Origin: a virus
Direction: 5' to 3' (one strand)
DNA length: 61,990 nucleotides
UHGV virus genome: UHGV-0106586
Part shown: piece after piece, positions 1-61,990 of the stretch
Layout: every line of letters starts with the position of its first letter
Numbering within the stretch: the first letter of the stretch is position 1
Notes under the pieces: model-generated
What the model saw: the letters and a program-made list of their open reading frames with translations, nothing else
Told to the model about the DNA's origin: nothing
Database searches by the model: none
Position numbers and translations under genes: made by a program

Positions 1-45
1 TTTTTGAATCTCCAATTTAGGATTTAGTGGTAAAGCTCTTTATCT

Positions 46-74
46 GGGGCTTACTTTATCGAACTATAAGCCCC
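46..74. terminator. GC-rich hairpin (ggggctta / taagcccc) just beyond the 3' end of minus-strand gene 87..470
   Basis: 8-bp inverted repeat seen in sequence; no clean U-run, so weak as an intrinsic terminator. Confidence 0.3.
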
Positions 75-86
75 TTGTAAAGTACT

Positions 87-470
87 TTATTTGTTAATTT
101 TGAAGATAGTTACATAACCATCGCTGCCGATGATTTGTGATGCTCCAGCTTTTTCTACTTGATAGCCCATATTTTCAAGATGGTAAACAGCATCATCATA
201 ACCATATGCGCCGCCCTGATAACGTCTCTTATCACATCTTACTAATACCTTTCCACGTCCTGCCAGTGCATTTAGTACGGCTTTTTCACTTGAAAGTGTA
301 CCATCTAACATGGTTGCCGTGTAATGGTTGATTCTATTCCCGTTTACATCATACTTAAAATTGAATGCGTGAACAACAATCAATTTGCCGTTAAATTTTT
401 CATCAAGTGACTTCTCCAGTGCGTTGCGAAAGTTGTCTTTATTGATGAATTTAGGTGCACGATAAGCCAT
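87..470 (-). CDS. hypothetical protein (127 aa)
   Basis: ORF with ATG start preceded by AGGAGA RBS (471-483 on minus strand); no motif recognised. Confidence 0.5.
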   Translation of the reverse strand: MAYRAPKFINKDNFRNALEKSLDEKFNGKLIVVHAFNFKYDVNGNRINHYTATMLDGTLSSEKAVLNALAGRGKVLVRCDKRRYQGGAYGYDDAVYHLENMGYQVEKAGASQIIGSDGYVTIFKINK

Positions 471-535
471 TTTTGAATCTCCTAGTTTAAGGACTTTACT
501 TAGTGGGGAAGGCCATTCCCTCCCTGTTGATGCAA

Positions 536-564
536 ATATTAGATAACCCTAGCCAGAGAGTCAA
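536..564 (-). promoter_or_regulatory. sigma70-like promoter for gene 87..470 (-35 TTGACT, 17-bp spacer, -10 TAATAT, read on minus strand)
   Basis: Hexamers and spacing read directly from the reverse complement of 536-564. Confidence 0.4.
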
Positions 565-740
565 GAAAAATTTTAAAAATATTTTTGCAAAAACTGTAAT
601 GAAACGGGCGCACGCGAATACCACAAAACAGAACTATAATCAAGAATTATTTTTCAATCCGCTACAAATTTTTCTGTTGACTTTTATTTCCAGATGTGGT
701 AGCCTTGTGAGAAATGGCGACATCCCCACCTGCACCCACC

Positions 741-919
741 TACCTGCACAATTCTAAAATGATTTTTCTTGCCCGACCTGAGCGGGGTCTGCACGTTTTG
801 AAAATGAAAAAGCTCTTTGGAGATTACCTGCACAGTTTGAAAATGAATTTTCTCTTTGGAGTTCAAAATTTTCTCTACAGATTTCTCTACAGAACTCTAC
901 CTGCACAATCCTGAAATGA
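741..919. repeat. Three copies of a 22-bp direct repeat (tacctgcaca-N-aaatga) at 741-762, 825-846, 898-919, plus tandem ttctctacag at 871-892
   Basis: Repeats seen directly in the intergenic sequence. Confidence 0.6.
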
Positions 920-992
920 AAAAGCCCCCCTTACCTGAAAAATTTACCAGATAAGAAAGGCTTAGTCTATTGTGAATATTCTACAGAGTTTC

Positions 993-1778
993 TTAGTTCT
1001 TTGCGTCTAAGAAGGTAACTTCCGGTGAAGAGAAGACCGTCTCGATATCCTCATCAGTTCTTGCATAGATATATGTATCTGCATCACTGCCAAATGTTAC
1101 TGCAATTCTGTGATTGCTCTTTGACAGGTGGGTAACTAGAGCGTTACTTAGAGACATCTTCTCAACCGGAGGGTTACTTTGATGTATCTTACCTTTTCTT
1201 CGTCTGAAGAGGGTAACTGTATCATCTGTGAACATTACTACACCTGCAAAGTATTCTGGTTCACAGTAGTTATTCCAACCTGAGCGTAACTTGTGGTACA
1301 TCTCTCCTTCGTAGACATACAGATAAACATCTACACTCTTCATCACCTGATTAATGATAACTGTGACGGCTTGAGGGTCTAGTCCACCGATACCTGCGCC
1401 AATCATAGGTAACCCGACTTTCTTCAACTGATTGACTTCACAGTATCTGTTAAGCTGTTTCAAAGATGACTCTAAAGCACTGTATCGGGCATCTTTACCA
1501 GTCTTAAGCTGAGTGTAAAGGTTAGCTATACGGCCTTGTTCTAAACGTGCTACAGAGAAATTGCCTAGTAAATTTTCACAGGGTTTGTGACCTATACCAC
1601 CTGCATACAGATAGACTTCTGTATCAGTCTCATATGCTTTTGGGTAAAGTTTAGAAATCTTGTCAGCGATACCTGCACCCATTAAATTCATACAGTTGCA
1701 ACCGTGACCAATAATATCAAACTTACCTTTATCAAATGCTGAGAAGATATCCCCATTGATGATTTTTACAATACCCAT
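993..1778 (-). CDS. macro-domain (ADP-ribose binding/processing-like) protein with ~130-aa C-terminal extension of unknown function
   Basis: N-terminal IIGHGCNCMNLMGAGIA and later LPMIGAGIGG resemble macro-domain glycine-rich ADP-ribose pocket motifs; recalled by eye, not searched. Confidence 0.5.
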   Translation of the reverse strand: MGIVKIINGDIFSAFDKGKFDIIGHGCNCMNLMGAGIADKISKLYPKAYETDTEVYLYAGGIGHKPCENLLGNFSVARLEQGRIANLYTQLKTGKDARYSALESSLKQLNRYCEVNQLKKVGLPMIGAGIGGLDPQAVTVIINQVMKSVDVYLYVYEGEMYHKLRSGWNNYCEPEYFAGVVMFTDDTVTLFRRRKGKIHQSNPPVEKMSLSNALVTHLSKSNHRIAVTFGSDADTYIYARTDEDIETVFSSPEVTFLDAKN

Positions 1779-1979
1779 TTAGCATCTCTCCCAAGATTCT
1801 TTATCTTCTGAAGGTTTTACACGTTGTCCTTCGTGGTCTACCCAGATACATCCACAACCTTCACAGATTACTGGCATTGCATAACCAGCTTTAAAGTCAT
1901 CTTCAGTGATAAGACCTTTTAAGTCACCTGTATCACGTCCAAACATTTCGATAGCACAATCTTTGCAGAAATCAGCCAT
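1779..1979 (-). CDS. small Cys-rich hypothetical protein (start taken at ATG 1979; track start 2015 is a non-ATG codon)
   Basis: ORF in track; CxxC...CEGCGC pattern; start uncertain. Confidence 0.35.
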   Translation of the reverse strand: MADFCKDCAIEMFGRDTGDLKGLITEDDFKAGYAMPVICEGCGCIWVDHEGQRVKPSEDKESWERC

Positions 1980-2205
1980 GAATAATTGCCTCTTGAATGA
2001 TGATGCCTTCGCCACAGCGACTTTTGAAATCTTCTAATGGTTCAGAGATGAAGCCACGTAAACGGTCACTGAATTTACGTTTTAAACCCTTCTTATAAGT
2101 TAGCACATCTTCCCCTGCAAACGGGACGACTTCATCTCTCCCTATGAATACTGCTGAACGTACAATCTTACGGGTCTTTTTATCTCTGGCTAGTATTACT
2201 CTCAT
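1972..2205 (-). CDS. hypothetical protein (77 aa)
   Basis: ORF with ATG start, same strand as neighbours. Confidence 0.35.
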   Translation of the reverse strand: MRVILARDKKTRKIVRSAVFIGRDEVVPFAGEDVLTYKKGLKRKFSDRLRGFISEPLEDFKSRCGEGIIIQEAIIHG

Positions 2206-2506
2206 AGTTTACCTTCTCAGTTAGTTCATATAAATCAACATGCTCAATACTATCAATGTTGATACCAATCTTTTTGAAGCGTTCTATCACTTCGTTGTCA
2301 GTCATCCATATCAGACACCAATGATTGTGTATGGATTCTTCAAGAAGGTCAACACAATCTTTAAAAGTTTTTGTATCACTTCTTGTCCCGACTACTGCAA
2401 TTGTTCCATATAACCACTTACCATTGCCGTAAGTTACTTGTGCTACACCAACTTCTTTATCGTTCTCATAGTAAACGGCTACAAAGTCTCTTCCATTAAT
2501 CTGCAT
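2180..2506 (-). CDS. hypothetical protein (108 aa)
   Basis: ORF in track, tight packing with neighbours. Confidence 0.4.
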   Translation of the reverse strand: MQINGRDFVAVYYENDKEVGVAQVTYGNGKWLYGTIAVVGTRSDTKTFKDCVDLLEESIHNHWCLIWMTDNEVIERFKKIGINIDSIEHVDLYELTEKVNYESNTSQR

Positions 2507-2508
2507 AG

Positions 2509-2778
2509 TTACTTCCTCGTTTTAAGAACTGCTAAGATTTCTTTAGAGTCTGGTAAGAACCATGTGTAGTGATTCTCTTTGATTTCTGGATGAGTGTCAA
2601 CCTTTATTTTGCAATCTTTACCAACATGCTTAAGCTGTGCTGTGACACCTTGCATAAAGATATGACACATCACGTTATCCATAATGGTTGGTATGAAGTC
2701 AATTCGCATATAAGTTTCTTTTGGTCGTGGTAACAGTAAGTACCCTTCTACGTAAAAAGTATCTTCATTCTCTGTCAT
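2509..2778 (-). CDS. hypothetical protein (89 aa)
   Basis: ORF in track; stop overlaps next start. Confidence 0.4.
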   Translation of the reverse strand: MTENEDTFYVEGYLLLPRPKETYMRIDFIPTIMDNVMCHIFMQGVTAQLKHVGKDCKIKVDTHPEIKENHYTWFLPDSKEILAVLKTRK

Positions 2779-3044
2779 TGCTGTTTATTTCCTAATAAAA
2801 TCATATCAATAAGGTTATTAGCTTTGATTGTACATTGGTAGAATCCATCACGATAAAACTCAAGGGCTGCTGCCACATCACTACCAGTATTACCTTTGAC
2901 AGTGAATCTTGACTCTTCTTGAGTGTACTTGTCACCCTCACTTACTTGGGAGTTTTTGAATGTACTGTTCACTTTGTTCGTTGAACACCCTGACATAATT
3001 ATCAGTAACACAAACATTATAAAACTCTGGCTTAGTCTTTTCAT
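2775..3044 (-). CDS. putative o-spanin (outer-membrane lipoprotein, Rz1-like), out of frame and overlapping the 3' end of the i-spanin gene
   Basis: N-terminal signal with lipobox IIMSGC; ATG with GAGG RBS; overlaps 2938-3044 of the i-spanin ORF in another frame. Confidence 0.5.
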   Translation of the reverse strand: MKRLSQSFIMFVLLIIMSGCSTNKVNSTFKNSQVSEGDKYTQEESRFTVKGNTGSDVAAALEFYRDGFYQCTIKANNLIDMILLGNKQQ

Positions 3045-3285
3045 ATGTTATTACCTCTTTTGTGTGCTTATTCTTAGCAAGCACATCTTTCAAATCATTT
3101 TTGTAATTGGTGCTGAGTGTGGCTAAACCCTCCTGATAAGCATCTTTAGCAACACTTATTAGTTTCTCATTATTTAGCTCAGTTTCAGCAACTTGGTAGT
3201 CTCTGTAAGAGTATCCTCCCCAGACACCTGCTCCAACTAAGAAAACAATTATGAAAGTAGCTTGGCAGAACTCTTTAAATGTCAT
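2938..3285 (-). CDS. putative i-spanin (Rz-like: N-terminal TM helix plus coiled-coil periplasmic domain)
   Basis: Hydrophobic FIIVFLVGAGVWGG segment followed by charged helical region; AGGAGA RBS; classic overlapped Rz/Rz1 arrangement. Confidence 0.5.
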   Translation of the reverse strand: MTFKEFCQATFIIVFLVGAGVWGGYSYRDYQVAETELNNEKLISVAKDAYQEGLATLSTNYKNDLKDVLAKNKHTKEVITYEKTKPEFYNVCVTDNYVRVFNEQSEQYIQKLPSK

Positions 3286-3304
3286 TTAACAATCTCCTGA
3301 AATG

Positions 3305-3330
3305 AAAAAGGCTCCCGAAGGAGCCTGTAT
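3305..3330 (-). terminator. rho-independent terminator (ggctcc-cgaa-ggagcc hairpin followed by U-run on minus strand)
   Basis: Perfect 6-bp stem with tetraloop at 3310-3325, A-run on plus strand at 3305-3309. Confidence 0.55.
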
Positions 3331-3337
3331 CTTAACC

Positions 3338-3802
3338 TTAACTGAGGACTTTAGCAAGGATATTCGCAGCCATCGAAGAAGCTTTTGCAGCAGCAACTAC
3401 GCCAGCTTTGACAGTGCCATCCTTAATAGCAGATACCGTTGCAGCATCAGTAAAGAGGTAAGTGATTGTTTTAGAACCACTTGTAAAGGAAAGCATAAGA
3501 GTAGTTTCCAGATTGAAAGAGCGATACGGAGCACCTTCTTTAACGATACCTTCAGCACCTAACTCTGAAGCCTTACCCATATCATAAATAGTCATCAGGT
3601 TTTCTTTGTGTGCAGTCGTTGAACCAGCACCTTTTACGTGCTTTTTAACATTCAACAATGCACGATATTCACGAATGCTGCCATCAGCTTTTACATTAAC
3701 AGCACGAAAAATTTTACCTTCAAAGTTACCTTGAATCAATTTACGAACTACTACAGATTTGTTTGTCGTATCGTCCAGTGCTACCGTAATGATATTGTTC
3801 AT
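3338..3802 (-). CDS. hypothetical protein (154 aa)
   Basis: ORF in track; no motif recognised. Confidence 0.45.
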   Translation of the reverse strand: MNNIITVALDDTTNKSVVVRKLIQGNFEGKIFRAVNVKADGSIREYRALLNVKKHVKGAGSTTAHKENLMTIYDMGKASELGAEGIVKEGAPYRSFNLETTLMLSFTSGSKTITYLFTDAATVSAIKDGTVKAGVVAAAKASSMAANILAKVLS

Positions 3803-3812
3803 AAGTTTTCTC

Positions 3813-4508
3813 TCAATGTTTAACTAACATGGTTTTAATGTGTGGAAGGATTCTATTTACCTTCTGAACATTCTTCTCTGTATCTTCTATAAAGCATACT
3901 ATATTAAAGTAAGGAAGAATGCAAGACTGAATCATCCTAACTTTTAAACTTTCTGCACTTATAGAGTTAGTTCCAAAACCACGCATAAAAAGCAAGTAAC
4001 CATGCTCTATATTGTGCCTTAAAAACATCTCAGTAGGTATTCTCTGAGATTCACCTCTTGCTGTCAAGAGTCCAACTGCTGCATGATTTGCAATTGCATC
4101 AATAATGTTGAAAACATATGTTGGCTTTGCTCTTACAGAATCAAGAAGATTAGTGTACTGTGAGAATGACCCATCAGTCAATTCCGTTGAACAATCTTCG
4201 TGATTAAAATTTGTGAGAACCCCATCAATATCTGCTAAGATGAGATTCCCTTTTTCTACAAGGTCTTTATTGACTATGACTAAGCTATCACGACTTACGC
4301 CTATAGATTGTCCAGTCTCTTTGTCCACAACGTTCACAATTGGTTCTGATGTGTGGAACTCTTCAAGTGAACATACAACTTCTCTTGCAGTGTCTTCAAA
4401 ATCCCTGCACTGTTCTGGAGTCCATACACAGGAATCAAGACCTAACTCATGAGGATGCGAGTCATAAGCATGGCACAGTACTTCATCAGACTTTCTTAAT
4501 TTTTTCAT
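3813..4508 (-). CDS. HAD-superfamily phosphatase, possible 5'(3')-deoxyribonucleotidase
   Basis: LILADIDGVLTNF matches HAD motif I (DxDGx); phage nucleotidase context. Confidence 0.5.
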   Translation of the reverse strand: MKKLRKSDEVLCHAYDSHPHELGLDSCVWTPEQCRDFEDTAREVVCSLEEFHTSEPIVNVVDKETGQSIGVSRDSLVIVNKDLVEKGNLILADIDGVLTNFNHEDCSTELTDGSFSQYTNLLDSVRAKPTYVFNIIDAIANHAAVGLLTARGESQRIPTEMFLRHNIEHGYLLFMRGFGTNSISAESLKVRMIQSCILPYFNIVCFIEDTEKNVQKVNRILPHIKTMLVKH

Positions 4509-5034
4509 GATTTACCTTAGAAATGTTTGTTGCAAATTCACATTGAGCGATAACTTTCATATTGTTATAGACATCTTGAGAGTATTTCTTAGCTTTAGGG
4601 ATTTTGTACGAATACCCAGCATTATATGATGCTAAAACTTTTTGTAAAGTCTTCTTTGATTTTGGCTGACCATGTACCTTTGTCCAAAACTCAAGCTCTT
4701 TATGTGTTTCTTTTGCGGCATAATCAAAATCCTTTAAGAGTTTCTTTTTAGCCACATTAGGACTGATTTTGTTACGCTTTACAACAGTCTTCAAGTGATT
4801 CTGGAAAATACCATAGTCATGGGTCTTTTTATTCTCTACCTTCAGACCTAACTCTGACTCTTGTAAGGCTATAGCTGCTAGAGTGATACCCCAACCTTTG
4901 CCCATATTATCCTCACCATACTGGTAAGCTTTTAACATGTTTACTTTTTGGCTAATTGATAGCTCTGGGCAGTCAACTGCATAAGATAAGTGTGCTGTAA
5001 ACATTAAGCACAAACCTAGAATCAACTTCTTCAT
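4486..5034 (-). CDS. secreted lytic transglycosylase-like protein (SLT family) with N-terminal signal peptide
   Basis: Signal MKKLILGLCLMFTAHLSYA; ALQESELG...YGIFQ and YNAG motifs resemble the SLT catalytic region. Confidence 0.5.
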   Translation of the reverse strand: MKKLILGLCLMFTAHLSYAVDCPELSISQKVNMLKAYQYGEDNMGKGWGITLAAIALQESELGLKVENKKTHDYGIFQNHLKTVVKRNKISPNVAKKKLLKDFDYAAKETHKELEFWTKVHGQPKSKKTLQKVLASYNAGYSYKIPKAKKYSQDVYNNMKVIAQCEFATNISKVNHEKIKKV

Positions 5035-5097
5035 TGGTTCTCCTGTTTAGTTTATCGTGACAACAATTATACAGCACTCTGCACAAAATACAAATAA

Positions 5098-5122
5098 AAA
5101 AGGCCGCCGAAGCAGCCTTTTA
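5098..5122 (-). terminator. hairpin terminator downstream of rIIB
   Basis: aggccgc-cgaa-gcagcct stem-loop with flanking A/T runs. Confidence 0.45.
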
Positions 5123-5134
5123 AGAAATTACTTA

Positions 5135-6244
5135 TTAGATTTCACGTTTACGCTGAGAGATGAGTTCCCCAGCAGTGCCAACGATGACATGCAAAGCTTC
5201 AGTCTTGCCATCCCATGCTTTCAGCACTTTACGTTGATTGTCAACGATTGCTGCAACTTCATAACGTGATGAACGCATCTTCATATCGTTGTAATCAGTT
5301 GGAACAGATACAACATCTCGTGGATGGACACGAACCTTCAGAATTGTATCACCTGAGAAGCAACGAACATAATCCCAAGCACCAACGTGAAGACCTTGAG
5401 AGCAAGTCACGTTACGGTTATTATCAACCATCCAACGTGGCATTTCTACAATGTTACCCAAATCATTAGGTACTCTGTAGGTACGGGAATCAACTAGCTT
5501 GCCTTCATGAGTAGAGACTTTCTTCCATCCAATGATGTAACCTTCTTCATCAATTTCAACATCAAGGTGTGATACGAATCCCCAAAGTTGTTCTACAGAG
5601 TCTTTAGATGGGTTTTCCATCAGTTTTTCGAAGAACATTACAAGTCGTTCAAAACCTTTATCACCAGTCTTCATCATGTGAAGAATACGGTCAACCAGAG
5701 TAGAACGCATCTCAACAGCACCGTAGAATAACTTGTCACCTTTGATTGTGATAGCACCCTGAGTGAAGTTTTCGATAGACTTACGAATATTCATCAGTTC
5801 AAAGGCTTTCTTAAACTCACCTTTCACAACATGAACTACAATCTCTTGATAGTTCGGATGAGTAGACTCAACAATTTCAGATTCTGAACCGTAAGTCATA
5901 ATTACAGAGTCGCCAGTAATCATGTACTCAATCTTGTCATCTTTCTGCATAGCTTCATGCAGTTTATTTACCGGAGCTTTCTGTACAGACTCTTTAACGA
6001 CCTTTTCAACTGGTTTGTCAGCTTTCTTTTTAAAGGTCTTAGCAACTTGCTTCAAAGTCTTCTTAGCTGGTGTAGAAGTCGCCTTCTTATTTCCTTTTAA
6101 GGTTGCTTCATGACGCTCTACAGCACGACCAACTGAACGGGTTGAAGTATTAAATTTCTGTGCAATAGCTGTTTTAGTCAGCTTGCCCTCTTTAACCAGT
6201 TTGTAAATTTCTGCGTCAATCTGTGCTTTAGTTTTAGTAGTCAT
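5135..6244 (-). CDS. rIIB: rIIB-like protein
   Basis: C-terminal region ...VHPRDVVSVPTDYNDMKMRSSRYEV and GAITIKGDKLFYGAVEMRSTLVDRIL align with T4 rIIB as recalled. Confidence 0.8.
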   Translation of the reverse strand: MTTKTKAQIDAEIYKLVKEGKLTKTAIAQKFNTSTRSVGRAVERHEATLKGNKKATSTPAKKTLKQVAKTFKKKADKPVEKVVKESVQKAPVNKLHEAMQKDDKIEYMITGDSVIMTYGSESEIVESTHPNYQEIVVHVVKGEFKKAFELMNIRKSIENFTQGAITIKGDKLFYGAVEMRSTLVDRILHMMKTGDKGFERLVMFFEKLMENPSKDSVEQLWGFVSHLDVEIDEEGYIIGWKKVSTHEGKLVDSRTYRVPNDLGNIVEMPRWMVDNNRNVTCSQGLHVGAWDYVRCFSGDTILKVRVHPRDVVSVPTDYNDMKMRSSRYEVAAIVDNQRKVLKAWDGKTEALHVIVGTAGELISQRKREI

Positions 6245-6292
6245 CTTATTACTCTCTCTTGTTAGTTAATAAATCATTTTGTGAGTCTATTC

Positions 6293-6313
6293 TAAGGGGC
6301 TTCAAAGCCCCTT
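6293..6313 (-). terminator. small hairpin between rIIA and rIIB
   Basis: agggg-loop-cccct seen in sequence. Confidence 0.3.
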
Positions 6314-6323
6314 GTCAAACACT

Positions 6324-8690
6324 TTAATCGTAAATTGTAGTCCCTTCTGGAACACACTTCACATCAAAGCCCAAGAACTTACTCACTTCGATGGGTGACA
6401 CTTTATTCCAATCTAAATGAGAAAGCAAGAAGTTTTCTTGTTTTCTTTTTGAGAAGTAGTTTGTCACCTTAATAAACATACGGTCACCAGCTTTCTTAAT
6501 TTTCTTGTAAAGCTTTGTATCCTTACCAAGACACCTTTTCAAATCTTGCAATACACTAATAGTGTAAGTGTATGCAAATTGTGCAGCAACGTATTGGATT
6601 TTACCGAACATTGCCTCAACAGCATCTTCATTACCTTCTAGGAAGATAGTTTTGTTTGTGTCCCGTGAATAGCAATAACCATCAGAAATCTTCCTGTTAT
6701 TGAACGTAAAGTTTCTGGTAATAATCCAACAGCTTGTAAGGTTAAGGACACCACGCATACAGATGCGTGTCATATACCTGTTATGATTAATCCAATGAAC
6801 ATCAGTTAAGCTGTCGTTCAAGAGCTTCTCATCTACTTCAATCCAGTCTTCTGGTATCTTTTTCCAATTTGCTTTTCGGAAAACATAGACTGTCTTCCCT
6901 ATAACATTAGCAACTGACTTAGCTACATCTTCTGGAGATGAGCAAAAACATTTGCCATCAACTGTGTCACCAACTGCCTTAATGTAAAGCTGAGGTTCTT
7001 CAATTGTGTCTAAGTCTTCTGATACCTCTTTGTAGGAGGCTACACCTTCTGCTGGAACAGCTTTCCAGAGTTTTACAACACCTCTTACAGCTTCTTTACG
7101 CTGATAGTGATGTTCCTTATCAGACATCTTCACAATCTTTAACAAGCTTTTATCAAGTTTGTGTAGGTTGATTAAGTCATCTAGCTCTTTTTCAGTCGAG
7201 AATACAAACACAATACCATTATATCTGTGAAACAGACTTGACTCGTTGGCGTAGTCTCGACATGCACCACGCAAGATTTGATTGCGTCCTACAGTCTTTT
7301 CAGTTCCATTTTTATTGCGACGGTCATTAATCACGAACAAAAACTGTTCAATTTGGCTTTTACGCATTGCACCAAAGATATTGAACATACTTGCCTCTTG
7401 AGTGTAGGAAAGTGCTGTTGCACGAATCTTACTCTCTAAAGAGTTGAACTTGACATAAGCAACTGGATTATAAAGATAATCCACTTTAGGGATATTGTTC
7501 CCGTTCCTATCAACCTTGATATTACCTTTACCGTCACGTTCATAAATGACTGAGCCGTCTTCTGCGTAGATAATCCCACGACGGATGTTTAGTAATTCTA
7601 CTTCCAGAGAATCAAGCTTAACGCCTCCCCACTCTAGCTTTGGACACACAACATTAAACATCTCTCGTGAGTTCAAACGTAACTCAGCATAAGCCTGTGC
7701 AGCATCCATGAGTGTAGGTTGACTATTAACTTTCTTGATAACATCCTTTGTAATTGCTTCAGTTATCTTTTTAGTAGCCTCAATGATAACATTTTTTGTC
7801 GTGTCATTCATCTGCAATGCTTCACGAGAAGCTGCAATAGCAACTGAACCAATAGGCATGTAGATGTTTACAAGGTCTACGCTCCTACGGAAAAACTCTG
7901 GCAAGACTTTGAAGAAATCATCACCAAGTAATGCTTCCATGTTAACTGGATAGGCGATATTACCCATCACCACATTAAACTCTGTCCTGTTACCACTAGA
8001 ACGCCAGCTTTGCTTATGAATCATGGCATCATAAACACCCTCTTCACGGGCAATGACGTTCATATCTGCTAATACATCGTCATACTCGATATTACTTTCT
8101 GGTTTTACAGCAAAGTATGAATATACATTACCAGCCTCTTCAAAGAACTTTGAGATACGATGGTCAGCAACTGCTACACGTACAGCTAAACCATTAGGTT
8201 CTTTTGTTGGGTTAGTGGTTAGCTTAGTTACTTGAGGGATACCATTCTCAAGATAAACAGAGTACTTATTAACAACACCGTCAACATAGCTAGACACTGT
8301 GAATGACTGAGCAATTGCAAATGGTGATTTTGAGCCGATACCCATTGCACCAATGTAGTCATTAGAGTCATTCTTCGTAGAAGCCCCATAGTTTAGGTAC
8401 AAACTCATAACTTTATCATGAGTTAATCCAGTTCCAAAATCACGAACTTCAAAGTAAGGCTCAAAACGAGTAGGTAAATGCACATGGAACGGGATGTTCT
8501 CTTTTCCAGCCTCTTTCTGAGCATCTACTGCGTTACATGACAGTTCACGAATCACTGCCCTTTCTTTAAAGGTATATACACCAGAACTCAAAAGGCTGAA
8601 CATTTCAGGTGTCATTGTAATCTGTGCTTGAGACGTCTCTAAAGAAGTTGAACTCTTAATCACTTCTGCGTGGTCGTTTACCATGCGCAT
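6324..8690 (-). CDS. rIIA: rIIA-like protein (GHKL ATPase-like N-terminus)
   Basis: KERAVIRELSCNAVDAQ, RDFGTGL and NDYIGAMGIGSKSPF match T4 rIIA N-terminal motifs as recalled. Confidence 0.85.
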   Translation of the reverse strand: MRMVNDHAEVIKSSTSLETSQAQITMTPEMFSLLSSGVYTFKERAVIRELSCNAVDAQKEAGKENIPFHVHLPTRFEPYFEVRDFGTGLTHDKVMSLYLNYGASTKNDSNDYIGAMGIGSKSPFAIAQSFTVSSYVDGVVNKYSVYLENGIPQVTKLTTNPTKEPNGLAVRVAVADHRISKFFEEAGNVYSYFAVKPESNIEYDDVLADMNVIAREEGVYDAMIHKQSWRSSGNRTEFNVVMGNIAYPVNMEALLGDDFFKVLPEFFRRSVDLVNIYMPIGSVAIAASREALQMNDTTKNVIIEATKKITEAITKDVIKKVNSQPTLMDAAQAYAELRLNSREMFNVVCPKLEWGGVKLDSLEVELLNIRRGIIYAEDGSVIYERDGKGNIKVDRNGNNIPKVDYLYNPVAYVKFNSLESKIRATALSYTQEASMFNIFGAMRKSQIEQFLFVINDRRNKNGTEKTVGRNQILRGACRDYANESSLFHRYNGIVFVFSTEKELDDLINLHKLDKSLLKIVKMSDKEHHYQRKEAVRGVVKLWKAVPAEGVASYKEVSEDLDTIEEPQLYIKAVGDTVDGKCFCSSPEDVAKSVANVIGKTVYVFRKANWKKIPEDWIEVDEKLLNDSLTDVHWINHNRYMTRICMRGVLNLTSCWIITRNFTFNNRKISDGYCYSRDTNKTIFLEGNEDAVEAMFGKIQYVAAQFAYTYTISVLQDLKRCLGKDTKLYKKIKKAGDRMFIKVTNYFSKRKQENFLLSHLDWNKVSPIEVSKFLGFDVKCVPEGTTIYD

Positions 8691-8718
8691 AATACTTTCC
8701 TCTTAGTTTACTGTTAAA

Positions 8719-8895
8719 TTACTTATTAAACATTTTACCAGAACCACCACACATAGGGCAACAACCTGCTCTTGTATAGCCTTCTCCATTACAGTAGTCA
8801 CATTTTTTGTGTTCTGCAAAGTACTTACAAAGAAGATAAACAAGGACTGCTACACTACCAAGTGACAGCAAAATTTCTATCCAATATGCTTGCAT
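8719..8895 (-). CDS. small TM plus Cys-rich (CxxC...CxxC) protein, 58 aa, below the ORF-track length cutoff
   Basis: Translated by hand: MQAYWIEILLSLGSVAVLVYLLCKYFAEHKKCDYCNGEGYTRAGCCPMCGGSGKMFNK. Confidence 0.25.
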   Translation of the reverse strand: MQAYWIEILLSLGSVAVLVYLLCKYFAEHKKCDYCNGEGYTRAGCCPMCGGSGKMFNK

Positions 8896-9212
8896 GACTC
8901 ACCTCTCATATTCTTGTAAAGGATAAAGCTTCTGTCATGGACGATACTTGTAGATACTGCAAAGTTACTTTCAAGCATCTGTTTGTTTGGATTGTAGAAG
9001 CTTTCTTTAAACTCGTCAAGTGCAAATTGGTGATTGTCTGGAAGACCTTTTACACAGACCTTTATTGTGATTGCTGCTGCAATCTTACCAGTCAGTTCTT
9101 CTTTAGCTGCTACTAAAATTTTGTTAAGGAACTTACGACCATTTTCAGGTTTCTTGATGTTCTCCCAACGTTCTTCTAAGACGATGTTGATGTTCATCTC
9201 TTTGATTTTCAT
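8877..9212 (-). CDS. hypothetical protein (111 aa)
   Basis: ORF in track. Confidence 0.4.
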   Translation of the reverse strand: MKIKEMNINIVLEERWENIKKPENGRKFLNKILVAAKEELTGKIAAAITIKVCVKGLPDNHQFALDEFKESFYNPNKQMLESNFAVSTSIVHDRSFILYKNMRGESCKHIG

Positions 9213-9229
9213 AATCTTCTCCAGAAATT

Positions 9230-9252
9230 AAAAAGGCTCCCGTAGGAGCCTC
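9230..9252 (-). terminator. rho-independent terminator (ggctcc-cgta-ggagcc)
   Basis: Hairpin 9235-9250 with A-run upstream on plus strand. Confidence 0.5.
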
Positions 9253-9265
9253 TTATCATATACTT

Positions 9266-11047
9266 TTAAAGCTGCTTGTCAATATTATTTCGAATATCAC
9301 CAAGAGTTGTGTAGCCGAACTGCTCAGAGTCGCTAAAGACTAGACGTAAAGCACAAGCTGGATGTTCAAGTGCATCTGCAAAGCTCTGGAACCCATAGCC
9401 ATCTACAGCTTTCAGGTTTTCACCATCCCACATAGGTGCTACACCACCAAAAGCAGACTTCTTAACACCACTATCTGTTTTAGGGTCTTTTGCAAGCATA
9501 ATCTCTTTACCACCAATGCTTGCAAGAGTTGCTTTGACAGCAAATGCAAAGGTGTCACGAGTCATGTACTGGTAAGTGTAAGAACCTACACCAAACACTA
9601 CGTTAGAGCTTGCAAAACCCATTTCATACAAACGCTTCAGTATTTCGTTTGCACGTTCCAACGTGATAGAATCACCATAGATAAGGCCAATGTGCTCATC
9701 CAGTACCTTAAAACCTTTAGAGTTGATAGTCCCTCCAAAGATGTTATACAGGGTCTTAATAGCCCCATCAATCTCTGCTACAGGACGTGTTACAACGTTT
9801 GCAGAACCAACCATATAAGCATTTTTCAACATCACTGTATCAGCAACTTCAAAGTCTTCTCTGTCAACAACCATCTCGTAGCCTTCTGACAGTAGCCATC
9901 CAGCAATACCATAATTGATGTTTTCAAGCTTCATGTTCAGAACAGCATTCAACATTGTGTCGCTGGCTTCCAGCTTGCTTAAGTGTTCGTAATAAGCCTT
10001 TTTAGCACACTCTAAATGGATTGCTTTGTATCCTGTGACAATATGTACAGGGTCTCCAGAATCAGGACGAATTACCAGTTTGCCATCACGTCCCATAATC
10101 TCTTTACGGAGTTCTGGCAATATGACTGATACAGTTCTCCAGAAGTTATAAGTATCTGAAACAACACTTGCAATACCAGTTGGGTAAGTTTCTGTTAAGA
10201 AGCGACGGAAGGTTTGTAACTCACCTTTAAAACGTCTTTCATCTTCAATCAATTCATTACCACCTTCCCAAGCAATGTTTGCACACATTACAGAGTGTTC
10301 AGTGGCTGGTACAGAACTACCAATATCAGAGATTGGGTAGGACTGTCCATAGATGCGTTTAGCTGTATATACAGCAGGGAAGCTATCAGTCCCTTTAAAG
10401 CTGGTTAAGTGACCTACAGCATTAAATGCGTCATCAGTAAAGCCAGACATACCACGCATAGCAAAGTCATGGCACTGATAAGGTAAATGTAAGTCGTTGT
10501 CACAAGTAAGGTCAGCCCATTTCTTACAGATACGTTTGTAGTGCAATGCGATAGTTGCAATGGTACAAGCCTTCCAAATCTCAGCAGAGAAAGCATCTTC
10601 CAGATACCCCGCTACCCAATGGAAACCTGAAACAGTGTTCTGGAAGACAATCATTGGTACACGCATAGGGACAACTGTGCCTTCTTCTACAGCGTATACT
10701 TCAACTGGCAGATAACCTAAGTCGTGAAGTGCTTCCCAATGCTCTCGACCAATAGCATCTTTACCCAGAACACCGTTCATGACTTCTAAGATTTCATCAA
10801 TTGCTTCTTTTTTGTCACGTTCGAAGAAGGTGGCGTTCCAGTGGTCTATCAGGTAATCTTTAACAAAACGTTGAATACCAAAAGCCACTACACCGTCAAT
10901 TGCTAAGGGGCTGTTAAACCATTTGTCACTACGTGGTGTTAGGTTGAACATCAAGTACTCTGTTGCGCTAGGATACTGGTAGATGTGACCAGATTTGTAA
11001 GCATCTGCATTTAAACCTGCTGGTACTGCATAAAGTGATTTAGTCAT
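9266..11047 (-). CDS. nadV: nicotinamide phosphoribosyltransferase (NAMPT)-like enzyme, 593 aa, longer than typical ~470-500 aa NAMPT
   Basis: Full-length NAMPT-type fold judged from translation; adjacent to a PRPP-synthetase-like gene; exact substrate (PRPP vs ADPR-PP) not decidable by eye. Confidence 0.8.
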   Translation of the reverse strand: MTKSLYAVPAGLNADAYKSGHIYQYPSATEYLMFNLTPRSDKWFNSPLAIDGVVAFGIQRFVKDYLIDHWNATFFERDKKEAIDEILEVMNGVLGKDAIGREHWEALHDLGYLPVEVYAVEEGTVVPMRVPMIVFQNTVSGFHWVAGYLEDAFSAEIWKACTIATIALHYKRICKKWADLTCDNDLHLPYQCHDFAMRGMSGFTDDAFNAVGHLTSFKGTDSFPAVYTAKRIYGQSYPISDIGSSVPATEHSVMCANIAWEGGNELIEDERRFKGELQTFRRFLTETYPTGIASVVSDTYNFWRTVSVILPELRKEIMGRDGKLVIRPDSGDPVHIVTGYKAIHLECAKKAYYEHLSKLEASDTMLNAVLNMKLENINYGIAGWLLSEGYEMVVDREDFEVADTVMLKNAYMVGSANVVTRPVAEIDGAIKTLYNIFGGTINSKGFKVLDEHIGLIYGDSITLERANEILKRLYEMGFASSNVVFGVGSYTYQYMTRDTFAFAVKATLASIGGKEIMLAKDPKTDSGVKKSAFGGVAPMWDGENLKAVDGYGFQSFADALEHPACALRLVFSDSEQFGYTTLGDIRNNIDKQL

Positions 11048-11065
11048 CTTTTAATCTCTCTCGAA

Positions 11066-11085
11066 ATGGGGCTTGTAAGCCCCTA
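11066..11085 (-). terminator. hairpin between NAMPT-like and PRPP-synthetase-like genes
   Basis: ggggctt-gt-aagcccc inverted repeat. Confidence 0.3.
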
Positions 11086-11092
11086 TAAAGTT

Positions 11093-11974
11093 TTAATCAA
11101 GGTTTGCTACAGTAACTTGACCATAATGTGTTAAACCACGTTCTTTAGCTTCCCCTAAAGAGTTTGTAGTGTAGATGTGGTCAATGCCATTGTCAAGAAG
11201 GTTTTCAACACCTTTGGAAAAGATACCATGTGTTACATAGAGTTCTACACGTTTTGCACCTGCTTCACGAAGATGTTTAGCTGCTTCTATGAAGGTTCGA
11301 CCACCATCACAGATATCATCAAGAATCATAACAGTTTTATCTGTCAAATCAACATCATCAAGGATTCGCATACCAGTAATTTCACCAGTCTTAAGGTTAC
11401 GTACTTTAGACATTGTGATGTATGGCTTATCCACCTCTTTAGCAGTCTCTGCAATCTTCTTAGCAGCACCTGCATCTGGGGCTACTAAGTAATCAATCAG
11501 TGGGTCATTTGCATAGTGGACTGCAATTTCCTTTTGAGGAATACTCTGGAAGCAGTTAAACAGGTTATCTGGTACATAGCTGTGAGGGTCAACTGCACAG
11601 ACTGCATCAAAACCCATTGCATTAACCTGTTGTGCAAACACTTTCAAAGCTGCTGCATCACCTTTAAACATGTGACGGTCATAACGTGCATTTGGCAAAT
11701 AGTAAAAGATAATGGTCTTCATAGCAAACTTATGAGGTACTAAATCATCAATTGCCTCTTTAGCAAGTGCCACAGCAAACAATGTGTCTTTATCATAACC
11801 TTTTACAATCATAATCACATTGTTGATGGATGATGCTGCATAAGCAGTAAAATCAACAAACTCTGGCGAAAAGTGCCCACCAATCTCACCAGAAGGAAAT
11901 TGGATGATGTTAAACTCTTCTTCATGAGTTCCTTTAGTCGGTGAATGAACTGTAACACGGATAGATGTTTTCAT
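11093..11974 (-). CDS. ribose-phosphate pyrophosphokinase (PRPP synthetase)-like enzyme; start taken at ATG 11974
   Basis: YLPNARYDR (cf ARQDR), DPH (cf DLH), VAPDAGAAKK and VMILDDICDGGRT (PRPP/phosphoribosyl-binding loop) match the Prs family as recalled. Confidence 0.75.
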   Translation of the reverse strand: MKTSIRVTVHSPTKGTHEEEFNIIQFPSGEIGGHFSPEFVDFTAYAASSINNVIMIVKGYDKDTLFAVALAKEAIDDLVPHKFAMKTIIFYYLPNARYDRHMFKGDAAALKVFAQQVNAMGFDAVCAVDPHSYVPDNLFNCFQSIPQKEIAVHYANDPLIDYLVAPDAGAAKKIAETAKEVDKPYITMSKVRNLKTGEITGMRILDDVDLTDKTVMILDDICDGGRTFIEAAKHLREAGAKRVELYVTHGIFSKGVENLLDNGIDHIYTTNSLGEAKERGLTHYGQVTVANLD

Positions 11975-11984
11975 AGTTTCTCTC

Positions 11985-12290
11985 TTAGTCAAAAGTTACG
12001 TTTGTTACTGCCATTGCAGATTTGCATTTTGCAGGGTCTACAACGTGATAAAGTACACTACAGTTACCTGTGCTGTCTGGTACAGGCTTTACCCATTGAT
12101 GCTCTATAGTTGGCTCTCCTAAGTCTTTGTAAGAACCATCTGTAAAGTTGTTTACCATCTCAAGTGCAATTGGTTCTGGAACATGACCACGTATCATGTA
12201 CATCTCACAACCATTACCACCTTCACTGACTAAGGGTAAAATCTCCCACTTTTCTTTAGCCATTGTAAGTTGCCCTATAAACTGTCTCAA
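11985..12290 (-). CDS. hypothetical protein (101 aa)
   Basis: ORF in track. Confidence 0.4.
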   Translation of the reverse strand: MRQFIGQLTMAKEKWEILPLVSEGGNGCEMYMIRGHVPEPIALEMVNNFTDGSYKDLGEPTIEHQWVKPVPDSTGNCSVLYHVVDPAKCKSAMAVTNVTFD

Positions 12291-12771
12291 ACTTCAACAG
12301 GAGAGATATTGCCAAATCTGTATAGTTGTTATCAAGCACATCTGGCATATTATTTTTGATATATTTCTCTTGCTCTTCATAGGTCATCTTAGGGGTGCTT
12401 AAAAGATTATCCCTTTGCTTCTGGTTATCAAGTTTAGTCTGGATAAACCAGTTTGTGCAGTGGTGCTCACCACCCTTTGTAACAGGTTTGTGGTGACCTA
12501 ATGTGAAGGATTGACTACCTGTGTATCTGCAAAGTTTATTGAGAACTGTAATGGTGTTCTTCACAACAAAACATTCATACAAGTTATCTATAGTGTAGTG
12601 TGGGTAATAGCGGAATAGTGCTCTTTCACGAGTACTCTCACGATTCCAGAGAATCATGTGGTTTGAGTTAGAAGGGTCGTATTGGTGGGAGTCAATGAAC
12701 TCTTGACGTTCCTCAAAGCTGAGCCTTAACACTGACATTGCAGCCGAACGTTTCAGGTTTGACAGGTACAT
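12256..12771 (-). CDS. hypothetical protein (171 aa)
   Basis: ORF in track. Confidence 0.4.
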   Translation of the reverse strand: MYLSNLKRSAAMSVLRLSFEERQEFIDSHQYDPSNSNHMILWNRESTRERALFRYYPHYTIDNLYECFVVKNTITVLNKLCRYTGSQSFTLGHHKPVTKGGEHHCTNWFIQTKLDNQKQRDNLLSTPKMTYEEQEKYIKNNMPDVLDNNYTDLAISLLLKFETVYRATYNG

Positions 12772-12787
12772 ATTATCTCCAAAATAA

Positions 12788-12812
12788 AAAAGGGAACCTT
12801 TACAGTTCCCTA
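12788..12812 (-). terminator. hairpin terminator (gggaac...gttccc)
   Basis: Inverted repeat flanked by A/T runs. Confidence 0.4.
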
Positions 12813-12823
12813 ATCATATAGTC

Positions 12824-13135
12824 TTACTGTGAGATTTTCAACACTTTGAGGAAGCCTTCTTCACCAATGTTGCTTATAATGTAATTTGTAGGTTTAATAG
12901 AATGGTTTAGACATACAATCTTCTTGTCTTTCTTGTTGTAAGTTAGTTTAAGCTGTTCTAGCTCTTTACTACCATCAAGAGATTCATTGTACATCTTCAC
13001 AGCTTTCTTAAATGGGATGTGTTCACCACCAAAGGTTAGAAATCCCGTACCACAATAATGTGCGTTATGTTGCTCAACCATAAACTGACACAGAACTGCA
13101 ATCTGAATCTTACGAGTGTTATAAATCTTTTTCAT
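12824..13135 (-). CDS. hypothetical protein (103 aa)
   Basis: ORF in track. Confidence 0.4.
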   Translation of the reverse strand: MKKIYNTRKIQIAVLCQFMVEQHNAHYCGTGFLTFGGEHIPFKKAVKMYNESLDGSKELEQLKLTYNKKDKKIVCLNHSIKPTNYIISNIGEEGFLKVLKISQ

Positions 13136-13146
13136 GTTAACTACCC

Positions 13147-13404
13147 TTATTTGTTACGTTTACGGTTACGAGCTTTCTTAGCTGCACGTTTAATTGCTGC
13201 TGCACCAGTTGGTCGATGTGCTTGTTTTTTACCACCTTTTCCACGTCCGACGTGGATGTAAGGCTGCTTTTCAATTTGGCTTGCAAGAACTTGTGCAACT
13301 GCTGAAGCATCTACACCAACCTGCTTTCCAGTCATAGAAATGATTGCTGCTGCTTTTGCCAGTGCCTTCAAGAAGCCAGCCTTCATATTACCTAAAATTC
13401 CCAT
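13147..13404 (-). CDS. hypothetical protein with highly basic C-terminal tail
   Basis: ORF in track; C-terminus ...IKRAAKKARNRKRNK. Confidence 0.4.
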   Translation of the reverse strand: MGILGNMKAGFLKALAKAAAIISMTGKQVGVDASAVAQVLASQIEKQPYIHVGRGKGGKKQAHRPTGAAAIKRAAKKARNRKRNK

Positions 13405-13419
13405 TTTTATTCTCTCTTA

Positions 13420-13776
13420 TTAAAGTTTAATACAGAACTTATGAAGTTCTTCTTCAGTGATTCCTATTGGAGTTACACCTTCTCTGATGTTTTGAATCCT
13501 GTAGAAGTCTCCAAATTTGTCTGATTCATGGATGACAAATGTAACGTTCTTCACCATCGTTGCAAGGGCACATAATGAACGTTCGCCAAACTTTTCTCTT
13601 GTGTAAATCATCCAAGCATCTAACTTGTTAATGTCGTAAGTCCACTTACCAGAATAATCATTCTGCTCGCCATTGACAATCACCTTGCCATCCATACTCT
13701 TTTCTCCAGATGTTTTGGTTATCAGAACCACGATATGGTTTAACTGTTGGTTTAGAAGAATCATACTTACCATCAA
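13420..13776 (-). CDS. hypothetical protein; start uncertain (track start overlaps nrdG by 119 nt; internal starts at ~13695 or ~13611 possible)
   Basis: ORF in track; overlap with nrdG noted. Confidence 0.3.
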   Translation of the reverse strand: MMVSMILLNQQLNHIVVLITKTSGEKSMDGKVIVNGEQNDYSGKWTYDINKLDAWMIYTREKFGERSLCALATMVKNVTFVIHESDKFGDFYRIQNIREGVTPIGITEEELHKFCIKL

Positions 13777-14143
13777 TCACCACGTCAACATATTTCATCA
13801 CATCTAAGTGGATTTTTTCGTGCAGTTGAAAACCTGTCCAAAGCCATATAGACTTTTCTGGATAAACAGTTTTAATACGCTTGCATATGTTGGTGACCTC
13901 TCGAATGTTTCTGTCATCCAGAGGCTCCCCACCAAGTATTGACAGCCCACTGATAGCCTTATCATTCATTAACTTAATGATGCCGTAGAGGTTTGCATAA
14001 GTAAACTCTTTACCAGCATTAAACTTCCAAGACTCCCTGTTAAAGCAACCTTCACAGTGATGTTTACAGCCAGCTACGAAGAGGCTTACACGAACCCCTT
14101 CACCATTAGCTGTGTCAAATGGTCTAATCTCCATGTAATTCAT
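13658..14143 (-). CDS. nrdG: anaerobic ribonucleotide reductase activating protein (radical SAM)
   Basis: FVAGCKHHCEGCFN is the CxxxCxxC radical-SAM cluster motif; size ~160 aa typical of NrdG. Confidence 0.8.
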   Translation of the reverse strand: MNYMEIRPFDTANGEGVRVSLFVAGCKHHCEGCFNRESWKFNAGKEFTYANLYGIIKLMNDKAISGLSILGGEPLDDRNIREVTNICKRIKTVYPEKSIWLWTGFQLHEKIHLDVMKYVDVVIDGKYDSSKPTVKPYRGSDNQNIWRKEYGWQGDCQWRAE

Positions 14144-14178
14144 CTAGTTACCTCACCAATATTATTTAAGCCTTTTAC

Positions 14179-14574
14179 TCATTCAAATACCACCTGACAA
14201 GGAACTTGTTTAGTAATAAATTCTTCACAGTGTTCTTTAATGAAGTTTTGTAATGGCACACAGTCTTGTGCACACGTCATTAGCATAATGTACTCTGGAT
14301 TCATAATATTTTCAATGGTGTAGAAGACAACATTGTCAAATAATTCATGACCGTCTTCTTCAGACCAAGTTCCAGTGACTATAGCTAATTTGTCAAGCAA
14401 TTCATTAGGCAACGCTACACCATCTTCTGCGGAATCACTTAGAACGTTGTCACCTATGTACAATGTGAAGACCGTATGAAATGTTGAGTATCTTACGTGA
14501 TTCTTTTCGCAAGAGCCACACTCTGAGGCGTAATCTTTAATCCACTCTAACTGTTTTTTGTTTAACTTAATCAT
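14179..14574 (-). CDS. hypothetical protein (131 aa)
   Basis: ORF in track. Confidence 0.4.
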   Translation of the reverse strand: MIKLNKKQLEWIKDYASECGSCEKNHVRYSTFHTVFTLYIGDNVLSDSAEDGVALPNELLDKLAIVTGTWSEEDGHELFDNVVFYTIENIMNPEYIMLMTCAQDCVPLQNFIKEHCEEFITKQVPCQVVFE

Positions 14575-14771
14575 AATTTCACCTTAGCTGGCAATGCACT
14601 GAATGCTATAGCTAACCCTAAAAATGGTTTGAAGCATGACCATAAATCCATCTGACCATGATATGTGAAACTCCATTGTGGGTCTGAAAAACCCCATACC
14701 ATAACGCTAACTCCAAAGAAGAAGATTAGAATGTGAAGTATGTATATCAACGTTTTTGATATTTTAAACAT
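14571..14771 (-). CDS. small hydrophobic protein (66 aa)
   Basis: ORF in track; hydrophobic ILHILIFFFGVSVMVWGF segment. Confidence 0.3.
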   Translation of the reverse strand: MFKISKTLIYILHILIFFFGVSVMVWGFSDPQWSFTYHGQMDLWSCFKPFLGLAIAFSALPAKVKL

Positions 14772-14924
14772 TTTAACTTATCTCTCAACTCACAATAAGA
14801 GAGTCCTAAAAAGAACCCCAGTAAGACAGAACCTATGAACAGGCCAATGATGCTCTCTGCCATATCTAACATCCAATAAAAAGGTGATGTAAGCCTATCA
14901 AGACTCACACCACCTTGTCAAGTT

Positions 14925-15872
14925 TTACATAGAAATCCTGTCACGAATCTCAGCAATTTTTGCATCATTCATTCGGGATTCACCTTTAATCTTAGTCCAC
15001 CCAAGATACCCACACACTCTGTTAATCACAGAGATGTCATGTGAATGGCAAACCTCACATTCTTCAACATCAGCCTTTGGTCTGTTGCCACAATGTTCGC
15101 AGATTGCTAAGTCAAAGTTAAGTCCCTGATAGAAACCTTTCAACATCCCTCTTGTAATACAACTTTTAAGTGCTGTTAAGTTTTCTGGGTTAGCTACCCT
15201 TACATACTGGATTCTGCCGCCTCTACAGATATGGAAGAATGGTTCTTCTAAGTCCTGCTTCTCAAATGGTGAAATATCTGCTGCAACATTCATATGGAAA
15301 CTGTTTGTAAAGTATTCCTTATCAGAAACACCTTTGATAACGCCAAACATATCTCTGAACTGTTTTAGTTGAGTCCCACAAAGTGATTCTGCTGGAGTAC
15401 CATAGACGGCATATAAGAAGCCATCTTCATTCTTAAACTCTTCAGTTTTCATGTTAATGTATGCCAGAACATCGTATGCAAAACTATAGCTTCCAACTTC
15501 ATGAAGTCGTTTACCCTCAGCAAGAACAGACAACTCATCAAGAGCAGTAACCCCAAAAGAAGCTGTGAAGGACTTCACGATATCCCAACCAACCTTGTCA
15601 GTAGGTTTCTTAGTCCCTTTGTACAGACCACCTTGTGTGAATGCAAGAGGGTTAGAACTTGCTGGCATATTAGCAATCATTTCGTAGCGTTTCTTGTGGA
15701 AGCTGCGAATCATCTCTAGGTACTTATCAAGCTCTTTCCAGAAATCTAAACCATTCTCTTTAGAATACTGGTAAATCATTGGCAAGTTCAAAGATACAGC
15801 ACCAATGTTAGCACGACCTACATAAAACTCTTCACCATCTTCGTTATGATATGGTGATAAAAACGCTCTACA
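14925..15872 (-). CDS. nrdD: anaerobic ribonucleoside-triphosphate reductase, C-terminal exon (inferred exon 2)
   Basis: RVCGYLG glycyl-radical motif and CEHCG...C zinc-ribbon near C-terminus; open frame extends upstream of any start codon to 15893. Confidence 0.7.
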   Translation of the reverse strand, partial: CRAFLSPYHNEDGEEFYVGRANIGAVSLNLPMIYQYSKENGLDFWKELDKYLEMIRSFHKKRYEMIANMPASSNPLAFTQGGLYKGTKKPTDKVGWDIVKSFTASFGVTALDELSVLAEGKRLHEVGSYSFAYDVLAYINMKTEEFKNEDGFLYAVYGTPAESLCGTQLKQFRDMFGVIKGVSDKEYFTNSFHMNVAADISPFEKQDLEEPFFHICRGGRIQYVRVANPENLTALKSCITRGMLKGFYQGLNFDLAICEHCGNRPKADVEECEVCHSHDISVINRVCGYLGWTKIKGESRMNDAKIAEIRDRISM

Positions 15873-16614
15873 CTTATTGTTCAGGTAAGTTCGCTACGCT
15901 TACCCCGCTTTATTCAAGCTGCTTACTGTCACCAGTAAGTCCAGACTATATCTTCTACTTATTTCTAAGTAGCGTACCATTTCGAGTCGCTTGACCCTAC
16001 ACCGCTACATTCATCACGGTTAGTCGTTCGGCATTTAAATGTACTCAAAATCATGTTCAAAGTTATTATACTCTTTTACACCCTTCAATATTGAAGAGAT
16101 AGTCTTGCGATTATACCCAAGTACATTAGATAACTCTCGTATTGACTTAGCAACAATAACTTCTTTTGTCACTTTATGTGTAGCCTTCACAGCATATGAA
16201 CGCTTACAAAACTTGTAGCAACCATTTTCATAACCCTCTTTAACATTCTCAGAATGAGTTCCCCATTCTAAGTTAGAAGCATGGTTGTTCAGTTTGTTAT
16301 CATCTTTGTGTTTTACAATTGGAAGATTGTTAGGGTTAGGTACATACTTTTCAGCAACTAACCTATGGACATACATGTCACGATTCTTCCTTCCATAAAA
16401 CCTTACTTTCATATAACCAGTGTTGGATTTCCACTGCGTAAGTTCTACACCATTTTTCCTAAAGACTCTTCCGTCCTCAGTAACATGATAATTTGGCATG
16501 TAATACTCCTATTTTATATAGTTTCTTACATCGTACATCATTTAGCACAGGATTGTCTACACCTGTAGAGTTTCCCTGTTTAGGCACGTTTTAGATGAGC
16601 TATAGAGCTTGTTA
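15873..16614 (-). mobile_element. probable group I intron interrupting nrdD (boundaries inferred), carrying an HNH homing endonuclease ORF
   Basis: nrdD frame broken by stop right after ...ISPMG and resumes at CRAFLSP...; inferred intron ends in G; possible P1 guide GCUCAU near its 5' end; 7-bp stem with GTGA tetraloop in 3' part. Confidence 0.5.
16035..16499 (-). CDS. HNH homing endonuclease (intron-encoded)
   Basis: VHRLVAEKY...VKHKDDNKLNNHASNLEWGTHSEN is a classic HNH motif. Confidence 0.75.
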   Translation of the reverse strand: MPNYHVTEDGRVFRKNGVELTQWKSNTGYMKVRFYGRKNRDMYVHRLVAEKYVPNPNNLPIVKHKDDNKLNNHASNLEWGTHSENVKEGYENGCYKFCKRSYAVKATHKVTKEVIVAKSIRELSNVLGYNRKTISSILKGVKEYNNFEHDFEYI

Positions 16615-17811
16615 ACCCATCGGTGAAATTACCTTGCCAGAACGCTCAAAAGCTTCTGCTACAGCACCATGACCAGATACACTTAAGAAATCTGGATACA
16701 TTGCTTTAGAGCAACACTCAATAGCTTTACTGTACAGGTGTCCTTGACAGATATTTTCATCATGTCTCTTCTGGTCATAAATATAAACCAGTTTAGGAAA
16801 TACAACAGGTTTTTTGCTCTTACCTTGTCCATTCATACGAACATCTAGGAGAGTGCTTGCAATCATGTACTGTAGTCGGTTATCTTCATTAGACATGTCT
16901 GAGTCAAGTAAACCAAATGTTAAAGTTGTGAATGCAAAATCACCACGGCTACAGGGTACTGTATTTAGTTTCATCTCTAGTGACTGGAAGCCTTGAGTTA
17001 ATTCAATCTGTAGCTGCTCCATGACATAATTATGGTAATGTTCTTTAGGAATACCGTAAGATGCTGCTTTCTCAGCATGATAGCGTAGAGACTTCTTAGC
17101 ATACGGTACAAGCACCTTATCAATCTCCGCTAAAGTAAATCCACCAAATTGCTGTGCAGTTGCTGAAAGAACTACATCACCGATAACTTGTAAGGCTGAC
17201 AGTACAGACTTCGGTTCACAGTATTCGATGCCAGACATTTCAAAGCCACCTTTCAGTACTTTACCAATGTCAAACAGGCAACAGTTGATACCACCAAAAA
17301 TTAGGTCTCTTAAGTCATGGATGTAGATAAACCCTTTTTCAATGGCTTCGAGTTCCTCTGGTGTTAAATGGTACTGCTTAAAGATTTCTTTAGTCAGATA
17401 ACCACGAATAATTGAACCTTTTGTAGAAATTAAACTGCTGTCAAAGTTAGCGTTTTCACGGTCGCCTAAGAAGAGTGTATCTTTGGTCTTCTGGTATAGT
17501 TCATCCCAATTTTGAGCAACTTCTTTACGGTAATTTCTATATGTTGAGTAAGACTCATAAATCTCGTGATTGACTTCTGCCAAAGCACCCTCAACAATAC
17601 TGTGAATATCGTTTACAGAAATTAGCAAATTATTCTGCTTAGTGGACTTTACCAGAATCCTCATAAATGCTGACTCAAGAGCTTGAGTAACATCTGGTGG
17701 AAGCTCTTTATAACCAACTCTGTTAGCTGACTTTGTGACGGCTGCTAAAACTTTTTTGATATCGGGTTCTTCAAGTGAGCCGTTCTTTTTAATAATCTGT
17801 ACTTTGTTCAT
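16615..17811 (-). CDS. nrdD: anaerobic ribonucleoside-triphosphate reductase, N-terminal exon (inferred exon 1)
   Basis: N-terminal ATP-cone-like region (IIKKNGSLEEPDIKKV), class III RNR-like body; frame ends ...KVISPMG then stop. Confidence 0.75.
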
Positions 17812-17830
17812 TATTGCCCCTTTACATACT

Positions 17831-17856
17831 AAAAAGGTCTCCGAAGAGACCCTTTC
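17831..17856 (-). terminator. rho-independent terminator (ggtctc-cgaa-gagacc)
   Basis: Hairpin 17836-17851 with flanking A-run. Confidence 0.5.
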
Positions 17857-17859
17857 ATT

Positions 17860-18066
17860 TTAAATCTTTTTAGAAAACTTCGCAAAGAGTTCTCTTAGTT
17901 TTTCAGTTATACCTAACTGTATCTCTAATATTTCGAAGATAACCCATAGTAACATGGCTCCAAACAATGAACCTTGCTCAAAGTCAGTAAATAGGTTAAC
18001 AATAAGCATACCAATCACAATAGCTGGTGCATCAACAACCAAACCTTCCCAAATGCGTTTAAGCAT
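17860..18066 (-). CDS. small membrane protein (68 aa)
   Basis: ORF in track; hydrophobic VVDAPAIVIGMLIVNLF segment. Confidence 0.35.
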   Translation of the reverse strand: MLKRIWEGLVVDAPAIVIGMLIVNLFTDFEQGSLFGAMLLWVIFEILEIQLGITEKLRELFAKFSKKI

Positions 18067-18301
18067 TATTCACCTCTGCCATAAAATTCTGTAGCGTCCC
18101 AACAGGTTTTAGGTTTTGTCCATCAGTTTTCATGATGAACGGCATCTGACGAACTGGCATCTGTGCAATATCCGTCAGGTCTGATAGTTCATAGTCCTGC
18201 CCTAACATTCTCACAATATGGTCAATACCACGAGCTTTTGCAAAATTCTTTGCAGTCTCACATTGAGGGCATCCAGTTTTGGAGTAAATTACATAAGTCA
18301 T
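18059..18301 (-). CDS. glutaredoxin/NrdH-like redoxin
   Basis: CPQC active-site motif near N-terminus; ~80 aa; sits beside nrdB. Confidence 0.6.
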   Translation of the reverse strand: MTYVIYSKTGCPQCETAKNFAKARGIDHIVRMLGQDYELSDLTDIAQMPVRQMPFIMKTDGQNLKPVGTLQNFMAEVNNA

Positions 18302-19374
18302 TAAGGAACCTCTAAAAATCCACTATTCAAATCATCTACAACAGTATTCAACAGGTACGCACCGTTCTGTTGCTCCTGATTAGCATTCTGCTCTTTATCA
18401 ATTTCCATCTTCTTAATCATGTACTTCAAAGGTGGTTCTTTAGGAGCTACAAAATCTCTGGGAATGCCAAACATATCATACAGTGGGGCAGCATTATAGT
18501 AAACCCACTCATGAAGAAGCTTTGTATTTAATCCAACTACAGCACGTCCTTCGGAGAAGATATAATACGACCATTTCTCTTCACTTTCAACTACTTCATC
18601 TAAGATTACTTTAATCTCTGGAAGAATTTGTTGAAAAGCTTTCTGCCACTCATCATCTCTTAAAGTTTCTTTTAAAACTTCAATATCAATTTTAGTGTGA
18701 AGGATTTCGTCAAGCATAATTTTCTGTACCGCTTGAGCAATACCCTGAAATTTATCTTGAGCATCAAGTGCAAAAGTACATGCAAAGGATGCCATAAAAG
18801 ATATACCTTCAAGTGCAGTCACTGCAAACAGCCCTTTCAGAATCACTTTATGGAAGTGTAAAGGGTCTTTGTCCAGAAGTGAGTCGCGCACATAACTCAG
18901 GCGATAGTTTATACCTTCATCCAGTAATTCTTCAAGAACACGATTCACAGTTTTTAATCGGTCTTGTACAGCAACATTCTGGTTAATCTCATCTAAGATT
19001 GTTTCAGGGTTTTTAATACATTGCCTTACAATCTCTGAGTAAGTAAGAGCATGTAGGTTTTCAATCTCAGACTGCTTCATAATTGCAGTTGCATAGATGT
19101 CATCAGAGATAAATGGTGCAAAGGCAAATGCCAAACTCTTAGCAACTTGAGTATCTGCTTCCCACTGCCACTTAAGAATCTCAAGCATTACACCTGACAT
19201 TGATGCTGGAACACTCTCAAAATCAAGACGTGATTGTTCAAAAGGGAACTCATCTTCTGACCAATCTTGTGCTTTTTGTTGTTTATAAAGCTCAAAGATT
19301 TTTGGGTAGTGTTTATTAAGTGAGTCAAAAGTTTTTCTCTCACCACCTAAAAAGATTGGGTGCTGGTTAATCAT
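18301..19374 (-). CDS. nrdB: ribonucleotide reductase class Ia small subunit; start taken at ATG 19374, which overlaps the upstream stop (ATGA)
   Basis: N-terminus aligns with E. coli NrdB as recalled; size ~357 aa; adjacent to nrdA. Confidence 0.8.
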   Translation of the reverse strand: MINQHPIFLGGERKTFDSLNKHYPKIFELYKQQKAQDWSEDEFPFEQSRLDFESVPASMSGVMLEILKWQWEADTQVAKSLAFAFAPFISDDIYATAIMKQSEIENLHALTYSEIVRQCIKNPETILDEINQNVAVQDRLKTVNRVLEELLDEGINYRLSYVRDSLLDKDPLHFHKVILKGLFAVTALEGISFMASFACTFALDAQDKFQGIAQAVQKIMLDEILHTKIDIEVLKETLRDDEWQKAFQQILPEIKVILDEVVESEEKWSYYIFSEGRAVVGLNTKLLHEWVYYNAAPLYDMFGIPRDFVAPKEPPLKYMIKKMEIDKEQNANQEQQNGAYLLNTVVDDLNSGFLEVP

Positions 19375-19628
19375 AGCGTGATTTCTCCTTTCTTTATCAT
19401 TTCTAAGGCTTGTTTTCTGTCTAAAACTTCCCAATTTTCTTTGTTGAACATCTCATAAGGTCTTGCGTAGATTTTACCATCTGCTGTAGAGATGTAAGAG
19501 ATACCAGCAACCCATGAGTCATCCTTTTGTTTTATCATCATATCTGTGCTACTCACATAGTACATCGTTTTCCGAGGCTTGTGGAGCAAGTATATAGGTC
19601 GCTCATGTTTTTCTATTAAATCTTTCAT
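19371..19628 (-). CDS. hypothetical protein (86 aa from ATG 19628) between nrdA and nrdB
   Basis: ATG with GGAGAGA RBS; stop overlaps nrdB start. Confidence 0.4.
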   Translation of the reverse strand: MKDLIEKHERPIYLLHKPRKTMYYVSSTDMMIKQKDDSWVAGISYISTADGKIYARPYEMFNKENWEVLDRKQALEMIKKGEITL

Positions 19629-19650
19629 GGTCTCTCCAAAGTTAATTTTA

Positions 19651-19670
19651 GAGGGTCTTTTACGACCCTC
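19651..19670 (-). terminator. hairpin (gagggtc-tttta-cgaccctc)
   Basis: Inverted repeat seen directly. Confidence 0.4.
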
Positions 19671-19683
19671 ATAGTTATTAAAA

Positions 19684-21918
19684 CTAAACACCACAACCCT
19701 CGCAATAAGCATCTTGCAGTGCAGATTTACCTACACCAATGCGACTGTTAAGGTAGTACATGGTTTTCATACCTACTGAGTTGGCATAAATCATGTACTT
19801 CAAAGCTTGAGACAATGATACCTTCTTAGCTTTTGCATAGTCAACATAGAAATCTGAAGAGATAGCTTGACCAGTGAACTTTTGAACAATTGCATAACAA
19901 TCAATCAGGTCAAAGGTGTCAATATCCCAAGCAATTTCGTATACATACTTCAACTCTTCATAATCTGGAACAATAAACAGTACGTTACCAGTTGCAGACT
20001 TTTTAGTTAAAATAAAGTCACGAATTGGATACAAGCCATTTGTCGTATTAGTTGCCAGTGAAGAACTCTCATTAGGCATGTAAGCTTCTAATACAGAGTT
20101 ACGGATTCCACCATTTTCTTTAATACGTTGTGCTAAGTCATCCCAATCATATCTTAGTTTTGCATCATGCTTCTCATCAATCTTCTTGTTAGCTGTCTTC
20201 GGAGGAACCCAACCTTCAGGATACTTAGTGAACTTCATGTATTCAGGTACACCGCGCTCTTTAGCAAGTCTTAGAGAAGCTTCATGCAGATAGTAAGAGT
20301 GCATCTCTGCAAGTTCGTGAAGCTTTGTCTTGCCTGCTCTTGAAGAGTAGTTCACGTAGTTTTTCGCAAGGTAATGAGCCACATTTGTAAGGCCAATCCC
20401 AACAGAACGACGCTTCTGAACATGGTTGCGCATCGACGGATACGGATAATCCATAAGGTCAATAACGGAGTCAACCATTGCAAGAGCATAATAAGCAACG
20501 TCAGCGTATTCATCTTCTGAAATTCTCCCTGCAACCAAACTAGCTAGGAAGCAAAGAGCTACCTCACCATCCTCTTTCACAGCATCATCTCTGTAAAGGT
20601 CTGTCTCTTTCTCAAAGCCGTACACTGGCAACACAATTTCCATACAAAGATTTGACATCTTCAAAGGCTCTTTAAATGGCGTATGTGTGTTTGCATTATT
20701 TGTGAAGAATGGATACACACGGCCTGTTGCATAACGCTGCTGGATAAACAGTTTAGCAATTTCACGAGCCTTTACTCGTCTGTGCTTAACACCTGAATGT
20801 ACTGCATGACCAACTGCCATAGCAAACTCATCAGCAGATGCTGTGTAGAACATGTCATAGAGCTTTGGTGCATCCTTGTAAGAGAATAGCAACCAATCTG
20901 TATCATACTGAACACACTGCCAGAAATAATCATTTGTACCAAATGAGTAGTCCATCTCGTTAATACGTTTAGAAGGAACCGTTGTAGGGTGCTTCAAACG
21001 TAGTAAATCTTCAATCTGCGGGTCTAGAGCAGTGTAGAAGTTGTTAGCTGAACCACCACGACTCTTCTGTTTATTTGCCTCTACAGATGAACGTACAAGC
21101 TTGTAATAAGGTAGTTTACCCATGTGCTCAATAGTATTTTGACGGATACCATCACCAATAGTACGAGTCTCCATCAGCATCCCAATACCAGCTTGCTTTG
21201 TGGTCATGTCATAGGCAACCTTTGCAGCAATACCTAGAGATTCAGCAGTATCATTCGCCTTAATCAAACAGCATGACGCATAACCTGATTTAGTAGCTCT
21301 TAAACCATTCAGATAAGGCGTAGGGGCGTTAATCTTCAGGTCAGATAAGTAAGTGTACAGCTTGATAACATCTTGCAGTCTACGGTGCTTTGGTTGCTTC
21401 TCAAAGGCTTTCATAGCCATACCCATAAACATAAACTGTGGTGACTCAAAAAGTCTTCCCGTTTTAATATCACGGATACCATACTTGTCTCTGAACTGTT
21501 TCAGGACTGCATAACCATAAGAGATATCTTTTGAGTGCACAATGTACCCTTGCAGGTATTCAAGCTCTTCCTGAGAATAGTCCATCTTCTCCCAAAGTCC
21601 TGCTCTCTCCATATTTTTAACGAAGGTAACTAGCGTAGGAACCTTAGTAAAGCCTCCAAAAGCTTCTTTGTAGATAATTCCTAGAAGTAGCCGTCCAGCC
21701 ATATCTGAGTACTCTTGAGTTTGTTTATCAACACAAACATCAATCATGGCTTGGTGCATCTCTTTTGTAGTGCAACCCTCATAGACACGCTTCATGGCTT
21801 CCATAGTGACTTCTGACCAGATAATTCCACGCTTATCTGCCCATGATGCCCACTTATTCAGTCTTTCTGGGTCAAAGCTTACTACTGTACCGTTTGATTT
21901 TTTAATTGTCTTAATCAT
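19684..21918 (-). CDS. nrdA: ribonucleotide reductase class Ia large subunit
   Basis: 744 aa with N-terminal ATP cone; ends ...CEGCGV, typical of the NrdA C-terminal Cys pair. Confidence 0.85.
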   Translation of the reverse strand: MIKTIKKSNGTVVSFDPERLNKWASWADKRGIIWSEVTMEAMKRVYEGCTTKEMHQAMIDVCVDKQTQEYSDMAGRLLLGIIYKEAFGGFTKVPTLVTFVKNMERAGLWEKMDYSQEELEYLQGYIVHSKDISYGYAVLKQFRDKYGIRDIKTGRLFESPQFMFMGMAMKAFEKQPKHRRLQDVIKLYTYLSDLKINAPTPYLNGLRATKSGYASCCLIKANDTAESLGIAAKVAYDMTTKQAGIGMLMETRTIGDGIRQNTIEHMGKLPYYKLVRSSVEANKQKSRGGSANNFYTALDPQIEDLLRLKHPTTVPSKRINEMDYSFGTNDYFWQCVQYDTDWLLFSYKDAPKLYDMFYTASADEFAMAVGHAVHSGVKHRRVKAREIAKLFIQQRYATGRVYPFFTNNANTHTPFKEPLKMSNLCMEIVLPVYGFEKETDLYRDDAVKEDGEVALCFLASLVAGRISEDEYADVAYYALAMVDSVIDLMDYPYPSMRNHVQKRRSVGIGLTNVAHYLAKNYVNYSSRAGKTKLHELAEMHSYYLHEASLRLAKERGVPEYMKFTKYPEGWVPPKTANKKIDEKHDAKLRYDWDDLAQRIKENGGIRNSVLEAYMPNESSSLATNTTNGLYPIRDFILTKKSATGNVLFIVPDYEELKYVYEIAWDIDTFDLIDCYAIVQKFTGQAISSDFYVDYAKAKKVSLSQALKYMIYANSVGMKTMYYLNSRIGVGKSALQDAYCEGCGV

Positions 21919-21933
21919 TTTGAATCCTACAGA

Positions 21934-21960
21934 TGAAAAGAGCCTCCGAAGAGGCTCCCT
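21934..21960 (-). terminator. rho-independent terminator (gagcctc-cgaa-gaggctc)
   Basis: Hairpin 21940-21957 with A-run. Confidence 0.5.
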
Positions 21961-21963
21961 AGT

Positions 21964-22305
21964 TTAAATCTTGAAAATTTGCTCATTCTGCCACATATCG
22001 TAAAACTTATCACTTACTTTTGTGACTGAAGAAGTGTGCATACAATTCAGGAAGAACCATGATGATGGTGTATTATCATCCATAAGTGTTTCAAGTTTTT
22101 GTGTAACGTTCACATCCATGTCTGCAACAACGTAATTACCTCGCATCTTGCAAACAACTCTTCCAAACAAGATTGCACTTCTGCCTCTTCGGTCGTCACA
22201 GTACATAACTGTGTCCCCGTGCTTAACATCTTGTCCGATACTATCAACACCTAATTTAGCACCTGAGATAATGTCATCATAAGACAGCTTTTTTGCTTTA
22301 GACAC
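21964..22305 (-). CDS. hypothetical protein (113 aa)
   Basis: ORF in track. Confidence 0.4.
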   Translation of the reverse strand: MSKAKKLSYDDIISGAKLGVDSIGQDVKHGDTVMYCDDRRGRSAILFGRVVCKMRGNYVVADMDVNVTQKLETLMDDNTPSSWFFLNCMHTSSVTKVSDKFYDMWQNEQIFKI

Positions 22306-22630
22306 GGTATTTCTCCAAGTTTCTTTTTAGATATAACCAACCATAGTCAGTTCTTTCTACACCCATGAAGAGTGGAGCCATTACAACTTTACCAAAAGTA
22401 TTCCTGTGTTGACAGATTTCAAAAGAATACTCTTTCTCAATATCAATCCCATATTTGTACAGGACTGCTTTTAAAACTTGTTCATTATCCAGAAGTGTAT
22501 CTGGAGTCTCACCATACTTCTCAAGTAACGGGTCATTCATAAACACCGTCATAGAGATATTGTAGTTTGAGAAGTGGCTCTTCTGAGCCACACCTTCTTT
22601 ATTAATGTTCTGTGAATCCATTATAACCAA
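22298..22630 (-). CDS. hypothetical protein (110 aa)
   Basis: ORF in track. Confidence 0.4.
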   Translation of the reverse strand: MVIMDSQNINKEGVAQKSHFSNYNISMTVFMNDPLLEKYGETPDTLLDNEQVLKAVLYKYGIDIEKEYSFEICQHRNTFGKVVMAPLFMGVERTDYGWLYLKRNLEKYRV

Positions 22631-23357
22631 CCCCTTTTAACCAGCACTTCAGGTTATTAGCATCATAATTCAGTTTCGGGTATGAGGTTACATGGAACTG
22701 CTCACCATCGTAGTAGACAATATCTGCAATCCATAGTCCATTCTCTTTACAGAAATCTTTATCTGCTTTAGAGGTAATTGGATTAACTTCTACAAAACCA
22801 TCTACACCCAAATCCTTTAAGCTACCTACAATACCTTTGCAGATAACGCATGTCTCAGATACTACCACAAAAAGTTCTTGGCTTTCAAGTTCTACAATGT
22901 ATTCACCAAGTTGTACTTTAGGGAGATTTGATTGCTTCATAATCTTCCCATCGGCTGCACGGACAATCGCATACCACTCTTTACCATCAACCACTGACAT
23001 TCTGATGATACACTCTTGACCAGTACGCTTCTCAATATCTGCAAGACGTTTTAAAGCTTCTTCATAGTCATCTGTGTACTTCAGGTCATTATTATGGCAA
23101 ACAGCTTTCATAGCACCGTTATGGTCATGTTGTGACAGATAAATCAGACCATCAAGAACATATTGCAAATCTGCCTGAGCATCCAGTGTCTCAATGGGGT
23201 CTTTTTCTTCAATTGCTTTTACAAGCTCTTTTGCTTCTTCAAGCATACACAGAGACTGGGATTTTAAAGATTCCCAATACTCATCACTGTAAGGTTGCTT
23301 TTGAGTGTTTCCACAACGAAGATTCCAGTTTTTTACTGCTTCTCTTGAGTTAAACAT
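22602..23357 (-). CDS. MazG-like nucleoside triphosphate pyrophosphohydrolase N-terminal domain fused to unknown C-terminal domain
   Basis: LEEAKELVKAIEEKD...DAQADLQYVL resembles the MazG EExxE metal-binding motif. Confidence 0.45.
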   Translation of the reverse strand: MFNSREAVKNWNLRCGNTQKQPYSDEYWESLKSQSLCMLEEAKELVKAIEEKDPIETLDAQADLQYVLDGLIYLSQHDHNGAMKAVCHNNDLKYTDDYEEALKRLADIEKRTGQECIIRMSVVDGKEWYAIVRAADGKIMKQSNLPKVQLGEYIVELESQELFVVVSETCVICKGIVGSLKDLGVDGFVEVNPITSKADKDFCKENGLWIADIVYYDGEQFHVTSYPKLNYDANNLKCWLKGVGYNGFTEH

Positions 23358-23595
23358 TTGGACTCCTTAAAAATCTGTTAACCTTTAGCTCTCGTGTTTC
23401 AATATATTCCAGATGCTCACGTAGCTTTTGACGTTTAAGCATTAGGTGCTGCATTTGAGGCTCAACAGCTCCAACTTCTTTAATTATTGACTCTCTGGCA
23501 TTTGCAAGAATGCGCTCAAGTTCTTCAATCTTGCTGTCAACCCTTGCTACGTGACTCACAGCTTTACTTTTGTTAAACATTTTATTCTCTCTCAA
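23350..23595 (-). CDS. hypothetical coiled-coil protein (81 aa)
   Basis: ORF in track; charged heptad-like composition. Confidence 0.4.
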   Translation of the reverse strand: MRENKMFNKSKAVSHVARVDSKIEELERILANARESIIKEVGAVEPQMQHLMLKRQKLREHLEYIETRELKVNRFLRSPNV

Positions 23596-23601
23596 TAGTT
23601 A

Positions 23602-24102
23602 TCAAGCACAGTTTGCTTTCATTACCTTATGGATTCTTTTTTCAGCATCTTCATAAGTTTCTTTAGTGATAAACTTAATTGCTGCAATATTGGCATTGTA
23701 GAAGAGTCTGAGTTTAGAGTCAATCCTTTTTGTCATTACATCGAACTTATGTTGAAGGTTTGCTTCACCATAAACTAGACCACCTTTCGTGTAGTAGGTT
23801 TGGATAATGTAAAAGTCAAAAAATTCTTTTCCAAAGCTCTCGATATCTTTTTTAATATACTCAGAAGAAGTCTCATAAGTCATCCAATCACTCTCCTTAG
23901 TAACTACCTTCTTCCGAGTCTTACCAGCAACTTTTCTTTTGGTCACACTATTAAGCTGTTTTTTACCCAAATAGTACTGTCCAGTCTTTTTACAGTACAC
24001 TAGGTAGACAAAACCAAAGTGCTTTGCTGGGTCAACTTCACCACATAGTGAAATCCAGTGACCATAAGTGGGGCAACTCCCAAAACCTTTAACTTTAATC
24101 AT
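23602..24102 (-). CDS. hypothetical protein, possibly GIY-YIG-like nuclease
   Basis: FGFVYLVYCKKTGQYYLGKK loosely resembles GIY-YIG; weak. Confidence 0.3.
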   Translation of the reverse strand: MIKVKGFGSCPTYGHWISLCGEVDPAKHFGFVYLVYCKKTGQYYLGKKQLNSVTKRKVAGKTRKKVVTKESDWMTYETSSEYIKKDIESFGKEFFDFYIIQTYYTKGGLVYGEANLQHKFDVMTKRIDSKLRLFYNANIAAIKFITKETYEDAEKRIHKVMKANCA

Positions 24103-24614
24103 TCATAAGCTTCTCCGTGATTTGTAAACTCTCTATGGAGTTCTTCTCTTTTCTTTTTGACAACTGCTTCAGCCTCAGCAACAGAGTCAAATAGACCTAG
24201 ATGGTAGCAAACTTTATTATGCTTAATTTGTGCAGCCCATCTACCTCTTTGCTTGTGGTAATATACACCCTTCACGCCAGACTTATTATCTCTTCTTTTG
24301 ACTGCATTACAGTTGTTGTCTGACCTGCTGCACTCTCTCAAATTGTCGAACCAGTTATCGCATCTGATACAATTCTTATGGTCAACAAATTTTGGGAGGT
24401 ATCCTTTCATATACAAGAATGCCAGCCTGTGTGCTGCATATCTTTTTCCGAAAAGTTTTATATAGATATAACCGCTATGGTGTTTCAAACCTGCTACTGA
24501 GCCAGCTTTGGCCTTACCTTTTCTATCAACTAACCAAGTAAAGACCCCTGTTTCGGGGTCATAGTGTAGGTATTCTTTAAGAGTTTGTTGAGTTAACATT
24601 TGGTGTCCACCCAT
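24099..24614 (-). CDS. HNH endonuclease with C-terminal AP2 DNA-binding domain (free-standing homing endonuclease)
   Basis: HNH region ...AHRLAFLYMKGYLP...VDHKNCIRCDNWFDNLRE plus AP2-like SGVKGVYYHKQRGRWAAQI...GLFDSVAEAEA; start ATG 24614 or 24599. Confidence 0.75.
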   Translation of the reverse strand: MGGHQMLTQQTLKEYLHYDPETGVFTWLVDRKGKAKAGSVAGLKHHSGYIYIKLFGKRYAAHRLAFLYMKGYLPKFVDHKNCIRCDNWFDNLRECSRSDNNCNAVKRRDNKSGVKGVYYHKQRGRWAAQIKHNKVCYHLGLFDSVAEAEAVVKKKREELHREFTNHGEAYE

Positions 24615-25623
24615 ACTTATCAAAAGTAAAATCGTCTTTCTTATTTCTTTCCTGGTAAGCTAAGAAAAAGTGTTGCTGCATTAACTCTAAGGGTGTTCTG
24701 GTAATTGTTTGACCATCCCACGAGACATAAGTGTATGACTCTTTCTTAGCATAAAGCTCATAAATTGCATCAAGACACTCTTTGTAAGTAGTTTTACCTT
24801 CAAGGGCTTTCATTACAGCAACCTTACCAACGCCCTTTAAACCAAAATAGTTATCTGCATTATCACCAGCCACAGCTTGGTAACAAAGAAATTTAAAACC
24901 TACCCCAACTGTCTTCTTAGCTTTTGGTGTCGATTTTATTGGACAATCCCAAATTTCACCAACGTTGTTATCAGCAATGAAAATCAAAGGTGACTTCTCA
25001 TAGGTCATATCAATGCAGTAAGTCCCTTCAGCTTGGCGAAGGTCTTTATCAATACTCATTAAGGCAGCCTTTTTTCCCATCTTTTCAGCTTTAGCAATAA
25101 CGATAGAGTCAGCTTCAAATCCATCAAGAATCAATTTGAACTCTGGTCTGGATAAAAGATATTCACGACAAGCAACTAAGTGTGTTGGTGTGACAGCATC
25201 TTTACGGTTACCTTGATATTGGTGCTCAAGACCTTTAATGTCTTTATGCTTATGCACACCTTTCTCTGTTAAATAACCTACCCAAGTTCTTTCTTTACCA
25301 ACAACTTTAAGCCATTCCTGAAGAACCTGCTGAGTAGCCATGATAGCTTCTTTTTCACTCTTAGCTTCTTTCCAAGTCTGTCTTTCCCATTCATCTTCAT
25401 CAAATGTTAGTCCAAGCTCTTCTACAAGGATTCTCTGGTCTGCTAACCATCTTGCAGCGTCTTTTGCATTATCAAATGGTTCAGACTCTTCTGCTGTGAG
25501 TTTATTGACATACTTATATTTTGCTTTCTCAACTACACAAGCACCTTTATAGGCAATACTGTCAGAGTCAATAAAGACATGTGTAACTGAATCGGGAAGT
25601 TTTTTTAATGTGTACTTCTCCAT
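24577..25623 (-). CDS. 5'-3' exonuclease / flap endonuclease (T4 RNase H / T5 D15-like)
   Basis: N-terminal VFIDSDSIAY and H3TH-type GDNADNYFGLKGVGKVAV motif. Confidence 0.7.
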   Translation of the reverse strand: MEKYTLKKLPDSVTHVFIDSDSIAYKGACVVEKAKYKYVNKLTAEESEPFDNAKDAARWLADQRILVEELGLTFDEDEWERQTWKEAKSEKEAIMATQQVLQEWLKVVGKERTWVGYLTEKGVHKHKDIKGLEHQYQGNRKDAVTPTHLVACREYLLSRPEFKLILDGFEADSIVIAKAEKMGKKAALMSIDKDLRQAEGTYCIDMTYEKSPLIFIADNNVGEIWDCPIKSTPKAKKTVGVGFKFLCYQAVAGDNADNYFGLKGVGKVAVMKALEGKTTYKECLDAIYELYAKKESYTYVSWDGQTITRTPLELMQQHFFLAYQERNKKDDFTFDKYGWTPNVNSTNS

Positions 25624-25685
25624 TGTGACTCTCCATATGAAAAAGCCCCATACTAAGTACAGGGCTTTAAAGTAGCTTTTAGAGA

Positions 25686-26543
25686 TTAGTCTTCTGTATC
25701 GAAGTCTTCATCTTCTTCGTCATCTGGGTCTGGCAAGTCTTCATCGTCACCATCATCAGAAGCATTCGAAGGTTTGTGGTCTGTTGCATCTTCTTCAGTG
25801 ATTTCACCGTTATCTTCAACACCATCAAGACCAAGCATAGCCAGTTCATCTTCATCCAGTTCAGGTTCGCCGTTAGCACCGTTACCACCAGTGTAAGGTA
25901 CAAGAGTATCAATGATAAACTGTTCCTGAATAGGTTTTGTCAGAACATTGTTCTCAAAAGTGTAGAAGTGAGTAGAAAGAATCACACTACCAAAAGAACC
26001 GTTACCAACTGCAATATCTGGATGAATTACATCATAGTTCTTGTCATCTTCATGTTTGTCAGATGCTTGAGCTTTGATTTTCTTCATCGGCTGTTTAACA
26101 GCTACACGCTTACCATTTACTTCTTCAATCAGCATTACAGGGAATGACTGTTTAGCTGTCCACACAGCACCATCTTTATAAGCTGCTGCACGACTTACTT
26201 TCAAGATGTAGTAAGTGTCTGCTTCAAATGGTGGTTTGCAACCAAACTTCTCTTCGAAGTCATCTGCATCAACTGCTTCAGTAGTAACTTTATCCCAACC
26301 TTCTGGATTTTTCTTAGACTTAGTAAACTCTTTAAACAGCTTGTTACCATCTTCTGCCAGAATTGAAACACTGTAGTTACAGTCTTTGCCTGGGAATTTC
26401 TTATCAATGGATTTACCTTTTCCCGGACGTGGTGAAGTGTTCAGGTAATAAAACCAGACATCTTTCAGAAGGTAACGCAGAGTTTGACGTTCAGTACCAT
26501 TATACTTCTCTACCGGAGCTTTCATTTTAACAACTTTAGACAT
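25686..26543 (-). CDS. single-stranded DNA-binding protein with acidic C-terminal tail (T7 gp2.5-like)
   Basis: Highly acidic C-terminus ...DDEDLPDPDDEEDEDFDTED; position within the replication module. Confidence 0.55.
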   Translation of the reverse strand: MSKVVKMKAPVEKYNGTERQTLRYLLKDVWFYYLNTSPRPGKGKSIDKKFPGKDCNYSVSILAEDGNKLFKEFTKSKKNPEGWDKVTTEAVDADDFEEKFGCKPPFEADTYYILKVSRAAAYKDGAVWTAKQSFPVMLIEEVNGKRVAVKQPMKKIKAQASDKHEDDKNYDVIHPDIAVGNGSFGSVILSTHFYTFENNVLTKPIQEQFIIDTLVPYTGGNGANGEPELDEDELAMLGLDGVEDNGEITEEDATDHKPSNASDDGDDEDLPDPDDEEDEDFDTED

Positions 26544-26616
26544 TATTTAAACCTCTATCTCAATTTATGAAGAGTACCAATTCTAATTTGTTGATACTCT
26601 ATTGTCAAACATTAAT

Positions 26617-26766
26617 TACTGGAAGTTGTGCTTATCTTTAGAAGCTGCTTTACGTGCAGTTTTTCCAGTTCTTACACGCTTCTCTTCATAGTATTTTGCT
26701 GGTTTTCCAGCAGTGGCTTTTAAGGAATCCCCAAAAACTTGTTCAAATGCTTTAGAGTGTTTCATG
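26617..26766 (-). CDS. small basic protein (49 aa), below the ORF-track cutoff
   Basis: Hand-translated MKHSKAFEQVFGDSLKATAGKPAKYYEEKRVRTGKTARKAASKDKHNFQ. Confidence 0.25.
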
Positions 26767-27055
26767 ATATTCTCCGATATACTTGATATTCAAACACATC
26801 TTCTTTAATTATAAACAGCCAACCAATATTATGTCGAGGTATAGTAATAGTGACTGTTATCATACTGTGATGGAACTTTTCTTCTACCTCAACGCCTCCA
26901 TCACATTTCATGTAGAGCATTCTATAGAACCTATCAACCTTTGTCAAACACTCTTCCTGAAATTCATTTAAACTTTTTTCTTCAAAGAAGGGTATGAACC
27001 CATCTCTTTTATAACTATCACTCAGTTTCAAACGGGCAGTCATCTGCATCCTCAC
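26762..27055 (-). CDS. hypothetical protein (97 aa)
   Basis: ORF in track. Confidence 0.4.
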   Translation of the reverse strand: MRMQMTARLKLSDSYKRDGFIPFFEEKSLNEFQEECLTKVDRFYRMLYMKCDGGVEVEEKFHHSMITVTITIPRHNIGWLFIIKEDVFEYQVYRRIS

Positions 27056-29003
27056 TTAATACAGGTGGAATCGTTGAGCTTTGACGCTGTTCTTCAGTAT
27101 AGACTTCACCAGTCTCACGGTCAAACACTTCATCTTCATAATGAGGTAAAGAGTCGTCATAATGGTCTTCAGCTTCACCAATACCAAACTGTTGACGAAT
27201 ATTTTCTGCTGCACCATCAATATCAACACCACATCCAGAAGCTTTGATAAGACGTCCTGTATCTGGATTGTACCAAGTATGACCAGCAATACCTGTTGAC
27301 TTACCATGACGACGACACTTGGTTAACTTGATTTTTGTCAAGTTTTTCTTAACAGGGTCTGGGTCAACCTTGTTACGCATTAACAGAATGTTATTCATAG
27401 AAATCTGGAAATATGCACCAGAACCCTTAATGTCCTCTTCAGAGATATCTCCACCTTCAGAGTTAGCTTTCTGACCACCTGCACTCTTACGAACGTGACA
27501 TACGTTTACCTGCGCATACTGGTAGCGTTTGCAACGACGCAATAGCTCAGACAAAACTTCTTCTTCATCCGTATCAGAACGTGACAGGGCTAACGTGATA
27601 GGGTCAAGAATGATAATCTTACAGTCTAAACTGTTAACAAGATAGTCAACAAACTCTAGCAGGTTATCTTGGTCAATTGCCCCTTGATGGTCAACGATAT
27701 GGATACGACGGCCTTTAGATAGTTCTGCGTGTGCTCCTTTTAACTCATCCCAATCCCGTTCATCATAAGGAATCTCAGAAATCTGCTTGCTCAGGTGAAT
27801 TGCACAGAGCATCTCCATCAACTCTTCATAGGTATCTTCTACAGGAATTACACCGATATTATAATCAGTTTCTTTCCAAGCTGAATAAATCATCTCGCGA
27901 GTGTAAGCTGACTTACCTACTGAAGATGGTGCTGCAATAGTTGTAATCTCACCTAAACCATAACCACCATAAGTCAACCTGTTCAAATCTCCGAAAGACT
28001 CTGGGAAAGGAATCAATGGAATCTGACCACGATTCTTCATTGCCTCAAAACCATCTGCGAAGTTCTTGATACCAGCAGGGCAGTAACGAGGTGCGTTGTA
28101 GATACGCTGCTTAAATCCTTCCAGAACTGTATCTTTCTCTTTATAGAACTTTGTCCACCACTCGTTAAGGTCTTTTACACCTTCTGGATACTGGAATAAA
28201 CGAACCTTCTCAATAGGGAGGATACCAGCAGCCTCTTTAGTGGCTTTAGCGCCTGCTTCATCGTTATCAAAGCACAAGTAAATCTCATCAAATGATGTGA
28301 TGTACTGATAGTTGTCTTTGATAGACTTAATGTTTGCACCTGATGGAACAGATACGTGACAGTAATTCTTACGACGAGACTTATCTTTAATCGCCAAAGA
28401 AGTCATGTAGATTGCTGTAGCGCATTCCATCTCACCTTCCCAGATGAATAAACGGTTACCACCTTCTGGAGCAATCCATGAACCAAACATCGCCAGTTCA
28501 CCTTTAATGTCTCCAACACCACCTGAGAAGTCTTTTAGCTTACCACGTAGGTGTTCTTTTGGGTGGTCTTCTGGGTAACGGTGACGAACACGGTAGCCAA
28601 CATGCTCTAGCTTGCCATCTTCATTGCGTTTGTAAGTTGGGTAGAAATGCGCATCAATTTCACCATCACTGTCAATATCAACCTTAATACCCAAACGCTC
28701 AAGAACTTTTGCAGGAATCTTCCTGTCTTTCAAGTCCATTGCTTCAAGGTTTTCTTTCACATCGTCTAAATCCATTCCACGGAAAGTACGGTTTTTATTG
28801 TCTGAACCAGTAGAATAAGTGCTCACGATTTGTCCTTTATCAAAATCCCACTCTGGGAAACCTTTGTTACAACTAAAGCAAGTCATTGAATAAGAATCAT
28901 CGTCATGATGATAGATTGAACCAGCATCTGATGAACCACAACGTGGACATGCACAATGACCAACAAACTGACCAGCCTCTTTCAATTTACGACCTTTAGA
29001 CAT
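27018..29003 (-). CDS. bifunctional DNA primase/helicase (T7 gp4-like: zinc ribbon, TOPRIM primase, DnaB-family helicase); start taken at ATG 29003
   Basis: N-terminal CxxC...CxxC zinc ribbon; Walker A AAPSSVGKSAYT in C-terminal half; size ~660 aa. Confidence 0.85.
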   Translation of the reverse strand: MSKGRKLKEAGQFVGHCACPRCGSSDAGSIYHHDDDSYSMTCFSCNKGFPEWDFDKGQIVSTYSTGSDNKNRTFRGMDLDDVKENLEAMDLKDRKIPAKVLERLGIKVDIDSDGEIDAHFYPTYKRNEDGKLEHVGYRVRHRYPEDHPKEHLRGKLKDFSGGVGDIKGELAMFGSWIAPEGGNRLFIWEGEMECATAIYMTSLAIKDKSRRKNYCHVSVPSGANIKSIKDNYQYITSFDEIYLCFDNDEAGAKATKEAAGILPIEKVRLFQYPEGVKDLNEWWTKFYKEKDTVLEGFKQRIYNAPRYCPAGIKNFADGFEAMKNRGQIPLIPFPESFGDLNRLTYGGYGLGEITTIAAPSSVGKSAYTREMIYSAWKETDYNIGVIPVEDTYEELMEMLCAIHLSKQISEIPYDERDWDELKGAHAELSKGRRIHIVDHQGAIDQDNLLEFVDYLVNSLDCKIIILDPITLALSRSDTDEEEVLSELLRRCKRYQYAQVNVCHVRKSAGGQKANSEGGDISEEDIKGSGAYFQISMNNILLMRNKVDPDPVKKNLTKIKLTKCRRHGKSTGIAGHTWYNPDTGRLIKASGCGVDIDGAAENIRQQFGIGEAEDHYDDSLPHYEDEVFDRETGEVYTEEQRQSSTIPPVLSEDADDCPFETE

Positions 29004-29196
29004 TAGCACCTCTTCGTTGTAGTTCTGCCTTCAATCCATTTTCAATCTTGTCCAGTTCATGAATTTCATCTGCAATCTCTTTCCTTCGTGATTCAACTCT
29101 CTTAAGACGTTCAATCATTACCTCATTGGAAAGAGATGAGAGTTCCACTAAGCGGTGGTCAATAACTTTAAAATTGTCTTTTACTCTCATCTTCAT
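28996..29196 (-). CDS. hypothetical coiled-coil protein (66 aa)
   Basis: ORF in track. Confidence 0.35.
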   Translation of the reverse strand: MKMRVKDNFKVIDHRLVELSSLSNEVMIERLKRVESRRKEIADEIHELDKIENGLKAELQRRGANV

Positions 29197-29204
29197 TCTC
29201 TCTT

Positions 29205-29948
29205 TTAAACTTTAATGATGGCTCTTAGCTTGTTCTCAAGGTCTGCAAGAGTACCATTATTATGAATAATGTCACGCTCATATTTTGTAGAAATCCCATT
29301 TTCTGAAACATGTGATGAAACTTTGTCCACATTGTCTCTTTTTACTTCAATAGTTTGGTGTGCAAATCTACTCAGCCATTCAGCTTCAGAGTCAAATCTT
29401 AAATCACTGATTAAGACAAAACCATATTGATTTCTAAGTGAGCACATTTCATGGAATCTAACCATTCTTTTTTCAAGGTCTTTAGACCAGAACTTGTCGC
29501 CCATTACCTTACGGACAACTTCAGTACCCCAAATTTGTTGAATTTGTCTTGATGAGAATTTATACTTTTTACTAAATCCCAGACGTGTTAGTATGGTAGG
29601 TTTAGCAACCTTCTTAAGCTCCATGATTAATCGTCCGGTTAACTCTGACATAAGCTTGAAGTCCATATGATAACGTTCATCTCTGAAGGTGAACTCCATA
29701 GCTTCCGTAACTTTAAACATCAGTTCATGATATGATAAGTCAAATACCTGTGGAGTCTCTTTAGTTTCACCATACAGGTCATTCCAAGTCAGGTCAAATA
29801 TCTTTGATGCAGACATTTTAAGGTTGTCTGCAAAGGCCATTACAGCAACATTGTAGCCGTACTCATCCTCTAAGATGTTCTTCACAATAGAACATGAGGT
29901 GTCTTTTCCAGAGCGTGCCTTTCCAGTAAATGCGATAATATTACTCAT
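29205..29948 (-). CDS. deoxynucleoside monophosphate kinase (T4 gp1-like)
   Basis: P-loop IIAFTGKARSGKDT closely resembles the T4 dNMP kinase N-terminus as recalled. Confidence 0.65.
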   Translation of the reverse strand: MSNIIAFTGKARSGKDTSCSIVKNILEDEYGYNVAVMAFADNLKMSASKIFDLTWNDLYGETKETPQVFDLSYHELMFKVTEAMEFTFRDERYHMDFKLMSELTGRLIMELKKVAKPTILTRLGFSKKYKFSSRQIQQIWGTEVVRKVMGDKFWSKDLEKRMVRFHEMCSLRNQYGFVLISDLRFDSEAEWLSRFAHQTIEVKRDNVDKVSSHVSENGISTKYERDIIHNNGTLADLENKLRAIIKV

Positions 29949-29999
29949 TTTATCTCCCTTAATTACTAAAAAGCCCCCAACTAAGGAGGCTTGTAAGAT

Positions 30000-30821
30000 T
30001 TATAAAGACTTAGTGCAGTTGGTCACTGGTAATCTGTGAGTGCTCTTTTCAGCCATAGCTGAGACTTGCTTCACAAAATCATCACCGAAGTTAATACGCA
30101 GCTTCTCTTCAATGATTGAAGCCCCAATGTTTACCAAAACATCATTGATTGCTTGCATACTGACACCACCAGTCATCTCCTCAACGAACTCAATGGTTAC
30201 CCCCAACATCTGAGAAAGTTGGATTAGTGCAAAGATATTCATCATTGTAGAGATAGCTGGAATCATCAGAGCAACCTTCACCTGTAGTGGCTCTACATCA
30301 GCTACAGAGTCATCTTTCACAGCTTCTGCTAAAGAGTCTTTAGTTTGCTGGATAATCTCTTTGATTCGTGGGTTTAATTCTTCTACGCCCCAATCAAGTT
30401 TTTCATATCGTGAAAGTTTCTCTTCCATACGCTTCTCAAGAACAGCCATAACAGCACTCGTTGATGAGATAAGCGTATCAATAATGAAATCAGTGTCCTT
30501 AGTCAGCAACAGTTCCTTATCTTCGTCTGACATTCTGATATAGTCATTCTTTTGTATTTCATAAAAAATGAACTCTGCAAGAGCATCAACACCTACAACA
30601 ATAGATGCTAAGGCAAGCTTTTTGTCACACAGCATCATGTTAACCTGTTCTGCAAAAGCACCGTTATCAGACTTGTCTTCAGGCAAGTTATAGCTTGCAG
30701 GCATAAACTGTTCTGTGTAGTTGTTACCACGAAGAATCATAGCCATGCTTTCTACGGCATTGATTAAGAATGCTTCATCAACACCTTTCTCTTCAAGCAT
30801 CTTTTCTACATCGATATTCAT
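30000..30821 (-). CDS. hypothetical protein (273 aa)
   Basis: ORF in track. Confidence 0.45.
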   Translation of the reverse strand: MNIDVEKMLEEKGVDEAFLINAVESMAMILRGNNYTEQFMPASYNLPEDKSDNGAFAEQVNMMLCDKKLALASIVVGVDALAEFIFYEIQKNDYIRMSDEDKELLLTKDTDFIIDTLISSTSAVMAVLEKRMEEKLSRYEKLDWGVEELNPRIKEIIQQTKDSLAEAVKDDSVADVEPLQVKVALMIPAISTMMNIFALIQLSQMLGVTIEFVEEMTGGVSMQAINDVLVNIGASIIEEKLRINFGDDFVKQVSAMAEKSTHRLPVTNCTKSL

Positions 30822-30822
30822 A

Positions 30823-31245
30823 TTATTTCTCTCTCAGTTGGTTAAGTTTCTTTCTAGAACATTTTAAGTTTTCAGATGAAGAAAAGTCAAGTGTCTTTTC
30901 AGAACGTGGATAGTAATGCCTATCCCAAGAAGTTTCAACATCGTTAATCAGTGACGCTAGATTACACAGGTCTGTACCACTTTGCAACCTCTTTTTAAGA
31001 GAATCAAGTAAAGCAACTGTGTCTTTAGCTTTACGTCTCGCTGTAGCAACATCTTTCATATGCTCAAATACAGAGCATTTTAAGTCATCTTCATAGTTTT
31101 CAGACAACTCTATTTCATGTTGTATATCAACCATTCTCCTGTGATGGTGAGCATATTCCCGTTGAGCAGCAATGTCAAGTTCTTCCAACTTCTGCAAAGC
31201 TCTAACAAAGTCAGCTATGTCTGGGTGAACAAACATTTTCTGCAT
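30823..31245 (-). CDS. hypothetical protein (140 aa)
   Basis: ORF in track. Confidence 0.45.
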   Translation of the reverse strand: MQKMFVHPDIADFVRALQKLEELDIAAQREYAHHHRRMVDIQHEIELSENYEDDLKCSVFEHMKDVATARRKAKDTVALLDSLKKRLQSGTDLCNLASLINDVETSWDRHYYPRSEKTLDFSSSENLKCSRKKLNQLREK

Positions 31246-31502
31246 GTAAGCCTCTTTTAAGTAACTATTAAGTTTTAATCTTTTATCTTAACGTATTCTA
31301 TACGTTATACTTTAAAGCTTTTTAAAAGCTATTAAATAATCTTTTAAGAGTTTTAAAGTATCTGTATAGTTAAACTGTTAAGTAACCTTTTAAGTAAAAA
31401 CCCACTTCGCAAAGATTAACACCTTGTCAAGTGCATTGTCAACTTGCTTTTTATAATTTTTTGCAGTAATGTATGAGGTTAATGATTTTAGAGGGAGTAA
31501 AA
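31246..31502. promoter_or_regulatory. AT-rich divergent control region between minus-strand and plus-strand gene blocks; palindromes (ctttaaag, gctttttaaaagc); candidate promoters and/or replication origin
   Basis: Strand switch at this point; TTGTCA and TATAAT hexamers present but spacing imperfect; palindromes seen directly. Confidence 0.4.
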
Positions 31503-34202
31503 ATGGAAAACGTAGATTTTAAAAACTTACATTTAGTTGGTGATACAGAAACTGATGGTTTACTCCTTGAGTTTACTAAAGTGCACGTAATGGCTTTCGC
31601 AGACTATAAATCTGACGATGAAGAGCCACCTGTATGGGTCTTTACAGATGAACCTATCCTCGGTCACAAGTATACCAAGTACATTAAGGGTGGTTTACGT
31701 GAAGGTGTTGAATTTGCGTTAAAGGCAAAACGTCTTTGCATCCATAACGGTCTCGGTTATGACTGGTGGGTTTTCAATCACATTGCACCCGATTTGTGGA
31801 ACTTTGATAATCCAAAGTGTAAGCCGTGGAGTAATTTCTTTCAGGATTCTCTTATCCAGTCTCGTGTTCAGTGGATGGATAGACCAACTCCAAAGGGCTA
31901 TAAAGGTGCTCATGGCTTGGCAGCATGGGGTGCTCGTGTGGGTGTCCGTAAACCAGAGATTGAACATTGGGGTGTGTGGAATGCAGAAATCTTCACTCGT
32001 GTTGTGGAAGATATCCGTATTAACGCCAAAACTAAACGTGCATTGGATAATGAATATCTGAAGCTTAAGAAGTGTGGTATAGACACTTATGAAACCTACA
32101 TGCGAGCTAAAGAGACATCTTTCTGGATGAGTCAACAGGCTATCAATGGTTGGAAAGCTGATAAAGAGCTTATGGAGTTCCATGTAAAGGAACTTGACAA
32201 GTTGACTAATGAGCTTGCTTCAGAAGTTGAACCACATCTTCCTCCAACTATTAAAACCAAAGGTAAAGTCACTGGAGAAGAATTTGCAAAAGCTTGGAAT
32301 GAGTATGTTGAAGCGTTTGGTCATGCAGATGGTCTGAAGAGAATTACCAAGTACCCTAAGACAAAGTATCGTCAACAGGTACGCAACGGTGAGATGCAGA
32401 CATATGAAATCAAGCCATTTGGTAAGCCAACTACAAAGATTTTTAACATTGAAAAGCGGAATTGCTATACACCAACCAACTCTGTAACTGGCGAAGAGTA
32501 CAAGGAAGGCTTTGTAGCAATGAAGGATGCTCGTGCAATTTGCAATGAGTTGAATGCAAAGATTGGTAAGAAGTGCAAAGACTGGAAGCCAGTAAAAACA
32601 GTTAAAACTGTGAAGTACTATAACAGCCATGTTGTTAACCACTTTAAGCTTGAGTCAAGTCGCTACACAGGTTTGATTGATGCACCATATACACCAATTG
32701 AGTTCGAAGTTTCTCGTATGACTCAGGTAGCAGTTGTTAAAGACTACTTGAAATCAGTTGGTTGGATTCCAGATGACTGGAACTATAAGAAAGACTCTGA
32801 TGGTCGTCCTGTTAAGGTTTGTCGCTTCAAAGACAACAAAAAGATGATTACAAAACATCCTAAGTGGGATGAGATGGTGGAACGGTGTGGTTTGAGTTAT
32901 GTTGAACATGAAGGTGTCCAGTACATTGAACATAACTGGTCTGTGAAGAAGTACACAGATTTGCTTGAGCCTTGCTTAATCCGTACTTCACCAAAACTTA
33001 CTGAATCATCTTATGATACGATTGAAGGTGAGCTTGGACAGAAGATTGCTAAGTACTATACTTTGATGCACCGACGCAGAACTATTGAGAACTCAAAGGA
33101 TGATGAAAAAGGTTGGTTGAACCAGATTCGTCCAGATGGTCGCCTTAGTGCTGGTGCAATGGTATTTGGTACTTCAACTGGACGTATGACACAATATGGT
33201 ATTGTAAACGTACCGTCTGGTGCTGCTGTCTATGGAGCACCTATGCGGGAAGTTTGGACTTGTGAAGAAGGTACAGATATCATCTCTGTAGACCAAAACT
33301 CAGCACAGCTAGTTCTTCTTTGTAACTTTATGGGTGATGAAGAGTTCACTAAAGCGGTAACTGAAGGTAAAGAGTCAGTAGAATTTACCAAGCAAGAGGA
33401 TGGGAGATACTATTGCAAGCATCTTGATAAGTACCTCAATCCAGAAACTGATAAGTATCTTCGTTATGATGCTGAGAATGACCTCTACGAAGTCTACACA
33501 GGTACTGATGCACATACACTGAATAGTATTTACTTTGGTCTGAACAAGGAAGAAGATATTGTTCGTTGTAGGGAAACACAGGATGAGGAACTTCTCCACG
33601 AGATTACAAAAGGTCGTAAGAAGGCCAAGAATGGCATCTACGCCCTGTTATTTGGAGCCGGAGACGAGAAGTTTGCAAAAACTATCAAGGCATCATCTAC
33701 GGAAGAAGGTGCATTGACTAAACAAACTTACTTTGTGCGTCTACCTAAGATTAAAAAGCTGCTTGACAGGTTAGAGGAAGACTTCAAAGCAACTAAGAAG
33801 GCACTTGAAGAGGTTTTTGGAAAAACTTCTGCAATTGCCAAAGGTGGTTATATCAAAGTCGCTGGAGCGTGGTTATGGTGTAAATCTCCACATAAGTTAT
33901 TGAATTTCACACTCATGGGTAGTGAGGCGCAGGTACAGAATGAGGGGATTAACTTGGCTAATAGAGAGTTAACAGAGCGAAAACTTACAGTTCTAAATGG
34001 TAGGAAACCAGCTATTGGTGCTAGATGGGTCTGTAGTTACCACGACGAAGTTTCTTTAGAGGTTCCAACAAAAGCTGTACCAGATGTTAAGGAGATTATT
34101 GATAGAATGTATGGTCAAGCATCAAAAAATCTTGGATTAAAGAGTAAGACGCTTGTTACAGGCACTGGTAAGGTAGGTAAGACATGGTACGCCGTACACT
34201 AA
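31503..34202 (+). CDS. DNA polymerase, family A (T7 gp5-like) with 3'-5' exonuclease domain
   Basis: N-terminal LVGDTETDG exo I motif; C-terminus ...YAVH as in Pol I family; ATG 31503 preferred (GAGGGAG RBS) over track start 31473. Confidence 0.85.
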   Translation: MENVDFKNLHLVGDTETDGLLLEFTKVHVMAFADYKSDDEEPPVWVFTDEPILGHKYTKYIKGGLREGVEFALKAKRLCIHNGLGYDWWVFNHIAPDLWNFDNPKCKPWSNFFQDSLIQSRVQWMDRPTPKGYKGAHGLAAWGARVGVRKPEIEHWGVWNAEIFTRVVEDIRINAKTKRALDNEYLKLKKCGIDTYETYMRAKETSFWMSQQAINGWKADKELMEFHVKELDKLTNELASEVEPHLPPTIKTKGKVTGEEFAKAWNEYVEAFGHADGLKRITKYPKTKYRQQVRNGEMQTYEIKPFGKPTTKIFNIEKRNCYTPTNSVTGEEYKEGFVAMKDARAICNELNAKIGKKCKDWKPVKTVKTVKYYNSHVVNHFKLESSRYTGLIDAPYTPIEFEVSRMTQVAVVKDYLKSVGWIPDDWNYKKDSDGRPVKVCRFKDNKKMITKHPKWDEMVERCGLSYVEHEGVQYIEHNWSVKKYTDLLEPCLIRTSPKLTESSYDTIEGELGQKIAKYYTLMHRRRTIENSKDDEKGWLNQIRPDGRLSAGAMVFGTSTGRMTQYGIVNVPSGAAVYGAPMREVWTCEEGTDIISVDQNSAQLVLLCNFMGDEEFTKAVTEGKESVEFTKQEDGRYYCKHLDKYLNPETDKYLRYDAENDLYEVYTGTDAHTLNSIYFGLNKEEDIVRCRETQDEELLHEITKGRKKAKNGIYALLFGAGDEKFAKTIKASSTEEGALTKQTYFVRLPKIKKLLDRLEEDFKATKKALEEVFGKTSAIAKGGYIKVAGAWLWCKSPHKLLNFTLMGSEAQVQNEGINLANRELTERKLTVLNGRKPAIGARWVCSYHDEVSLEVPTKAVPDVKEIIDRMYGQASKNLGLKSKTLVTGTGKVGKTWYAVH

Positions 34203-34687
34203 CACTTCAAGACTACAAGGATAATTTTATTTATGACCCCGACAAAGGGGTCTTCTACAACAAGTATGACAGGAATAGGCAAGCTAAAGCTGGGCAGATT
34301 GCAGGAGGAAGTGATGCTTATGGTTACAAAGTACTTAAATTCAAAGATGTCGTAATAAAAGTTCATCACCTCGTTTGGTGGTTCGAGCATGGTTACAAGC
34401 CCACTAAGATGATAGACCACATTGATGGTAACAGAAGTAATAATCATATCTCTAATCTTAGGGAGACTGATAAGTATGGAAACGCCCAAAACAGAGTTAA
34501 GCAGACAGCTAACAAGTCAGGTTACAAGGGTGTGCATTATTTTAAAGACTGCAATAAATGGAGGGCTGCTATAACATGCAGAGGTAAAAGGACATCACTT
34601 GGCTTATTTGACACACCAGAAGAAGCCCATAAAGCTTACTGTGAAGCTGCTATTAAACTCCACGGAGAGTTTGCAAAACTAAGTTGA
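34184..34687 (+). CDS. HNH endonuclease with AP2 domain (free-standing, overlapping the 3' end of the polymerase gene)
   Basis: KVHHLVWWFEHGYKP...IDHIDGNRSNNHISNLRE plus AP2-like SGYKGVHYFKDCNKWRAAI...GLFDTPEEAHKAY. Confidence 0.75.
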   Translation: MVRRTLTLQDYKDNFIYDPDKGVFYNKYDRNRQAKAGQIAGGSDAYGYKVLKFKDVVIKVHHLVWWFEHGYKPTKMIDHIDGNRSNNHISNLRETDKYGNAQNRVKQTANKSGYKGVHYFKDCNKWRAAITCRGKRTSLGLFDTPEEAHKAYCEAAIKLHGEFAKLS

Positions 34688-34738
34688 CAAGGTGCTCAGG
34701 GAAGAGTACCTTATACAATATCTTATATAGGAGGGCTT

Positions 34739-34948
34739 ATGAGCCACCGTGGAAGAACCCATGCAGCGATGATGAAAGGTGCTTCAAAGGAGACTATCAA
34801 AAATCGTAAGCAGAAGTTGTTTGAGAGAATGAACAGGTTAATTGACAATTCATCTCTTTCAGGTTCTGAGAAGGTTTTCTTGAAAGGTAATCTGAAAAGC
34901 GTTGCACAAGAACTTATTGACATTGAGTATTGGAGACATCAAAAATGA
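34739..34948 (+). CDS. hypothetical protein (69 aa)
   Basis: ATG with AGGAGGG RBS. Confidence 0.4.
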   Translation: MSHRGRTHAAMMKGASKETIKNRKQKLFERMNRLIDNSSLSGSEKVFLKGNLKSVAQELIDIEYWRHQK

Positions 34949-35157
34949 CACTTGCAGACGTTATTCAGCAACTTCACGACAATTGCTATACTCCAGAGTT
35001 GATTCAGGAGATGTCTATTGTGGTAATGCCTTGTAAGTTCGTAAAAGCTTTTAATGGCGAATCTTTAAGGTCTGCACATATCCTTATTGTTGACGGTAAG
35101 ATTGCAAGGGACCGTACAGGAGTCCTTAAGGGTGAACGTATTAGCATTGACATCTGA
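34945..35157 (+). CDS. hypothetical protein (70 aa from ATG 34945)
   Basis: ATG with GGAGA RBS; track start is a TTG. Confidence 0.4.
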   Translation: MTLADVIQQLHDNCYTPELIQEMSIVVMPCKFVKAFNGESLRSAHILIVDGKIARDRTGVLKGERISIDI

Positions 35158-35174
35158 GTATTGGAGATACCAAA

Positions 35175-35330
35175 ATGAAACGCAAAGTAAAATTCTTTAG
35201 TTTGTATGGAAGAGTCGGTAAAGGTTTTGATTGGCAACTTCTACGTTCAGATGTTAAAAGCAACGAGTTAGCACAGCTTATTATAAACTATCGACGAACG
35301 TACAGAGAAGTAGAACATCGTGAACAGTAA
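35175..35330 (+). CDS. small hypothetical protein (51 aa), below track cutoff
   Basis: Hand-translated MKRKVKFFSLYGRVGKGFDWQLLRSDVKSNELAQLIINYRRTYREVEHREQ; GGAGA RBS. Confidence 0.3.
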   Translation: MKRKVKFFSLYGRVGKGFDWQLLRSDVKSNELAQLIINYRRTYREVEHREQ

Positions 35331-35343
35331 TAGGAGAAGTATT

Positions 35344-35580
35344 ATGTGGAAAGCAGTAATTGTGCTTAGTGTTATCCTTCTATCTGGCTGTAATCCCTCT
35401 TACGAGGACAAAAATGCTTCTTATAGCCTCCCACCAGAGATGCAAGATTGCAAAGTCTATAAGTTACATGGTGATGCCATAAGCAGAGATATTGTTGTTG
35501 TCAGATGTCCAAACTCTCAAACAACAACATCTTATAGCTATGGAAAAAATGGTCAATCACACACTACTGTTATTGAGTGA
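35344..35580 (+). CDS. small lipoprotein (78 aa), early region
   Basis: Signal MWKAVIVLSVILLSGC with lipobox LSGC; ATG with AGGAGA RBS. Confidence 0.5.
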   Translation: MWKAVIVLSVILLSGCNPSYEDKNASYSLPPEMQDCKVYKLHGDAISRDIVVVRCPNSQTTTSYSYGKNGQSHTTVIE

Positions 35581-35590
35581 GGTGTTCAAG

Positions 35591-35797
35591 ATGGAAGTCC
35601 TAGTAAACTATATCTACTGTTATGATGTTGTTCACTCCACTACAACCGTAGCTCAACGTAACCCAATCGTCCCACGAGAAGGTGAGTTGGTTCGAATCGA
35701 GGGTTGGACTTACACTGTGGAAAGCATCATTCATAAGTTTGATGTTGCTGGTGATGTTCAAGTTATTGATGTAGAGATTGGTGGTAAGAGAAAATGA
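35591..35797 (+). CDS. hypothetical protein (68 aa from ATG 35591)
   Basis: ATG with GAGG RBS. Confidence 0.4.
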   Translation: MEVLVNYIYCYDVVHSTTTVAQRNPIVPREGELVRIEGWTYTVESIIHKFDVAGDVQVIDVEIGGKRK

Positions 35798-35979
35798 AAA
35801 CAGAACCTGTAAAAACTGAAGACGGAAACATTGAGACATTCTCAATCACAGTCGCTGGTGATGAGTTCTCTTGCAAATGTGGGTGTAACTGCTTTCATAA
35901 ACCAGATAAAACAAAACTTGGTCTTTATGAATGTAATAGCTGTGGGTTGAGGTTCTTAGACAAAAGCAAGGATATGTGA
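35794..35979 (+). CDS. small zinc-ribbon protein, paralog A
   Basis: FSCKCGCNCFHKPDK...YECNSCG; paralogous to ORF 36307..36498. Confidence 0.45.
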   Translation: MKTEPVKTEDGNIETFSITVAGDEFSCKCGCNCFHKPDKTKLGLYECNSCGLRFLDKSKDM

Positions 35980-36227
35980 TGAAGATAACTCAAGAAATGA
36001 AGAAGTTGTATGAGAGAAGTGTGAAGATTCCACCAAGAACTGATGCAAAGAAATTACTATTCAACTCTTGGATGAATGATTGCACGTATGAGCAATACTA
36101 CTTTAAAGTAATAGCATCAGGCGAAAGACCAGAATCACCTGAATTTTATGATATTTACATAAAGGAGCAAGATGAAAAATGTTTAGATTTCTACGAAAAA
36201 TACATGGAAGTTATAAATTCAATTTAA
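35976..36227 (+). CDS. hypothetical protein (83 aa)
   Basis: ORF in track. Confidence 0.4.
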   Translation: MMKITQEMKKLYERSVKIPPRTDAKKLLFNSWMNDCTYEQYYFKVIASGERPESPEFYDIYIKEQDEKCLDFYEKYMEVINSI

Positions 36228-36306
36228 TTATCAAAGAAGACTTTGGTGGACATGCTTGGCACTCCTTCTACTCAAAAGGCTCCATAGATTGTGAGGCAAG
36301 AGATAA

Positions 36307-36498
36307 ATGAACAAAGAAGATAAGCATAAAAATGCTGTACGTACTCCTGATGGAAAGGTTCAATCCTTCATCCTGACAGTTGGTGGAAAGACGTTTCGTT
36401 GCCACTGCGGAGCAAACTGTTTTCATAAACCAGATAAAAATGACCTAGAGCTTTACGCATGTAATGCTTGCAATACTTGGTATCACTCAGAGGAATAA
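36307..36498 (+). CDS. small zinc-ribbon protein, paralog B
   Basis: FRCHCGANCFHKPDK...YACNACN; paralogous to ORF 35794..35979. Confidence 0.45.
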   Translation: MNKEDKHKNAVRTPDGKVQSFILTVGGKTFRCHCGANCFHKPDKNDLELYACNACNTWYHSEE

Positions 36499-36499
36499 A

Positions 36500-37600
36500 A
36501 TGACAATTCTATACAAACAAAATAAAGATGGCTCTTTTAACGTCTGGTCATGCGTTGCTGTAGGCGACAAAGTTATTACAACCTACGGTAAAGAAAATGG
36601 CAAGATGATGTTTGAAGAGTATACAGCAGAACCTAAAAACATCGGTAAAAAGAATGAGCGTAACGCTGAACAGCAAGCTCTCTTTGAAGTTGCTGCTAAG
36701 TATAAAAAGCAAGTTGACCGTAAAGGTTATGCTTACACAAAAGAGTCTGCACAGAATACTGAGAAGGTAGGTGTACAACTTGCTCATGATGCTGCAAAGG
36801 TTAGTCATGCAAAGTATTTGATATTCCCTGCTGATGCTCAACCAAAACTTGATGGTGTTCGTTGTAGAATTTCAAGAGATGCTGATTCAGTTAGCTTCAC
36901 GGCCTATTCTCGTGAGAATACTGTTTACAACGTCCCAGCAGAACTAATCCCAGATTTACTTTTGTTGCTTAAATTGCATCCACAAGTCGAAGACTTTGAT
37001 GGTGAGATTTATGCTCACGGTTGGGACTTAGAAGATATTGTGTCTATGATTAAGAATGCTGACAATCCAGAACGCCACCTTCTTAAATTCTACTGGTATG
37101 ATATCTGTGACAATTCAAAAACTTGGCCTGAGCGTCGTGAAGTTATTGATAACTCACCCATTATTGAGCTTGGTGATACCTGTAGAGTTGTTCCTGTACA
37201 GACTATCCGTGTTAACTCTTGGGAAGAGTTTGATGAAGCTCATGATAAGTGGGTTGAAGCTAAGTTTGAAGGTGCAATGTACCGTTCAATCTCTGAAGAC
37301 TCCTTCTATGAGTGTTGTCACCGTTCATACTTCTTGATTAAGCACAAGAAGATGCACACTGAAGAGTTTAAAGTGACTGGTGTAAAGACTGATAAGCGTG
37401 GTCATGGCAAGTTCGTTGTAGAGACTCTTCCTAACGTCTTTGTAGATGTCTCATGGAAGACTACTCATGAGAAGAAACAGTATCTTGCTGAGCATCCTGA
37501 AGAGTTTATCGGGAAACCTTTAACGGTTCAGTTCCAGAAGATGACTCGTAAGGGGTCTTTACAGTTTCCTGTTGGTTTAGTTATTCGAGATTACGAATAA
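36500..37600 (+). CDS. ATP-dependent DNA ligase
   Basis: KLDGVRC adenylation motif I (KxDG); size ~366 aa; ATG 36500 with AGGA RBS. Confidence 0.75.
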   Translation: MTILYKQNKDGSFNVWSCVAVGDKVITTYGKENGKMMFEEYTAEPKNIGKKNERNAEQQALFEVAAKYKKQVDRKGYAYTKESAQNTEKVGVQLAHDAAKVSHAKYLIFPADAQPKLDGVRCRISRDADSVSFTAYSRENTVYNVPAELIPDLLLLLKLHPQVEDFDGEIYAHGWDLEDIVSMIKNADNPERHLLKFYWYDICDNSKTWPERREVIDNSPIIELGDTCRVVPVQTIRVNSWEEFDEAHDKWVEAKFEGAMYRSISEDSFYECCHRSYFLIKHKKMHTEEFKVTGVKTDKRGHGKFVVETLPNVFVDVSWKTTHEKKQYLAEHPEEFIGKPLTVQFQKMTRKGSLQFPVGLVIRDYE

Positions 37601-37606
37601 AAGTTG

Positions 37607-37634
37607 TTGACATAGATAATTTGGTGAGTATACT
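37607..37634 (+). promoter_or_regulatory. sigma70-like promoter (-35 TTGACA 37607-37612, 16-bp spacer, -10 TATACT 37629-37634) overlapped by an 8-bp inverted repeat (37623-37630 / 37655-37662)
   Basis: Hexamers and dyad read directly. Confidence 0.5.
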
Positions 37635-37804
37635 GAGCATCATAAACCGACGGGTACTCACCAGCATCACTTAAGAGTCTTCTAAGAGGGTTTTTAAGTA
37701 ATGTTCGGTCGGGTTTGGTAGGGTAAGGTCGGGTAAGGTAAGGTAATGTATGGAAGGATGGCAGTAACCTTATAAAAAATCTGCCAAATAAGCTATAAAG
37801 TCTG

Positions 37805-37839
37805 TTGACAAGTCAGGTGTTATAGCTTATTTTTATACT
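37805..37839 (+). promoter_or_regulatory. second promoter-like element (TTGACA 37805-37810; -10 either TATTTT or TATACT) embedded in the inverted repeat agctataa / ttatagct
   Basis: Seen directly; -10 assignment ambiguous. Confidence 0.3.
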
Positions 37840-37877
37840 CAACGTAATACAAAATTTAATATAACTTTGAGGTCATT

Positions 37878-38261
37878 ATGAAAAAGATTTTATTAGCTGC
37901 TGCAATGGTTATGGCAATGAATTTACCAGTCAATGCAACAGAACTCCCCAATGTGGACTTATCAGGTGTTCCAGAAGACACTTGTCAGATTGTTAAAGGT
38001 GTTGCTTTGGCTAATGGTGAGTTACTTAAACCAATCTCTGAAGAGTCTTTAACAGAGATGACTGATAAGGTGACTGACTATCAGTATCGTGTTCTTGCAG
38101 AGTATTTCCTGCAATCTGCAAACATTAAAGAGAAGCACCATGAAGATATTGATGTACAGGCTATGCTCAATCATCGTATTCAGTTTAAAGAAGACTTGAT
38201 GCAAAAAGCTATGTATGGTGTTGAGTATTTCTTAGAAAACAGAAGCTGCACAGGTATTTGA
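37878..38261 (+). CDS. secreted/periplasmic hypothetical protein with signal peptide
   Basis: N-terminal MKKILLAAAMVMAMNLPVNA signal-like sequence. Confidence 0.5.
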   Translation: MKKILLAAAMVMAMNLPVNATELPNVDLSGVPEDTCQIVKGVALANGELLKPISEESLTEMTDKVTDYQYRVLAEYFLQSANIKEKHHEDIDVQAMLNHRIQFKEDLMQKAMYGVEYFLENRSCTGI

Positions 38262-38262
38262 T

Positions 38263-38475
38263 ATGGCTCTTAAAAAGTTACATCCCAGAAGCGGTTATGG
38301 TAAGATAATTGACGATACAGACGGCTTTACAGTCTTTACAGTTATCTGTCAAGATGATTCACAGATTGAAAAGGCTCTTGATGATTATCTTAACGATGAA
38401 CGTGAAAAGGTTAGGGCTACAAACATAGATTCATTGATTGACACTTCACGCAAACGGAAGAAGAAAGATGAATGA
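38263..38475 (+). CDS. hypothetical protein (70 aa)
   Basis: ORF in track. Confidence 0.35.
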   Translation: MALKKLHPRSGYGKIIDDTDGFTVFTVICQDDSQIEKALDDYLNDEREKVRATNIDSLIDTSRKRKKKDE

Positions 38476-38767
38476 GATTTTTGACCCTTATGCTCCACAA
38501 GATGATTGGGAGGCTGACAGAGAGGCTGAAATGGAGAGTTATATTTGTCCAATGGATGTAGACGAAATGAGAGACTTCGTTGCACATCGTTTTAAGAGAG
38601 AGATTAAATCCAGAGGTCTTTCTCAAGAGCAAGTTGCTAAAATTTGTGGTATCTCTCAGGCTCGTGTATCCAACATAATCAATCTCACTGGTAATGTCTC
38701 CCTTGAGTTTATGTTGGAAGTATGTGAAAAATTTGGTGTTAACTTTAATTTAAGGCTGGCAGATTAA
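38468..38767 (+). CDS. helix-turn-helix DNA-binding protein (XRE-like), probable transcriptional regulator
   Basis: LSQEQVAKICGISQARVSNI resembles an HTH; ATG 38468. Confidence 0.5.
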   Translation: MNEIFDPYAPQDDWEADREAEMESYICPMDVDEMRDFVAHRFKREIKSRGLSQEQVAKICGISQARVSNIINLTGNVSLEFMLEVCEKFGVNFNLRLAD

Positions 38768-38768
38768 T

Positions 38769-39128
38769 ATGAAACGTGAAAACATTATCCACTCTGAAAA
38801 CTTCGCATTAGGCTTTTATGGTGTGCCTACTCACCTTGAAAAGTATTATGGTGTAAAGATTCTCTCCAATCTCATTATGGCTTACAAAGATGGTAAGATT
38901 AAACATACTGAGAAGAAACGTGTCATGGGTTATATGGCTGTAGGTTCAGCAATCTCAAACATTAAGCTGGAAACAACTAGTAGCCAGATTGTGAAAGACC
39001 ACTTCATCAAAGAGCTTTACCACAATCTTGATGGTGTAGATGTTCAGGCTGTTTGGCTGGATGTTGATGGTCACAACTACACAAGTTTCGTTTTCAAAAA
39101 TGATGACATCAAGTGTCTGTTCCCATAA
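38769..39128 (+). CDS. hypothetical protein (119 aa)
   Basis: ORF in track. Confidence 0.45.
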   Translation: MKRENIIHSENFALGFYGVPTHLEKYYGVKILSNLIMAYKDGKIKHTEKKRVMGYMAVGSAISNIKLETTSSQIVKDHFIKELYHNLDGVDVQAVWLDVDGHNYTSFVFKNDDIKCLFP

Positions 39129-39141
39129 TAGGTGATTAACT

Positions 39142-39657
39142 ATGATTGATATCTACTTACAAGATGCTCATGCAGATTTCCTTAAGGAAATGCTTAAAAA
39201 GTTTATGGCTTCACAGTATGAGAATGAAGCATCTTTTAAAATAGTCACATGTGGCGACGAAGCTGGTTTTGTTGAGATTGAGCATGAAGGTACTGGAAAG
39301 ACTGTTTGTAAGTTACCTGATAGCATGTTCTCTAGCACATTCTTAGCAAAGACTATCATAAATGTTAAGCTTGTACCTCAGATTGAAACATACTCTGGTA
39401 CAGATTACCCTAAAGGTTTTAAGTCACTGATGAAGTACTTCTTAGATGACTTTGTGAGCAATCTTCTGCGAGAGGTAAAAGAAAGTCGTACAGTGTTGAC
39501 TGTAGAGAATATGGGAGGCACTATTAGGGTTACTTCTGACTGCTTTGTTATGAACCTCTTCGACTTCGTTCCTAAGAACTTTGATGGTATTCTGGATGAA
39601 GAGGATGACTGTGTAGACTTTATATTGGTTCTTGAACCAGTTTTTGAGGTTAAATAA
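39142..39657 (+). CDS. hypothetical protein (171 aa)
   Basis: ORF in track. Confidence 0.45.
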   Translation: MIDIYLQDAHADFLKEMLKKFMASQYENEASFKIVTCGDEAGFVEIEHEGTGKTVCKLPDSMFSSTFLAKTIINVKLVPQIETYSGTDYPKGFKSLMKYFLDDFVSNLLREVKESRTVLTVENMGGTIRVTSDCFVMNLFDFVPKNFDGILDEEDDCVDFILVLEPVFEVK

Positions 39658-39921
39658 ATGAAAATTGAACACTGCTATGAGTCTGATGGAACACCTATCC
39701 GATGTCCACATTGTGGGTGTACAGACTTACAAGGCGAGGTAAGTGAAATAGTCAACGGTCATATTGCTGAAGAGAGTACAAGGTGTACAGGATGTAATGA
39801 AATCATTGCTTTCTGGGCTTATGGTTTATACCAGCCTACACCACACTTAATCTACCATAGCAATAAAGCTGTGAAGAATGTTATTAACTGGTTCATTAAG
39901 AAAGGATTTACAAATGATTAA
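39658..39921 (+). CDS. small zinc-ribbon-like protein (CPHCGC...CTGCN)
   Basis: Two CxxC pairs. Confidence 0.4.
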   Translation: MKIEHCYESDGTPIRCPHCGCTDLQGEVSEIVNGHIAEESTRCTGCNEIIAFWAYGLYQPTPHLIYHSNKAVKNVINWFIKKGFTND

Positions 39922-40459
39922 ATTAATCTTTGCAAGTGGTGAAAATGGGGAGTTTGGTACTCCAACTGGTATGCCGTGGCCTCGACATAAACAGGACATG
40001 CAAGAGTTTAAGAGACTCACTAAAAATAACTTAGTAGTGATGGGTAATGAAACTTTCAAGACTCTGGGAAGTAAACCTTTACCAGAACGTGCAAACCTCA
40101 TCTTAACAAACTCTGTACCATATTTAGGCATAGATTTTGGCAAAGATGATGTAATGTATGCTAAGGCCAGCAAAGAATCCTTTGGAGCATTTTTGAACTA
40201 TCTTGATAGCTCTATTGATGAAGATGTATTTGTAATTGGTGGTGCAGGTGTCCTTGTCAATGCTTTACCGTATGCTGGTGTAGTTTTCCATACAGTTTTC
40301 CATAAAGTTACTGAAGAGGCCACTGTGCATTTACCTTTTGAAAACTTCTTTGAGAAGCTGTATGATAACCGTGTATTTACAAAGGTACAGTCAAAACCAT
40401 CAGAGGATGGTAAAGCAACCTTTGAAATTTATGTTCCACAAGTAAAAGGACACTTTTGA
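39914..40459 (+). CDS. folA: dihydrofolate reductase
   Basis: MIKLIFASGENGEFG...MPW...VVMGNETFKTLG...PLPERANLILT follows the DHFR N-terminal pattern; directly upstream of thymidylate synthase. Confidence 0.75.
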   Translation: MIKLIFASGENGEFGTPTGMPWPRHKQDMQEFKRLTKNNLVVMGNETFKTLGSKPLPERANLILTNSVPYLGIDFGKDDVMYAKASKESFGAFLNYLDSSIDEDVFVIGGAGVLVNALPYAGVVFHTVFHKVTEEATVHLPFENFFEKLYDNRVFTKVQSKPSEDGKATFEIYVPQVKGHF

Positions 40460-40460
40460 T

Positions 40461-41360
40461 ATGTCACAAGCAGATACAAGTTACAAAAATATCCTGAACC
40501 ATGTTTTATCAGTCGGTGAACTGCGTACTACACGAACTGGAGATGTTATCTCTGCATTTGCTCCACCACAATTTCGTTTTGATATGAGAACTGGTTTCCC
40601 ACTATTAACATCTAAACAGGTGTTTACACGGCAAGTTATTGGGGAAGCTTTATGGTTCCTGAACGGTGAGAATAAACTGGGTGAACTCCGTTACCGTACT
40701 TGGGGTGAAAATGACGGAGAACGTTGGACAATCTGGTCAGATGATTTCAAACGCTGGTTAAGCTCTAATTATTCTTCTGAACAAGATTGGTTAGAAGATG
40801 CAGGTGGGAGAATCTACGGAGTTCAGTGGAGAAACTTTGAAGGTCATAATGGTTGTGTTGTAGACCAGTTAGATACCTTAGTAACGAAGATGAAGGGTGA
40901 TATCACAGACCGTTACATGCTTGTTAATGCTTGGAATGCAGCAGATATTGCAGCTAACTCAATGGCTTTAGCACCTTGTCATGTTCTGTTTCAGATTTAT
41001 ATCACTAACGAGGGTGAAGTTGACTTACAATGGTATCAGCGTTCTGTAGACACCTTTTTAGGACTTCCCTTTAACATTGCATCTTATGGCTTTATTCTGG
41101 AAGTTCTTTGTAAGATGACTGGATACACTCCACGGTACTTGATAGGTGTTTTTGGAGATACCCAGATTTATCAGAACCATATGAAGCAGGTTTATGAACT
41201 GATGAACAATGAAGAGTTCCATGCACCAACTTTTGAGATTGGTATCCCACTTAACACTTTAAGTGACTTAAAACATCTCACTGCAAGTGACTTTATTGGT
41301 GGTATTAACAATTACCAACATGCAGGAAAGATTGAAGCACCTTTGTCAGTAGGTAAATAA
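40461..41360 (+). CDS. thyA: thymidylate synthase (ThyA family; a dUMP-modifying hydroxymethylase variant cannot be excluded by eye)
   Basis: MALAPCH (catalytic Cys), QRSVDTFLGLPFNIASY, GDTQIYQNH and C-terminal ...APLSVGK align with E. coli ThyA as recalled. Confidence 0.8.
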   Translation: MSQADTSYKNILNHVLSVGELRTTRTGDVISAFAPPQFRFDMRTGFPLLTSKQVFTRQVIGEALWFLNGENKLGELRYRTWGENDGERWTIWSDDFKRWLSSNYSSEQDWLEDAGGRIYGVQWRNFEGHNGCVVDQLDTLVTKMKGDITDRYMLVNAWNAADIAANSMALAPCHVLFQIYITNEGEVDLQWYQRSVDTFLGLPFNIASYGFILEVLCKMTGYTPRYLIGVFGDTQIYQNHMKQVYELMNNEEFHAPTFEIGIPLNTLSDLKHLTASDFIGGINNYQHAGKIEAPLSVGK

Positions 41361-41364
41361 AACA

Positions 41365-41392
41365 AAAAAGGCTCCCGTAAAAAGGAGCCTTA
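41365..41392. terminator. bidirectional hairpin terminator between convergent genes (ggctcc-cgtaaaaa-ggagcc)
   Basis: Stem 41370-41375 / 41384-41389 with A/T runs on both sides. Confidence 0.55.
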
Positions 41393-41396
41393 AACT

Positions 41397-41768
41397 TCAC
41401 TTTTCAGTATTCTTTGTGTTCTTTTCAGTAATAGCTTGGAGGGCTGATACTGATTGAGCCAGATTATTCACACTATCAGAGAATTTATCAAGAGTCTTAG
41501 TAAGTTTTGCGTTCTCACCCTTAACATTCTCTAACTGGACTTTCTGGTTCTCCATCCCTAGCTGAAGCAACCTCATATCAGACTGTAAATCACGGATAGC
41601 TGAATAATTACTTTTGGAATAATTATCCAACTGCTGTAACTTTGTTGTGATAGACACTTCTTGTTTACCATCCGAAACTTGCATGGTGGTATACATCCCA
41701 ATAACACTAAAAATACCAACTACAATTGCACCAATATTATTTTTAAAAGCTTCATCTAGCCACTTCAT
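41397..41768 (-). CDS. membrane-anchored coiled-coil protein (123 aa)
   Basis: N-terminal hydrophobic IGAIVVGIFSVIGMY followed by Q/L-rich helical region. Confidence 0.4.
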   Translation of the reverse strand: MKWLDEAFKNNIGAIVVGIFSVIGMYTTMQVSDGKQEVSITTKLQQLDNYSKSNYSAIRDLQSDMRLLQLGMENQKVQLENVKGENAKLTKTLDKFSDSVNNLAQSVSALQAITEKNTKNTEK

Positions 41769-41962
41769 TTATTCTCCCCCTTAAAAGCTTTTTCTAAGTT
41801 ATCTACGAACTCATCATCAATAGGTGTGTCTGTTTTACTCGCAAGGTATCTTGCAAGCTTAAAGAACACTTTCTCAATCATGTATTCACTTAGAAGGGAT
41901 AAAATGAGTTTCCAGAAGAAGCTACCTAGATTTTTTAGAAGAATTGCTAGGATTGTAGGCAT
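41765..41962 (-). CDS. small hydrophobic protein (65 aa)
   Basis: ORF in track; hydrophobic N-terminal region. Confidence 0.35.
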   Translation of the reverse strand: MPTILAILLKNLGSFFWKLILSLLSEYMIEKVFFKLARYLASKTDTPIDDEFVDNLEKAFKGENK

Positions 41963-42041
41963 TTAATCACCTCATCAGCCAAGATGGTGAGAATACCCAT
42001 AAAGAATATTAACACCATCTTAACAATCAGTCAACAAGGGA

Positions 42042-44387
42042 TTAAGCAGTTCTTACCCAAGCCATTAACTTGTAGAACTGGTTAGTAACACTAAATGCTG
42101 AACCAGAACCTGTACCACCAGTGTTACCGCTAACTGTGTGGCTATGAGCACCAATACCTACTGAGTGAGCATGTCCCCCAGCAGATGCAGCAGAACCACT
42201 TACAGAGTGAGTGTGAACACCATCACTTTCTGTACAACCAACGTGCGTTTGAGCAGAGTTTGATGAAGCAACACGACCAGATGGTACGTTAGCGTTATCA
42301 CCTTGTGAGATTCTATGTGCGTGCCCACCACCAGAGTTAGCAGTACCACTTACAGAGTGGGTGTGAGCACCAGTGTTGTTAGTGTTCTTTGTACCATAAT
42401 CAAAAGATGAAGTGGTAGCAGAGAAACTATGGGTATGTGATGGTAAGTTACCAACAGCTAACGTCACAGAATCTGAACCACCAGTTGTAGCAACATCTGA
42501 ACCGTTTGCTGCTGCGATTCTGATAGTTCTACCAATACCATTGTTCAGGTACGTCCAAGTTAACCCAGGAAGTGCTGTATTAGGGTCAACATTACTATTA
42601 AACCACGTTACAATACCTACTGGGTAGATTTTATTCAGGTCTGTAGAGTCACTAATTGCTGTTGCAATCTTCTGGTCAGTCTCTGCTTTAGTATATGCAC
42701 CAATATCTGAAGGAGATGGTTTAAATGCCGTTGAATACAACTGCGCCTCTCCAACATATGCTCCATCTGCTCCATAAGCATATGTGAAGACATCAAGACC
42801 TTTGGACCCGTATGTAAAACCAATACCTCTGGCATGAGCAATACCAGCAGCATGTGCTACATGGATGGCTAAATCTTTCAGACCCTGCTCAATACCGTTA
42901 TTTCTTACAAACCCTGAATAATCTTTGTTGAATGATGCTGAGTCATCCAATCTATTAGTTGTCCTTGTCATTAAAGATTGGTTTAACAGTTTTGTTTTTA
43001 AGAAATATCTAGCATCCAAGTTAGACCAATCAGAAGGTTGAACTTGACCAGTGATTCTTACTGTTTTGTTCAGTAAGAAGTCATCCTTCATGTAAATGGT
43101 AGTAGCAGTCCTGTCATTGTGGATAGTGAACCTTTCTGGGTTGCTTGGTTCCCCATTACCAATATACCACCTTCTAACACCATCAGCATTAAAACCAGCA
43201 AAGTATAACCCATTGTCTTGTGCAGTATTCCTTAGTTGTAACAATAAGCCATTTTGATTAATAATCTGTGCAGACCTGAAATTGTTTACATCACTCAGTT
43301 TAGCAAGATTACTCAAAGTTCCTGCTGGAATATATCTAGAGTCAATGTTAGTCCAATCAGAAGGTTGTACTTGACCATCAATTTGAACTGTTTTGTTCAT
43401 GGCAATAGTGTTACCTAGTGAGACTTGTGTTTTTGTTAGGTAGTTATAGATTTTTAAAATGTTCTCATCACCGTCATTACCAATGTACCACTTATAATTC
43501 CCATCTGACTTTCTTGCTCGAATATATAAAGAGGGAGCAGTGTCCACATTTTGCAGAGTGATGGCTTCAGCATTCTTCTTAGCGATAAAATTAGCGAAAA
43601 TGTTAGTACCAGTAAAAGTATTATTAGCGGTTAACTGTGCAAATCTCTGATTAGCCACTGTCTGAGTGAAGTATCTAGCATCTAAGTTAGCCCAATCAGA
43701 AGGCTGAACTTGACCAGTAATCTGGATAGATTTGTTCACAGAAATTAGGTTATCCAGAAGAGCTAAATACGCACCGGATTTGACATTTTTGATAACAAGA
43801 TTATCTGCACCTCTATTATCATTACCTAGATACCACCTGTTAGTGCCATCTACATCTTGACCACGAATATATAGCGGCATTCCTTGTGTAATGTTCTTAA
43901 CAATAAGAGCTTCATTATCAGAGAGGATAGCTTGAGTACCTCTAAATGTGTTATTTACAGCTAATCTTGCATATCTTGCATCATTCTCTTCATTAGTTCT
44001 CATCCCAAGTTCATTAGGGCTTGGCTTATTCAGAGTATGATAAACAGTTGCCGACCTTGAAGCATCTGCAATAGTTAGTTTAAGGCCATTTGCGTTAATT
44101 TTAAAAGTCTTTAAAACATCCCCAATATTAATCTCAGAAGAGCCTGTTGGGTCAAACACTACCTTACCACCATAAAGTAACTTAACAATCCCTAAGTCAC
44201 CTGTCATAGTACTACCAGCAATCTGAACAAATCTTTCAAGTTTAAAAGATGCTAAGAAATCTCGATAGGTCATTCGACGGTCTTCATCACCCAGCATTTC
44301 AGGTCTCTTTTTAACTCTGACATGAAGAAGGTCGTCTGAACGGATTGTGTCGATTGAGTTTAATTCACTCAACTTGTAATCTGCCAT
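42042..44387 (-). CDS. tail fibre protein with tandem ~100-aa internal repeats and His-x-His-rich C-terminal region
   Basis: Repeated WY(I/L)GN and GQVQPSDW-N-D-RYF modules; C-terminal HTHS/HAHR/HSHT motifs; ends ...AWVRTA. Confidence 0.7.
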   Translation of the reverse strand: MADYKLSELNSIDTIRSDDLLHVRVKKRPEMLGDEDRRMTYRDFLASFKLERFVQIAGSTMTGDLGIVKLLYGGKVVFDPTGSSEINIGDVLKTFKINANGLKLTIADASRSATVYHTLNKPSPNELGMRTNEENDARYARLAVNNTFRGTQAILSDNEALIVKNITQGMPLYIRGQDVDGTNRWYLGNDNRGADNLVIKNVKSGAYLALLDNLISVNKSIQITGQVQPSDWANLDARYFTQTVANQRFAQLTANNTFTGTNIFANFIAKKNAEAITLQNVDTAPSLYIRARKSDGNYKWYIGNDGDENILKIYNYLTKTQVSLGNTIAMNKTVQIDGQVQPSDWTNIDSRYIPAGTLSNLAKLSDVNNFRSAQIINQNGLLLQLRNTAQDNGLYFAGFNADGVRRWYIGNGEPSNPERFTIHNDRTATTIYMKDDFLLNKTVRITGQVQPSDWSNLDARYFLKTKLLNQSLMTRTTNRLDDSASFNKDYSGFVRNNGIEQGLKDLAIHVAHAAGIAHARGIGFTYGSKGLDVFTYAYGADGAYVGEAQLYSTAFKPSPSDIGAYTKAETDQKIATAISDSTDLNKIYPVGIVTWFNSNVDPNTALPGLTWTYLNNGIGRTIRIAAANGSDVATTGGSDSVTLAVGNLPSHTHSFSATTSSFDYGTKNTNNTGAHTHSVSGTANSGGGHAHRISQGDNANVPSGRVASSNSAQTHVGCTESDGVHTHSVSGSAASAGGHAHSVGIGAHSHTVSGNTGGTGSGSAFSVTNQFYKLMAWVRTA

Positions 44388-44433
44388 TATAAATTTTCCT
44401 CTTAAAAGGGGCTATAAAGCCCCTGTAAAGAAA

Positions 44434-45621
44434 TTAAGCTGTTCTCTGCCATACATACAGCACGAAGGATGGCTGTTCAATGTTGAAAGCTTGCCCACCA
44501 CCAACACTGTTCGTGTTTCCACTATGCGTATGCTCAGAAGAAGAAACTGTCACAGTACCATTGTGCGTATGTGAACCAATACCAACTGTGTGACTGTGAG
44601 CACCAATACCCACCGTATGGTTGTGGTCACCAGTTGTGTTAGTGGTAACACTGAAAGAGTGGGTGTGCTCACCAGCGACTTCACAGACAGCATCTGCTGA
44701 GTACCATGATTGGTCATTCCTTGTAGACCAAACCATTGCAGGTCTTTCCGATAGACCACCACCTGCTTCATAGGTCAATCTGTGGTTGTGAGCACCAGCA
44801 GCACTTGTTGACCCACTGCCAACGTGATTATGGTTACCAGTTGTGTTGGTGGTCTTTGTCCCATAGTCAAAAGAGTTGGTAGTCTTAGTCCCATAATCAA
44901 AAGCTGAAATTGACACAGTTGCATTATGAGTGTGACCACCACCACTAAGAGACACAGAGTGAGAGTGTTGAGGCATGTTATTAACTGACAAAGTGACAGT
45001 CGAAGCACCAAATACAGAACCTGCTGGCCTTGTATCAGAGTCATAACCAACCAATGCCCTACCTTTTGAAACCAACTCCCAAGTACCTCCACAAATTAAG
45101 TATGTAGAAGGGTTTGCAGAGTTCATAGAAAGATGGATAGTACCTACTGGATAAGAAGCCTGAACAGCCTTGTACAAGTTATTTACTGCTCTTGCTGTAG
45201 CATACTTATCTGCATCTTCATTATACAGGTTAGATGTTGTCCAGTTCTGAACATTACTTAAACCAACCTGTGCCTTAGTTGTATTGTGTGGGTTACTCTT
45301 GTCCTTGATATGTTGTTGGACAAGATTATTAACCTCTTCTGAAGACATAATCTGTAGATTTGCTCTTGCCTCAGCTACATTAACAATATCTGATAAGTTA
45401 TTTGCAGCAACTAACTGAAGAGCATTAATAACATTATCTAAACCAATCTGTGTCTTAGTAACACCATGAGGGTTATTTCTTAGGCTTGAGTGTGGAGCAA
45501 GTAATTGCTCAAGAGTACACCTCTTATCCTCAATACCCTGCTTAAGATGGAAGATATCACTAAGGTCAATTGGTAAGGCTGCTTGAGGCAAGGCACTAAT
45601 TTGAATTTCACCTACTGCCAT
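44434..45621 (-). CDS. second tail fibre / receptor-binding protein with fibre repeats and His-x-His-rich C-terminus
   Basis: NPHGVTKTQIGLDNV and NPHNTTKAQVGLSNV fibre-repeat motifs; YPVGTIHL... collar-like region; HxH motifs; ends ...VWQRTA. Confidence 0.7.
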   Translation of the reverse strand: MAVGEIQISALPQAALPIDLSDIFHLKQGIEDKRCTLEQLLAPHSSLRNNPHGVTKTQIGLDNVINALQLVAANNLSDIVNVAEARANLQIMSSEEVNNLVQQHIKDKSNPHNTTKAQVGLSNVQNWTTSNLYNEDADKYATARAVNNLYKAVQASYPVGTIHLSMNSANPSTYLICGGTWELVSKGRALVGYDSDTRPAGSVFGASTVTLSVNNMPQHSHSVSLSGGGHTHNATVSISAFDYGTKTTNSFDYGTKTTNTTGNHNHVGSGSTSAAGAHNHRLTYEAGGGLSERPAMVWSTRNDQSWYSADAVCEVAGEHTHSFSVTTNTTGDHNHTVGIGAHSHTVGIGSHTHNGTVTVSSSEHTHSGNTNSVGGGQAFNIEQPSFVLYVWQRTA

Positions 45622-45623
45622 TA

Positions 45624-51445
<5,822 letters not shown>

Positions 51446-51486
51446 TCATTTTTAACCAAGCCTTTGATATATAAGTATTTTCTCTG

Positions 51487-51556
51487 TTAAGCGTGAGCTA
51501 CGTAAAAAATAATTTTTGGTGGGTATATCTGTTCAGAAGATTTCACGTAGCATTCG
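51487..51556 (-). promoter_or_regulatory. conserved ~70-bp element upstream of gene 50615..51406 (copy 1 of 2)
   Basis: Shares blocks ttaagcgtg, tacgtaaa, gtgggtat, atttcacgtagca with 53631-53700. Confidence 0.4.
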
Positions 51557-51563
51557 ACTATTA

Positions 51564-53612
51564 TCAATCATCTTCTGGGAATGATGAACTTAATAGCGTA
51601 GCTTCTGCGTATTGGTCGTAGATATTACTGCTAAAGGTCATAAAGCTGGTTTCATCTGGTTTAATGGCAACTTCACCACCAAGTGAAACTTTCACAGGCT
51701 CCTGAATACGTTTGCTCAAAGCACTAATTTCATCTCTCAGGCTTTGGATATCCGTATTCGTTAATGCCGCATCTTGTCTCATGGTGATTAATTCTGGATG
51801 CTGGAAGTTAGCAAGATTCATAGCTGCACTATTAAACCAACCTTTCACATCGTCCATTGTAAATACTGGCTTAAGTCCAGACTCTTTAGCCAGCTCTGGT
51901 AATTTAGCTTGTGCTTCCATTCGTTCAGGTGTAGAGGCTAATCTTTCATAACCTGCATAGATAGCACTACCAGCTAATAGCATATTCCCAAGATTAAACC
52001 TTGATGGTTTCCCGTTCTTTCTATTCACGTTATCCGCTGTAGTATCAGCGACCTGACCTAATCTTGTGATAGCAGTCATAAGCCCGTAAATACTTCTGGT
52101 TACACCAACAACTTTATTTACAGCAATAACACCAGCCAAGACTTTTAAACTATTAATCAAGCCAGAACCTAAAGCATCAACAACTTTCTTTTGTTCATCG
52201 GTTAAACCACGATAAGCCAATGTCACCTCATCAAAGAACGCCCTTACCCTGTAACTAATATCAGTCAGGTTATCGACACCGTGTGACATAGAAGTCATGA
52301 GATTACCAAGACTTTCACCTAATGTTTTACCACTCCCACCAAGACTATTTAAAAGCGTTGTTAAGCTTCTTGTGAAATCTTGAAGACCATTTTCAGAACC
52401 TCTGAAGATATCCGTTAGTGAGTTGTTCCAAGTATTCTTTAAGTTCCCTAACATCGTCTGCGTAGAGTCCTGAATAGCTTTCCAGCCACCTCTGGAATTA
52501 ATCTGTGAACCAAGTTCTTTAGCAAACTTAGGGAGTGCATCAGAGGCTTTAACATCACCATTTTTCATCTTATCGAAAAGCTGTTTTTCAGTCAGACCTA
52601 AAGCCTTTGCAAATGCCTGAGTAGCACCCGGTAAAGCTTCAGATAGTTGCCCCTTAAGCTCTTCAGCCATCACCTGACCCTTAGAAGCCATCTGCGATAC
52701 TGCGGTTAATGCTCTTTGAATCTGCTCATCTGAACGACCCATTAAACGGGCATATCCAGTTAAGTTTTTAAATAATTCCTCTGAGCCTTCAAGACCCATC
52801 GTATTTTTTGCAGATGCACCAAATGAAGCAAACTGTGCTTGTGTTTCGGTTGTGTCCATACCAGTAATTTGAGTTAAATCTTGAATGAACTTTTTGACCT
52901 GTGTACTTTGGTCACCGAATACGAAATCAATACTTCTTTCCGATGATGCACGTTGAAGGCCAACTTCCATAATCTTCTGATAAGCGGATAGTACAGCCTG
53001 AAAGCTGATAAATGCACCTGCTGTTTTAACTGCTGCTGAACTCAAACTATCAAGACTATTAGCTGCTCTGTCACCGTTAATGCTGGTGGATGTATGACCT
53101 TTAGCTTTAGCAATTGCTTCTCTGACTGAAGCATTTAACTGAGCCAGCTTCTCATTGAATTTTGAATTATCCATCTGACCAGCTTTAGCAGATAGCCCGT
53201 AAAACTGAGATTTGATGTATTTCTGCAAAACAGGGTCAAAGCCCTTTAACTTGCTCATATTCGCTGAGTAAGCTGCTGTGATTGCTCTGTTTCCGCTAAT
53301 TCGTGGCTGTCTTGGTTGTTTTGGAGGATTAATAGCGTCATTAACCTGACTTGTGAAACGGAAAGCTTTTGTGCTTCTTGCTCTCTGTTCAATCTTGTCA
53401 AAAGCCTTATTAAACTTCCTTTCAAGTTGCCCTAAAGAACTTGTCAAATTACTATCAAGCTGTTTTGTATTAATCCTGAAACCTTTATTTAGGTTCTTTT
53501 CAATTCTTTGTGCTGACTGCAAAGCTGCCTTTTCAACTCTTTGCAAGCCTTTAACAACGTTTTCACTGAAGCCTAATTCAACGATAAAACTATCAACTGT
53601 AAATTTGCTCAT
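51564..53612 (-). CDS. tail tape measure protein
   Basis: 682 aa, alpha-helical low-complexity composition, TMP-like core QVMAEELKGQLSEALPGA, position upstream of baseplate genes. Confidence 0.7.
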   Translation of the reverse strand: MSKFTVDSFIVELGFSENVVKGLQRVEKAALQSAQRIEKNLNKGFRINTKQLDSNLTSSLGQLERKFNKAFDKIEQRARSTKAFRFTSQVNDAINPPKQPRQPRISGNRAITAAYSANMSKLKGFDPVLQKYIKSQFYGLSAKAGQMDNSKFNEKLAQLNASVREAIAKAKGHTSTSINGDRAANSLDSLSSAAVKTAGAFISFQAVLSAYQKIMEVGLQRASSERSIDFVFGDQSTQVKKFIQDLTQITGMDTTETQAQFASFGASAKNTMGLEGSEELFKNLTGYARLMGRSDEQIQRALTAVSQMASKGQVMAEELKGQLSEALPGATQAFAKALGLTEKQLFDKMKNGDVKASDALPKFAKELGSQINSRGGWKAIQDSTQTMLGNLKNTWNNSLTDIFRGSENGLQDFTRSLTTLLNSLGGSGKTLGESLGNLMTSMSHGVDNLTDISYRVRAFFDEVTLAYRGLTDEQKKVVDALGSGLINSLKVLAGVIAVNKVVGVTRSIYGLMTAITRLGQVADTTADNVNRKNGKPSRFNLGNMLLAGSAIYAGYERLASTPERMEAQAKLPELAKESGLKPVFTMDDVKGWFNSAAMNLANFQHPELITMRQDAALTNTDIQSLRDEISALSKRIQEPVKVSLGGEVAIKPDETSFMTFSSNIYDQYAEATLLSSSFPEDD

Positions 53613-53630
53613 TGTTCATATTTCACCTCT

Positions 53631-53700
53631 TTAAGCGTGTTGTACGTAAATTCTATTTTTCAGTGTGGGTATTAGCTTTACAGATTTCACGTAGCACACA
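53631..53700 (-). promoter_or_regulatory. conserved ~70-bp element upstream of the tape measure gene (copy 2 of 2)
   Basis: Same conserved blocks as 51487-51556 in the same order and spacing. Confidence 0.4.
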
Positions 53701-53770
53701 TACAAAAAAGGGAGAAACTACCGATGTCACTCGATAATCTCTCCCGTAGATTTTTACCCAACCAATCTTT

Positions 53771-53974
53771 TTACCCAACCAGATAATAATTGCCATCTTC
53801 ACCAACAATCTGACAATCACTTGGTAATTTATCAAGACACCATTTAGCGATTCTTCTGATTCTGTTATTTTGCTTAGAGGTGGATGATTTGATTCGTTTT
53901 GGTTTGTTGGGTTGTTCTTTCAGTCGTTCACTAATTGCCTTGATGAGTTCATAGCGTTCTGTTAAATCAATCAT
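53771..53974 (-). CDS. hypothetical protein (67 aa), N-terminus paralogous to the next ORF
   Basis: MIDLTERYELIK vs MNDLTERDKRIK. Confidence 0.3.
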   Translation of the reverse strand: MIDLTERYELIKAISERLKEQPNKPKRIKSSTSKQNNRIRRIAKWCLDKLPSDCQIVGEDGNYYLVG

Positions 53975-53999
53975 TCACCACCTCCTTTTTAATTCGATT

Positions 54000-54308
54000 T
54001 TAATCTAAGTAGTGTATACACTCGACACCGCGTTCATTCTTTTGAATTTCATAACGTAGTGAAAGACCAGTTTGATAATACACAGTATCAAGCTTATTTA
54101 TCTTATCCTTGAGTTCGATAAGAAGTCGCGTTAAATCATCCCGACCATCACACTTTAGTTCGGCAAGAGGCTTTTCGTCCATACGACCAATAAGATATTC
54201 AGTGACCTCCTGAATATCACCAAGAGTCGTTTTAATTTCATTGAACCTATCTTCAAAAGGTTCCATCACCCCTTTAATTCTTTTATCACGTTCTGTTAAA
54301 TCATTCAT
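54000..54308 (-). CDS. hypothetical protein (102 aa)
   Basis: ORF in track. Confidence 0.4.
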   Translation of the reverse strand: MNDLTERDKRIKGVMEPFEDRFNEIKTTLGDIQEVTEYLIGRMDEKPLAELKCDGRDDLTRLLIELKDKINKLDTVYYQTGLSLRYEIQKNERGVECIHYLD

Positions 54309-54316
54309 TAATCACC

Positions 54317-55027
54317 TCAAATAGCCTTTGCATATTTCTGAGAAATCTTCATTAACTGCTCAATATCGGCTTGCATAGCAATCTTCTTCTGTGATTCATA
54401 TTCACTAACAAGTTCTTTCATAGCCTGAAGCTCTCTTGAGAGATACAACTTAACATTTTCAAGTTGCTTGTTACGTGATGCCAAGATGTTCTGTCTAGCA
54501 AGTTCACAGAGTTCTTCATCGCTCTTATTAGTCATATAAATAAATTGACCAGCACCCCTTGAAGCTTTAACCATCTTCACAATTCGATATCCGTCAGGAA
54601 GATTATTAATCACGTCTGGGATATTCTCAGGAAAAGTACCAAAACCATCATTATCTTCGTATTGGTAATAGACAAATGGTTTCTGTGACAATTCATCCTG
54701 AATCTCAAATTCTGACGGCTCAATAGCTGATTGCATCAGGGTAACTTTGCTGTAAGCGTCATCAAGTTTAATACGCTGTGCTTTTAACTGTGGGTAATAT
54801 TCACGCTCAAGATTAAATAGTGCTTCACTTTTGCAGATATCTGGCATTTCTTGAGGCTCAGGAGACACAAAGGTAATTTCCTTTGGTGACATCTTTAACG
54901 ATTGCTCAAGCTTAATTCTTTCATCGTGTTCTTTACGCTGAATAGTGATAGCTGGATGTTCAGTCTGTGGCGACCAGTCACCGAAGCTATCAACCTTTCT
55001 GCCATTAATGTAAATATCATTTGTCAT
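54317..55027 (-). CDS. hypothetical protein (236 aa)
   Basis: ORF with ATG and GAGGAAAT RBS. Confidence 0.45.
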   Translation of the reverse strand: MTNDIYINGRKVDSFGDWSPQTEHPAITIQRKEHDERIKLEQSLKMSPKEITFVSPEPQEMPDICKSEALFNLEREYYPQLKAQRIKLDDAYSKVTLMQSAIEPSEFEIQDELSQKPFVYYQYEDNDGFGTFPENIPDVINNLPDGYRIVKMVKASRGAGQFIYMTNKSDEELCELARQNILASRNKQLENVKLYLSRELQAMKELVSEYESQKKIAMQADIEQLMKISQKYAKAI

Positions 55028-55553
55028 TATAATTTCCTCTAAGTGTGATTATTTCTTAATAGAGCACCTTCAACGCCAATACACTTAGAAGATGACTTAA
55101 CGATTTATTAAAGATGCTCTATAAAGAAAAGCCCTAAACATAGGTTCATCCTCATCTGTGAAGGGCTTTGGAGGTTTGCTTTAACGTTAACGAAGTTTCA
55201 GGAAAAAGTTCTGTTTGAAAACTCTTAAAGAAACGCCCTAACTCATGATTAGGGCAAAGCTGTAAAGGGTTCAATGAATGAATGATTAAGCACTTTTTGA
55301 GATAGCCTATCTAGTGTGGGCTAAATAGGCCATGACGAAAAGCATTGCACCTTTCCAACTCAGAATATAGTTATCATCGATGTAGAGACGATTAATATTT
55401 TAATTCAAGGAGAATTGCTCTCCCTATATATACAATTATGTCATGCTCAAGGTTATTTGTCAACAGCTTTTTAACAGATTGGTAACATTTATACTTTAAT
55501 AGATGCACCTGCAATCATACCAATCAATACAAAACAGATAATCACCAATTCCA

Positions 55554-55877
55554 TTAATGCACCACCTTCGAATCCGTCACCAAAATATTGTCAGCGTACA
55601 AAATTGCTATAGCTGCCTTGAGATATCTTTCAGGGCTAATACTGTATTTGTTCGTTTGCTCGATAACCAATCTTTTCATGTTGCTGTCTATAATTGGTAG
55701 CATCATTCGAGGCTCGTTAAACTCCACCGACTGAATAAAGTCTTCAATTACTTCTGAGTTATCAGCCATTAGCCTTAACAGCCTGTCAAAGTCAATGCTA
55801 ACACCTACATCAGTGAAAGCCTGAATCATCATAGCGGTGTCGTTATCAACGAAAATCTGTAATGGGTAATTGTTCAT
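55554..55877 (-). CDS. hypothetical protein (107 aa from ATG 55877)
   Basis: ATG with AAAGGAGA RBS. Confidence 0.45.
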   Translation of the reverse strand: MNNYPLQIFVDNDTAMMIQAFTDVGVSIDFDRLLRLMADNSEVIEDFIQSVEFNEPRMMLPIIDSNMKRLVIEQTNKYSISPERYLKAAIAILYADNILVTDSKVVH

Positions 55878-56032
55878 TTTTAAAATCTCCTTTTTACCAG
55901 ACCTCCTCAATCGCTCTGTAACGAGCTAAACAGTCTTTTTCAGGGGTAGCCTGTACAGTGGTATTACCCACCCTAAAATAAGATAGTTTTTTGCGTTAGA
56001 ATGCGATTGAGAGCGCCTGAGAAGCTATTTTT

Positions 56033-56320
56033 CTAATTTCTCTTAAAGTCTCGGACTTGCATAAGATTTTTTGGTCTGGTATCGGCTCTGTTACCATTTC
56101 GATGGATAATTTGCTTGTTGGATTGATAGCCATGATAAAGGAACCAGACAACATATTTCACGTAGAAAGTATATCGGCCTATATTAAATGTTTTGTTGCC
56201 GTAGTCGTCGGTATTTATCGTGACTGACTCTCCATCAGACCAGCACAGGGAATCACTGGATTCATCATAGATAAGGTGTTCTGTAAAATATCGTCTAACA
56301 TCTTCATGCCAAGGTTTCAT
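56033..56320 (-). CDS. truncated/degenerate HNH-like protein (N-terminal HNH region only, no AP2 domain)
   Basis: LIYDESSDSLCW...FYVKYVVWFLYHGYQ...IIHRNGNRADTRPKNL parallels the N-terminal halves of the intact HNH-AP2 proteins but with substituted catalytic positions. Confidence 0.4.
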   Translation of the reverse strand: MKPWHEDVRRYFTEHLIYDESSDSLCWSDGESVTINTDDYGNKTFNIGRYTFYVKYVVWFLYHGYQSNKQIIHRNGNRADTRPKNLMQVRDFKRN

Positions 56321-56532
56321 AAAACCTCCTCACCCCAATAACCTAATTCAATCTTGTGACGCTCAAACCATTCCGGTTTAACTGCTGTTTTCAGTACTTC
56401 ATTTGGGCCAATGGCTTTAATGAAAATATCTTTTGAGTTATGGATGTCACCGAATCCGTTTCCCTTAATCAGGAGGTCGGAGATGTGGCGAATCATTTTA
56501 TCCGTGTGGTATTCAAAGGTAACGCATAGCAT
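56317..56532 (-). CDS. hypothetical protein (71 aa)
   Basis: ORF in track. Confidence 0.35.
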   Translation of the reverse strand: MLCVTFEYHTDKMIRHISDLLIKGNGFGDIHNSKDIFIKAIGPNEVLKTAVKPEWFERHKIELGYWGEEVL

Positions 56533-56810
56533 TAAACCTCCATCGCTAACTTGTGAATCTTAAGACTCAATAGACGGGCAATATCAATCTTAAAGCCGTT
56601 AAGTGCCTTCAAAGTATCTAAAGCGTCCTGAGTAATTCGGATGTGCTTACGACCTTTAGAGACTGGATATTTAAGTAAATCCGACTCAGTGACCTCTTTA
56701 GCAATTGCAAGCTGCATTACAGTTTGATGAGGCAAGTTAGTAGCTCGTTTAATTCTGGTAAGCTCGTTAAAAGCTTCCTCTGAAATACGGGTTAATGTGT
56801 GTTTATTCAT
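56532..56810 (-). CDS. hypothetical protein (92 aa)
   Basis: ORF in track. Confidence 0.4.
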   Translation of the reverse strand: MNKHTLTRISEEAFNELTRIKRATNLPHQTVMQLAIAKEVTESDLLKYPVSKGRKHIRITQDALDTLKALNGFKIDIARLLSLKIHKLAMEV

Positions 56811-57368
56811 TTAAAATTCCTCTGTAACTAAATACGGGTCAAACTCGAAATCTGGTTGCTCGTTTTCCATTGGCTCAATATTCCCAACGGCAATATGATG
56901 TTCAACAATACCAATTAGCTTTGCACACATTACAGCAAGCAAAGCGCAATATTTATCGCTTGGTAATTCATGGCTAAGTCTGGTTGCTTGTCTTTGAAGA
57001 TAATTTGTCACGCTGGCTGCGTTAATTTCGTCAAGATTCTTTAGAAGATAAAATAGTTTTTTGTTGTATTTCGGGTGGCCTTCACTTCTACAGAATCCAA
57101 TGAAAATATCATCAAGCTTACTTGGTAGTTGCTCGTAAGAATCAAAGTTAGCCAGATAATTTTTAATAGTGTTCTGGGTGCTCTTTCTGGTTGGCATAAA
57201 TCTGTCTCGTGGCGTAATGCTACGAATTACTTCGTCAATGCCTTTGCGTTCTTTCTTGGTGAGCTTGGGTAGTTCGTAGCTGGTTGGGTTGTTTGTGTAA
57301 GCGTAGGAGTTGTGCTTGTTACGTTGTCTCGATGCCTGAAGCATCGCTCTAAATTCTGCGTCTCTCAT
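56811..57368 (-). CDS. hypothetical protein (185 aa)
   Basis: ORF in track; first gene of a minus-strand operon. Confidence 0.45.
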   Translation of the reverse strand: MRDAEFRAMLQASRQRNKHNSYAYTNNPTSYELPKLTKKERKGIDEVIRSITPRDRFMPTRKSTQNTIKNYLANFDSYEQLPSKLDDIFIGFCRSEGHPKYNKKLFYLLKNLDEINAASVTNYLQRQATRLSHELPSDKYCALLAVMCAKLIGIVEHHIAVGNIEPMENEQPDFEFDPYLVTEEF

Positions 57369-57419
57369 TCATGTTCCGACCCTCATAAGATGTTATTATT
57401 CTGTTAACTTATATATACA

Positions 57420-57448
57420 ATACTAGCATTTTCAAAGACTAATGTCAA
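57420..57448 (-). promoter_or_regulatory. sigma70-like promoter for minus-strand operon 57368..55554 (-35 TTGACA, 17-bp spacer, -10 TAGTAT)
   Basis: Read from reverse complement of 57420-57448. Confidence 0.35.
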
Positions 57449-57473
57449 GTATTTTTTAACATTTTATTAACAT

Positions 57474-57486
57474 CTGTGGTATAATG
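57474..57486 (+). promoter_or_regulatory. extended -10 promoter-like element (TGGTATAAT), plus strand
   Basis: TGnTATAAT seen at 57478-57486; no good -35. Confidence 0.35.
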
Positions 57487-57612
57487 GTTCTATGGGGAGA
57501 GTAAAATATAAAGGCGTGGCTATGAGGTTTATTCGATAGGGGTTGGTACAAGCCCAACTAACCGAATCAACTATGTATGTCACATGGTATTGCATTGCAC
57601 ACAGGAAATTTA

Positions 57613-57789
57613 ATGGTAAATCTCCCTCCTGAACTGGGGTCACCTGATGTATGGGCTGGTGGAGGTATCGGGCTGATTGCAGGTCTGTTACTCCGCTACG
57701 TCCTCGTCAGAGTGCTTGTTGTCTTTAAACTGTTCGGTCGTACATGGACGCTTGACCTTAAGGATAATGACCACACGGACCCCCGTTAA
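57613..57789 (+). CDS. small single-pass membrane protein candidate (58 aa), more GC-rich than surroundings
   Basis: AGGAAA RBS then ATG; GGGIGLIAGLLLRYVLVRVLVVF hydrophobic helix. Confidence 0.3.
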   Translation: MVNLPPELGSPDVWAGGGIGLIAGLLLRYVLVRVLVVFKLFGRTWTLDLKDNDHTDPR

Positions 57790-58840
57790 ACCCCCTTCAA
57801 AACCCCTATACCATCTCGTACAGGGGTATCTTTAGCATTTTGTGCTATCTATTAAAAAATAGCTTGACAGAACCAGAAAGCTGTATCTATCAAGTATTCA
57901 CCTCTCTGACAGTGATTTCTAAAAGTTCTTATTTTTCAATAAGTTGTAATTAGCCATATATAGTAGCTGTTCAGCACCTTCACAGATGACTTCAAGCCTT
58001 CTTAGCTATCCACTAAGCGGGAGAAGAGCGATAACCCCAGAGAGGGAAGCTCCCTTCTAATTGGTATTGTTATGAGGATGCTTCATCCGAATCATCTACC
58101 AATCCCTAAACCGACTTTCTTAACCAGCCCTTTACGTTATTCGTTCACAGTGTTGATAAGTGGTTTTGCCCTCTGTTTCTGTTATCATCGGGCTTACCTT
58201 ATCAGGGCTTTGAAATGCCCTGTAACTCCCCTCTTAACGGGAGAGAAAGAACATAGTGACCCCAAGCGAAGCGCCCCTCTAAAAAGATTTTTTAGCTACT
58301 TTGTTTAAAAGCACATCAAACGATACATTTTATTGATTTAGGTCAAAGACAAAAGCATTGACAAAATGGTAAGATTGTTCACATGACCTTACTTAACAGA
58401 TTCTTAAGAGCTTTGAAACAGCCTGTCTAACAAGGTCACTACCTCTGGTCTTATCGTTCCCTCTCTTCTTGGTAGTTCTGTTAAGTATTTTTCAGTTTTA
58501 TTCTTAAGATAATTGTTAAGATAGAACCTACCTTCGGTTTCATGGTTCTCTTCCTCCCGTTAAACAATTCTTCCTAACTATCTACATAATCACTACCAAG
58601 AATCTTACAAGGTAATATCCAGACCTCTTATAGTTGACCTGATACAGAAACATTACAGACATGCTCTCTAGGTTCTGTGTAGTTCCCTTGTTGGGAATAG
58701 ATGCTCCTACAATAAGAGCATCATTAATCTATATACTCCTCTTCCGAGAACTTAATGTTTTTTTAATGTATATCAATCATTATCCAAAATATGATATGAA
58801 GTTTCTTGGTAGTATTACATCAACAAGTTAATTGAAATAA

Positions 58841-59284
58841 GGAATATTATTTAGAAATGGTGTAAAAATCGAGGGTTCACTTGTAAATCCTAAACCAAGA
58901 CAATACCTGGCTTTTGGTTGTCGGATTAATGGTAAGTTCAGAATACTTAAGGTGCATCAGGTTATTTTCTATCTATATCATGGTAAACAAGCTAAACTAT
59001 AGATTGACCATATAGATGGTGACCCGCTAAATAATGCTATTAGCAATCTTCGCGAGGTTACCAAAGAGCAGAATCAGGCAAACATGATACCCAGAAAGAA
59101 AACAAAATCAGGTTACAAGGGGGTACACCCAAGAGTGGATAACAAGGGGTTCTGGGCTACAATACGCTGTAATGGAAAATCTCATTATCTGGGTCAGTTT
59201 AATACAGCAGAAGAAGCTGCAAAAGCCTATGATGCTGCATCACTGGAATTGCATGGTGAATATGGACACAGGAATTTTAGCTGA
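58841..59284 (+). pseudogene. HNH-AP2 homing endonuclease pseudogene: no start codon for the N-terminal part, in-frame TAG at 59000-59002, AP2-domain remnant retained as ORF 59084..59284
   Basis: Hand translation ...VHQVIFYLYHGKQAKL*IDHIDGDPLNNAISNLRE...SGYKGVHPRVDNKGFWATIRCNGKSHYLGQFNTAEEAAKAY parallels the intact copy at 34184..34687. Confidence 0.6.
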
Positions 59285-60237
59285 TAGTTAATAAAGACCT
59301 GACATAAACTTGTCGATAGGTCTGATTAAAGTTTATACAGTGATTTTTCATCTTCTAATTTTTTTATAAAAATCGTAGTAGCCTCTCTACATTCCCCTTC
59401 ACCGATAATCTTCAAAAATATCTACACAGTTGATTCGGTAGAATCTACCTCATGATTGATGGCTGTTAAGTACCCCAGATTCACGATATAGCACCCCCTT
59501 TGCAAAAGCAGTTAAAATATCTATAACCAATTATTGACTTTCTTTATAGCATCTGTTAACTCCACATCAAGAAACCTTTATCACACTTCAAAGCATCTAT
59601 CAAGAAGATTTCACCTATCAATAGATGTAACATTTTATAGTTCTGTGAAGTCCTATCCAGTTTTCTCTGTAACAGACACAAACTTCTGTGACCTTATGTA
59701 TCAATGACTTACAAGACATGCTCTCAAGGTGCTGTATAGCCTCTTATCTTCAAATACACAAAACCCTTATAAATCAGTACTGATACGTATACAGTTCGTT
59801 TTTAACATAATAGCTGTTTTACGCACTAATCGTGTTCTACATGAAATCTGTATAGATATTAAGGTGTCTGTAAGTGATTTTTTAAGAGGAGCTACGAAGA
59901 ACTATAACCATCACCTCCTAACTTTCACATGGGAAACTGTTAAGCAGCTTGATAGTCACTTTGAGGGAATATTGATAGTGACCAACTGCATAGATAGCGT
60001 TATATAGTCCTGTATATAGCACTTTTCTAGGAGTCGAGAGAGGGACGACTAACACGATACAGTTTACCCTGAAAAGAGACTTCACAGATTCTTTATATAT
60101 TTCAATAAGTTATGCTAAAAAGGGACTATATCAATACTGCATAGAATCTGTGTAAAACTGCTTAGATAGTGCATAAATACACCGTTGAATTGCATAATCA
60201 TTCACTGATATTGTCCTGTTATTAACAGGTATGTTCT

Positions 60238-60316
60238 CATAGTTGATTCGGATGTTCTAGGAATCATCCTCATAGTTGATTCGGATGTTCTAGGAATCAT
60301 CCTCATAGTTGATTTA
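60238..60316. repeat. 33-bp tandem direct repeat (catagttgattcggatgttctaggaatcatcct), 2.4 copies, with internal dyad symmetry; ~85 bp upstream of the recombinase-like gene
   Basis: Copies at 60238-60270, 60271-60303 and a partial copy at 60304-60316; related sequence at 59429-59464. Confidence 0.7.
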
Positions 60317-60399
60317 GACCTTGATGATTTTTATTAGACACGTTTAAATACACTACCTAAAGCGATACAATCTAGGTATCAGTTTTGAGGTGGTAAACA

Positions 60400-61659
60400 A
60401 TGAAACGTGTCATTTCATACATTCGTTTCTCATCAGAGAAGCAAGCTAAAGGCGACTCACTCCGCAGACAATCTAAGATGGTCACTGATTGGCTTAAGGC
60501 TCATCCTGAGTACTACCTTGACCAAGATTTATCTTTTCGTGATTTAGGTGTGAGTGGATTCACTGGTAAGCACTTGAAAGGTGGCTTAGGTGACTTCTTA
60601 ACCGCTATCGAGAAAGGGCTTGTTAAAGCTGGTATCAAAGTTTCTAAACGTTGTCCTGCATGGCTTAAGCTTAATGATGACCGTAAAAGCTTCTCTGTGA
60701 TACCTGAGAAAGTGGAGACTGTGAAGAGGTGCTTTCAGCTACGGTTAGAGGGTAAGTCTATCTGGGAGATTGTCAGAACTCTTAATGCTGAAGGTCACCA
60801 GACGCTTAACCAGTACAAAGCAGGTAAGTTTGGTCAAACATCTGTTCAAGACCTTTTGAAGAATCGCTCTGTAATTGGTTACTTCACACCTAAAGGCTGT
60901 GAGGAGATTGCAGGTTATTACCCGTCTGTAATTGATGAAACAACATTCTACAAAGTTCAACAACTATCACATTCTCGTTACGGTAGAAAACCTGCTTCAG
61001 ATAAACCATTGAGTGTGAATCTCTTTAAAGGTGTTATCCGTTGTTCTGAATGTGGTCATGCTTTGATTATCACAGGCTTTAGCGATACAAGAAACGGGAT
61101 TTATCGTTGTCCTCTTCGTAATGAAAACCGTTGTAGTGCTAAAGGACTTTCACGTAAGCAAACCGATGGTACATTGCTTGCCCTGCTATCTCGTCTTGAC
61201 CGATTTGATAGCGATATGACGAATACCATAGACACACTGAAGCTACACCGTGAACACATCTCAAGCAATATTGAAAAGCTGGTACAGCTATCACTTGAAA
61301 TTGAAGACTTGTCCGCTATTACCAGCAAACTAAGACAACTAAAGAATGAGCTATCACAAGTTGATGCGGATATCGAGAAGGAGACACAACGCCTTAAATC
61401 TATTGATGTGGGTTGTTTGTCTGATTGTGACTTGACTACAAAGGCGGGAAGGATTGAAGCACAACTGATAATCAAAAGTGCTGTTAAAGAGGTCGTTTTA
61501 AATACTGCTAAACGTCGCTGTAAAGTAACTTTTCACAACGGTAAAGCAATCACCTTACCAATAACAGAAAACCCCTCAGACAACGTTACAGAGGCTATAC
61601 AGTCGCTTTCTGAAGTCACTGAGAGGGGTTTAATAGATGTTGATGAGGTTATCATATAG
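60400..61659 (+). CDS. serine-recombinase-like protein (resolvase-type N-terminal motifs, recombinase domain, zinc ribbon) with apparently truncated catalytic domain
   Basis: YIRFSSEKQ and DLGVSG motifs; recombinase-domain-like middle; CSECGH...YRCPLRNENRC zinc ribbon; no DRLxR-type motif found by eye. Confidence 0.6.
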   Translation: MKRVISYIRFSSEKQAKGDSLRRQSKMVTDWLKAHPEYYLDQDLSFRDLGVSGFTGKHLKGGLGDFLTAIEKGLVKAGIKVSKRCPAWLKLNDDRKSFSVIPEKVETVKRCFQLRLEGKSIWEIVRTLNAEGHQTLNQYKAGKFGQTSVQDLLKNRSVIGYFTPKGCEEIAGYYPSVIDETTFYKVQQLSHSRYGRKPASDKPLSVNLFKGVIRCSECGHALIITGFSDTRNGIYRCPLRNENRCSAKGLSRKQTDGTLLALLSRLDRFDSDMTNTIDTLKLHREHISSNIEKLVQLSLEIEDLSAITSKLRQLKNELSQVDADIEKETQRLKSIDVGCLSDCDLTTKAGRIEAQLIIKSAVKEVVLNTAKRRCKVTFHNGKAITLPITENPSDNVTEAIQSLSEVTERGLIDVDEVII

Positions 61660-61673
61660 TTGAGATTCTATCG

Positions 61674-61990
61674 TCAGTAGCGCTTGTTAGGATTCACAGA
61701 AAGCTTCTTCAAAGTACTACCTGTACCAGCATTATTAAGCACCTTTGAAGCTTGCTCATTAGCGGCATCTGAGAAGGTGCTTTTTCCGTTCTCAACTTTG
61801 ACACTTCTACCACAATTGATACGGGCTTGAAGTTGCTCATTAGTAAGTTCACTCGTAGAGCGATTATATAGCTCCTGACACATCAACATACCGTTACCTA
61901 AGCTTGTTGTAGTGTTCCCTGTATTCTTCTTAGAAGTAGCACCACCGTCATTTGTAGTAGAAGTCTTTCCAGTGGCTGCTGAAATATCAG
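61674..61990 (-). CDS. partial CDS (3' portion; 5' end lies beyond the window) paralogous to tail gene 50615..51406
   Basis: Open frame runs to the window edge; 61891-61990 is ~88% identical to 50850-50949 (last ~60 nt identical); C-terminus ...LSVNPNKRY vs ...[11 protein letters not shown]. Confidence 0.5.

What the first reader, a model, noticed from the sequence alone, without database searches (positions are those of the whole stretch)
741..919. Three 22-bp direct repeats spaced ~75-85 bp in the intergenic region at the window start
tacctgcaca-N-aaatga recurs at 741, 825 and 898, with additional partial copies (ctgcacgttttgaaaatgaaaaagc at 789-813) and a tandem ttctctacag pair at 871-892. 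Regularly spaced direct repeats in a ~500-bp non-coding region suggest iterated binding sites (origin iterons, a regulator array or a packaging signal) rather than simple promoters.
Basis: seen in the sequence. Interest (0 to 1): 0.4.

Follow-up and report, generated by a model that had tools for sequence, protein, structure and literature searches.

The report
Conserved four-repeat array in Felix O1-like phages
The repeats are real: Felix O1-type phages keep a one-per-genome array of four same-direction ~38-bp repeats just after a terminator. It looks like a docking site for an unknown DNA-binding protein, possibly a replication origin, and it appears undescribed.

Summary
The window is a Felixounavirus (Felix O1-like myophage). 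There are four full copies, not three plus a partial. Each is a ~38-40-nt unit with a bipartite core, TGCAC-N7-AAATGA on the + strand (TCATTT-N7-GTGCA on the gene strand). Cores lie at 745-762, 790-807, 829-846 and 902-919, all in one orientation. The core occurs nowhere else in the 62-kb window or in a complete 88-kb relative.

The array starts in the T-tail of a covarying terminator, Felix O1 't13', after the macro-domain gene. It lies 180-390 bp upstream of a strong sigma-70 promoter.

Three to five units sit at this position in Felixounavirus, Mooglevirus/Suspvirus-type phages, Kolesnikvirus (contiguous 37-bp tandem) and one distant lineage. Against Moogle/Susp-type phages, units B and C are more conserved than the flanking gene and every unit beats the spacers.

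Rejected:
- packaging signal (the 581-608-bp terminal repeats lie ~6.5 kb away);
- sigma-70 promoters;
- structured RNA;
- coding sequence;
- the host-factor consensus sites I scanned.

Best reading: iterated sites for one sequence-specific protein, with an iteron-type origin favoured (~0.35) over a transcription-control array (~0.25). The binding protein and the function are inferred, not shown.

The parts
922..963 (-). Intrinsic terminator ending the macro-domain gene operon (Felix O1 terminator 't13'). Its T-tail runs into unit A.
   Evidence: Terminator scan gives a 17-pair stem, loop of 8 and T-rich tail. It is listed as t13, -21.8 kcal/mol, in PMC3185647 Table 2 and annotated as a terminator in AYO145A and ASO1A. 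The 5' arm changes track the 3' arm changes across lineages: GCCTTCC/GGAAGGC, GGCTGCC/GGCGGCC, GGTCACC/GGTGGCC.
896..935 (-). Repeat unit A (core 902-919). Its left box is the 3' arm of the terminator.
   Evidence: PWM 47.6 bits; exact core match; conserved in all relatives examined.
870..893 (-). 12-bp tandem pair (TCTGTAGAGAAA x2 on the gene strand) in the A-B spacer. It belongs to a looser second motif, WYTGTAG, that is also seen near 976-989 and 663-676.
   Evidence: TRF period 12, 2.0 copies, 100%; the repeat finder D8 and D11. It is less conserved than the units (spacer identity 0.57-0.94).
823..862 (-). Repeat unit B (core 829-846).
   Evidence: PWM 49.4 bits; exact core. It is absent in BPS17L1, Si3 and VpaE1_ev035, which have three units.
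784..823 (-). Repeat unit C (core 790-807).
   Evidence: PWM 43.2 bits; exact core.
739..778 (-). Repeat unit D (core 745-762).
   Evidence: PWM 43.4 bits. It is nearly identical to unit 3 of Erwinia phage M7: GGTCGGGCAAGAAAAATCATTTTAGAATTGTGCA against GGTCTGGCAAGAAAAATCATTTTCGATTTGTGCA.
684..738 (-). Variable ~55-bp cassette with two unrelated alleles. The window carries the allele that is G-rich on the gene strand and contains a fifth GTGCAGGT fragment at 728-735.
   Evidence: Alignment of 27 distinct relatives; identity to the other allele is only 0.35-0.40.
590..683 (-). Conserved A+T-rich non-coding block that travels with the array, even where the downstream promoter and gene are swapped.
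   Evidence: Identity 0.71-0.79 to six of the seven divergent relatives compared; L024 is truncated here. GC is 25% at 631-690. In Si3 and L097 the homology break lies after ...GCGCCCGTT.
536..564 (-). Strong sigma-70-type promoter (TTGACT-17-TAATAT) for the first gene of the right-arm cluster of small genes, preceded by an A/T tract at 565-589.
   Evidence: Promoter scan, 9 of 12. A promoter is annotated at the equivalent place in ASO1A. The hexamers are conserved in the alignment.

Best explanation
The four units act as DNA, as a one-per-genome array of same-orientation binding sites for a single sequence-specific protein. That protein is probably phage-encoded.

Each site has two invariant blocks, TCATTT and GTGCA, whose centres are about 12 bp apart, roughly one helical turn. 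The site is asymmetric. That suggests a protein, or a monomer with two reading heads, contacting two successive major grooves on one face of the helix. Iteron-binding initiators do this.

My favoured role is an iteron-type replication origin:
1. The protein loads on the four sites.
2. It opens the A+T-rich block about 60-150 bp further on, which always travels with the array.
3. The phage's own T7-type primase-helicase and PolA-type polymerase then take over.

Shown: the array exists, is unique in the genome, is conserved across genera, and is not a promoter, a structured RNA, a gene or a genome end.

Inferred: that a protein binds it, that the protein is phage-encoded, and that the site fires replication.

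I put about 0.65-0.7 on 'protein-binding DNA array' in general and about 0.35 on 'origin' specifically. The confidence field refers to the origin reading.
For: Uniqueness:
- The core gives 4 exact matches in 62 kb, all at 745-919.
- The 40-nt PWM gives four hits of 37-49 bits in the window and in the complete 88-kb HMD-P10 genome; the next best is 13 bits.
- A global regulator would be expected at many of the early promoters. An origin is expected once.

Conservation:
- The four GTGCAG positions and their spacing (73/39/45) hold in nearly all of the 27 distinct IMG/VR relatives aligned.
- Moogle/Susp-type phages, whose macro protein is 63-65% identical, keep 73-77/39-41/45.
- Erwinia phage M7 has four contiguous units of period 37-39.
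- A distant lineage (L074; proteins 40-58% identical, no blastn similarity) still has five units after its macro gene.
- Against Moogle/Susp-type phages, units A-C are 0.75-0.87 identical and unit D 0.65-0.88. The macro gene DNA is 0.69-0.71, the A-B spacer 0.57-0.84 and the cassette 0.35-0.40.
- Each copy keeps its own private sequence across genomes, so the copies are not being homogenised.

Architecture:
- The array and the A+T-rich block (25% GC at 631-690) stay together when the downstream promoter and gene module is exchanged.

Alternatives that failed:
- No sigma-70 promoter in the units.
- RNA folding z-scores of -0.14 and +0.66, and no Rfam match.
- Reading frames are not conserved.
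- The genome ends lie elsewhere.
- No DnaA, IHF, CRP, Fis, LexA or marbox consensus falls within the repeat units.
- No homolog in plasmids, E. coli genomes or GTDB genomes.
Against: - No initiator was found. The neighbouring genes and nine hypothetical proteins of the replication module have no Rep, O or DnaA-like Pfam or PHROG match.
- The array lies more than 20 kb from the polymerase and primase-helicase genes.
- By established knowledge, phages with T7-type replisomes usually start at promoters, not iterons.
- GC skew shows no inflection at the array. Skew here follows transcription, so this is uninformative rather than contrary.
- The spacing (37-77 bp, no constant helical phase) is looser than in classic iteron arrays.
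- Natural phages live with 3, 4 or 5 units.
- No experimental replication, footprinting or transcript-mapping data for this region exist in the searched literature.
Confidence: 0.35

Rival explanations
1. Transcription-control array. A phage or host protein bound to the four sites just past terminator t13 acts in one of three ways. It may be a roadblock or insulator that stops read-through from the long replication/metabolism/lysis operon into the right-arm cluster of small genes. It may be an upstream operator or activator site for the promoters 100-390 bp downstream. It may time the switch between gene classes.
For: The array sits exactly at an operon end. Unit A begins in the terminator's T-tail, and a strong sigma-70 promoter follows. 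All sites share the orientation of transcription. The phage encodes at least one Cro/CI-type HTH protein. The Felix O1 paper states that temporal control and passage of the many terminators are unexplained.
Against: The motif occurs only here, although the right and left arms carry many similar early promoters. The array does not overlap any promoter. It is retained when the downstream promoter and gene module is swapped. HTH_3 dimers usually read palindromes, not asymmetric direct repeats (established knowledge). RT-PCR classes in Felix O1 show no clean temporal boundary at gene 13/14.
Confidence: 0.25
2. No dedicated binding protein. The units are decayed tandem duplicates of the terminator's 3' arm, T-tract and downstream flank. 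They are kept as weak back-up terminators or pause sites, bent A/T-tract DNA, or conserved 'linker' sequence that promotes recombinational swapping of the adjacent variable cassette and early genes.
For: Units A and C share GGGC/GAGC-TTTTT-CATTT with the terminator tail. In Erwinia phage M7 the terminator tail itself looks like a degenerate unit. A two-allele cassette and three alternative first genes lie just downstream.
Against: Units B-D have no stable hairpin, and the region folds no better than shuffles. The most conserved part, GTGCA, lies about 20 nt past the T-tract, where a terminator has no requirement. Each copy keeps distinct conserved positions across genera, and the core survives in a lineage with no other DNA similarity.
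Confidence: 0.1
3. Phage-specific (middle or late) promoters. Each unit would be a tandem promoter read by host RNA polymerase, redirected by an unknown phage factor.
For: The units are oriented with the genes, and a TA follows GTGCA(G) in most units. How Felix O1 times transcription is unknown.
Against: There is no -35/-10 pair at any allowed spacing. The distance from the core to any TA-nnn-T element differs between genera. A promoter class should recur before other operons, but the motif is unique in 88 kb.
Confidence: 0.07
4. RNA-level element or small gene: a non-coding RNA, an array of RNA protein-binding motifs, or one of the small ORFs annotated across the repeats.
For: The region is largely stop-free on both strands. 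Pharokka-type annotation calls small CDSs here in D4, and Felix O1 ORF31-34 overlap it.
Against: z-scores are -0.14 and +0.66 and there is no Rfam family. Unit spacings of 37, 39, 41, 45, 73 and 75 and 2- and 4-nt indels break every frame between lineages, and different frames are open in different genomes. The array lies behind a strong terminator.
Confidence: 0.05
5. Packaging or terminus signal: terminase binding sites next to the cut site.
For: Repeated sites next to a cut site are typical of cos/pac regions (established knowledge). Several IMG/VR contigs break 30-60 bp from unit D.
Against: The D4 record carries an exact 581-bp terminal repeat about 6.5 kb from the array. UAB_Phi87 has a 608-bp DTR mapped by Bal31 and run-off sequencing. 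The contig breaks abut Nextera adapter with a 9-bp Tn5 overlap in a C-rich tract, so they are a library or assembly artefact.
Confidence: 0.03

Closest known systems
Iteron-type replication origins (lambda ori with four 19-bp repeats plus an A+T-rich tract; plasmid F/P1/R6K iterons; T4 oriE with RepEB). Comparison from my own knowledge.
   Same: Three to five asymmetric direct repeats of about 20 bp core, all in one orientation. One locus per genome. An A+T-rich tract sits nearby. The half-sites are about one helical turn apart, as for two-domain Rep monomers.
   Different: No initiator gene is adjacent or identifiable. The repeat period is 37-77 bp rather than about 20-24 bp. The locus is far from the replication genes. 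Origin activity is untested.
Non-coding origins of virulent lactococcal phages (c2, sk1 and 936-type 'per' origins). Comparison from my own knowledge.
   Same: An intergenic, repeat-rich, A+T-rich cis-acting site in a lytic phage, at a boundary between transcription units.
   Different: There is no sequence similarity. Those origins were defined functionally, by plasmid-borne interference or replication, and this one has not been.
Mycobacteriophage 'stoperators' (L5, Bxb1). Comparison from my own knowledge.
   Same: Asymmetric sites, all oriented with transcription, in short non-coding gaps. The bound protein blocks elongating polymerase.
   Different: Stoperators are about 13 bp and scattered at more than 20 places through the genome of temperate phages. 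Here the four sites are at a single locus of a virulent phage.
Lambda cosB R-sites and pac-site repeats
   Same: Several short repeats that recruit one protein to one place in the genome.
   Different: The virion ends of Felixounaviruses are about 6.5 kb away, in a separate repeat-rich DTR region.
T5 injection-stop region at the edge of the first-step-transfer DNA. Comparison from my own knowledge.
   Same: A non-coding, repeat-rich tract about 8% of the genome length from one end. It borders a terminal cluster of small early genes driven by strong host-type promoters. In D4 the array is about 7.3-7.5 kb from the right end of 89.4 kb.
   Different: Two-step DNA transfer has never been reported for a contractile-tailed Felix O1-like phage. 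There is no sequence similarity, and the resemblance is positional only.

Membership tests
Iteron-type replication origin | Three or more direct repeats of one asymmetric ~17-22-bp site in the same orientation | tested here: met
   Four units with an invariant 18-bp bipartite core, all on one strand; 3-5 units in relatives.
Iteron-type replication origin | Single locus per replicon | tested here: met
   The PWM finds only these four sites in 62 kb and in the complete 88-kb HMD-P10 genome.
Iteron-type replication origin | Adjacent A+T-rich unwinding region | tested here: inconclusive
   GC is 25% at 631-690 and 27% at 541-600, against about 38-40% nearby. The second tract is also the UP region of a promoter, and no unwinding was computed.
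Iteron-type replication origin | Cognate initiator protein, usually encoded next to or around the iterons | tested here: not met
   The neighbours are a macro-domain protein and unknowns. Nine hypothetical proteins of the replication module have no Rep, O or DnaA-like match. An unrecognised initiator cannot be excluded.
Iteron-type replication origin | Supports or initiates replication | not testable with these tools
   Needs marker-frequency analysis, 2D gels or a plasmid assay. GC skew is flat across the site.
Sigma-70 promoter | -35 and -10 hexamers 16-18 bp apart | tested here: not met
   In 471-992 the scan reports only the TTGACT -35 hexamer at 564, paired with TAATAT (17-bp spacer) or AATATT (18-bp spacer). 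Nothing is reported in 739-935.
Intrinsic terminator | G+C-rich hairpin followed by a T-run | tested here: met
   Met only for 922-963, with the tail overlapping unit A. Units B-D have no such hairpin.
Packaging (pac/cos/DTR-end) signal | Lies at or next to the ends of virion DNA | tested here: not met
   An exact 581-bp DTR at the ends of PP886228 lies about 6.5 kb away. A 608-bp DTR was mapped experimentally in UAB_Phi87.
Known RNA family / structured ncRNA | Match to a curated covariance model, or folding better than shuffled sequence | tested here: not met
   Best Rfam E-value is 0.81, far below gathering scores. z-scores are -0.14 and +0.66.
CRISPR-like mini-array | Identical repeats separated by unique spacers of similar length | tested here: not met
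   In Kolesnikvirus the units are contiguous (period 37-39). In Felixounavirus the gaps are 0-34 nt and are conserved, not unique.
Host transcription- or nucleoid-factor site arrays (DnaA, IHF, CRP, Fis, LexA, MarA/SoxS/Rob) | Match to the published consensus (consensus strings recalled from my own knowledge) | tested here: not met
   No consensus match falls within any repeat unit at the mismatch levels used. Counts in 471-992 are close to the window-wide density: 4 DnaA-like against 1.57 expected, 1 IHF-like against 1.03. There are no similar arrays in E. coli genomes or GTDB genomes.

The most novel reading that the evidence does not exclude
The array may be a so-far unknown kind of unique cis-acting genome site for DTR myoviruses. 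One version is a boundary or 'stop' signal about 8% from the right genome end. It would delimit the terminal cluster of small early genes, much as the injection-stop region delimits first-step-transfer DNA in T5. A second version is an origin served by an initiator of a fold not yet recognised, which starts a T7-type replisome without a promoter. Either would give the first defined cis-element of Ounavirinae genome dynamics and a handle to find its binding protein.
Probability: 0.08. Interest if true: 0.7.

Novelty: new member of a known kind. Interest (0 to 1): 0.42.

Why it matters
Felix O1 and its relatives are among the most used diagnostic and biocontrol phages. Hundreds of genomes are sequenced, yet neither their origin of replication nor the way they time transcription is known. 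The Felix O1 genome paper says so explicitly for transcription.

This array is one of the best-conserved non-coding features of the subfamily. It survives where flanking proteins have dropped to 40-58% identity, and it occurs once per genome. It is therefore a concrete, small target of 18-bp cores that makes those questions testable by DNA pull-down, deletion or marker-frequency mapping.

It also matters for annotation. The small ORFs called across it in many records are almost certainly spurious. For phage engineering, this is a site to avoid or to exploit.

Tried and rejected
- Genome end or pac site. I followed IMG/VR contigs that stop 30-60 bp from unit D. The ends abut Nextera adapter with a 9-bp Tn5 overlap in a C-rich tract, and one contig end is an E. 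coli mukB/mukE chimera. The true DTR is elsewhere. Rejected.
- Sigma-70, sigma-E, sigma-54 and extended -10 readings of the units on both strands, by eye and by scan. No consistent hexamers or spacing across genera.
- Structured RNA: Rfam and folding of both strands. Nothing found.
- Coding: the + strand ORF 714-914, the minus-strand ORFs and the small CDSs annotated in D4. Frames are not conserved.
- Host-factor consensus scans for DnaA, IHF, CRP, Fis, LexA, marbox and Chi. Nothing in the units. One 7-of-8 Chi-like GCAGGTGG lies in the variable cassette only.
- OmpR, Fur and ArgR resemblances were recalled from memory, checked by eye and dropped. They do not explain the invariant GTGCA.
- Homologs outside phages: plasmids and E. 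coli genomes gave no match. GTDB genomes gave only chance pattern matches with no PWM support.
- GC skew for an origin signal was flat.
- Search for an initiator or regulator by Pfam and PHROGs found only a 99-aa HTH_3 protein far away.
- Literature: five searches gave no mention of these repeats, of an origin, or of transcript maps for Felixounaviruses. One search was badly framed and useless.
- A first attempt at block-wise identity used a faulty alignment setting. Only its macro-gene figures are usable. The block figures were redone on the MAFFT alignment.

Full report
**What the window is.** Megablast of the first 3 kb finds 252 phage records, nearly all Felix O1-like (Felixounavirus) phages of Escherichia, Salmonella, Shigella and Citrobacter, at 93-95% identity. 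The finding lies in a 522-bp gap (471-992) between two minus-strand genes. Upstream in the direction of transcription is a 261-aa macro-domain protein at 993-1778 (Pfam Macro, E = 1.2e-7), annotated 'phosphatase' in relatives. Downstream is a 127-aa protein of unknown function at 87-470.

**Checking the observation.** The 22-mer is at 741, 825 and 898 with no mismatch. TACCTGCACA occurs only there in the window. The 'partial copy' at 789-813 is a full fourth copy.
- The common core TGCAC-N7-AAATGA has exactly four matches in 61,990 bases on both strands, at 745, 790, 829 and 902. The expectation is 0.08, and none of 100 shuffles reached four.
- The 12-bp tandem pair at 870-893 is real.
- Aligning the copies shows a unit of about 38-40 nt. 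On the gene strand it reads [ACTCCAAAGAG or GGTCGGGCAAG]-[T5 or A4-5]-TCATTTY-N6-GTGCAGGTA.
- A position weight matrix built from 42 distinct units scores the four copies at 43-49 bits. The next best site in the window scores 13 bits. In the complete 88-kb genome of phage HMD-P10 the picture is the same: four hits of 37-48 bits, next best 13.
- So the array is real, has four members, and is unique in the genome.

**Anatomy in the direction of transcription.**
1. The stop codon of the macro gene is at 993.
2. A strong intrinsic terminator lies at 963-922. It is terminator t13 of the Felix O1 paper (PMC3185647, Table 2). It is annotated in AYO145A and ASO1A, and its stem covaries between lineages.
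3. Unit A follows, with its T-run being the terminator's T-tail.
4. A 34-nt spacer carries the 12-bp tandem pair.
5. Units B and C abut each other.
6. A short linker leads to unit D.
7. A ~55-bp cassette exists in two unrelated alleles.
8. A conserved A+T-rich block spans 683-590.
9. A strong sigma-70-type promoter, TTGACT-17-TAATAT, lies at 564-536 behind an A/T tract.
10. A leader hairpin, a Shine-Dalgarno sequence and the ATG at 470 complete the region.

**Position in the genome.** In HMD-P10 the array ends a 29-kb rightward run of replication, nucleotide-metabolism, rII and lysis genes. It precedes 16 small genes that run to the right genome end.

**Conservation.**
- The intergenic region is found in 289 phage records. 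In 28 Erwinia phage records the only matching part is window 745-847, that is units D, C and B.
- In 27 distinct IMG/VR relatives the four GTGCAG positions and the 73/39/45 spacing are kept in nearly all.
- Moogle/Susp-type phages, whose macro protein is 63-65% identical, have 73-77/39-41/45.
- Erwinia phage M7 (Kolesnikvirus) has four contiguous units. TRF reports period 37, 3.7 copies. The core there is TCATTTY-N6-GTGCATAG, and the terminator tail looks like a degenerate extra unit.
- BPS17L1, Si3 and VpaE1_ev035 have three units; B is missing.
- A distant lineage (IMG/VR contig 3300045988_063805, locus L074) shares only 40-58% protein identity in the syntenic lysin, kinase and macro genes and has no detectable DNA similarity. 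It still carries five units directly after its shorter macro gene.
- Measured against Moogle/Susp-type phages, units A-C are 0.75-0.87 identical and unit D 0.65-0.88. The macro gene DNA is 0.69-0.71, the A-B spacer 0.57-0.84 and the cassette 0.35-0.40.
- Each copy keeps its own private sequence from genome to genome. The copies are therefore individually constrained rather than homogenised.
- A two-unit pattern scan finds real arrays only on Ounavirinae-like contigs, in IMG/VR and in metagenomes, confirmed for the newly fetched loci by PWM. It finds none in 185,579 species-representative genomes, where 15 chance matches had no PWM support. There is nothing in plasmids or in 5,426 E. coli genomes.

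**What it is not.**
- *Not the genome end.* Several IMG/VR contigs stop 30-60 bp past unit D, which at first suggested a physical terminus. Those ends abut Nextera adapter sequence with a 9-bp overlap, the Tn5 target duplication, inside a C-rich tract. One contig end is a chimera with E. coli mukB/mukE. The real ends are known. The D4 record has an exact 581-bp terminal repeat about 6.5 kb from the array, and a 608-bp DTR was mapped experimentally in UAB_Phi87 (PMC4837284).
- *Not sigma-70 promoters.* No -35/-10 pair is found in 739-935. Any TA-nnn-T element shifts relative to the core between genera. A promoter class would recur elsewhere in the genome.
- *Not a structured RNA.* Folding z-scores are -0.14 and +0.66 for the two strands, and there is no Rfam match.
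- *Not coding.* Unit spacings of 37, 39, 41, 45, 73 and 75 and 2- and 4-nt indels break every frame. Different frames are open in different genomes. The small ORFs annotated here in Felix O1 and D4 are best treated as spurious.
- *Not a recognisable host-factor array.* Scans for DnaA, IHF, CRP, Fis, LexA and marbox consensus sites (strings from my own knowledge) place nothing in the units.

**Most likely mechanism.** What remains is a DNA-level, sequence-specific, directional, single-locus element with several sites: an array of binding sites for one protein. The core has two invariant blocks, TCATTT and GTGCA, with centres about 12 bp apart. The site is not palindromic. That points to a protein contacting two successive major grooves on one face of the helix. 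By established knowledge, monomeric iteron-binding initiators do this, as do tandem winged-helix regulators and two-HTH monomers.

Two roles fit. I favour an iteron-type origin at about 0.35, for three reasons:
- The site is unique in the genome, whereas a regulator of early genes would be expected at many of the similar early promoters.
- The array always travels with an A+T-rich block (25% GC at 631-690).
- This pair is retained when the downstream promoter and first gene are exchanged.

Against the origin reading:
- No initiator could be found next to the array or in the replication module.
- The replication genes are more than 20 kb away.
- T7-type replisomes normally start at promoters.
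- The repeat period is long and not helically phased.
- GC skew is flat, but it follows transcription here and so is uninformative.

The main rival, at about 0.25, is a transcription-control array at the t13 boundary, acting as a roadblock, insulator or upstream operator. It is supported by the exact overlap of unit A with the terminator tail and by the admitted ignorance of how these phages time transcription. It is weakened by the motif's uniqueness and by its independence from the downstream promoter. Felix O1 RT-PCR classes show no clean temporal boundary at this point. Lesser rivals are decayed terminator duplicates or a recombination linker (0.10), phage-specific promoters (0.07), an RNA element or gene (0.05) and a packaging signal (0.03).

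**Known or new.** Terminator t13 and the downstream promoter are already annotated. The repeat array is not. The Felix O1 paper lists only exact direct repeats of at least 24 bp and does not include these. Five literature searches found no description of the array, of an origin, or of transcript maps for this group. I file it as a new member of a known kind, an iteron-like array of protein-binding direct repeats in a phage intergenic region, with its function unproven. Interest is moderate. It is not a surprise in kind, but it is the clearest handle so far on an unsolved piece of Felix O1 biology.

Noticed in passing
whole window (1-61990); also loci L064+L065 (HMD-P10 complete genome): GATC is completely absent: 0 sites against about 217 expected in the window, and 0 in the 88-kb HMD-P10 genome. 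CGCG, CCGG, GCGC, GGCC, CTAG and TCGA are also strongly depleted, and many 6-bp palindromes have zero sites. The distant array-bearing lineage L074 has 27 GATC in 6.4 kb, so the avoidance is lineage-specific.
   Followed up: partly
window 684-738; loci L017, L018, L040, L043, L049/L061, L070: The ~55-bp cassette after unit D has two unrelated alleles. The other allele is a C-rich tract (...CCCCTCTCCCCCTCTTACTCCCCCTCTCCCC; its complement has four G-runs, G-quadruplex-like). Five IMG/VR contig ends fall in it, three of them abutting Nextera adapter with a 9-bp Tn5 overlap, CTCTTACTC. GenBank LR699048.1 (VpaE1_ev035) carries an adapter relic, CTGTCTCT/AGAGACAG, with the flanking 12 bp duplicated at the same spot. 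That is an assembly artefact in a public record.
   Followed up: partly
L019 (IMGVR_UViG_3300045988_004180), last ~190 nt: After unit C the contig continues into DNA that is 100% identical to E. coli mukB/mukE. This is a phage-host assembly chimera at the contig end.
   Followed up: yes
L062 1-581 and L063 9860-10440 (PP886228, phage D4); L074 560-760: The 581-bp terminal repeat of D4 is packed with short TTAACA / TGTTAA(G) repeats in both orientations. These are candidate terminase or end-binding sites. In the distant lineage L074 a similar cluster of about 12 TTAACA repeats lies immediately downstream of the unit array.
   Followed up: no
window 976-989, 870-893, 663-676: A second, looser repeat family (WWYYTGTAGAG-like) lies after the stop codon, as the 12-bp tandem pair, and in the conserved block. 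In BPS17L1-type phages the equivalent place holds a perfect palindrome, ATCTGTACAGAT. No function has been assigned.
   Followed up: partly
window 87-470 and the equivalent position in relatives: The first gene after the array is one of at least three unrelated alternatives in different phages, with N-termini MAYRAPKF..., MLYSRELMV... and MASRKIKVGD.... In Si3 and L097 the promoter module is swapped as well. This is modular exchange right next to a highly conserved non-coding block.
   Followed up: partly
window 5074-5113 (minus strand) and 3295-3310: Two other terminator tails resemble the start of a unit. GGCGGCCTTTTTTATTTGTATTTTGTGCAGAG follows terminator t2 (13 bits). CTTTTTCATTTCAGGAG follows t5, where the tail simply runs into a Shine-Dalgarno sequence. 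These are probably chance or shared terminator-tail composition.
   Followed up: yes
window 2-13 and 471-482; 1-86: The translation-start context TTTTGAATCTCC (GGAGATTCAAAA-ATG on the gene strand) is repeated before successive small genes. The short gaps between them hold a promoter overlapping a hairpin (TTTACA-17-TAAAGT at 81-53). The Felix O1 paper lists a near-identical sequence as 57-bp direct repeats. This is reminiscent, from my own knowledge, of the promoter-stem-loop cassettes of T4-type phages.
   Followed up: no
window 714-914 (+), 684-866 (-), 754-906 (-); L063 2927-3294; L004 1495-1816: Small ORFs across the repeats are annotated as CDSs in Felix O1 (ORF31-34) and D4 (three 'hypothetical proteins'). 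Frames are not conserved between lineages, so these are very likely annotation artefacts.
   Followed up: yes

What the first reader, a model, noticed from the sequence alone, without database searches (positions are those of the whole stretch)
993..1778. Macro-domain protein fused to an unknown C-terminal domain
The N-terminal half carries glycine-rich motifs (IIGHGCNCMNLMGAGIA, LPMIGAGIGG) typical of ADP-ribose-binding macro domains, followed by ~130 aa with no recognisable motif. In a phage that also encodes NAD-salvage-like enzymes ~8 kb away, a macro domain could reverse ADP-ribosylation (DarT-type DNA or protein ADP-ribosylation) or process ADP-ribose-derived molecules.
Basis: inference. 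Interest (0 to 1): 0.55.

Follow-up and report, generated by a model that had tools for sequence, protein, structure and literature searches.

The report
Phage macrodomain with orphan C-terminal domain
This Felix O1-type phage gene encodes an ADP-ribose-removing "macro" enzyme closely tied to the T4 protein that defeats the bacterial DarTG2 defence, with an extra, fast-evolving tail domain of unknown role found only in this phage group.

Summary
Window 993-1778 (minus strand) is one 261-aa ORF. Residues 1-157 are a genuine macro domain: Pfam Macro E 1.2e-7, PADLOC DarG E 4e-13, and the best structural matches are the DarG macrodomain and TARG1. Residues 168-261 form a compact beta-rich domain with no relative by sequence or fold.

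The window is a Felixounavirus. The gene is present in more than 250 sequenced phages, labelled "phosphatase" or "macro domain protein". Its macro domain belongs to the phage subfamily of T4/T2 Tk.4 (35% identity; shared HGCNC, NLYTQ and IGAGIG motifs). A 2025 preprint names Tk.4 AdfM and reports it as the T4 factor needed to resist DarTG2.

The most likely function is removal of DarT2-made ADP-ribose from phage DNA. That role is inferred, not shown here. The subfamily has Gln where DarG and TARG1 have their catalytic Lys.

The C-terminal domain occurs only fused to this macro domain, only in Felix O1-like phages. It is under purifying but relaxed selection, and its job is unknown.

Verdict: a real, largely explained gene, and a two-domain variant of a known anti-defence kind. 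Interest is moderate to low.

The parts
993..1778 (-). Complete CDS, 261 codons plus the TAA stop at 993-995
   Evidence: ORF list. Full-length match to phrog_335, E 1e-112. Full-length homologues in 258 phage records.
1308..1778 (-). Macro domain, residues 1-157 (DarG/TARG1-like class, T4 Tk.4/AdfM subfamily)
   Evidence: Pfam PF01661. PDB profile hits. Foldseek top hits 5m3e, 5m31 and 4j5q. 35% identity to T2 Tk.4, E 6e-24.
1665..1715 (-). Loop-1 motif IIGHGCNCMNLMGAGIA (residues 22-38). Asn28 aligns with DarG N22 and PhiKZ AdfM N23.
   Evidence: H25, G26, N28, C29, N31 and M33-G36 are invariant in 19 homologues. Alignment A3. Active-site residues as given in PMC13309987.
1509..1523 (-). NLYTQ motif (residues 86-90). 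Gln90 occupies the position of the catalytic Lys of DarG (K80) and TARG1 (K84).
   Evidence: Invariant in A1. Alignments. The same motif is present in T4/T2 Tk.4 and in 10 single-domain relatives.
1377..1412 (-). Loop-2 diphosphate-binding motif LPMIGAGIGGLD (residues 123-134)
   Evidence: P124, G127-I130 and G132-D134 are invariant. Gly131 aligns with TARG1 D125.
1278..1307 (-). Predicted linker helix, residues 158-167
   Evidence: AlphaFold2 secondary structure, helix 158-167
996..1277 (-). Orphan C-terminal domain, residues 168-261: six predicted strands plus a C-terminal helix
   Evidence: AF2 models. No Pfam, PDB or BFVD relative. Found only in same-architecture proteins. dN/dS about 0.2-0.6 for most pairs. 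Close and distant subgroups are homologous, hhalign 96%.
1786..1792 (-). Shine-Dalgarno-like GGGAGAG upstream of the ATG, inside the end of the upstream ORF; the stop and start codons abut (TAA|ATG)
   Evidence: Read directly from the sequence
922..963 (-). Terminator-like hairpin with a T-run, about 30 nt after the stop codon
   Evidence: Consensus scan. It is a pattern match only and was not significant against shuffles.

Best explanation
This is the Felix O1-group version of the phage anti-DarT macrodomain (T4 Tk.4, named AdfM). It is made from an early-region operon. The N-terminal macro domain would bind the ADP-ribose that the host toxin DarT2 attaches to thymidines in single-stranded phage DNA, and cut it off. 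That would restore replication and neutralise the DarTG2 abortive defence. The roughly 95-aa C-terminal domain is an accessory module specific to the Felix O1 lineage and packs against the macro domain. It is near-neutral in charge and evolves 3-5 times faster than the macro domain. I therefore think it more likely mediates a protein contact than acts as a general DNA-binding module. The contact could be with the DarT toxin itself, as the second domain of DarG does, or with a replication or ssDNA-bound partner. What is shown here: the ORF, the macro fold and class, the subfamily signature, and the distribution and selection pattern of the tail domain. What is inferred: the substrate, the catalysis, the anti-DarTG2 role and any role of the tail.
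For: Subfamily membership rests on 35% identity and E 6e-24 to T2 Tk.4. The HGCNC, NLYTQ and IGAGIG motifs are shared with T4/T2 Tk.4 and all close relatives. The original Felix O1 annotation already noted the tk-vs protein similarity. Functional evidence for the family is twofold. T4 tk.4 was the single significant hit in a transposon screen on DarTG2, and a clean knockout sensitised T4 (10.1101/2025.11.20.689424). PhiKZ gp104 removes DarT2 ADP-ribose from DNA in vitro and rescues DarT2 toxicity (PMC13309987). Asn28 aligns with the Asn whose mutation reduces PhiKZ AdfM activity. No ADP-ribosyltransferase is annotated in a relative that is 95% identical over the first 4.6 kb of the window, so reversal of a phage-made modification is unlikely. 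The tail is a real domain. It has a conserved reading frame in 256 phages. Its dN/dS is below 1 in all but one pair, the least diverged one. The AF2 model is compact with pTM 0.85. The architecture and gene position (rIIB ... SLT ... HAD_PNKP ... macro) are conserved in distant metagenomic relatives.
Confidence: 0.55

Rival explanations
1. It removes or reads ADP-ribose in a different conflict. It could reverse ADP-ribosylation of protein or RNA made by another host ADP-ribosyltransferase defence. Or it could degrade or sequester ADP-ribose-derived immune signals (Thoeris-type gcADPR or His-ADPR) or O-acetyl-ADP-ribose.
For: Macro domains of this class act on varied substrates. TARG1/OARD1 is the best sequence hit in the PDB. 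Loop 2 (GAGIGGLD) resembles viral Mac1-type loops, and SARS-CoV-2 Mac1 hits at E 1e-3 and E 4e-8 by Foldseek. The missing Lys argues that the chemistry is not DarG-like. Some records label the gene O-acetyl-ADP-ribose deacetylase.
Against: The only functional data for the NLYTQ subfamily point to DarTG2. No evidence for another target was found here. Database labels are transferred names, not tests.
Confidence: 0.15
2. It is the 'phosphatase' that the databases name: a Poa1p-like ADP-ribose-1''-phosphate (or Appr>p-pathway) processing enzyme working with RNA-repair functions of the phage.
For: Poa1p structures are hit (E 6e-5 over the first 60 residues; Foldseek E 1.5e-7). The gene is in phrog_335 'phosphatase'. 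A HAD_PNKP-like 'polynucleotide kinase' gene lies 2 kb away and is syntenic in distant relatives. One NLYTQ-type relative, P0026, is fused to Pfam cREC_REC, a cyclic-phosphate-processing receiver domain.
Against: No 2'-phosphotransferase (Tpt1/KptA) or RNA ligase is annotated in the close relative D4, so there is no source of Appr-1''-p. From general knowledge, A1pp phosphatase activity is a weak activity common to many macro domains. The T4 genetics assign a different role.
Confidence: 0.12
3. It is a non-catalytic ADP-ribose reader. The macro domain only binds ADP-ribosylated DNA or protein, or free ADP-ribose, and the C-terminal domain carries the effector or adaptor function.
For: Neither TARG1 catalytic residue is conserved (Lys84 aligns with Gln90 and Asp125 with Gly131). 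The extra domain, with confident packing (pTM 0.85), could be the functional end.
Against: Most members of the same subfamily, including T4 Tk.4, are single-domain proteins of about 155 aa that act without any effector domain. Asn28 and both Gly-rich loops are invariant, as in active enzymes. The tail has no recognisable catalytic or binding motif.
Confidence: 0.08

Closest known systems
T4/T2 Tk.4 (AdfM, 'anti-DarT factor Macrodomain'; bioRxiv 10.1101/2025.11.20.689424)
   Same: Same macro subfamily: 35% identity with E 6e-24, and shared HGCNC, MGxG(I/V)A, NLYTQ and IGAGIG signatures, including Gln in place of the DarG Lys. Both are carried by a lytic enterobacterial myovirus among small early-region genes.
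   Different: Tk.4 is a single domain of 155 aa. The Felix O1-group protein carries an additional ~100-aa linker plus domain. No experiment exists for the Felix O1-group protein.
PhiKZ gp104 (AdfM, 'anti-darT factor macro'; Cell Rep 2026, PMC13309987)
   Same: A phage-encoded DarG-like macrodomain. The catalytic-site Asn is conserved (N23 aligns with N28).
   Different: Only 24% identity, E 2e-4. gp104 has the DarG-type FPTK lysine (K78), is single-domain and is imported into the phage nucleus. It is biochemically proven, unlike this protein.
Bacterial DarG (DarG2) antitoxin of DarTG2
   Same: It is the best structural match (5m3e, E 3e-9), and the DarG HMMs hit the macro part. It also has a two-module layout: a macro domain followed by a second domain.
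   Different: Gln90 replaces K80. The second domain is about 95 aa, against about 190 aa in DarG, and is unrelated by HMM to the DarT-binding domain. The NCBIfam score of 47.6 is far below the equivalog cut-off of 250. There is no adjacent darT.
Human TARG1/OARD1 and yeast Poa1p (DarG/TARG1-like macro class)
   Same: They are the best PDB sequence hits, with a similar loop 1 (H-x-x-x-x-x-x-x-MGAGIA).
   Different: TARG1 K84 and D125 are not conserved. They come from different organisms and different biological contexts.

Membership tests
Macro domain superfamily (Pfam PF01661) | Profile match above the curated threshold | tested here: met
   32.1 bits against a cut-off of 22, E 1.2e-7, residues 25-141
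Macro domain superfamily (Pfam PF01661) | Macro fold with two Gly-rich ADP-ribose-binding loops | tested here: met
   The AF2 model (pLDDT 85) superposes on DarG, TARG1 and Mac1 with TM (target-normalised) 0.7-0.8. Loops 33-38 and 127-134 are invariant.
Macro domain superfamily (Pfam PF01661) | Binds ADP-ribose | not testable with these tools
   Needs ITC, a crystal soak or a similar experiment
T4 Tk.4 / AdfM-type phage macrodomains (NLYTQ subfamily) | Significant direct similarity and shared signature motifs HGCNC, NLYTQ and IGAGIG | tested here: met
   E 6e-24 and 35% identity; alignment A3; the motifs are present in all relatives
T4 Tk.4 / AdfM-type phage macrodomains (NLYTQ subfamily) | Stand-alone single-domain architecture (~150-185 aa) | tested here: not met
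   261 aa with an extra domain at 168-261. This is an architectural variant of the subfamily.
T4 Tk.4 / AdfM-type phage macrodomains (NLYTQ subfamily) | Required for phage growth on DarTG2-expressing hosts | not testable with these tools
   Known only for T4
DarG (DarG2) antitoxin | Active-site Asn (N22) and Lys (K80) | tested here: not met
   Asn is present (N28), but the Lys position is Gln90 in all 19 homologues
DarG (DarG2) antitoxin | C-terminal DarT-binding domain | tested here: not met
DarG (DarG2) antitoxin | Equivalog-level score and an adjacent darT toxin gene | tested here: not met
   NF048014 scores 47.6 bits against a cut-off of 250. The neighbouring genes are small phage ORFs, with no darT.
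TARG1/OARD1 | Catalytic Lys84 and Asp125 | tested here: not met
   They align with Gln90 and Gly131
MacroD-type / viral Mac1 hydrolases | N-x6-GG[V/L/I] and G-[V/I/A]-[Y/F]-G motifs (motif definitions recalled from general knowledge) | tested here: not met
   Loop 1 is N28-x5-GAGIA. Loop 2 is GIGG, without the aromatic residue.
Poa1p-like ADP-ribose-1''-phosphate phosphatase | Specific sequence or fold relationship, and phosphatase activity | tested here: inconclusive
   Sequence similarity is limited to the first ~60 residues (E 6e-5). Foldseek E 1.5e-7 is no better than for other macro classes. The activity cannot be tested here.

The most novel reading that the evidence does not exclude
The orphan C-terminal domain is a new fold that directly binds and blocks DarT2, or another variable host ADP-ribosyltransferase. 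The Felix O1-group protein would then be a convergently assembled, phage-borne 'DarG mimic' with two independent ways of neutralising the toxin: erasing the mark and inhibiting the writer. Its fast evolution would reflect an arms race with toxin variants.
Probability: 0.15. Interest if true: 0.6.

Novelty: new variant of a known kind. Interest (0 to 1): 0.35.

Why it matters
If the assignment is right, Felix O1-like phages carry a ready-made counter to DarTG2. These phages are widely used as Salmonella and E. coli biocontrol and typing phages, so this bears on their host range on clinical isolates. The protein also sharpens two open points. First, how does the Tk.4/AdfM subfamily work without the lysine that is an active-site residue in DarG and TARG1? 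Second, what does an extra, lineage-restricted, fast-evolving domain add to a phage de-ADP-ribosylase? Neither point is a major surprise, because the gene class and its likely role are already in the literature.

Tried and rejected
1. A word-indexed homologue search with the C-terminal 106 aa alone returned nothing. The full-length query was needed.

2. A profile HMM of the tail was searched against 1.84 billion representatives. It gave only same-architecture proteins, one truncated gene call (P0032) and a tail-only fragment. The other hits were multi-stretch hits in beta-propeller or other repeat proteins, which I reject as repeat-summed artefacts after Pfam inspection.

4. The tail as a basic nucleic-acid-binding domain: net charge is about -5 to +4 across homologues, so this is not supported.

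5. The tail as a mis-joined separate gene or a degenerate extension: rejected, given the conserved frame in 256 phages, dN/dS below 1 in all but one pair, a confident compact model, and homology between the close and distant subgroups.

6. A paralogue of the tail elsewhere in the window: none.

7. The macro domain as an eraser of a phage-encoded ADP-ribosyltransferase, as might be imagined for T4 Alt/Mod: no such gene is annotated in the close relative D4 (95% identical over the first 4.6 kb of the window).

8. Literature linking Felix O1-like phages to DarTG: none found.

Full report
**What is there.** Window 993-1778 holds a single 261-codon ORF on the minus strand. Its ATG (1778-1776) directly follows the TAA of the upstream 66-78-aa ORF. 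It is preceded by a GGGAGAG Shine-Dalgarno-like run. A terminator-like hairpin lies about 30 nt after the stop (this is a pattern match only).

**Origin of the window.** The first 4.6 kb are 94-96% identical to many Escherichia and Salmonella Felixounavirus genomes. In those records the gene is annotated 'phosphatase', 'macro domain protein' or 'O-acetyl-ADP-ribose deacetylase'. The 2003 Felix O1 annotation already noted similarity to the T4 'protein in tk-vs intergenic region'. The gene itself is therefore not new to the databases.

**The macro domain is real**
- Pfam Macro scores 32.1 bits against a gathering threshold of 22 (E 1.2e-7, residues 25-141).
- The PADLOC DarG model gives E 4e-13, and NCBIfam antitoxin_DarG gives E 1.4e-12. 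The NCBIfam score is only 47.6 bits against an equivalog cut-off of 250.
- A profile of 19 two-domain homologues hits TARG1 (3.8e-11), the M. tuberculosis and T. aquaticus DarG macrodomains (3.6e-9 and 1.5e-7), TTHA0132 and Poa1p, and nothing else in the PDB.
- An AlphaFold2 model built on that alignment has mean pLDDT 85.3 and pTM 0.85. Its best Foldseek matches in the PDB are the T. aquaticus DarG macrodomain (E 3e-9) and TARG1, followed by viral Mac1 domains and Poa1p.

**Which macro subfamily**
- tblastn against 50,697 phage records finds the macro part in 2,806 records, mostly at 30-40% identity. These include the T-even gene tk.4.
- Direct comparison with T2 Tk.4 gives 35% identity over residues 3-157, E 6e-24.
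- T4/T2 Tk.4, the window protein, its distant two-domain relatives and ten single-domain metagenomic relatives all share HG(C/A)NC, MG(A/S)G(I/V)A, NL(Y/F)TQ and (I/V)GAG(I/Y).
- A preprint reports tk.4 as the single significant hit in a T4 transposon screen on DarTG2. A clean knockout sensitised T4, and the authors named the gene adfM.
- Independently, a Cell Reports paper named the PhiKZ macrodomain gp104 AdfM. It showed that gp104 removes DarT2 ADP-ribose from DNA in vitro and rescues DarT2 toxicity, and that an N23A mutation reduces activity. The window protein is only 24% identical to gp104 (E 2e-4).

**A caveat on mechanism.** In the alignment, the invariant Thr89 is followed by Gln90 in the window protein, T4 Tk.4 and the distant relative. 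PhiKZ gp104, both DarG proteins and TARG1 have Lys at that position (DarG K80, TARG1 K84, PhiKZ K78; one search gives these active-site residues). TARG1 D125 aligns with Gly131. No other Lys nearby is conserved in the family. The Asn (N28, aligned with DarG N22 and PhiKZ N23) is invariant. The protein therefore belongs to the Tk.4 subfamily but fails a defining feature of DarG and of TARG1. How this subfamily would hydrolyse thymidine-linked ADP-ribose is unknown.

**The C-terminal part: structure.** The macro domain ends near residue 157. A predicted helix (158-167) then leads into a domain at 168-261 with six strands and a C-terminal helix. Its pLDDT is about 80-89 in the full-length model and 78 when modelled alone.

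**The C-terminal part: no detectable relative**
- Pfam gives nothing, and PHROGs gives only its own family.
- PDB sequences give nothing.
- Foldseek against BFVD finds only the SUSP2 orthologue.
- A profile search of 1.84 billion representative proteins returns only same-architecture proteins and fragments of them. The remaining hits are repeat-protein artefacts.
- In cultured phages the domain occurs in 256 records, all Ounavirinae or mislabelled relatives, and always after the macro domain.
- There is no paralogue in the window.

**The C-terminal part: it is a real domain**
- More distant two-domain proteins (40-48% identical in the macro part, 12-22% in the tail) come from metagenomic contigs. 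Those contigs show the same rIIB ... SLT ... HAD_PNKP ... macro gene order.
- The tails of the close and distant groups are homologous by profile-profile comparison (96% probability, E 1.7e-9).
- Nei-Gojobori estimates over seven phages give dN/dS of 0.03-0.22 for the macro part. The tail mostly gives 0.2-0.6, with one pair of nearly identical sequences above 1.
- The tail is therefore a selected, folded domain that evolves several-fold faster than the enzyme it is attached to. Its net charge is about neutral, which argues against a generic DNA-binding role.

**Interpretation.** The best-supported reading is an AdfM-type anti-DarTG2 de-ADP-ribosylase with a lineage-specific accessory domain (confidence about 0.55). 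The rivals are:
- another ADP-ribose substrate or signal (0.15);
- the database 'phosphatase'/RNA-repair reading (0.12). It draws some support from the nearby PNKP-like gene and from a relative fused to a cREC_REC domain, but no source of the substrate is annotated;
- a non-catalytic reader (0.08).

No ADP-ribosyltransferase is annotated in the close relative D4, so erasing a phage-made mark is unlikely. Nothing found here ties them functionally to this gene.

**Verdict.** The gene is common, already annotated as a macro-domain protein, and its subfamily now has a published candidate function. What remains open is the orphan tail domain and the lysine-free chemistry. I rate it a new variant of a known kind, of moderate to low interest.

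Noticed in passing
window 740-935: The ~500-bp gap downstream of the macro gene holds 3-5 direct copies of a ~30-nt motif (TACCTGCACA..TGAAAATGA..) plus a tandem TTTCTCTACAGA pair. Related phages leave this gap unannotated or fill it with tiny ORFs. These could be repeated regulatory sites; their function is unknown.
   Followed up: partly
window 1779-1979 (-), extendable to 2015: A 66-aa ORF with CxxC...CxxC spacing (zinc-ribbon-like; phrog_2210, unknown function) ends exactly where the macro gene starts (TAA|ATG). It is conserved in that position in Felix O1, Alf5, SUSP2 and KMM4. A different 63-aa CxxC...CxxC ORF occupies the same position in the distant relative locus L004 5810-6001.
   Followed up: partly
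window 14925-17811 (-): The anaerobic ribonucleotide reductase gene nrdD is split. The N-terminal half is at 16612-17811 (ATP-cone plus NRDD positions 1-250) and the C-terminal half at 14925-15791 (NRDD positions 284-560). Between them lie an HNH_3 endonuclease ORF (16035-16499) and a group I intron match at 15922-16102 (38.6 bits, E 1.3e-7, below Rfam's gathering score of 50). The close relative D4 has an uninterrupted nrdD.
   Followed up: partly
window 9266-11992 (-): A NAMPT-family ORF (593 aa) and a PRPP-synthetase-like ORF (299 aa) lie side by side, forming an NAD salvage/reconstitution module. In relative D4 an HNH endonuclease gene sits between them.
   Followed up: partly
window 3813-4508 (-); L003 3565-4227; L004 3675-4361: A 231-aa 'polynucleotide kinase' (phrog_3970) has no Pfam hit in the window copy. 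Its counterparts in the distant syntenic loci have weak or faint HAD_PNKP hits.
   Followed up: no
protein P0026 (metagenomic, 339 aa): An NLYTQ-type macro domain is fused to a different C-terminal module, Pfam cREC_REC ('cyclic-phosphate processing receiver domain', E 4.7e-7). This subfamily has therefore acquired C-terminal additions more than once.
   Followed up: partly
window 1-61990: ARAGORN finds no tRNA gene anywhere in the window, although the related phage D4 carries a cluster of more than 20 tRNAs. The window presumably does not include that part of the genome.
   Followed up: no

What the first reader, a model, noticed from the sequence alone, without database searches (positions are those of the whole stretch)
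2775..5034. Overlapped spanin pair and a signal-peptide lytic transglycosylase placed among early/metabolic genes
An Rz/Rz1-like overlapped pair (lipoprotein gene out of frame with the 3' part of the TM/coiled-coil gene) lies ~1.2 kb from a secreted SLT-like enzyme. No holin was confidently identified nearby. A signal-peptide-bearing muralytic enzyme suggests holin-independent or secretion-dependent lysis, or a role other than lysis.
Basis: partly seen in the sequence, partly recalled or inferred. Interest (0 to 1): 0.3.

Follow-up and report, generated by a model that had tools for sequence, protein, structure and literature searches.

The report
Felix O1-type spanins plus Vs.1-like transglycosylase
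This stretch of a Felix O1-like phage holds the phage's already catalogued outer-membrane-disrupting spanin gene pair and a small secreted cell-wall-cutting enzyme related to T4 Vs.1; the enzyme family is widespread in phages and its role is still unknown.

Summary
The window is a Felixounavirus (Felix O1-like myovirus), 96-97% identical to many sequenced phages.

- **Spanins.** 3285..2938(-) encodes an i-spanin with an N-terminal transmembrane segment. [quoted passage not shown] GenBank relatives annotate the pair as spanins. Kongari et al. 2018 list Felix O1 among the overlapped two-component spanins.
- **Scattered lysis genes.** This phage group is documented to lack a lysis cassette. A putative holin lies at 41397..41768(-). 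The GH24 lysozyme endolysin lies outside the window.
- **SLT-like gene.** 5034..4486(-) encodes a 182-aa protein with a cleavable signal peptide and all three family-1 lytic transglycosylase motifs (E59-S60, G75-x-F-Q78, S136-Y-N-A-G140). The AlphaFold model has a goose-lysozyme/EtgA-like fold. It is a homologue of T4 Vs.1 (32% identity, E 1e-16). Relatives occur in 2129 phage records, and the phages examined here also carry a separate lysozyme-type enzyme.
- **Reading.** The enzyme is therefore most likely an accessory periplasmic wall-cutting enzyme, not a holin-independent endolysin. Its actual role is untested.

Low interest as filed. The only open point is what the Vs.1 family does.

The parts
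2775..3044 (-). o-spanin gene (89 aa): outer-membrane lipoprotein, lipobox IMSG|C20, Ser21-Thr22 after the lipidated Cys, second conserved Cys71
   Evidence: Searches give the ORF and its GAGGT Shine-Dalgarno sequence. PHROG hits are phrog_4180 (4e-50) and, weakly, phrog_456 'Rz-like spanin' (4e-4). C20, S21, T22 and C71 are invariant in 5 relatives at 28-48% identity. It is annotated O-spanin in Pr103Blw and JLBYU32. A family member lies in an endolysin/i-spanin/o-spanin cassette in Proteus phage 2207-N35.
2938..3285 (-). i-spanin gene (115 aa): N-terminal transmembrane segment, periplasmic domain with conserved N-x-C92-V-[ST]-D-x-Y...F-N motif
   Evidence: One search gives the ORF. It matches phrog_1152 'Rz-like spanin' at 3e-42. 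Alignment A2 has invariant G24, E82, K83, N90, C92, Y97, F101 and N102. It is annotated I-spanin or Rz-like spanin in many relatives.
2938..3044 (-). 107-nt dual-coding overlap of the i-spanin 3' end (frame 0) and the o-spanin 5' end (frame +1)
   Evidence: The same overlapped layout occurs in L015, L016, L017, L018 and L019.
3309..3326 (-). Intrinsic-terminator-like hairpin and T-run, 23 nt upstream of the i-spanin start codon
   Evidence: One search finds the site. A 91%-identical copy of the terminator-plus-RBS cassette lies at 9218..9251 (family D1).
3338..3802 (-). 154-aa protein of unknown function between the phosphatase and the spanins
   Evidence: It matches phrog_2267 (unknown function) at 4e-49. 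The homologue in L005 carries a weak WYL_2 hit.
3813..4508 (-). 231-aa HAD-type phosphatase annotated as 'polynucleotide kinase'; its start overlaps the SLT-like gene's end by 23 nt
   Evidence: It matches phrog_3970 at 6e-133. Only the DxDG phosphatase region aligns, weakly, with T4 PseT. The overlap with the SLT-like gene is also present in the 37%-identity relative L005.
4486..5034 (-). Vs.1-family small secreted lytic transglycosylase (182 aa): signal peptide aa 1-19 (nt 5034..4978), catalytic Glu59 (nt 4860..4858)
   Evidence: - Pfam SLT scores 19.3 bits, below the gathering score of 21.3; phrog_600 scores 1e-57.
- Motif conservation is shown.
- A family profile hits the PDB entry for EtgA at 7e-4.
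- The AlphaFold model has pLDDT 85. Foldseek matches g-type lysozyme, EtgA and MltE and phage SLT proteins.
- T4 Vs.1 is 32% identical, E 1e-16.
5098..5121 (-). Intrinsic-terminator-like hairpin between rIIB and the SLT-like gene, followed by a TATAAT element
   Evidence: One search finds the hairpin. The sequence is read.
5135..8690 (-). rIIB (5135..6244) and rIIA (6324..8690), immediately upstream
   Evidence: PHROG hits are phrog_609 (4e-88) and phrog_612 (1e-188). The order rIIA-rIIB-SLT-phosphatase is kept in L005.
993..1778 (-). Macro-domain protein, homologue of T4 Tk.4, near the end of the gene run that starts with the spanins
   Evidence: Pfam Macro scores 1e-7. T4 Tk.4 gives a tblastn hit of 34% identity, E 3.5e-21. 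A terminator-like site lies at 963..922.
41397..41962 (-). Distant lysis-gene candidates: a 123-aa putative holin (41397..41768; one N-terminal transmembrane segment plus a long helical tail) and a 65-aa hydrophobic protein (41765..41962), lying next to the tail-fibre genes
   Evidence: Pr103Blw_00076 'putative holin' maps here at 95% identity. The PHROG families are of unknown function, so the holin assignment rests on annotation only.

Best explanation
The region is part of a conserved block of non-structural genes in a Felix O1-like (Ounavirinae) myovirus. Like T4, this phage group has lysis genes scattered around the genome rather than in a cassette.

**The spanin pair.** The overlapped pair is the phage's two-component spanin.
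- The i-spanin is anchored in the inner membrane by its N-terminal transmembrane segment.
- The o-spanin is lipidated at Cys20 and sorted to the outer membrane.
- The two bind across the periplasm, probably stabilised by homotypic disulfides through i-Cys92 and o-Cys71.
- After the endolysin has removed the peptidoglycan mesh, they fuse the inner and outer membranes as the last step of lysis.

**The endolysin and holin.** The endolysin is a cytoplasmic GH24 lysozyme encoded outside this window. It is released by a holin, with a candidate at 41397..41768.

**The 182-aa enzyme.** It is a separate thing: a member of the T4 Vs.1 family of small phage lytic transglycosylases.
- It is exported by the Sec pathway.
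- Signal peptidase I cleaves it after Ala19.
- It is probably disulfide-bonded (Cys22-Cys165) in the periplasm.
- There Glu59 would cleave glycan strands.
- It is an accessory enzyme that modifies or locally loosens the wall during infection, possibly priming it for faster lysis. It is not the enzyme that triggers lysis.

**Shown here:** gene structures, signals, motifs, fold, homologies and synteny.

**Inferred:** export, catalysis, the disulfides, expression timing and the accessory role.
For: **Identity of the phage and its annotation**
- The region is 96-97% identical to Felixounavirus genomes, several of which annotate i-/o-spanin and an SLT-domain protein.

**Spanins**
- PHROG spanin families are hit.
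- The transmembrane segment, lipobox, overlap and Cys residues are conserved across Ounavirinae genera and a Gorganvirus.
- The family member in Proteus phage 2207-N35 lies directly after the endolysin gene.
- This is the only lipobox ORF in the window paired with an upstream membrane-protein gene.
- Felix O1 is listed among overlapped spanins in PMC6139136.
- Lysis genes are stated to be scattered in Felix O1-like phages in PMC4319497.

**Endolysin and holin located elsewhere**
- The relative's endolysin matches PF00959 at 1e-40 and has no match in the window.
- The putative holin is matched at 95% identity at 41400..41768.

**Lytic transglycosylase**
- E59 is invariant and S60 is present in 147 of 153 members. 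G75, Q78, S136, Y137, N138 and G140 are also conserved.
- A family profile hits EtgA at 7e-4 and goose lysozyme.
- The confident AlphaFold model (pLDDT 85) matches g-type lysozyme, EtgA and MltE.
- 157 of 168 family members have a hydrophobic N-terminus.
- An N-terminal Cys is present in 48 members, and 47 of these also have the C-terminal Cys. This fits a periplasmic disulfide.

**Accessory status**
- The protein is homologous to T4 Vs.1.
- T4 has its own endolysin gene e.
- A metagenomic relative (L006) also has a separate Phage_lysozyme gene.
- Homologues occur in 2129 phage records, including Tequatrovirus, Ackermannviridae and Aeromonas and Vibrio phages.
- A chimallin-encoding contig also carries a family member.
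- An experimental precedent for a signal-peptide transglycosylase acting as an additional endolysin from an early promoter is Kayvirus Tgl (PMC7150955).
Against: - No experiment bears on this protein or on T4 Vs.1. The only paper found merely notes a marginal SLT match.
- The Pfam SLT score is below the gathering threshold (19.3 versus 21.3 bits). Foldseek TM-scores against solved structures are moderate (0.45-0.55).
- Expression timing is unknown. The spanins sit 23 nt behind a terminator-like hairpin with no recognisable promoter of their own.
- The T4 late-promoter motif is not enriched in the window.
- The holin assignment is annotation only.
- The i-spanin periplasmic coiled coil could not be confirmed, because the single-sequence model has pLDDT 51.
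- The o-spanin has no prolines, unlike lambda Rz1.
- Neither spanin shows detectable similarity to T4 PseT.3 or PseT.2.
Confidence: 0.8

Rival explanations
1. The secreted SLT-like enzyme is the real or a sufficient lysis enzyme. It accumulates in the periplasm through the Sec pathway and causes holin-independent (or only membrane-depolarisation-dependent) lysis, with the nearby spanins finishing the job.
For: - The signal peptide and the conserved catalytic motifs are present.
- The gene lies in the same gene run as the spanins.
- Secreted endolysins exist in other phages, for example Kayvirus Tgl, which lysed E. coli when expressed with its signal peptide.
Against: - Relatives carry a canonical cytoplasmic GH24 endolysin and a putative holin.
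- T4, which has the homologue Vs.1, depends on genes e and t for lysis (established knowledge; e is seen).
- The gene is separated from the spanins by two unrelated genes and a terminator-like hairpin.
- In the relative L005 no spanin candidate lies in the 5 kb downstream of the SLT-like gene.
- The Ounavirinae phage Arno18 has an unrelated gene at this position while keeping the spanins.
- The title and abstract of PMC10139938, listed, state that E. coli has robust mechanisms against elevated lytic transglycosylase activity. That paper was not read in full.
Confidence: 0.07
2. The Vs.1-like enzyme acts on the envelope for a purpose other than releasing progeny. Possibilities include changing the peptidoglycan so that superinfecting phages or lysis from without are less effective, taking part in rII- or rI-type control of lysis timing, or opening the wall locally for a phage-made envelope structure, as EtgA and VirB1 do for secretion systems.
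For: - The closest solved relative by sequence is the type III secretion transglycosylase EtgA.
- The gene directly follows rIIA-rIIB here and in a 37%-identity relative.
- In T4, vs.1 lies about 2 kb from rI.
- The family occurs in phages that already have a separate lysozyme-type enzyme: T4, relatives of this phage, and L006.
Against: - There is no functional data at all.
- Adjacency to rII is not seen in T4, where vs.1 sits next to regB, nor in L006, L008 or L010.
- No partner envelope machine is evident nearby.
Confidence: 0.12
3. The out-of-frame lipoprotein ORF is a chance ORF, and the 115-aa membrane protein is not a spanin.
For: Neither protein matches T4 PseT.3 or PseT.2, Pfam or NCBIfam. 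The o-spanin lacks the proline-rich region of lambda Rz1.
Against: - The ORF, its lipobox and its C-terminal motif are conserved down to 28% identity in four other lineages, always overlapping the homologous upstream gene.
- It has a strong Shine-Dalgarno sequence.
- PHROG spanin families are hit.
- A family member lies in a lysis cassette in Proteus phage 2207-N35.
- Felix O1 is listed in the spanin census.
Confidence: 0.01

Closest known systems
Felix O1 / FO1a / UAB_phi87 overlapped two-component spanins (Kongari et al. 2018, PMC6139136)
   Same: Same gene pair. The Felix O1 genome holds a 93%-identical o-spanin (H36). The overlapped architecture, transmembrane segment and lipobox are the same.
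   Different: Nothing of substance. This window is another isolate of the same genus.
Phage T4 spanins PseT.3/PseT.2 and T4-style scattered lysis genes
   Same: - The spanins lie far from the holin and endolysin genes, among early or metabolic genes.
- They lie next to a PseT-type phosphatase gene (one search compared).
- The o-spanin is not proline-rich, and Cys residues are conserved.
   Different: - There is no detectable sequence similarity.
- The T4 genes are in the 'separated' architecture and lie upstream of pseT. Here they overlap and lie downstream.
- The T4 i-spanin has no periplasmic Cys. This one has the conserved Cys92.
Phage T4 Vs.1 (NP_049725, 181 aa; conserved ORF of T4-like phages with a marginal SLT match, PMC1524935)
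   Same: - It is homologous over nearly the full length (32% identity, E 1e-16).
- It has the same size, an N-terminal signal-like segment and the same ES, FQ and SYN-G motifs.
- It occurs in a phage that has a separate lysozyme endolysin.
- A Tk.4-type macro-domain gene lies downstream in both.
   Different: - In T4 the neighbours are regB and vs, not rIIB and a phosphatase.
- T4 Vs.1 lacks the Cys22/Cys165 pair.
- Function is unknown in both.
Specialised small lytic transglycosylases of secretion systems (EtgA, and by general knowledge IpgF, IagB and VirB1)
   Same: They share the size of about 150-180 aa, a Sec signal peptide, family-1 SLT motifs and a goose-lysozyme-like fold. EtgA is the best PDB sequence hit (7e-4) and also a Foldseek hit.
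   Different: The gene is encoded by virulent phages with no secretion-system genes around it. No partner such as EscI is known.
Kayvirus Tgl (Staphylococcus phage secreted transglycosylase, PMC7150955)
   Same: It is a phage-encoded transglycosylase with a signal peptide, present in addition to the main endolysin. It can be transcribed from an early-type promoter and is proposed to be an auxiliary endolysin.
   Different: Its host is Gram-positive and it belongs to the IsaA/SceD-type family. Homology to the protein here was not tested.

Membership tests
Two-component spanin, overlapped architecture | i-spanin: small inner-membrane protein with a single N-terminal transmembrane segment and a periplasmic C-terminal domain | tested here: met
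   Residues 9-27, ATFIIVFLVGAGVWGGYSY, are hydrophobic and the rest is polar. The layout is the same in 4 relatives. It matches phrog_1152 'Rz-like spanin' at 3e-42.
Two-component spanin, overlapped architecture | o-spanin: lipoprotein signal with a lipobox Cys and no Asp at +2 (outer-membrane sorting) | tested here: met
   The N-terminus reads MKRLSQSFIMFVLLIIMSG-C20-S-T. Cys, Ser and Thr are invariant in alignment A3. A regex scan finds only this and one unrelated lipobox ORF in the window.
Two-component spanin, overlapped architecture | The o-spanin gene starts inside the i-spanin gene in another frame and ends beyond it | tested here: met
   The i-spanin is at 3285..2938 and the o-spanin at 3044..2775. 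The frame offset is +1 and the overlap 107 nt. The same arrangement occurs in L015 to L019.
Two-component spanin, overlapped architecture | Periplasmic Cys residues available for homotypic intermolecular disulfides | tested here: met
   i-spanin C92 and o-spanin C71 are invariant. Actual disulfide formation was not tested.
Two-component spanin, overlapped architecture | Helical or coiled-coil periplasmic domain in the i-spanin | tested here: inconclusive
   The single-sequence AlphaFold model shows helices at 27-71 followed by a beta-hairpin, but its pLDDT is only 51.
Two-component spanin, overlapped architecture | Genetic linkage to holin and endolysin genes | tested here: not met
   The endolysin is absent from the window and the holin candidate is about 36 kb away. 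This is typical for Felix O1-like phages and T4. A family member in Proteus phage 2207-N35 is linked to an endolysin gene. Linkage is usual but not obligatory for spanins.
Two-component spanin, overlapped architecture | Required for outer-membrane disruption; complements lambda Rz/Rz1 | not testable with these tools
   This needs a lysis assay.
Family-1 lytic transglycosylase (SLT domain, PF01464) | Catalytic Glu in the E-S motif | tested here: met
   E59 is present in 153 of 153 family members. S60 is present in 147 of 153, with Thr in the other 6.
Family-1 lytic transglycosylase (SLT domain, PF01464) | Motif II G-[LIV]-[MF]-Q and motif III [AS]-Y-N-[AS]-G | tested here: met
   Motif II is G75-I-F-Q78 and motif III is S136-Y137-N138-A139-G140. 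Y137 and G140 are invariant.
Family-1 lytic transglycosylase (SLT domain, PF01464) | Score at or above the Pfam gathering threshold | tested here: not met
   The score is 19.3 bits against a cut-off of 21.3. More distant family members do carry PF01464 hits. A family profile hits EtgA at 7e-4.
Family-1 lytic transglycosylase (SLT domain, PF01464) | Goose-lysozyme-like all-alpha fold | tested here: met
   The model has pLDDT 85 and pTM 0.79. Foldseek gives probability 1.00 to g-type lysozymes and EtgA and 0.95 to MltE (4hjv), with TM-scores of 0.45-0.55. Phage SLT proteins match with TM-scores of about 0.7.
Family-1 lytic transglycosylase (SLT domain, PF01464) | Produces 1,6-anhydroMurNAc ends from peptidoglycan | not testable with these tools
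   This needs an enzyme assay with muropeptide analysis.
T4 Vs.1 family (phrog_600) | Full-length homology to T4 Vs.1, with the same size and an N-terminal export signal | tested here: met
   BLASTP gives 32% identity over 174 columns, E 1e-16, for 182 versus 181 aa. It matches phrog_600 at 1e-57 over the full profile. 157 of 168 family sequences have a hydrophobic N-terminus.
SAR (signal-anchor-release) or otherwise secreted endolysin acting as the lysis enzyme | Uncleaved, weakly hydrophobic Gly/Ala/Ser-rich N-terminal membrane domain; the sole or main muralytic enzyme; linked to a (pin)holin gene | tested here: not met
   The h-region is short (13 aa) and Leu-rich, and is followed by the S-Y-A|V cleavage motif. 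Relatives have a separate GH24 endolysin. No holin gene is adjacent.

The most novel reading that the evidence does not exclude
The Vs.1 family is a conserved, Sec-exported lytic transglycosylase. It appears in 2129 phage records and about 1265 clusters at 50% identity, and has not been studied experimentally in any paper I could find. It may have a specific, general role in infection by large virulent phages of Gram-negative bacteria. Candidate roles are pre-weakening or re-patterning the peptidoglycan so that holin-triggered lysis and spanin-driven membrane fusion are fast, or modulating lysis timing or superinfection together with the rII/rI systems it sometimes neighbours. If so, it would be a fourth, overlooked component of Gram-negative phage lysis or envelope control.
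Probability: 0.25. Interest if true: 0.5.

Novelty: already known. Interest (0 to 1): 0.2.

Why it matters
As filed, it matters little. The spanin pair is catalogued, and the scattered layout of lysis genes is a known trait of Felix O1-like and T4-like phages.

The residual value is a pointer. A small secreted lytic transglycosylase with an invariant catalytic glutamate is kept in thousands of virulent phages, including the model phage T4 (gene vs.1). The phages examined here already have an endolysin. No paper held in the library reports its function.

T4 and Felix O1 are genetically tractable, so the question can be tested directly. The answer could refine the three-step model of Gram-negative lysis, or reveal a new envelope-directed early function.

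For genome annotation, three practical points follow:
- The 'hypothetical protein', 'lysin' or (in several T4-like and Ackermannviridae records) 'RegB' label on this gene should read 'Vs.1-like lytic transglycosylase'.
- The o-spanin start should be the upstream ATG at 3044.
- The 'polynucleotide kinase' is probably only a HAD phosphatase.

Tried and rejected
- **Homology of the spanins to T4 PseT.3/PseT.2.** None was found. The shared neighbourhood with a PseT-like gene is therefore a positional parallel only.
- **'Polynucleotide kinase' versus T4 PseT.** Only a weak match to the phosphatase half was found.
- **NCBIfam and PADLOC scans of the region's proteins.** There were no meaningful hits. 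The 2-phosphosulfolactate phosphatase hit to the i-spanin scores 20 bits against a cut-off of 323 and is noise.
- **Single-sequence PDB search with the SLT-like protein.** There were no hits. Only the family profile reached EtgA.
- **T4 late-promoter motif TATAAATA.** There are 2 matches in the window against 3.7 expected, and none near the region. Timing could not be read from promoters. The sigma-70-like scan is only modestly above background (37 found against 25.5 expected).
- **AlphaFold on the i-spanin without an alignment.** The model is low-confidence. Sequences from fetched loci could not be submitted as an alignment.
- **Search for spanins next to the SLT-like gene in the distant relative L005.** None was found within 5 kb, so the SLT-spanin linkage is not general.
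- **Literature on Vs.1 function.** Only the 2006 note of a marginal SLT match was found. The T4 genome review was not held in the library.
- **Idea that the SLT-like protein is a lipoprotein (LGLC at residues 6-9).** Rejected. The Cys comes too early and Leu occupies position -1.

Full report
**What the window is.** A megablast of 2500..5300 finds 258 phage records. Of these, 256 cover most of the query, and the best are 96-97% identical. They are Felixounavirus (Ounavirinae) myoviruses of Escherichia, Salmonella and Shigella, such as ECML-1, Pr103Blw and EC6. Mapping onto Pr103Blw (88,421 bp) shows that the window corresponds to roughly 20-82 kb of that genome in reverse orientation.

**Checking the observation.** On the minus strand the genes run in this order:
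- rIIA (8690..6324)
- rIIB (6244..5135)
- a 182-aa protein (5034..4486)
- a 231-aa protein annotated as 'polynucleotide kinase' (4508..3813)
- a 154-aa protein of unknown function (3802..3338)
- a 115-aa membrane protein (3285..2938)
- an 89-aa lipoprotein (3044..2775)

The 89-aa ORF starts 241 nt after the 115-aa ORF, so it is in the +1 frame. It shares 107 nt with that ORF and runs 163 nt beyond it. It begins MKRLSQSFIMFVLLIIMSG-C-S-T and has a GAGGT ribosome-binding site. The 115-aa protein has one N-terminal hydrophobic segment. The 182-aa protein begins MKKLILGLCLMFTAHLSYA|VD.

**The spanins are real and already known.**
- The 115-aa protein matches PHROG 1152 'Rz-like spanin' at 3e-42. 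The 89-aa protein matches phrog_4180 and, weakly, the spanin family phrog_456.
- GenBank records of close relatives already label the two genes I-spanin and O-spanin.
- I recovered the homologous loci from other phages: Kolesnikvirus (Erwinia phage vEam_PM_6 and Salmonella phage SeKF_13), Pectobacterium phage Arno18, an Ounavirinae record labelled Listeria phage LPML1, and the unrelated Gorganvirus Proteus phage 2207-N35.
- In every one, a gene for a protein with an N-terminal transmembrane segment is overlapped out of frame by a lipoprotein gene.
- At 23-48% identity the lipidated Cys and the following Ser-Thr are invariant. So is a second Cys in the o-spanin (C71) and one Cys in the i-spanin (C92). 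This fits the disulfide-linked spanin complexes described by Kongari et al..
- In Proteus phage 2207-N35 the pair directly follows the endolysin gene. That is independent contextual support for a lysis role.
- Kongari et al. 2018 list 'Felix01, FO1a, UAB_phi87' as a group of overlapped two-component spanins.
- A lipobox scan of all ORFs in the window finds only this gene and one unrelated small ORF at 35344..35580. This pair is therefore the window's only spanin candidate.

**Why the spanins sit among metabolic genes.**
- The genome announcement of the Felix O1-like phage Moogle names four lysis genes: a soluble lysozyme endolysin, the i-spanin, the o-spanin and a putative holin. [quoted passage not shown]
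- I confirmed this here. The relative's 154-aa 'putative lysis protein' is a GH24 phage lysozyme (PF00959, 1e-40; phrog_7 endolysin) with no signal sequence. Neither it nor T4 lysozyme has any tblastn match in the window. The endolysin gene therefore lies in the part of the genome outside the window.
- The relative's 'putative holin' maps at 95% identity to 41400..41768(-). It is a 123-aa protein with one N-terminal transmembrane segment and a long polar tail, and it lies next to the tail-fibre genes. Its PHROG family has no assigned function, so the holin label is only a prediction.
- T4 shows the same scattered pattern. Its spanins pseT.3 and pseT.2 lie beside the polynucleotide kinase gene pseT, far from t and e.
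- The parallel with this window, where the spanins lie two genes from a PseT-like phosphatase, is positional only. The spanins show no detectable similarity to the T4 proteins.

**The SLT-like protein.**
- The Pfam SLT domain is hit just below threshold (19.3 versus 21.3 bits).
- Homologues gathered from the 5.8-billion-protein set, aligned as A1, show invariant E59, G63, Q78, Y137, N138, G140 and Y151.
- A profile search of 1.84 billion cluster representatives finds 1265 members, 604 of them at E <= 1e-10. Nearly all are 160-200 aa long and match over the full length.
- In 153 aligned members, E59, Y137, G140 and Y151 are invariant, and S60 is present in 147. These are the three signature motifs of family-1 lytic transglycosylases: E-S, G-x-[FM]-Q and [AS]-Y-N-[AS]-G. 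That assignment rests on established knowledge of the family.
- The family profile's best solved relative is EtgA, the type III secretion transglycosylase (7e-4), followed by goose-type lysozymes.
- An AlphaFold model built from A1 is confident (pLDDT 85, and above 90 for residues 27-165). Foldseek matches it to g-type lysozymes, EtgA, MltE, MltF and Slt-type enzymes and to phage 'SLT domain' proteins.
- Evidence for export is indirect but consistent. 157 of 168 family sequences have a hydrophobic N-terminus. The Ounavirinae members have small-x-small sites after a short h-region. Of the 48 family members with a Cys just after the signal, 47 also have a Cys near the C-terminus. That is the pattern expected of a periplasmic disulfide.

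**It is a T4 Vs.1 homologue.**
- A tblastn of the phage collection finds the protein in 2129 records. They include Tequatrovirus, Klebsiella, Aeromonas and Vibrio phages with genomes of about 160-250 kb, and Ackermannviridae. In several of these records the match falls on a gene annotated 'RegB'.
- In T4 the match is gene vs.1 (181 aa), next to regB. It is 32% identical to the window protein, E 1e-16.
- The only relevant statement I could find in the literature is from Nolan et al. 2006. [quoted passage not shown] Further searches found nothing functional.
- Family members also occur in a contig encoding chimallin, the nucleus-shell protein of phiKZ-like jumbo phages. Another lies in a metagenomic phage contig next to an anti-defence Gad2 gene, with a separate Phage_lysozyme gene nearby.
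- T4 Tk.4, a macro-domain protein two genes downstream of vs.1, is homologous to the window's macro-domain protein at 1778..993. The window block therefore reads like T4's vs.1...tk.4 segment with a phosphatase-plus-spanin segment inserted. This is an inference from gene order alone.

**Synteny and transcription signals.**
- The order rIIA-rIIB-SLT-phosphatase, including the short overlap of the SLT-like gene's end with the phosphatase gene's start, is kept in a relative whose SLT-like protein is only 37% identical (L005).
- Kolesnikvirus (45% identity) and LPML1 (55%) also have the SLT-like gene immediately upstream of the gene in the phosphatase position, which is annotated 'polynucleotide kinase' in Kolesnikvirus.
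- The linkage to the spanins is not general. L005 has no spanin candidate within 5 kb downstream. Arno18 has an unrelated gene in the SLT position but keeps the spanins.
- Terminator-like hairpins lie after rIIB (5121..5098), before the i-spanin (3326..3309) and after the macro-domain gene (963..922). This suggests three units: rIIA-rIIB, then SLT-phosphatase-154aa, then spanins and small genes through to macro.
- A TATAAT element follows the first hairpin. No promoter is recognisable in the 23 nt between the second hairpin and the i-spanin start codon.
- The T4 late-promoter motif is not enriched. Expression timing therefore remains undetermined.

**Interpretation.** The spanin pair does what spanins do. 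Its placement is normal for this phage group.

The secreted enzyme is very unlikely to be a holin-independent endolysin, for three reasons:
- The phages examined that carry it also carry a canonical lysozyme.
- T4 genetics (established knowledge) assigns lysis to genes t and e.
- Its signal is a cleavable Sec signal rather than a SAR domain.

The best-supported mechanism is a Sec-exported, soluble periplasmic lytic transglycosylase that cleaves glycan strands during infection as an accessory function. The nearest experimental precedent is Kayvirus Tgl, a signal-peptide transglycosylase transcribed from an early-type promoter and proposed to assist the main endolysin. Whether the Vs.1 family primes the wall for lysis, affects superinfection or lysis timing, or does something else cannot be decided from sequence.

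**Verdict.**
- Novelty: already known. The spanins are catalogued, the SLT domain is annotated in some relatives, and the family was noted in T4-like phages in 2006.
- Interest is low (0.2). The one open and testable point is the function of the widespread Vs.1 family.

Noticed in passing
window 35344..35580 (+) (alternative GTG start at 35320): This is the only other lipoprotein-signal ORF in the window. It encodes 78 aa beginning MWKAVIVLSVILLSG|CNPSYEDK and matches phrog_902 (unknown function). It lies among small genes downstream of the DNA polymerase gene. It could be a receptor-blocking or superinfection-exclusion lipoprotein of the T5 Llp kind, but that is speculation.
   Followed up: partly
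window 3813..4508 (-): The protein annotated 'polynucleotide kinase' in relatives has no Walker-A motif. Only its DxDG HAD-phosphatase region (ILADIDGVL) aligns weakly with the phosphatase half of T4 PseT. It is probably a phosphatase only. Its start codon overlaps the end of the SLT-like gene by 23 nt, and a similar overlap exists in a 37%-identity relative.
   Followed up: partly
window 3293..3326 and 9218..9251: A terminator hairpin plus the next gene's ribosome-binding site (AGGCTCCnnCGGGAGCCTTTTTnATTTCnGGAGA on the minus strand) occurs twice at 91% identity. One copy lies before the i-spanin gene and the other before the gene at 9212..8877.
   Followed up: no
window 470..993 (intergenic), e.g. 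741-769, 825-853, 898-926 and 789-822/828-861: This unusually long non-coding stretch contains several direct repeats of about 30-40 nt sharing the core TACCTGCACA...GAAAATGA. It ends in a terminator-like hairpin at 963..922. Its function is unknown.
   Followed up: no
window 68..99 and 6305..6336: An 81%-identical 32-nt element carries a sigma-70-like -35 box on the minus strand: TTGACA upstream of rIIB and TTTACA at the window's left end. It is probably a repeated promoter type recognised by the host polymerase.
   Followed up: no
window 8719..8895 (-): This ORF encodes a 58-aa protein with one transmembrane segment followed by a Cys-rich CxxCxGxG...CPxCxG zinc-ribbon-like tail. It lies immediately upstream of rIIA and matches phrog_3931 (unknown function).
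   Followed up: no
L005 7398..7676 and 7678..7905: In a distant relative, two small proteins with several hydrophobic segments (92 and 75 aa) lie between rIIB and the SLT-like gene. They look holin-like. Nothing comparable exists at that position in the window.
   Followed up: no
window 993..1778 (-) versus T4 tk.4 (L011 1923..2390): The macro-domain protein is a homologue of T4 Tk.4 (34% identity, E 3.5e-21). In both phages it lies downstream of the Vs.1-type gene in the same orientation. This hints at a shared ancestral gene block.
   Followed up: partly
phage collection records MG065668.1, OK283618.1 and several T4-like and Ackermannviridae records: Some database labels look wrong.
- 'Campylobacter phage A126' carries a 99.5%-identical copy of the SLT-like gene.
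- 'Listeria phage LPML1' is an Ounavirinae genome with outer-membrane spanins, so its stated Gram-positive host is implausible.
- In several T4-like and Ackermannviridae records the match falls on a gene annotated 'RegB' or 'endoribonuclease'.
   Followed up: no
window 41765..41962 (-): This ORF encodes a 65-aa hydrophobic protein (MPTILAILLKNLGSFFWKLILSLL...TDTPIDDEF, phrog_402, unknown function). It lies directly upstream of the annotated putative holin and overlaps it by 4 nt. It could be the true holin or an antiholin partner.
   Followed up: no

What the first reader, a model, noticed from the sequence alone, without database searches (positions are those of the whole stretch)
3305..41392. 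Stereotyped terminator hairpins recurring across the genome
Near-identical hairpins of the form AAAAA-GGCTCC-loop-GGAGCC (3310-3325, 9235-9250, 41370-41389) and close variants (17836-17851 ggtctc...gagacc; 21940-21957 gagcctc...gaggctc) follow many operons. Most have a CGAA or CGTA tetraloop. Such uniformity suggests one ancestral terminator module spread by duplication, and the sites are useful anchors for operon structure.
Basis: seen in the sequence. Interest (0 to 1): 0.3.

Follow-up and report, generated by a model that had tools for sequence, protein, structure and literature searches.

The report
Known phage terminator hairpins, UUCG loops
These are ordinary transcription-stop hairpins of a Felix O1-type phage, already listed in the 2010 Felix O1 genome paper. 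Their sameness within a phage lineage is real, but one ancient duplication does not explain it.

Summary
The window is a Felixounavirus genome piece, 95-96% identical to E. coli phages KEP3 and Pr103Blw. The reported hairpins are at the stated coordinates but were read on the non-coding strand. On the '-' strand, which codes there, they read GGCUCC-UUCG-GGAGCC-U5 and variants. That is the form of an intrinsic (Rho-independent) terminator capped by a C(UNCG)G tetraloop.

- **Membership:** a sixth member lies at 5096-5121. The 41370 hairpin has an 8-nt loop, not a tetraloop.
- **Prior knowledge:** five of the six are orthologues of terminators t2, t5, t111, t116 and t79/t80 in the Felix O1 paper.
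- **Selection on structure:** they sit at orthologous gene junctions in four genera, and their stems covary.
- **Not lineage-specific:** the exact hairpin also occurs in more than 100 unrelated viral contigs and more than 120 bacterial genomes.

The "one ancestral module spread by duplication" reading is only partly supported. Copies share no flanks, and orthologous sites carry different stems in different genera. Kolesnikvirus has 11-12 identical GGACUC-UUCG-GAGUCC copies, which points to homogenisation within a lineage.

Three further results: conserved sigma-70-like promoters end 2-5 nt upstream of four hairpins; the 41380 loop has flipped at least 9 times among 31 genomes; some hairpins abut ORF indel hot spots. 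Core finding: known and ordinary.

The parts
3305..3326 (-). T3318: hairpin GGCUCC-UUCG-GGAGCC plus U5. It lies between a 154-aa ORF (3338-3802) and the i-spanin gene (2938-3285). Orthologue of Felix O1 t5.
   Evidence: synteny; Felix O1 Table 2
3329..3357 (-). Promoter-like TTGCTA-17-TAAGAT whose -10 ends 3 nt before the T3318 stem. In other genera the -10 is TATGAT, TATTAT, TAATAT or TACTAT.
5096..5121 (-). It has a U.G pair here and U-A in Suspvirus/Mooglevirus; the loop is UCCG in LF82P3. Orthologue of Felix O1 t2.
5066..5094 (-). Promoter-like element downstream of T5110: TTTGTA-17-TATAAT here, TTGAAA-16-TATAAT in Mooglevirus. The TATAAT is invariant in 26 unique sequences. This is the PeSL-like order, stem-loop then promoter.
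9230..9254 (-). T9243: GGCUCC-UACG-GGAGCC plus U5, after the nicotinamide phosphoribosyltransferase gene (9266-11047). Not listed in the Felix O1 table.
9255..9282 (-). Near-consensus sigma-70-type promoter TTGACA-16-TATGAT whose -10 ends 4 nt before the T9243 stem. Both hexamers are conserved in 20 unique sequences from three genera while the spacer varies.
17831..17851 (-). T17844: GGUCUC-UUCG-GAGACC plus U5, upstream of nrdD (16612-17811). Orthologue of Felix O1 t116.
17857..17885 (-). Promoter-like TTGCGA-17-TAAAAT whose -10 ends 5 nt before the T17844 stem. Suspvirus has TTGAGA-17-TAATAT and Mooglevirus TTGAAA-17-TAATAT.
21936..21960 (-). T21949: (GG)GAGCCUC-UUCG-GAGGCUC plus U4, upstream of nrdA (19684-21918). 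Two compensatory pair swaps separate it from the Suspvirus/Mooglevirus version. Orthologue of Felix O1 t111.
41364..41391 (.). T41380: GGCUCC-(8-nt loop)-GGAGCC between convergent genes, thymidylate synthase (40461-41360, +) and ORF 41397-41768 (-). The U6 tract is on the '-' strand only. The loop orientation is polymorphic among relatives. Orthologue of Felix O1 t79/t80.
12786..12841 (-). Same architecture with a non-UNCG hairpin: TTGAAA-17-TATGAT, 2 nt, then GGGAACU-GUAAA-GGUUCCC plus U6. Orthologue of Felix O1 t124.

Best explanation
The hairpins are intrinsic (Rho-independent) terminators for host RNA polymerase transcribing the '-' strand early and middle genes of a Felixounavirus.

**Inferred mechanism (established model; not measured here).** The nascent RNA folds into a 6-10 bp G+C-rich stem. 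Folding is nucleated by a very stable C(UNCG)G tetraloop. The stem is followed by 4-6 U, which weakens the RNA:DNA hybrid, so the transcript is released. The same hairpin then shields the 3' end from exonucleases.

**Shown here.** The anatomy, the position and orientation relative to genes, conservation in four genera, and covariation of the stems.

**Setting (inferred).** The hairpins sit in very compact cassettes of about 75 nt. The -35 lies in the last codons of the upstream gene, the stop codon lies in the spacer, and the -10 ends 2-5 nt before the stem. Then come the hairpin, the U tract, the Shine-Dalgarno sequence and the ATG. A start about 7 nt after the -10 would fall inside the 5' arm. 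Transcripts from these promoters would then lack a full hairpin and pass the terminator that stops upstream transcripts.

**Why they look alike.** First, the sequence space for a short G+C stem closed on C(UNCG)G is small, and the same 16-mers arise independently everywhere. Second, some lineage-specific homogenisation acts on top of that; its mechanism is unresolved.
For: - **Anatomy and energy:**
- **Position:** all are intergenic, 3-17 nt after a stop codon, and co-oriented with the genes.
- **Chance:** no such hairpin appeared in 100 simulated windows.
- **Conservation:** the sites are orthologous in Felixounavirus, Suspvirus and Mooglevirus. The hairpin is 100% conserved at three sites where flanks are 76-85% identical.
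- **Covariation:** T21949 shows C-G to U-A and A-U to G-C swaps; T5110 shows U.G versus U-A; one genome has a UCCG loop, still UNCG. In the pooled alignment 98.7% of cells pair, 5 of 7 pairs change on both sides, and 0 of 500 shuffles reach this.
- **Prior prediction:** TransTerm/MFOLD predicted the same sites in Felix O1 (PMC3185647, Table 2).
- **Generic nature:** 107 of those loci show no similarity to Ounavirinae, and they contain 55 GGCTCC-stem UNCG terminators. The exact 21-mer is in at least 120 bacterial genomes of many phyla, where I calculate about 0.3 expected.
- **Promoters:** 3 of 15 hairpins have a match of at least 9/12 with the -10 ending 2-5 nt upstream, against 0.16 expected. 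The hexamers are conserved while the spacers vary.
Against: - No 3'-end or termination data exist for this phage or, as far as my literature searches show, for any Felixounavirus.
- The U tract of T21949 is short and interrupted (UUUUCAUCU).
- RT-PCR in Felix O1 detected transcripts for all 102 ORFs tested, so termination cannot be complete.
- The promoter and start-site part rests on consensus matches and conservation only. A-T-rich intergenic DNA gives many weak matches, and T3318 scores only 8/12 in this window.
- Small sequence space alone does not explain 11-12 identical copies in Kolesnikvirus.
Confidence: 0.85

Rival explanations
1. One reading: a single ancestral terminator module was copied around the genome, and today's similarity is inherited from that duplication.
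For: - Identical stems are in excess within genomes. The pairwise identity of 6-bp stems is 0.10-0.27 in Felixounavirus, Suspvirus and Mooglevirus and 1.0 in Kolesnikvirus, against 0.028 in unrelated loci.
- T3318 and T9243 align over about 56 nt at about 80%, covering hairpin, T tract and Shine-Dalgarno sequence.
- Two inserted cassettes are bounded by same-stem hairpins: L158 and Ep030 63442/64711.
Against: - Flanks of the copies are not homologous. The 56-nt similarity covers only functionally constrained parts.
- At six or seven orthologous junctions the stem is GGACUC in Kolesnikvirus but GGCUCC, GGCUGC, GAGCCUC, GGGGCU or GGGAACU in Felixounavirus. Paralogues are therefore more alike than orthologues.
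- T21949 differs between Felixounavirus and Suspvirus by compensatory swaps, so stems do drift.
- The same exact hairpins occur in hundreds of unrelated genomes.
Confidence: 0.12
2. Concerted evolution through DNA exchange. The hairpins, with their A/T tracts and adjacent promoter and Shine-Dalgarno sequences, act as short homology patches for the phage recombination machinery. This homogenises them by short-patch conversion and lets ORF cassettes enter or leave at them, as proposed for PeSL cassettes of T4-like phages.
For: - Stereotypes are lineage-specific at orthologous sites: Kolesnikvirus 11-12 x GGACUC, and Zyzzx-like phages 4 x GGGGUCU...AGACCCC in 45 kb.
- In Suspvirus and Mooglevirus the T21949 hairpin is identical to T17844.
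- In contig L157 the T3318 loop is UACG, as in T9243.
- Indel hot spots lie 8-22 nt from T3318, T9243 and the 14881-14916 hairpin.
- The Dam-like methylase cassette is bounded by two GGCTCC hairpins.
- PeSL precedent, including lineage-specific stem-loop consensus (PMC2839356, PMC4122927).
Against: - The shared tract is only 16-24 nt, shorter than the homology usually invoked.
- No conversion tract extending into the flanks was seen.
- Only 3 of about 17 indel sites abut a hairpin, which is no clear excess over other gene junctions.
- No mini-circle or recombinant junction evidence is available.
Confidence: 0.35
3. A lineage-specific factor reads the stem sequence, and selection for that recognition keeps all copies identical within a lineage. 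The factor could be a phage or host RNA-binding protein, a nuclease or termination factor, or a DNA-binding protein recognising the inverted repeat.
For: - Kolesnikvirus keeps 11-12 copies 100% identical although the GGACUC stem is weaker (-8.7 kcal/mol) than GGCUCC (-10.8).
- In unrelated phage loci the same hairpins are single-copy, and neighbouring UNCG terminators use other stems.
Against: - No candidate protein was identified.
- Felixounavirus, Suspvirus and Mooglevirus tolerate three or four different stems in one genome.
- Other terminators in the same genomes have unrelated stems.
- 6-bp stems closed by tetraloops offer little specific surface.
Confidence: 0.12
4. The hairpins act mainly as RNA stability or processing elements rather than as terminators. 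They would be 3' barriers to exonucleases, or 5'-terminal protective hairpins on transcripts from the abutting promoters.
For: - The promoter -10 ends 2-5 nt before the stem, so a start 5-6 nt after the -10 would put the hairpin at the very 5' end.
- The next gene's Shine-Dalgarno sequence is 8-20 nt away, so read-through RNA must exist.
- From my own knowledge, not checked here: Tuerk et al. 1988 described C(UUCG)G hairpins in T4 intercistronic regions in connection with RNA stability.
Against: - Each hairpin is followed directly by a U tract. A stability element does not need one; a terminator does.
- The stems are far too short for RNase III.
- This role is not exclusive of termination.
Confidence: 0.1

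Closest known systems
Predicted Rho-independent terminators of phage Felix O1 (Whichard et al. 2010, Viruses 2:710; PMC3185647, Table 2: t2, t5, t111, t116, t79/t80, also t13, t104, t124, t35)
   Same: The sequences are the same or nearly the same, at orthologous gene junctions: t5 = ggctccttcgggagcctttttcattt, t2 = ggctgcttcggcggcctttttt..., t111 = gagcctcttcggaggctctttt, t116 = ggtctcttcggagaccttttt, t79/t80 = ggctcctttttacgggagcc.
   Different: The GGCUCC-UACG hairpin after the nicotinamide phosphoribosyltransferase gene (9230-9254) is not in that table. The paper did not comment on the UNCG loops, on stem uniformity or on abutting promoters. It stated that how transcription gets past the many terminators is unknown.
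C(UUCG)G hairpins of phage T4 intercistronic regions and the UNCG tetraloop class
   Same: UUCG, UACG or UCCG loop closed by a C-G pair on a short G+C stem, in intergenic regions of a lytic coliphage.
   Different: Ounavirinae are unrelated to T4. Here each hairpin carries a U tract and fits a full terminator. The 41380 hairpin is not a tetraloop.
PeSL (promoter-early stem-loop) cassettes of T4-like phages (Arbiol et al. 2010, PMC2839356; Comeau et al. 2014, PMC4122927)
   Same: Compact composite of a sigma-70-like promoter, a terminator stem-loop, a Shine-Dalgarno sequence and a start codon between small early genes. The stem-loop consensus is lineage-specific. Some elements sit next to ORF insertions and deletions.
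   Different: In PeSLs the stem-loop lies just upstream of the promoter. Here that order holds only at T5110. At T9243, T3318, T17844 and 12786-12841 the promoter comes first, and its -10 ends 2-5 nt before the stem. Copies share only the hairpin and T tract, not a long conserved cassette. Enrichment at indels is not shown, and mini-circles were not tested.
REP/REPIN and other short intergenic palindromic repeats of bacteria (from my own knowledge)
   Same: Short palindromes at gene ends, with sequence families specific to a species.
   Different: No conserved flanks and no doublet organisation were seen. I did not search for a RAYT transposase. The elements here are 16-24 nt with a U tract.
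Hairpin-loop micro-inversions in chloroplast non-coding DNA (from my own knowledge), as a comparison for the 41380 loop
   Same: A short loop between perfect inverted repeats flips repeatedly and independently among close relatives.
   Different: Here it occurs in a phage bidirectional terminator. The loop is 8 nt and the arms 8 bp. No functional consequence is shown.

Membership tests
Intrinsic (Rho-independent) terminator | G+C-rich RNA hairpin with a stem of about 5-14 bp and a loop of 3-8 nt | tested here: met
   Stems are 6-10 bp with 4-5 G-C pairs; loops are 4 nt, or 6-8 nt at 41380. Folding energy is -14 to -16.6 kcal/mol, z = -3.4 to -5.7.
Intrinsic (Rho-independent) terminator | U-rich tract immediately 3' of the stem | tested here: met
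   T4-T6 directly follows each of the six stems on the '-' strand. It is weakest at T21949 (TTTTCATCT). The '+' strand side of 41380 lacks a tract (TTAAACTT).
Intrinsic (Rho-independent) terminator | Located downstream of a gene and co-oriented with it | tested here: met
   The hairpins lie 3-17 nt after stop codons of '-' strand ORFs. No such hairpin lies inside a gene or on the wrong strand.
Intrinsic (Rho-independent) terminator | RNA 3' ends and polymerase release at the U tract | not testable with these tools
   No Term-seq or in vitro data were found.
C(UNCG)G tetraloop hairpin | Four-base UNCG loop closed by a C-G pair | tested here: met
   Met at 3318 (UUCG), 5110 (UUCG), 9243 (UACG), 17844 (UUCG) and 21949 (UUCG). 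Not met at 41380, whose loop is UUUUUACG.
PeSL cassette (T4-like phages) | Sigma-70-like promoter, stem-loop, Shine-Dalgarno sequence and ATG within one short intergenic cassette | tested here: met
   Seen at T9243 (11/12), 12786-12841 (10/12), T17844 (9/12), T3318 (8/12) and T5110 (downstream TATAAT). The hexamers are conserved across genera.
PeSL cassette (T4-like phages) | Stem-loop placed just upstream of the promoter | tested here: not met
   Only T5110 has this order. In the other four the promoter precedes the stem-loop.
PeSL cassette (T4-like phages) | Cassette-wide sequence conservation among copies in one genome | tested here: not met
   Copies share the hairpin and T tract only; the flanks are not homologous.
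PeSL cassette (T4-like phages) | Association with ORF insertions, deletions or replacements | tested here: inconclusive
   Hot spots lie 8-22 nt from three hairpins, and one cassette is bounded by two hairpins. But only 3 of about 17 indel sites abut a hairpin.
PeSL cassette (T4-like phages) | Recombination between copies producing mini-circles | not testable with these tools
   This needs inverse PCR or deep sequencing of infected cells.
REP/REPIN or MITE-like mobile repeat | Conserved repeat longer than the hairpin, with defined ends or target duplications and a cognate transposase | tested here: not met
   There is no homology beyond the hairpin and T tract among 12 Kolesnikvirus copies or among the Felixounavirus copies. 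I did not search for a transposase.

The most novel reading that the evidence does not exclude
In Ounavirinae the terminators are parts of overlapped promoter-terminator cassettes of a kind not described for PeSLs. The -10 element ends 2-5 nt before the stem. RNA polymerase starting there would begin inside the 5' arm and so ignore the terminator. Alternatively it would start just before the stem and make a 5'-hairpin-capped mRNA, or a roughly 22-nt terminated hairpin RNA. This would answer the question left open for Felix O1: how transcription gets past its many terminators. In addition, the hairpins would undergo concerted evolution within each lineage through short-patch exchange or cassette insertion. 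The 41380 loop would be a fast-flipping micro-inversion produced by the same hairpin-prone DNA.
Probability: 0.35. Interest if true: 0.55.

Novelty: already known. Interest (0 to 1): 0.3.

Why it matters
As reported, the finding adds little. It re-discovers the predicted terminators of Felix O1-type phages and a long-known loop motif. It is useful mainly for annotating transcription units in this contig.

Three by-products could matter to phage biologists and to people who design compact genetic insulators.
1. Terminator stems are uniform within a lineage but differ between lineages at orthologous sites. This is a clean small system for studying concerted evolution of regulatory hairpins.
2. 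Conserved promoters end a few bases before the terminator stem. This suggests a very compact way to stop one transcript and start the next within about 75 nt.
3. A terminator loop has flipped orientation at least nine times among 31 close relatives.

All three need RNA-end mapping or population sequencing before they count as findings.

Tried and rejected
- **Rfam:** a scan of the whole window at gathering thresholds gave no hit. The hairpins belong to no curated RNA family, and the nrdD insertion matched no Rfam group I intron model at gathering threshold.
- **M13/fd terminator:** I tried to confirm from memory that the gene VIII terminator of filamentous phage M13/fd has the same GGCTCC stem. 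A 40-nt megablast query gave no match, probably because the query is short and low in complexity. I do not rely on it.
- **Felixounavirus transcript maps:** the literature search returned nothing relevant.
- **UUCG enrichment in terminators:** the search returned only structural papers. That statement rests on my own knowledge.
- **Within-genome uniformity as a general phage property:** rejected. In 342 unrelated loci only 3 of 54 within-locus pairs share a stem.
- **Hairpins enriched at indel breakpoints:** not convincing. 3 of about 17 sites is similar to the share of gene junctions that carry a hairpin.
- **RNase III sites:** rejected because the stems are too short.
- **REP- or MITE-like mobile repeats:** rejected because the copies share no flanks.
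- **Riboswitch or attenuator:** considered, but I ran no search for alternative pairings.
- **Absolute counts in the public collections:** not obtainable, because scans stop at 120 rows.

Full report
**What the window is.** A 9-kb piece matches Escherichia and Salmonella phages of the genus Felixounavirus (subfamily Ounavirinae) at 95-96% identity over its full length. An IMG/VR contig of 62,131 nt encodes an identical rIIB protein and is probably the source. G+C content is about 38-40%. Long ORFs run on the '-' strand in 1-31245 and 41397-57368, and on the '+' strand in 31473-41360 and after 57577. Gene names below come from synteny with annotated relatives.

**Checking the observation.** They were read on the '+' strand, as A-run, stem, loop, stem. 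The genes around four of them are on the '-' strand, and the fifth lies between convergent genes. On the '-' strand they have the textbook order stem, loop, stem, T-run:
- GGCTCC-TTCG-GGAGCC-T5 (3325..3305)
- GGCTCC-TACG-GGAGCC-T5 (9250..9230)
- GGTCTC-TTCG-GAGACC-T5 (17851..17831)
- GAGCCTC-TTCG-GAGGCTC-T4 (21957..21936)
- GGCTCC-TTTTTACG-GGAGCC-T6 (41389..41364)

The 41380 hairpin is not a tetraloop.

The hairpins fold at -14 to -16.6 kcal/mol with z-scores of -3.4 to -5.7. A strict search for C(TNCG)G hairpins with a T tract finds four in the window and none in 100 simulated sequences. All lie 3-17 nt after a stop codon and point the same way as the genes. The window also holds about nine other terminator-like hairpins with unrelated stems. 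The stereotyped set is therefore a minority of the terminators.

**Already known.** The Felix O1 genome paper lists predicted Rho-independent terminators (PMC3185647, Table 2). t5, t2, t111, t116 and t79/t80 are the orthologues of the hairpins at 3318, 5110, 21949, 17844 and 41380. t13, t104 and t124 match other hairpins in the window. Only the 9243 hairpin is absent from that table. The same paper says that how transcription gets past these numerous terminators, by read-through or by secondary promoters, is not known.

**Conservation and covariation.** I fetched whole or partial genomes of four more Felixounavirus phages, Suspvirus EP1, Mooglevirus ESh20, the unclassified Salmonella phage S.Kent 1-2-1, Kolesnikvirus Ep030 and Hafnia phage Zyzzx. 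I also fetched 32 IMG/VR loci around rIIB.

All six hairpins sit at orthologous junctions in Felixounavirus, Suspvirus and Mooglevirus. At 3318, 9243 and 17844 the hairpin is identical in all of them, while the flanks are 76-85% identical. Three differences preserve the structure:
- At 5110 a U.G pair in Felixounavirus is U-A in the other two genera.
- In one genome the 5110 loop is UCCG, still a UNCG loop.
- At 21949 two pairs are swapped on both sides (C-G to U-A, and A-U to G-C).

In an alignment of 12 orthologous and paralogous hairpins, 98.7% of cells pair and 5 of 7 pairs change on both sides. No shuffle out of 500 reaches this. Selection therefore acts on the RNA (or single-strand) structure, as expected for terminators.

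**Is the sameness inherited from one duplication?** Three results argue against it.

1. The copies share only the hairpin and the T tract. T3318 and T9243 align over about 56 nt, but that stretch is hairpin, T tract and Shine-Dalgarno sequence. The 12 copies in Kolesnikvirus have unrelated flanks.

2. The exact sequences are common property.
In the 107 of those loci with no similarity to Ounavirinae there are 55 GGCTCC-stem hairpins with a UNCG loop and a T tract.
   - The exact 21-mer GGCTCCTTCGGGAGCCTTTTT is in at least 120 bacterial genomes, including Pseudomonadota, Bacteroidota, bdellovibrio-like bacteria (Bacteriovoracaceae), Leptospira and Saccharibacteria. I calculate about 0.3 expected by chance in 596 Gb.
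   - GGACTC-TTCG-GAGTCC-T4 is equally widespread.

3. Orthologous sites carry different stems in different genera. Kolesnikvirus Ep030 has 12 copies of GGACTC-TTCG-GAGTCC plus one with another loop. Two other Kolesnikvirus contigs show the same. By protein synteny these copies occupy the following junctions:
   - after rIIB;
   - after the gene upstream of the spanins;
   - after the nicotinamide phosphoribosyltransferase gene;
   - before nrdA;
   - after the endolysin gene;
   - after a tail-fibre gene;
   - before the orthologue of the gene downstream of 12786-12841.

   At these junctions Felixounavirus has GGCUGC, GGCUCC, GGCUCC, GAGCCUC, GGCUCC, GGGGCU and GGGAACU stems respectively. Paralogues within a genome are thus more alike than orthologues between genera.

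**But the uniformity is real.** In 342 unrelated phage and bacterial loci (2.86 Mb), two UNCG terminators share a 6-bp stem with probability 0.028. Only 3 of 54 within-locus pairs are identical. The corresponding fraction is 0.10 in this window, 0.19-0.27 in whole Felixounavirus and Suspvirus genomes, and 1.0 (11 of 11) in Kolesnikvirus.

Zyzzx-like phages have no UUCG set but repeat GGGGUCU-loop-AGACCCC four times in 45 kb. The GGACUC stem is not the most stable choice: -8.7 against -10.8 kcal/mol. Something therefore homogenises stems within a lineage, or constrains them in a lineage-specific way.

I cannot tell which. The candidates are short-patch DNA exchange, or cassette insertion at the hairpins, or a factor that reads the stem. 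In favour of exchange:
- In Suspvirus and Mooglevirus the 21949 hairpin is identical to the 17844 one.
- Contig L158 has a 1.87-kb Dam-like methylase cassette inserted right after the 3318 hairpin, ending in a second GGCTCC-stem hairpin.
- Ep030 has an extra gene between two GGACTC hairpins at the same site.

Against it, only 3 of about 17 indel sites in the window abut a hairpin.

**Promoters that abut the hairpins.** The consensus scan placed a near-perfect promoter, TTGACA-16-TATGAT, at 9282..9255. It ends 4 nt before the 9243 stem. The same geometry occurs at three other hairpins:
- 12841..12813: TTGAAA-17-TATGAT, 2 nt before the stem
- 17885..17857: TTGCGA-17-TAAAAT, 5 nt before the stem
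- 3357..3329: TTGCTA-17-TAAGAT, 3 nt before the stem

Three of 15 hairpins score at least 9/12 in this 2-7 nt position, where 0.16 is expected from the window's own background.

Across genera the hexamers are kept or change within the TAnnnT and TTGnnA pattern. The spacers, which contain the upstream gene's stop codon, vary freely. At the 12810 site the geometry persists in Kolesnikvirus even though the hairpin itself has been replaced.

A start about 7 nt after the -10 would fall inside the 5' arm. This is an inference from the usual spacing, not a measurement. Such transcripts would lack a complete hairpin and would pass the terminator that stops upstream transcripts. A start slightly further upstream would instead give a 5'-terminal hairpin, or a very short terminated RNA.

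T5110 has the opposite order. The hairpin comes first, then an invariant TATAAT 25 nt after the U tract.

**Comparison with known systems.** The closest described composite elements are the PeSL cassettes of T4-like phages. They combine a sigma-70-like early promoter with a terminator stem-loop, a Shine-Dalgarno sequence and a start codon. Their stem-loop consensus is lineage-specific, and they have an experimentally supported role in ORF shuffling through recombination between copies (PMC2839356, PMC4122927).

The elements here work like PeSLs in being compact promoter-terminator units. They fail two defining features. In PeSLs the stem-loop lies upstream of the promoter, and the whole cassette is conserved among copies. 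I therefore do not file them as PeSLs.

They are plain members of the class of intrinsic terminators and, for five of the six, of C(UNCG)G hairpins. The T4 literature on CUUCGG hairpins (Tuerk et al. 1988) and the statement that UUCG loops are over-represented in E. coli terminators come from my own knowledge and were not verified here.

**The 41380 hairpin.** It lies between the convergent thymidylate synthase gene and ORF 41397-41768. It keeps its GGCUCC stem even in Kolesnikvirus. Its 8-nt loop occurs in two orientations with identical flanks:
- TTTTTACG in this window and 14 other IMG/VR contigs;
- CGTAAAAA in 14 contigs.

On a neighbour-joining tree of the 400 nt on each side, 31 genomes need at least 9 changes of state. 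The window's own contig and a near-identical one differ in state. Recombination between genomes could inflate this count, but both states occur in Felixounavirus and both occur in the Suspvirus/Mooglevirus clade. This looks like recurrent micro-inversion between the 8-bp arms.

**Verdict.** The terminator reading is right and already published for the type phage. The single-ancestral-module reading is not supported in its simple form. The lineage-specific uniformity, the abutting promoters and the flipping loop are new observations as far as my searches show, but they are modest and untested. I rate the core finding as known and ordinary, with interest 0.3.

Noticed in passing
window 41364-41391, with related loci L285-L313: The 8-nt loop of the bidirectional terminator occurs in both orientations among otherwise near-identical Ounavirinae genomes (15 versus 14 IMG/VR contigs). 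At least 9 flips are needed on a flank-based tree of 31 genomes.
   Followed up: yes
window 15872-16614 (ORF 16035-16499, '-'): A 741-nt insertion, absent from every relative aligned across this site, carries an HNH_3 endonuclease ORF. It splits the anaerobic ribonucleotide reductase gene nrdD into two ORFs (16612-17811 and 14925-15791). No Rfam group I intron hit was found, so it may be a free-standing homing endonuclease that creates a gene in pieces.
   Followed up: partly
window 24099-24623 ('-') and 34184-34687 ('+'): Two more HNH_3 + AP2-domain endonuclease ORFs. The first lies in a 507-nt insertion that the aligned relatives lack.
   Followed up: partly
window about 9213-9223, just downstream of the 9243 hairpin and Shine-Dalgarno sequence: An ORF indel hot spot. 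Relatives show three alternative states here: no insert, a roughly 345-nt ORF, or a roughly 200-nt ORF. One IMG/VR contig (L134) lacks 2.7 kb covering the nicotinamide phosphoribosyltransferase gene and most of the adjacent ribose-phosphate pyrophosphokinase gene (deletion 9221-11968).
   Followed up: partly
L158:12932-14720: A 1.87-kb cassette is inserted directly after the orthologue of the 3318 hairpin. It carries a Dam-like methyltransferase ORF (named from its N-terminal sequence only) and a 270-aa ORF. It ends in a second hairpin, GGCTCC-AGAA-GGAGCC-T5.
   Followed up: partly
L130+L009+L131 (Erwinia phage Ep030), L161, L164: Kolesnikvirus genomes carry 11-12 identical GGACTC-TTCG-GAGTCC terminators, including at junctions orthologous to hairpins that have other stems in this window.
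   Followed up: yes
L434 (Hafnia phage Zyzzx) and L163: This lineage has no UUCG set but repeats other stems: GGGGTCT-loop-AGACCCC four times in 45 kb, and GGCTGC(C/T)CT-loop-AG(G/A)GTGGCC after rIIB and after nrdD.
   Followed up: partly
window 5066-5071 ('-'): A TATAAT hexamer, invariant in 26 unique sequences from three genera, lies 25 nt after the U tract of the rIIB terminator. It is probably a promoter for the next gene.
   Followed up: partly
window 31473-41360 ('+' strand gene block): No canonical terminator was found on the '+' strand anywhere in this 10-kb block of replication and nucleotide-metabolism genes. Its only hairpin is the shared one at 41364-41391, which lacks a U tract on that strand.
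   Followed up: no
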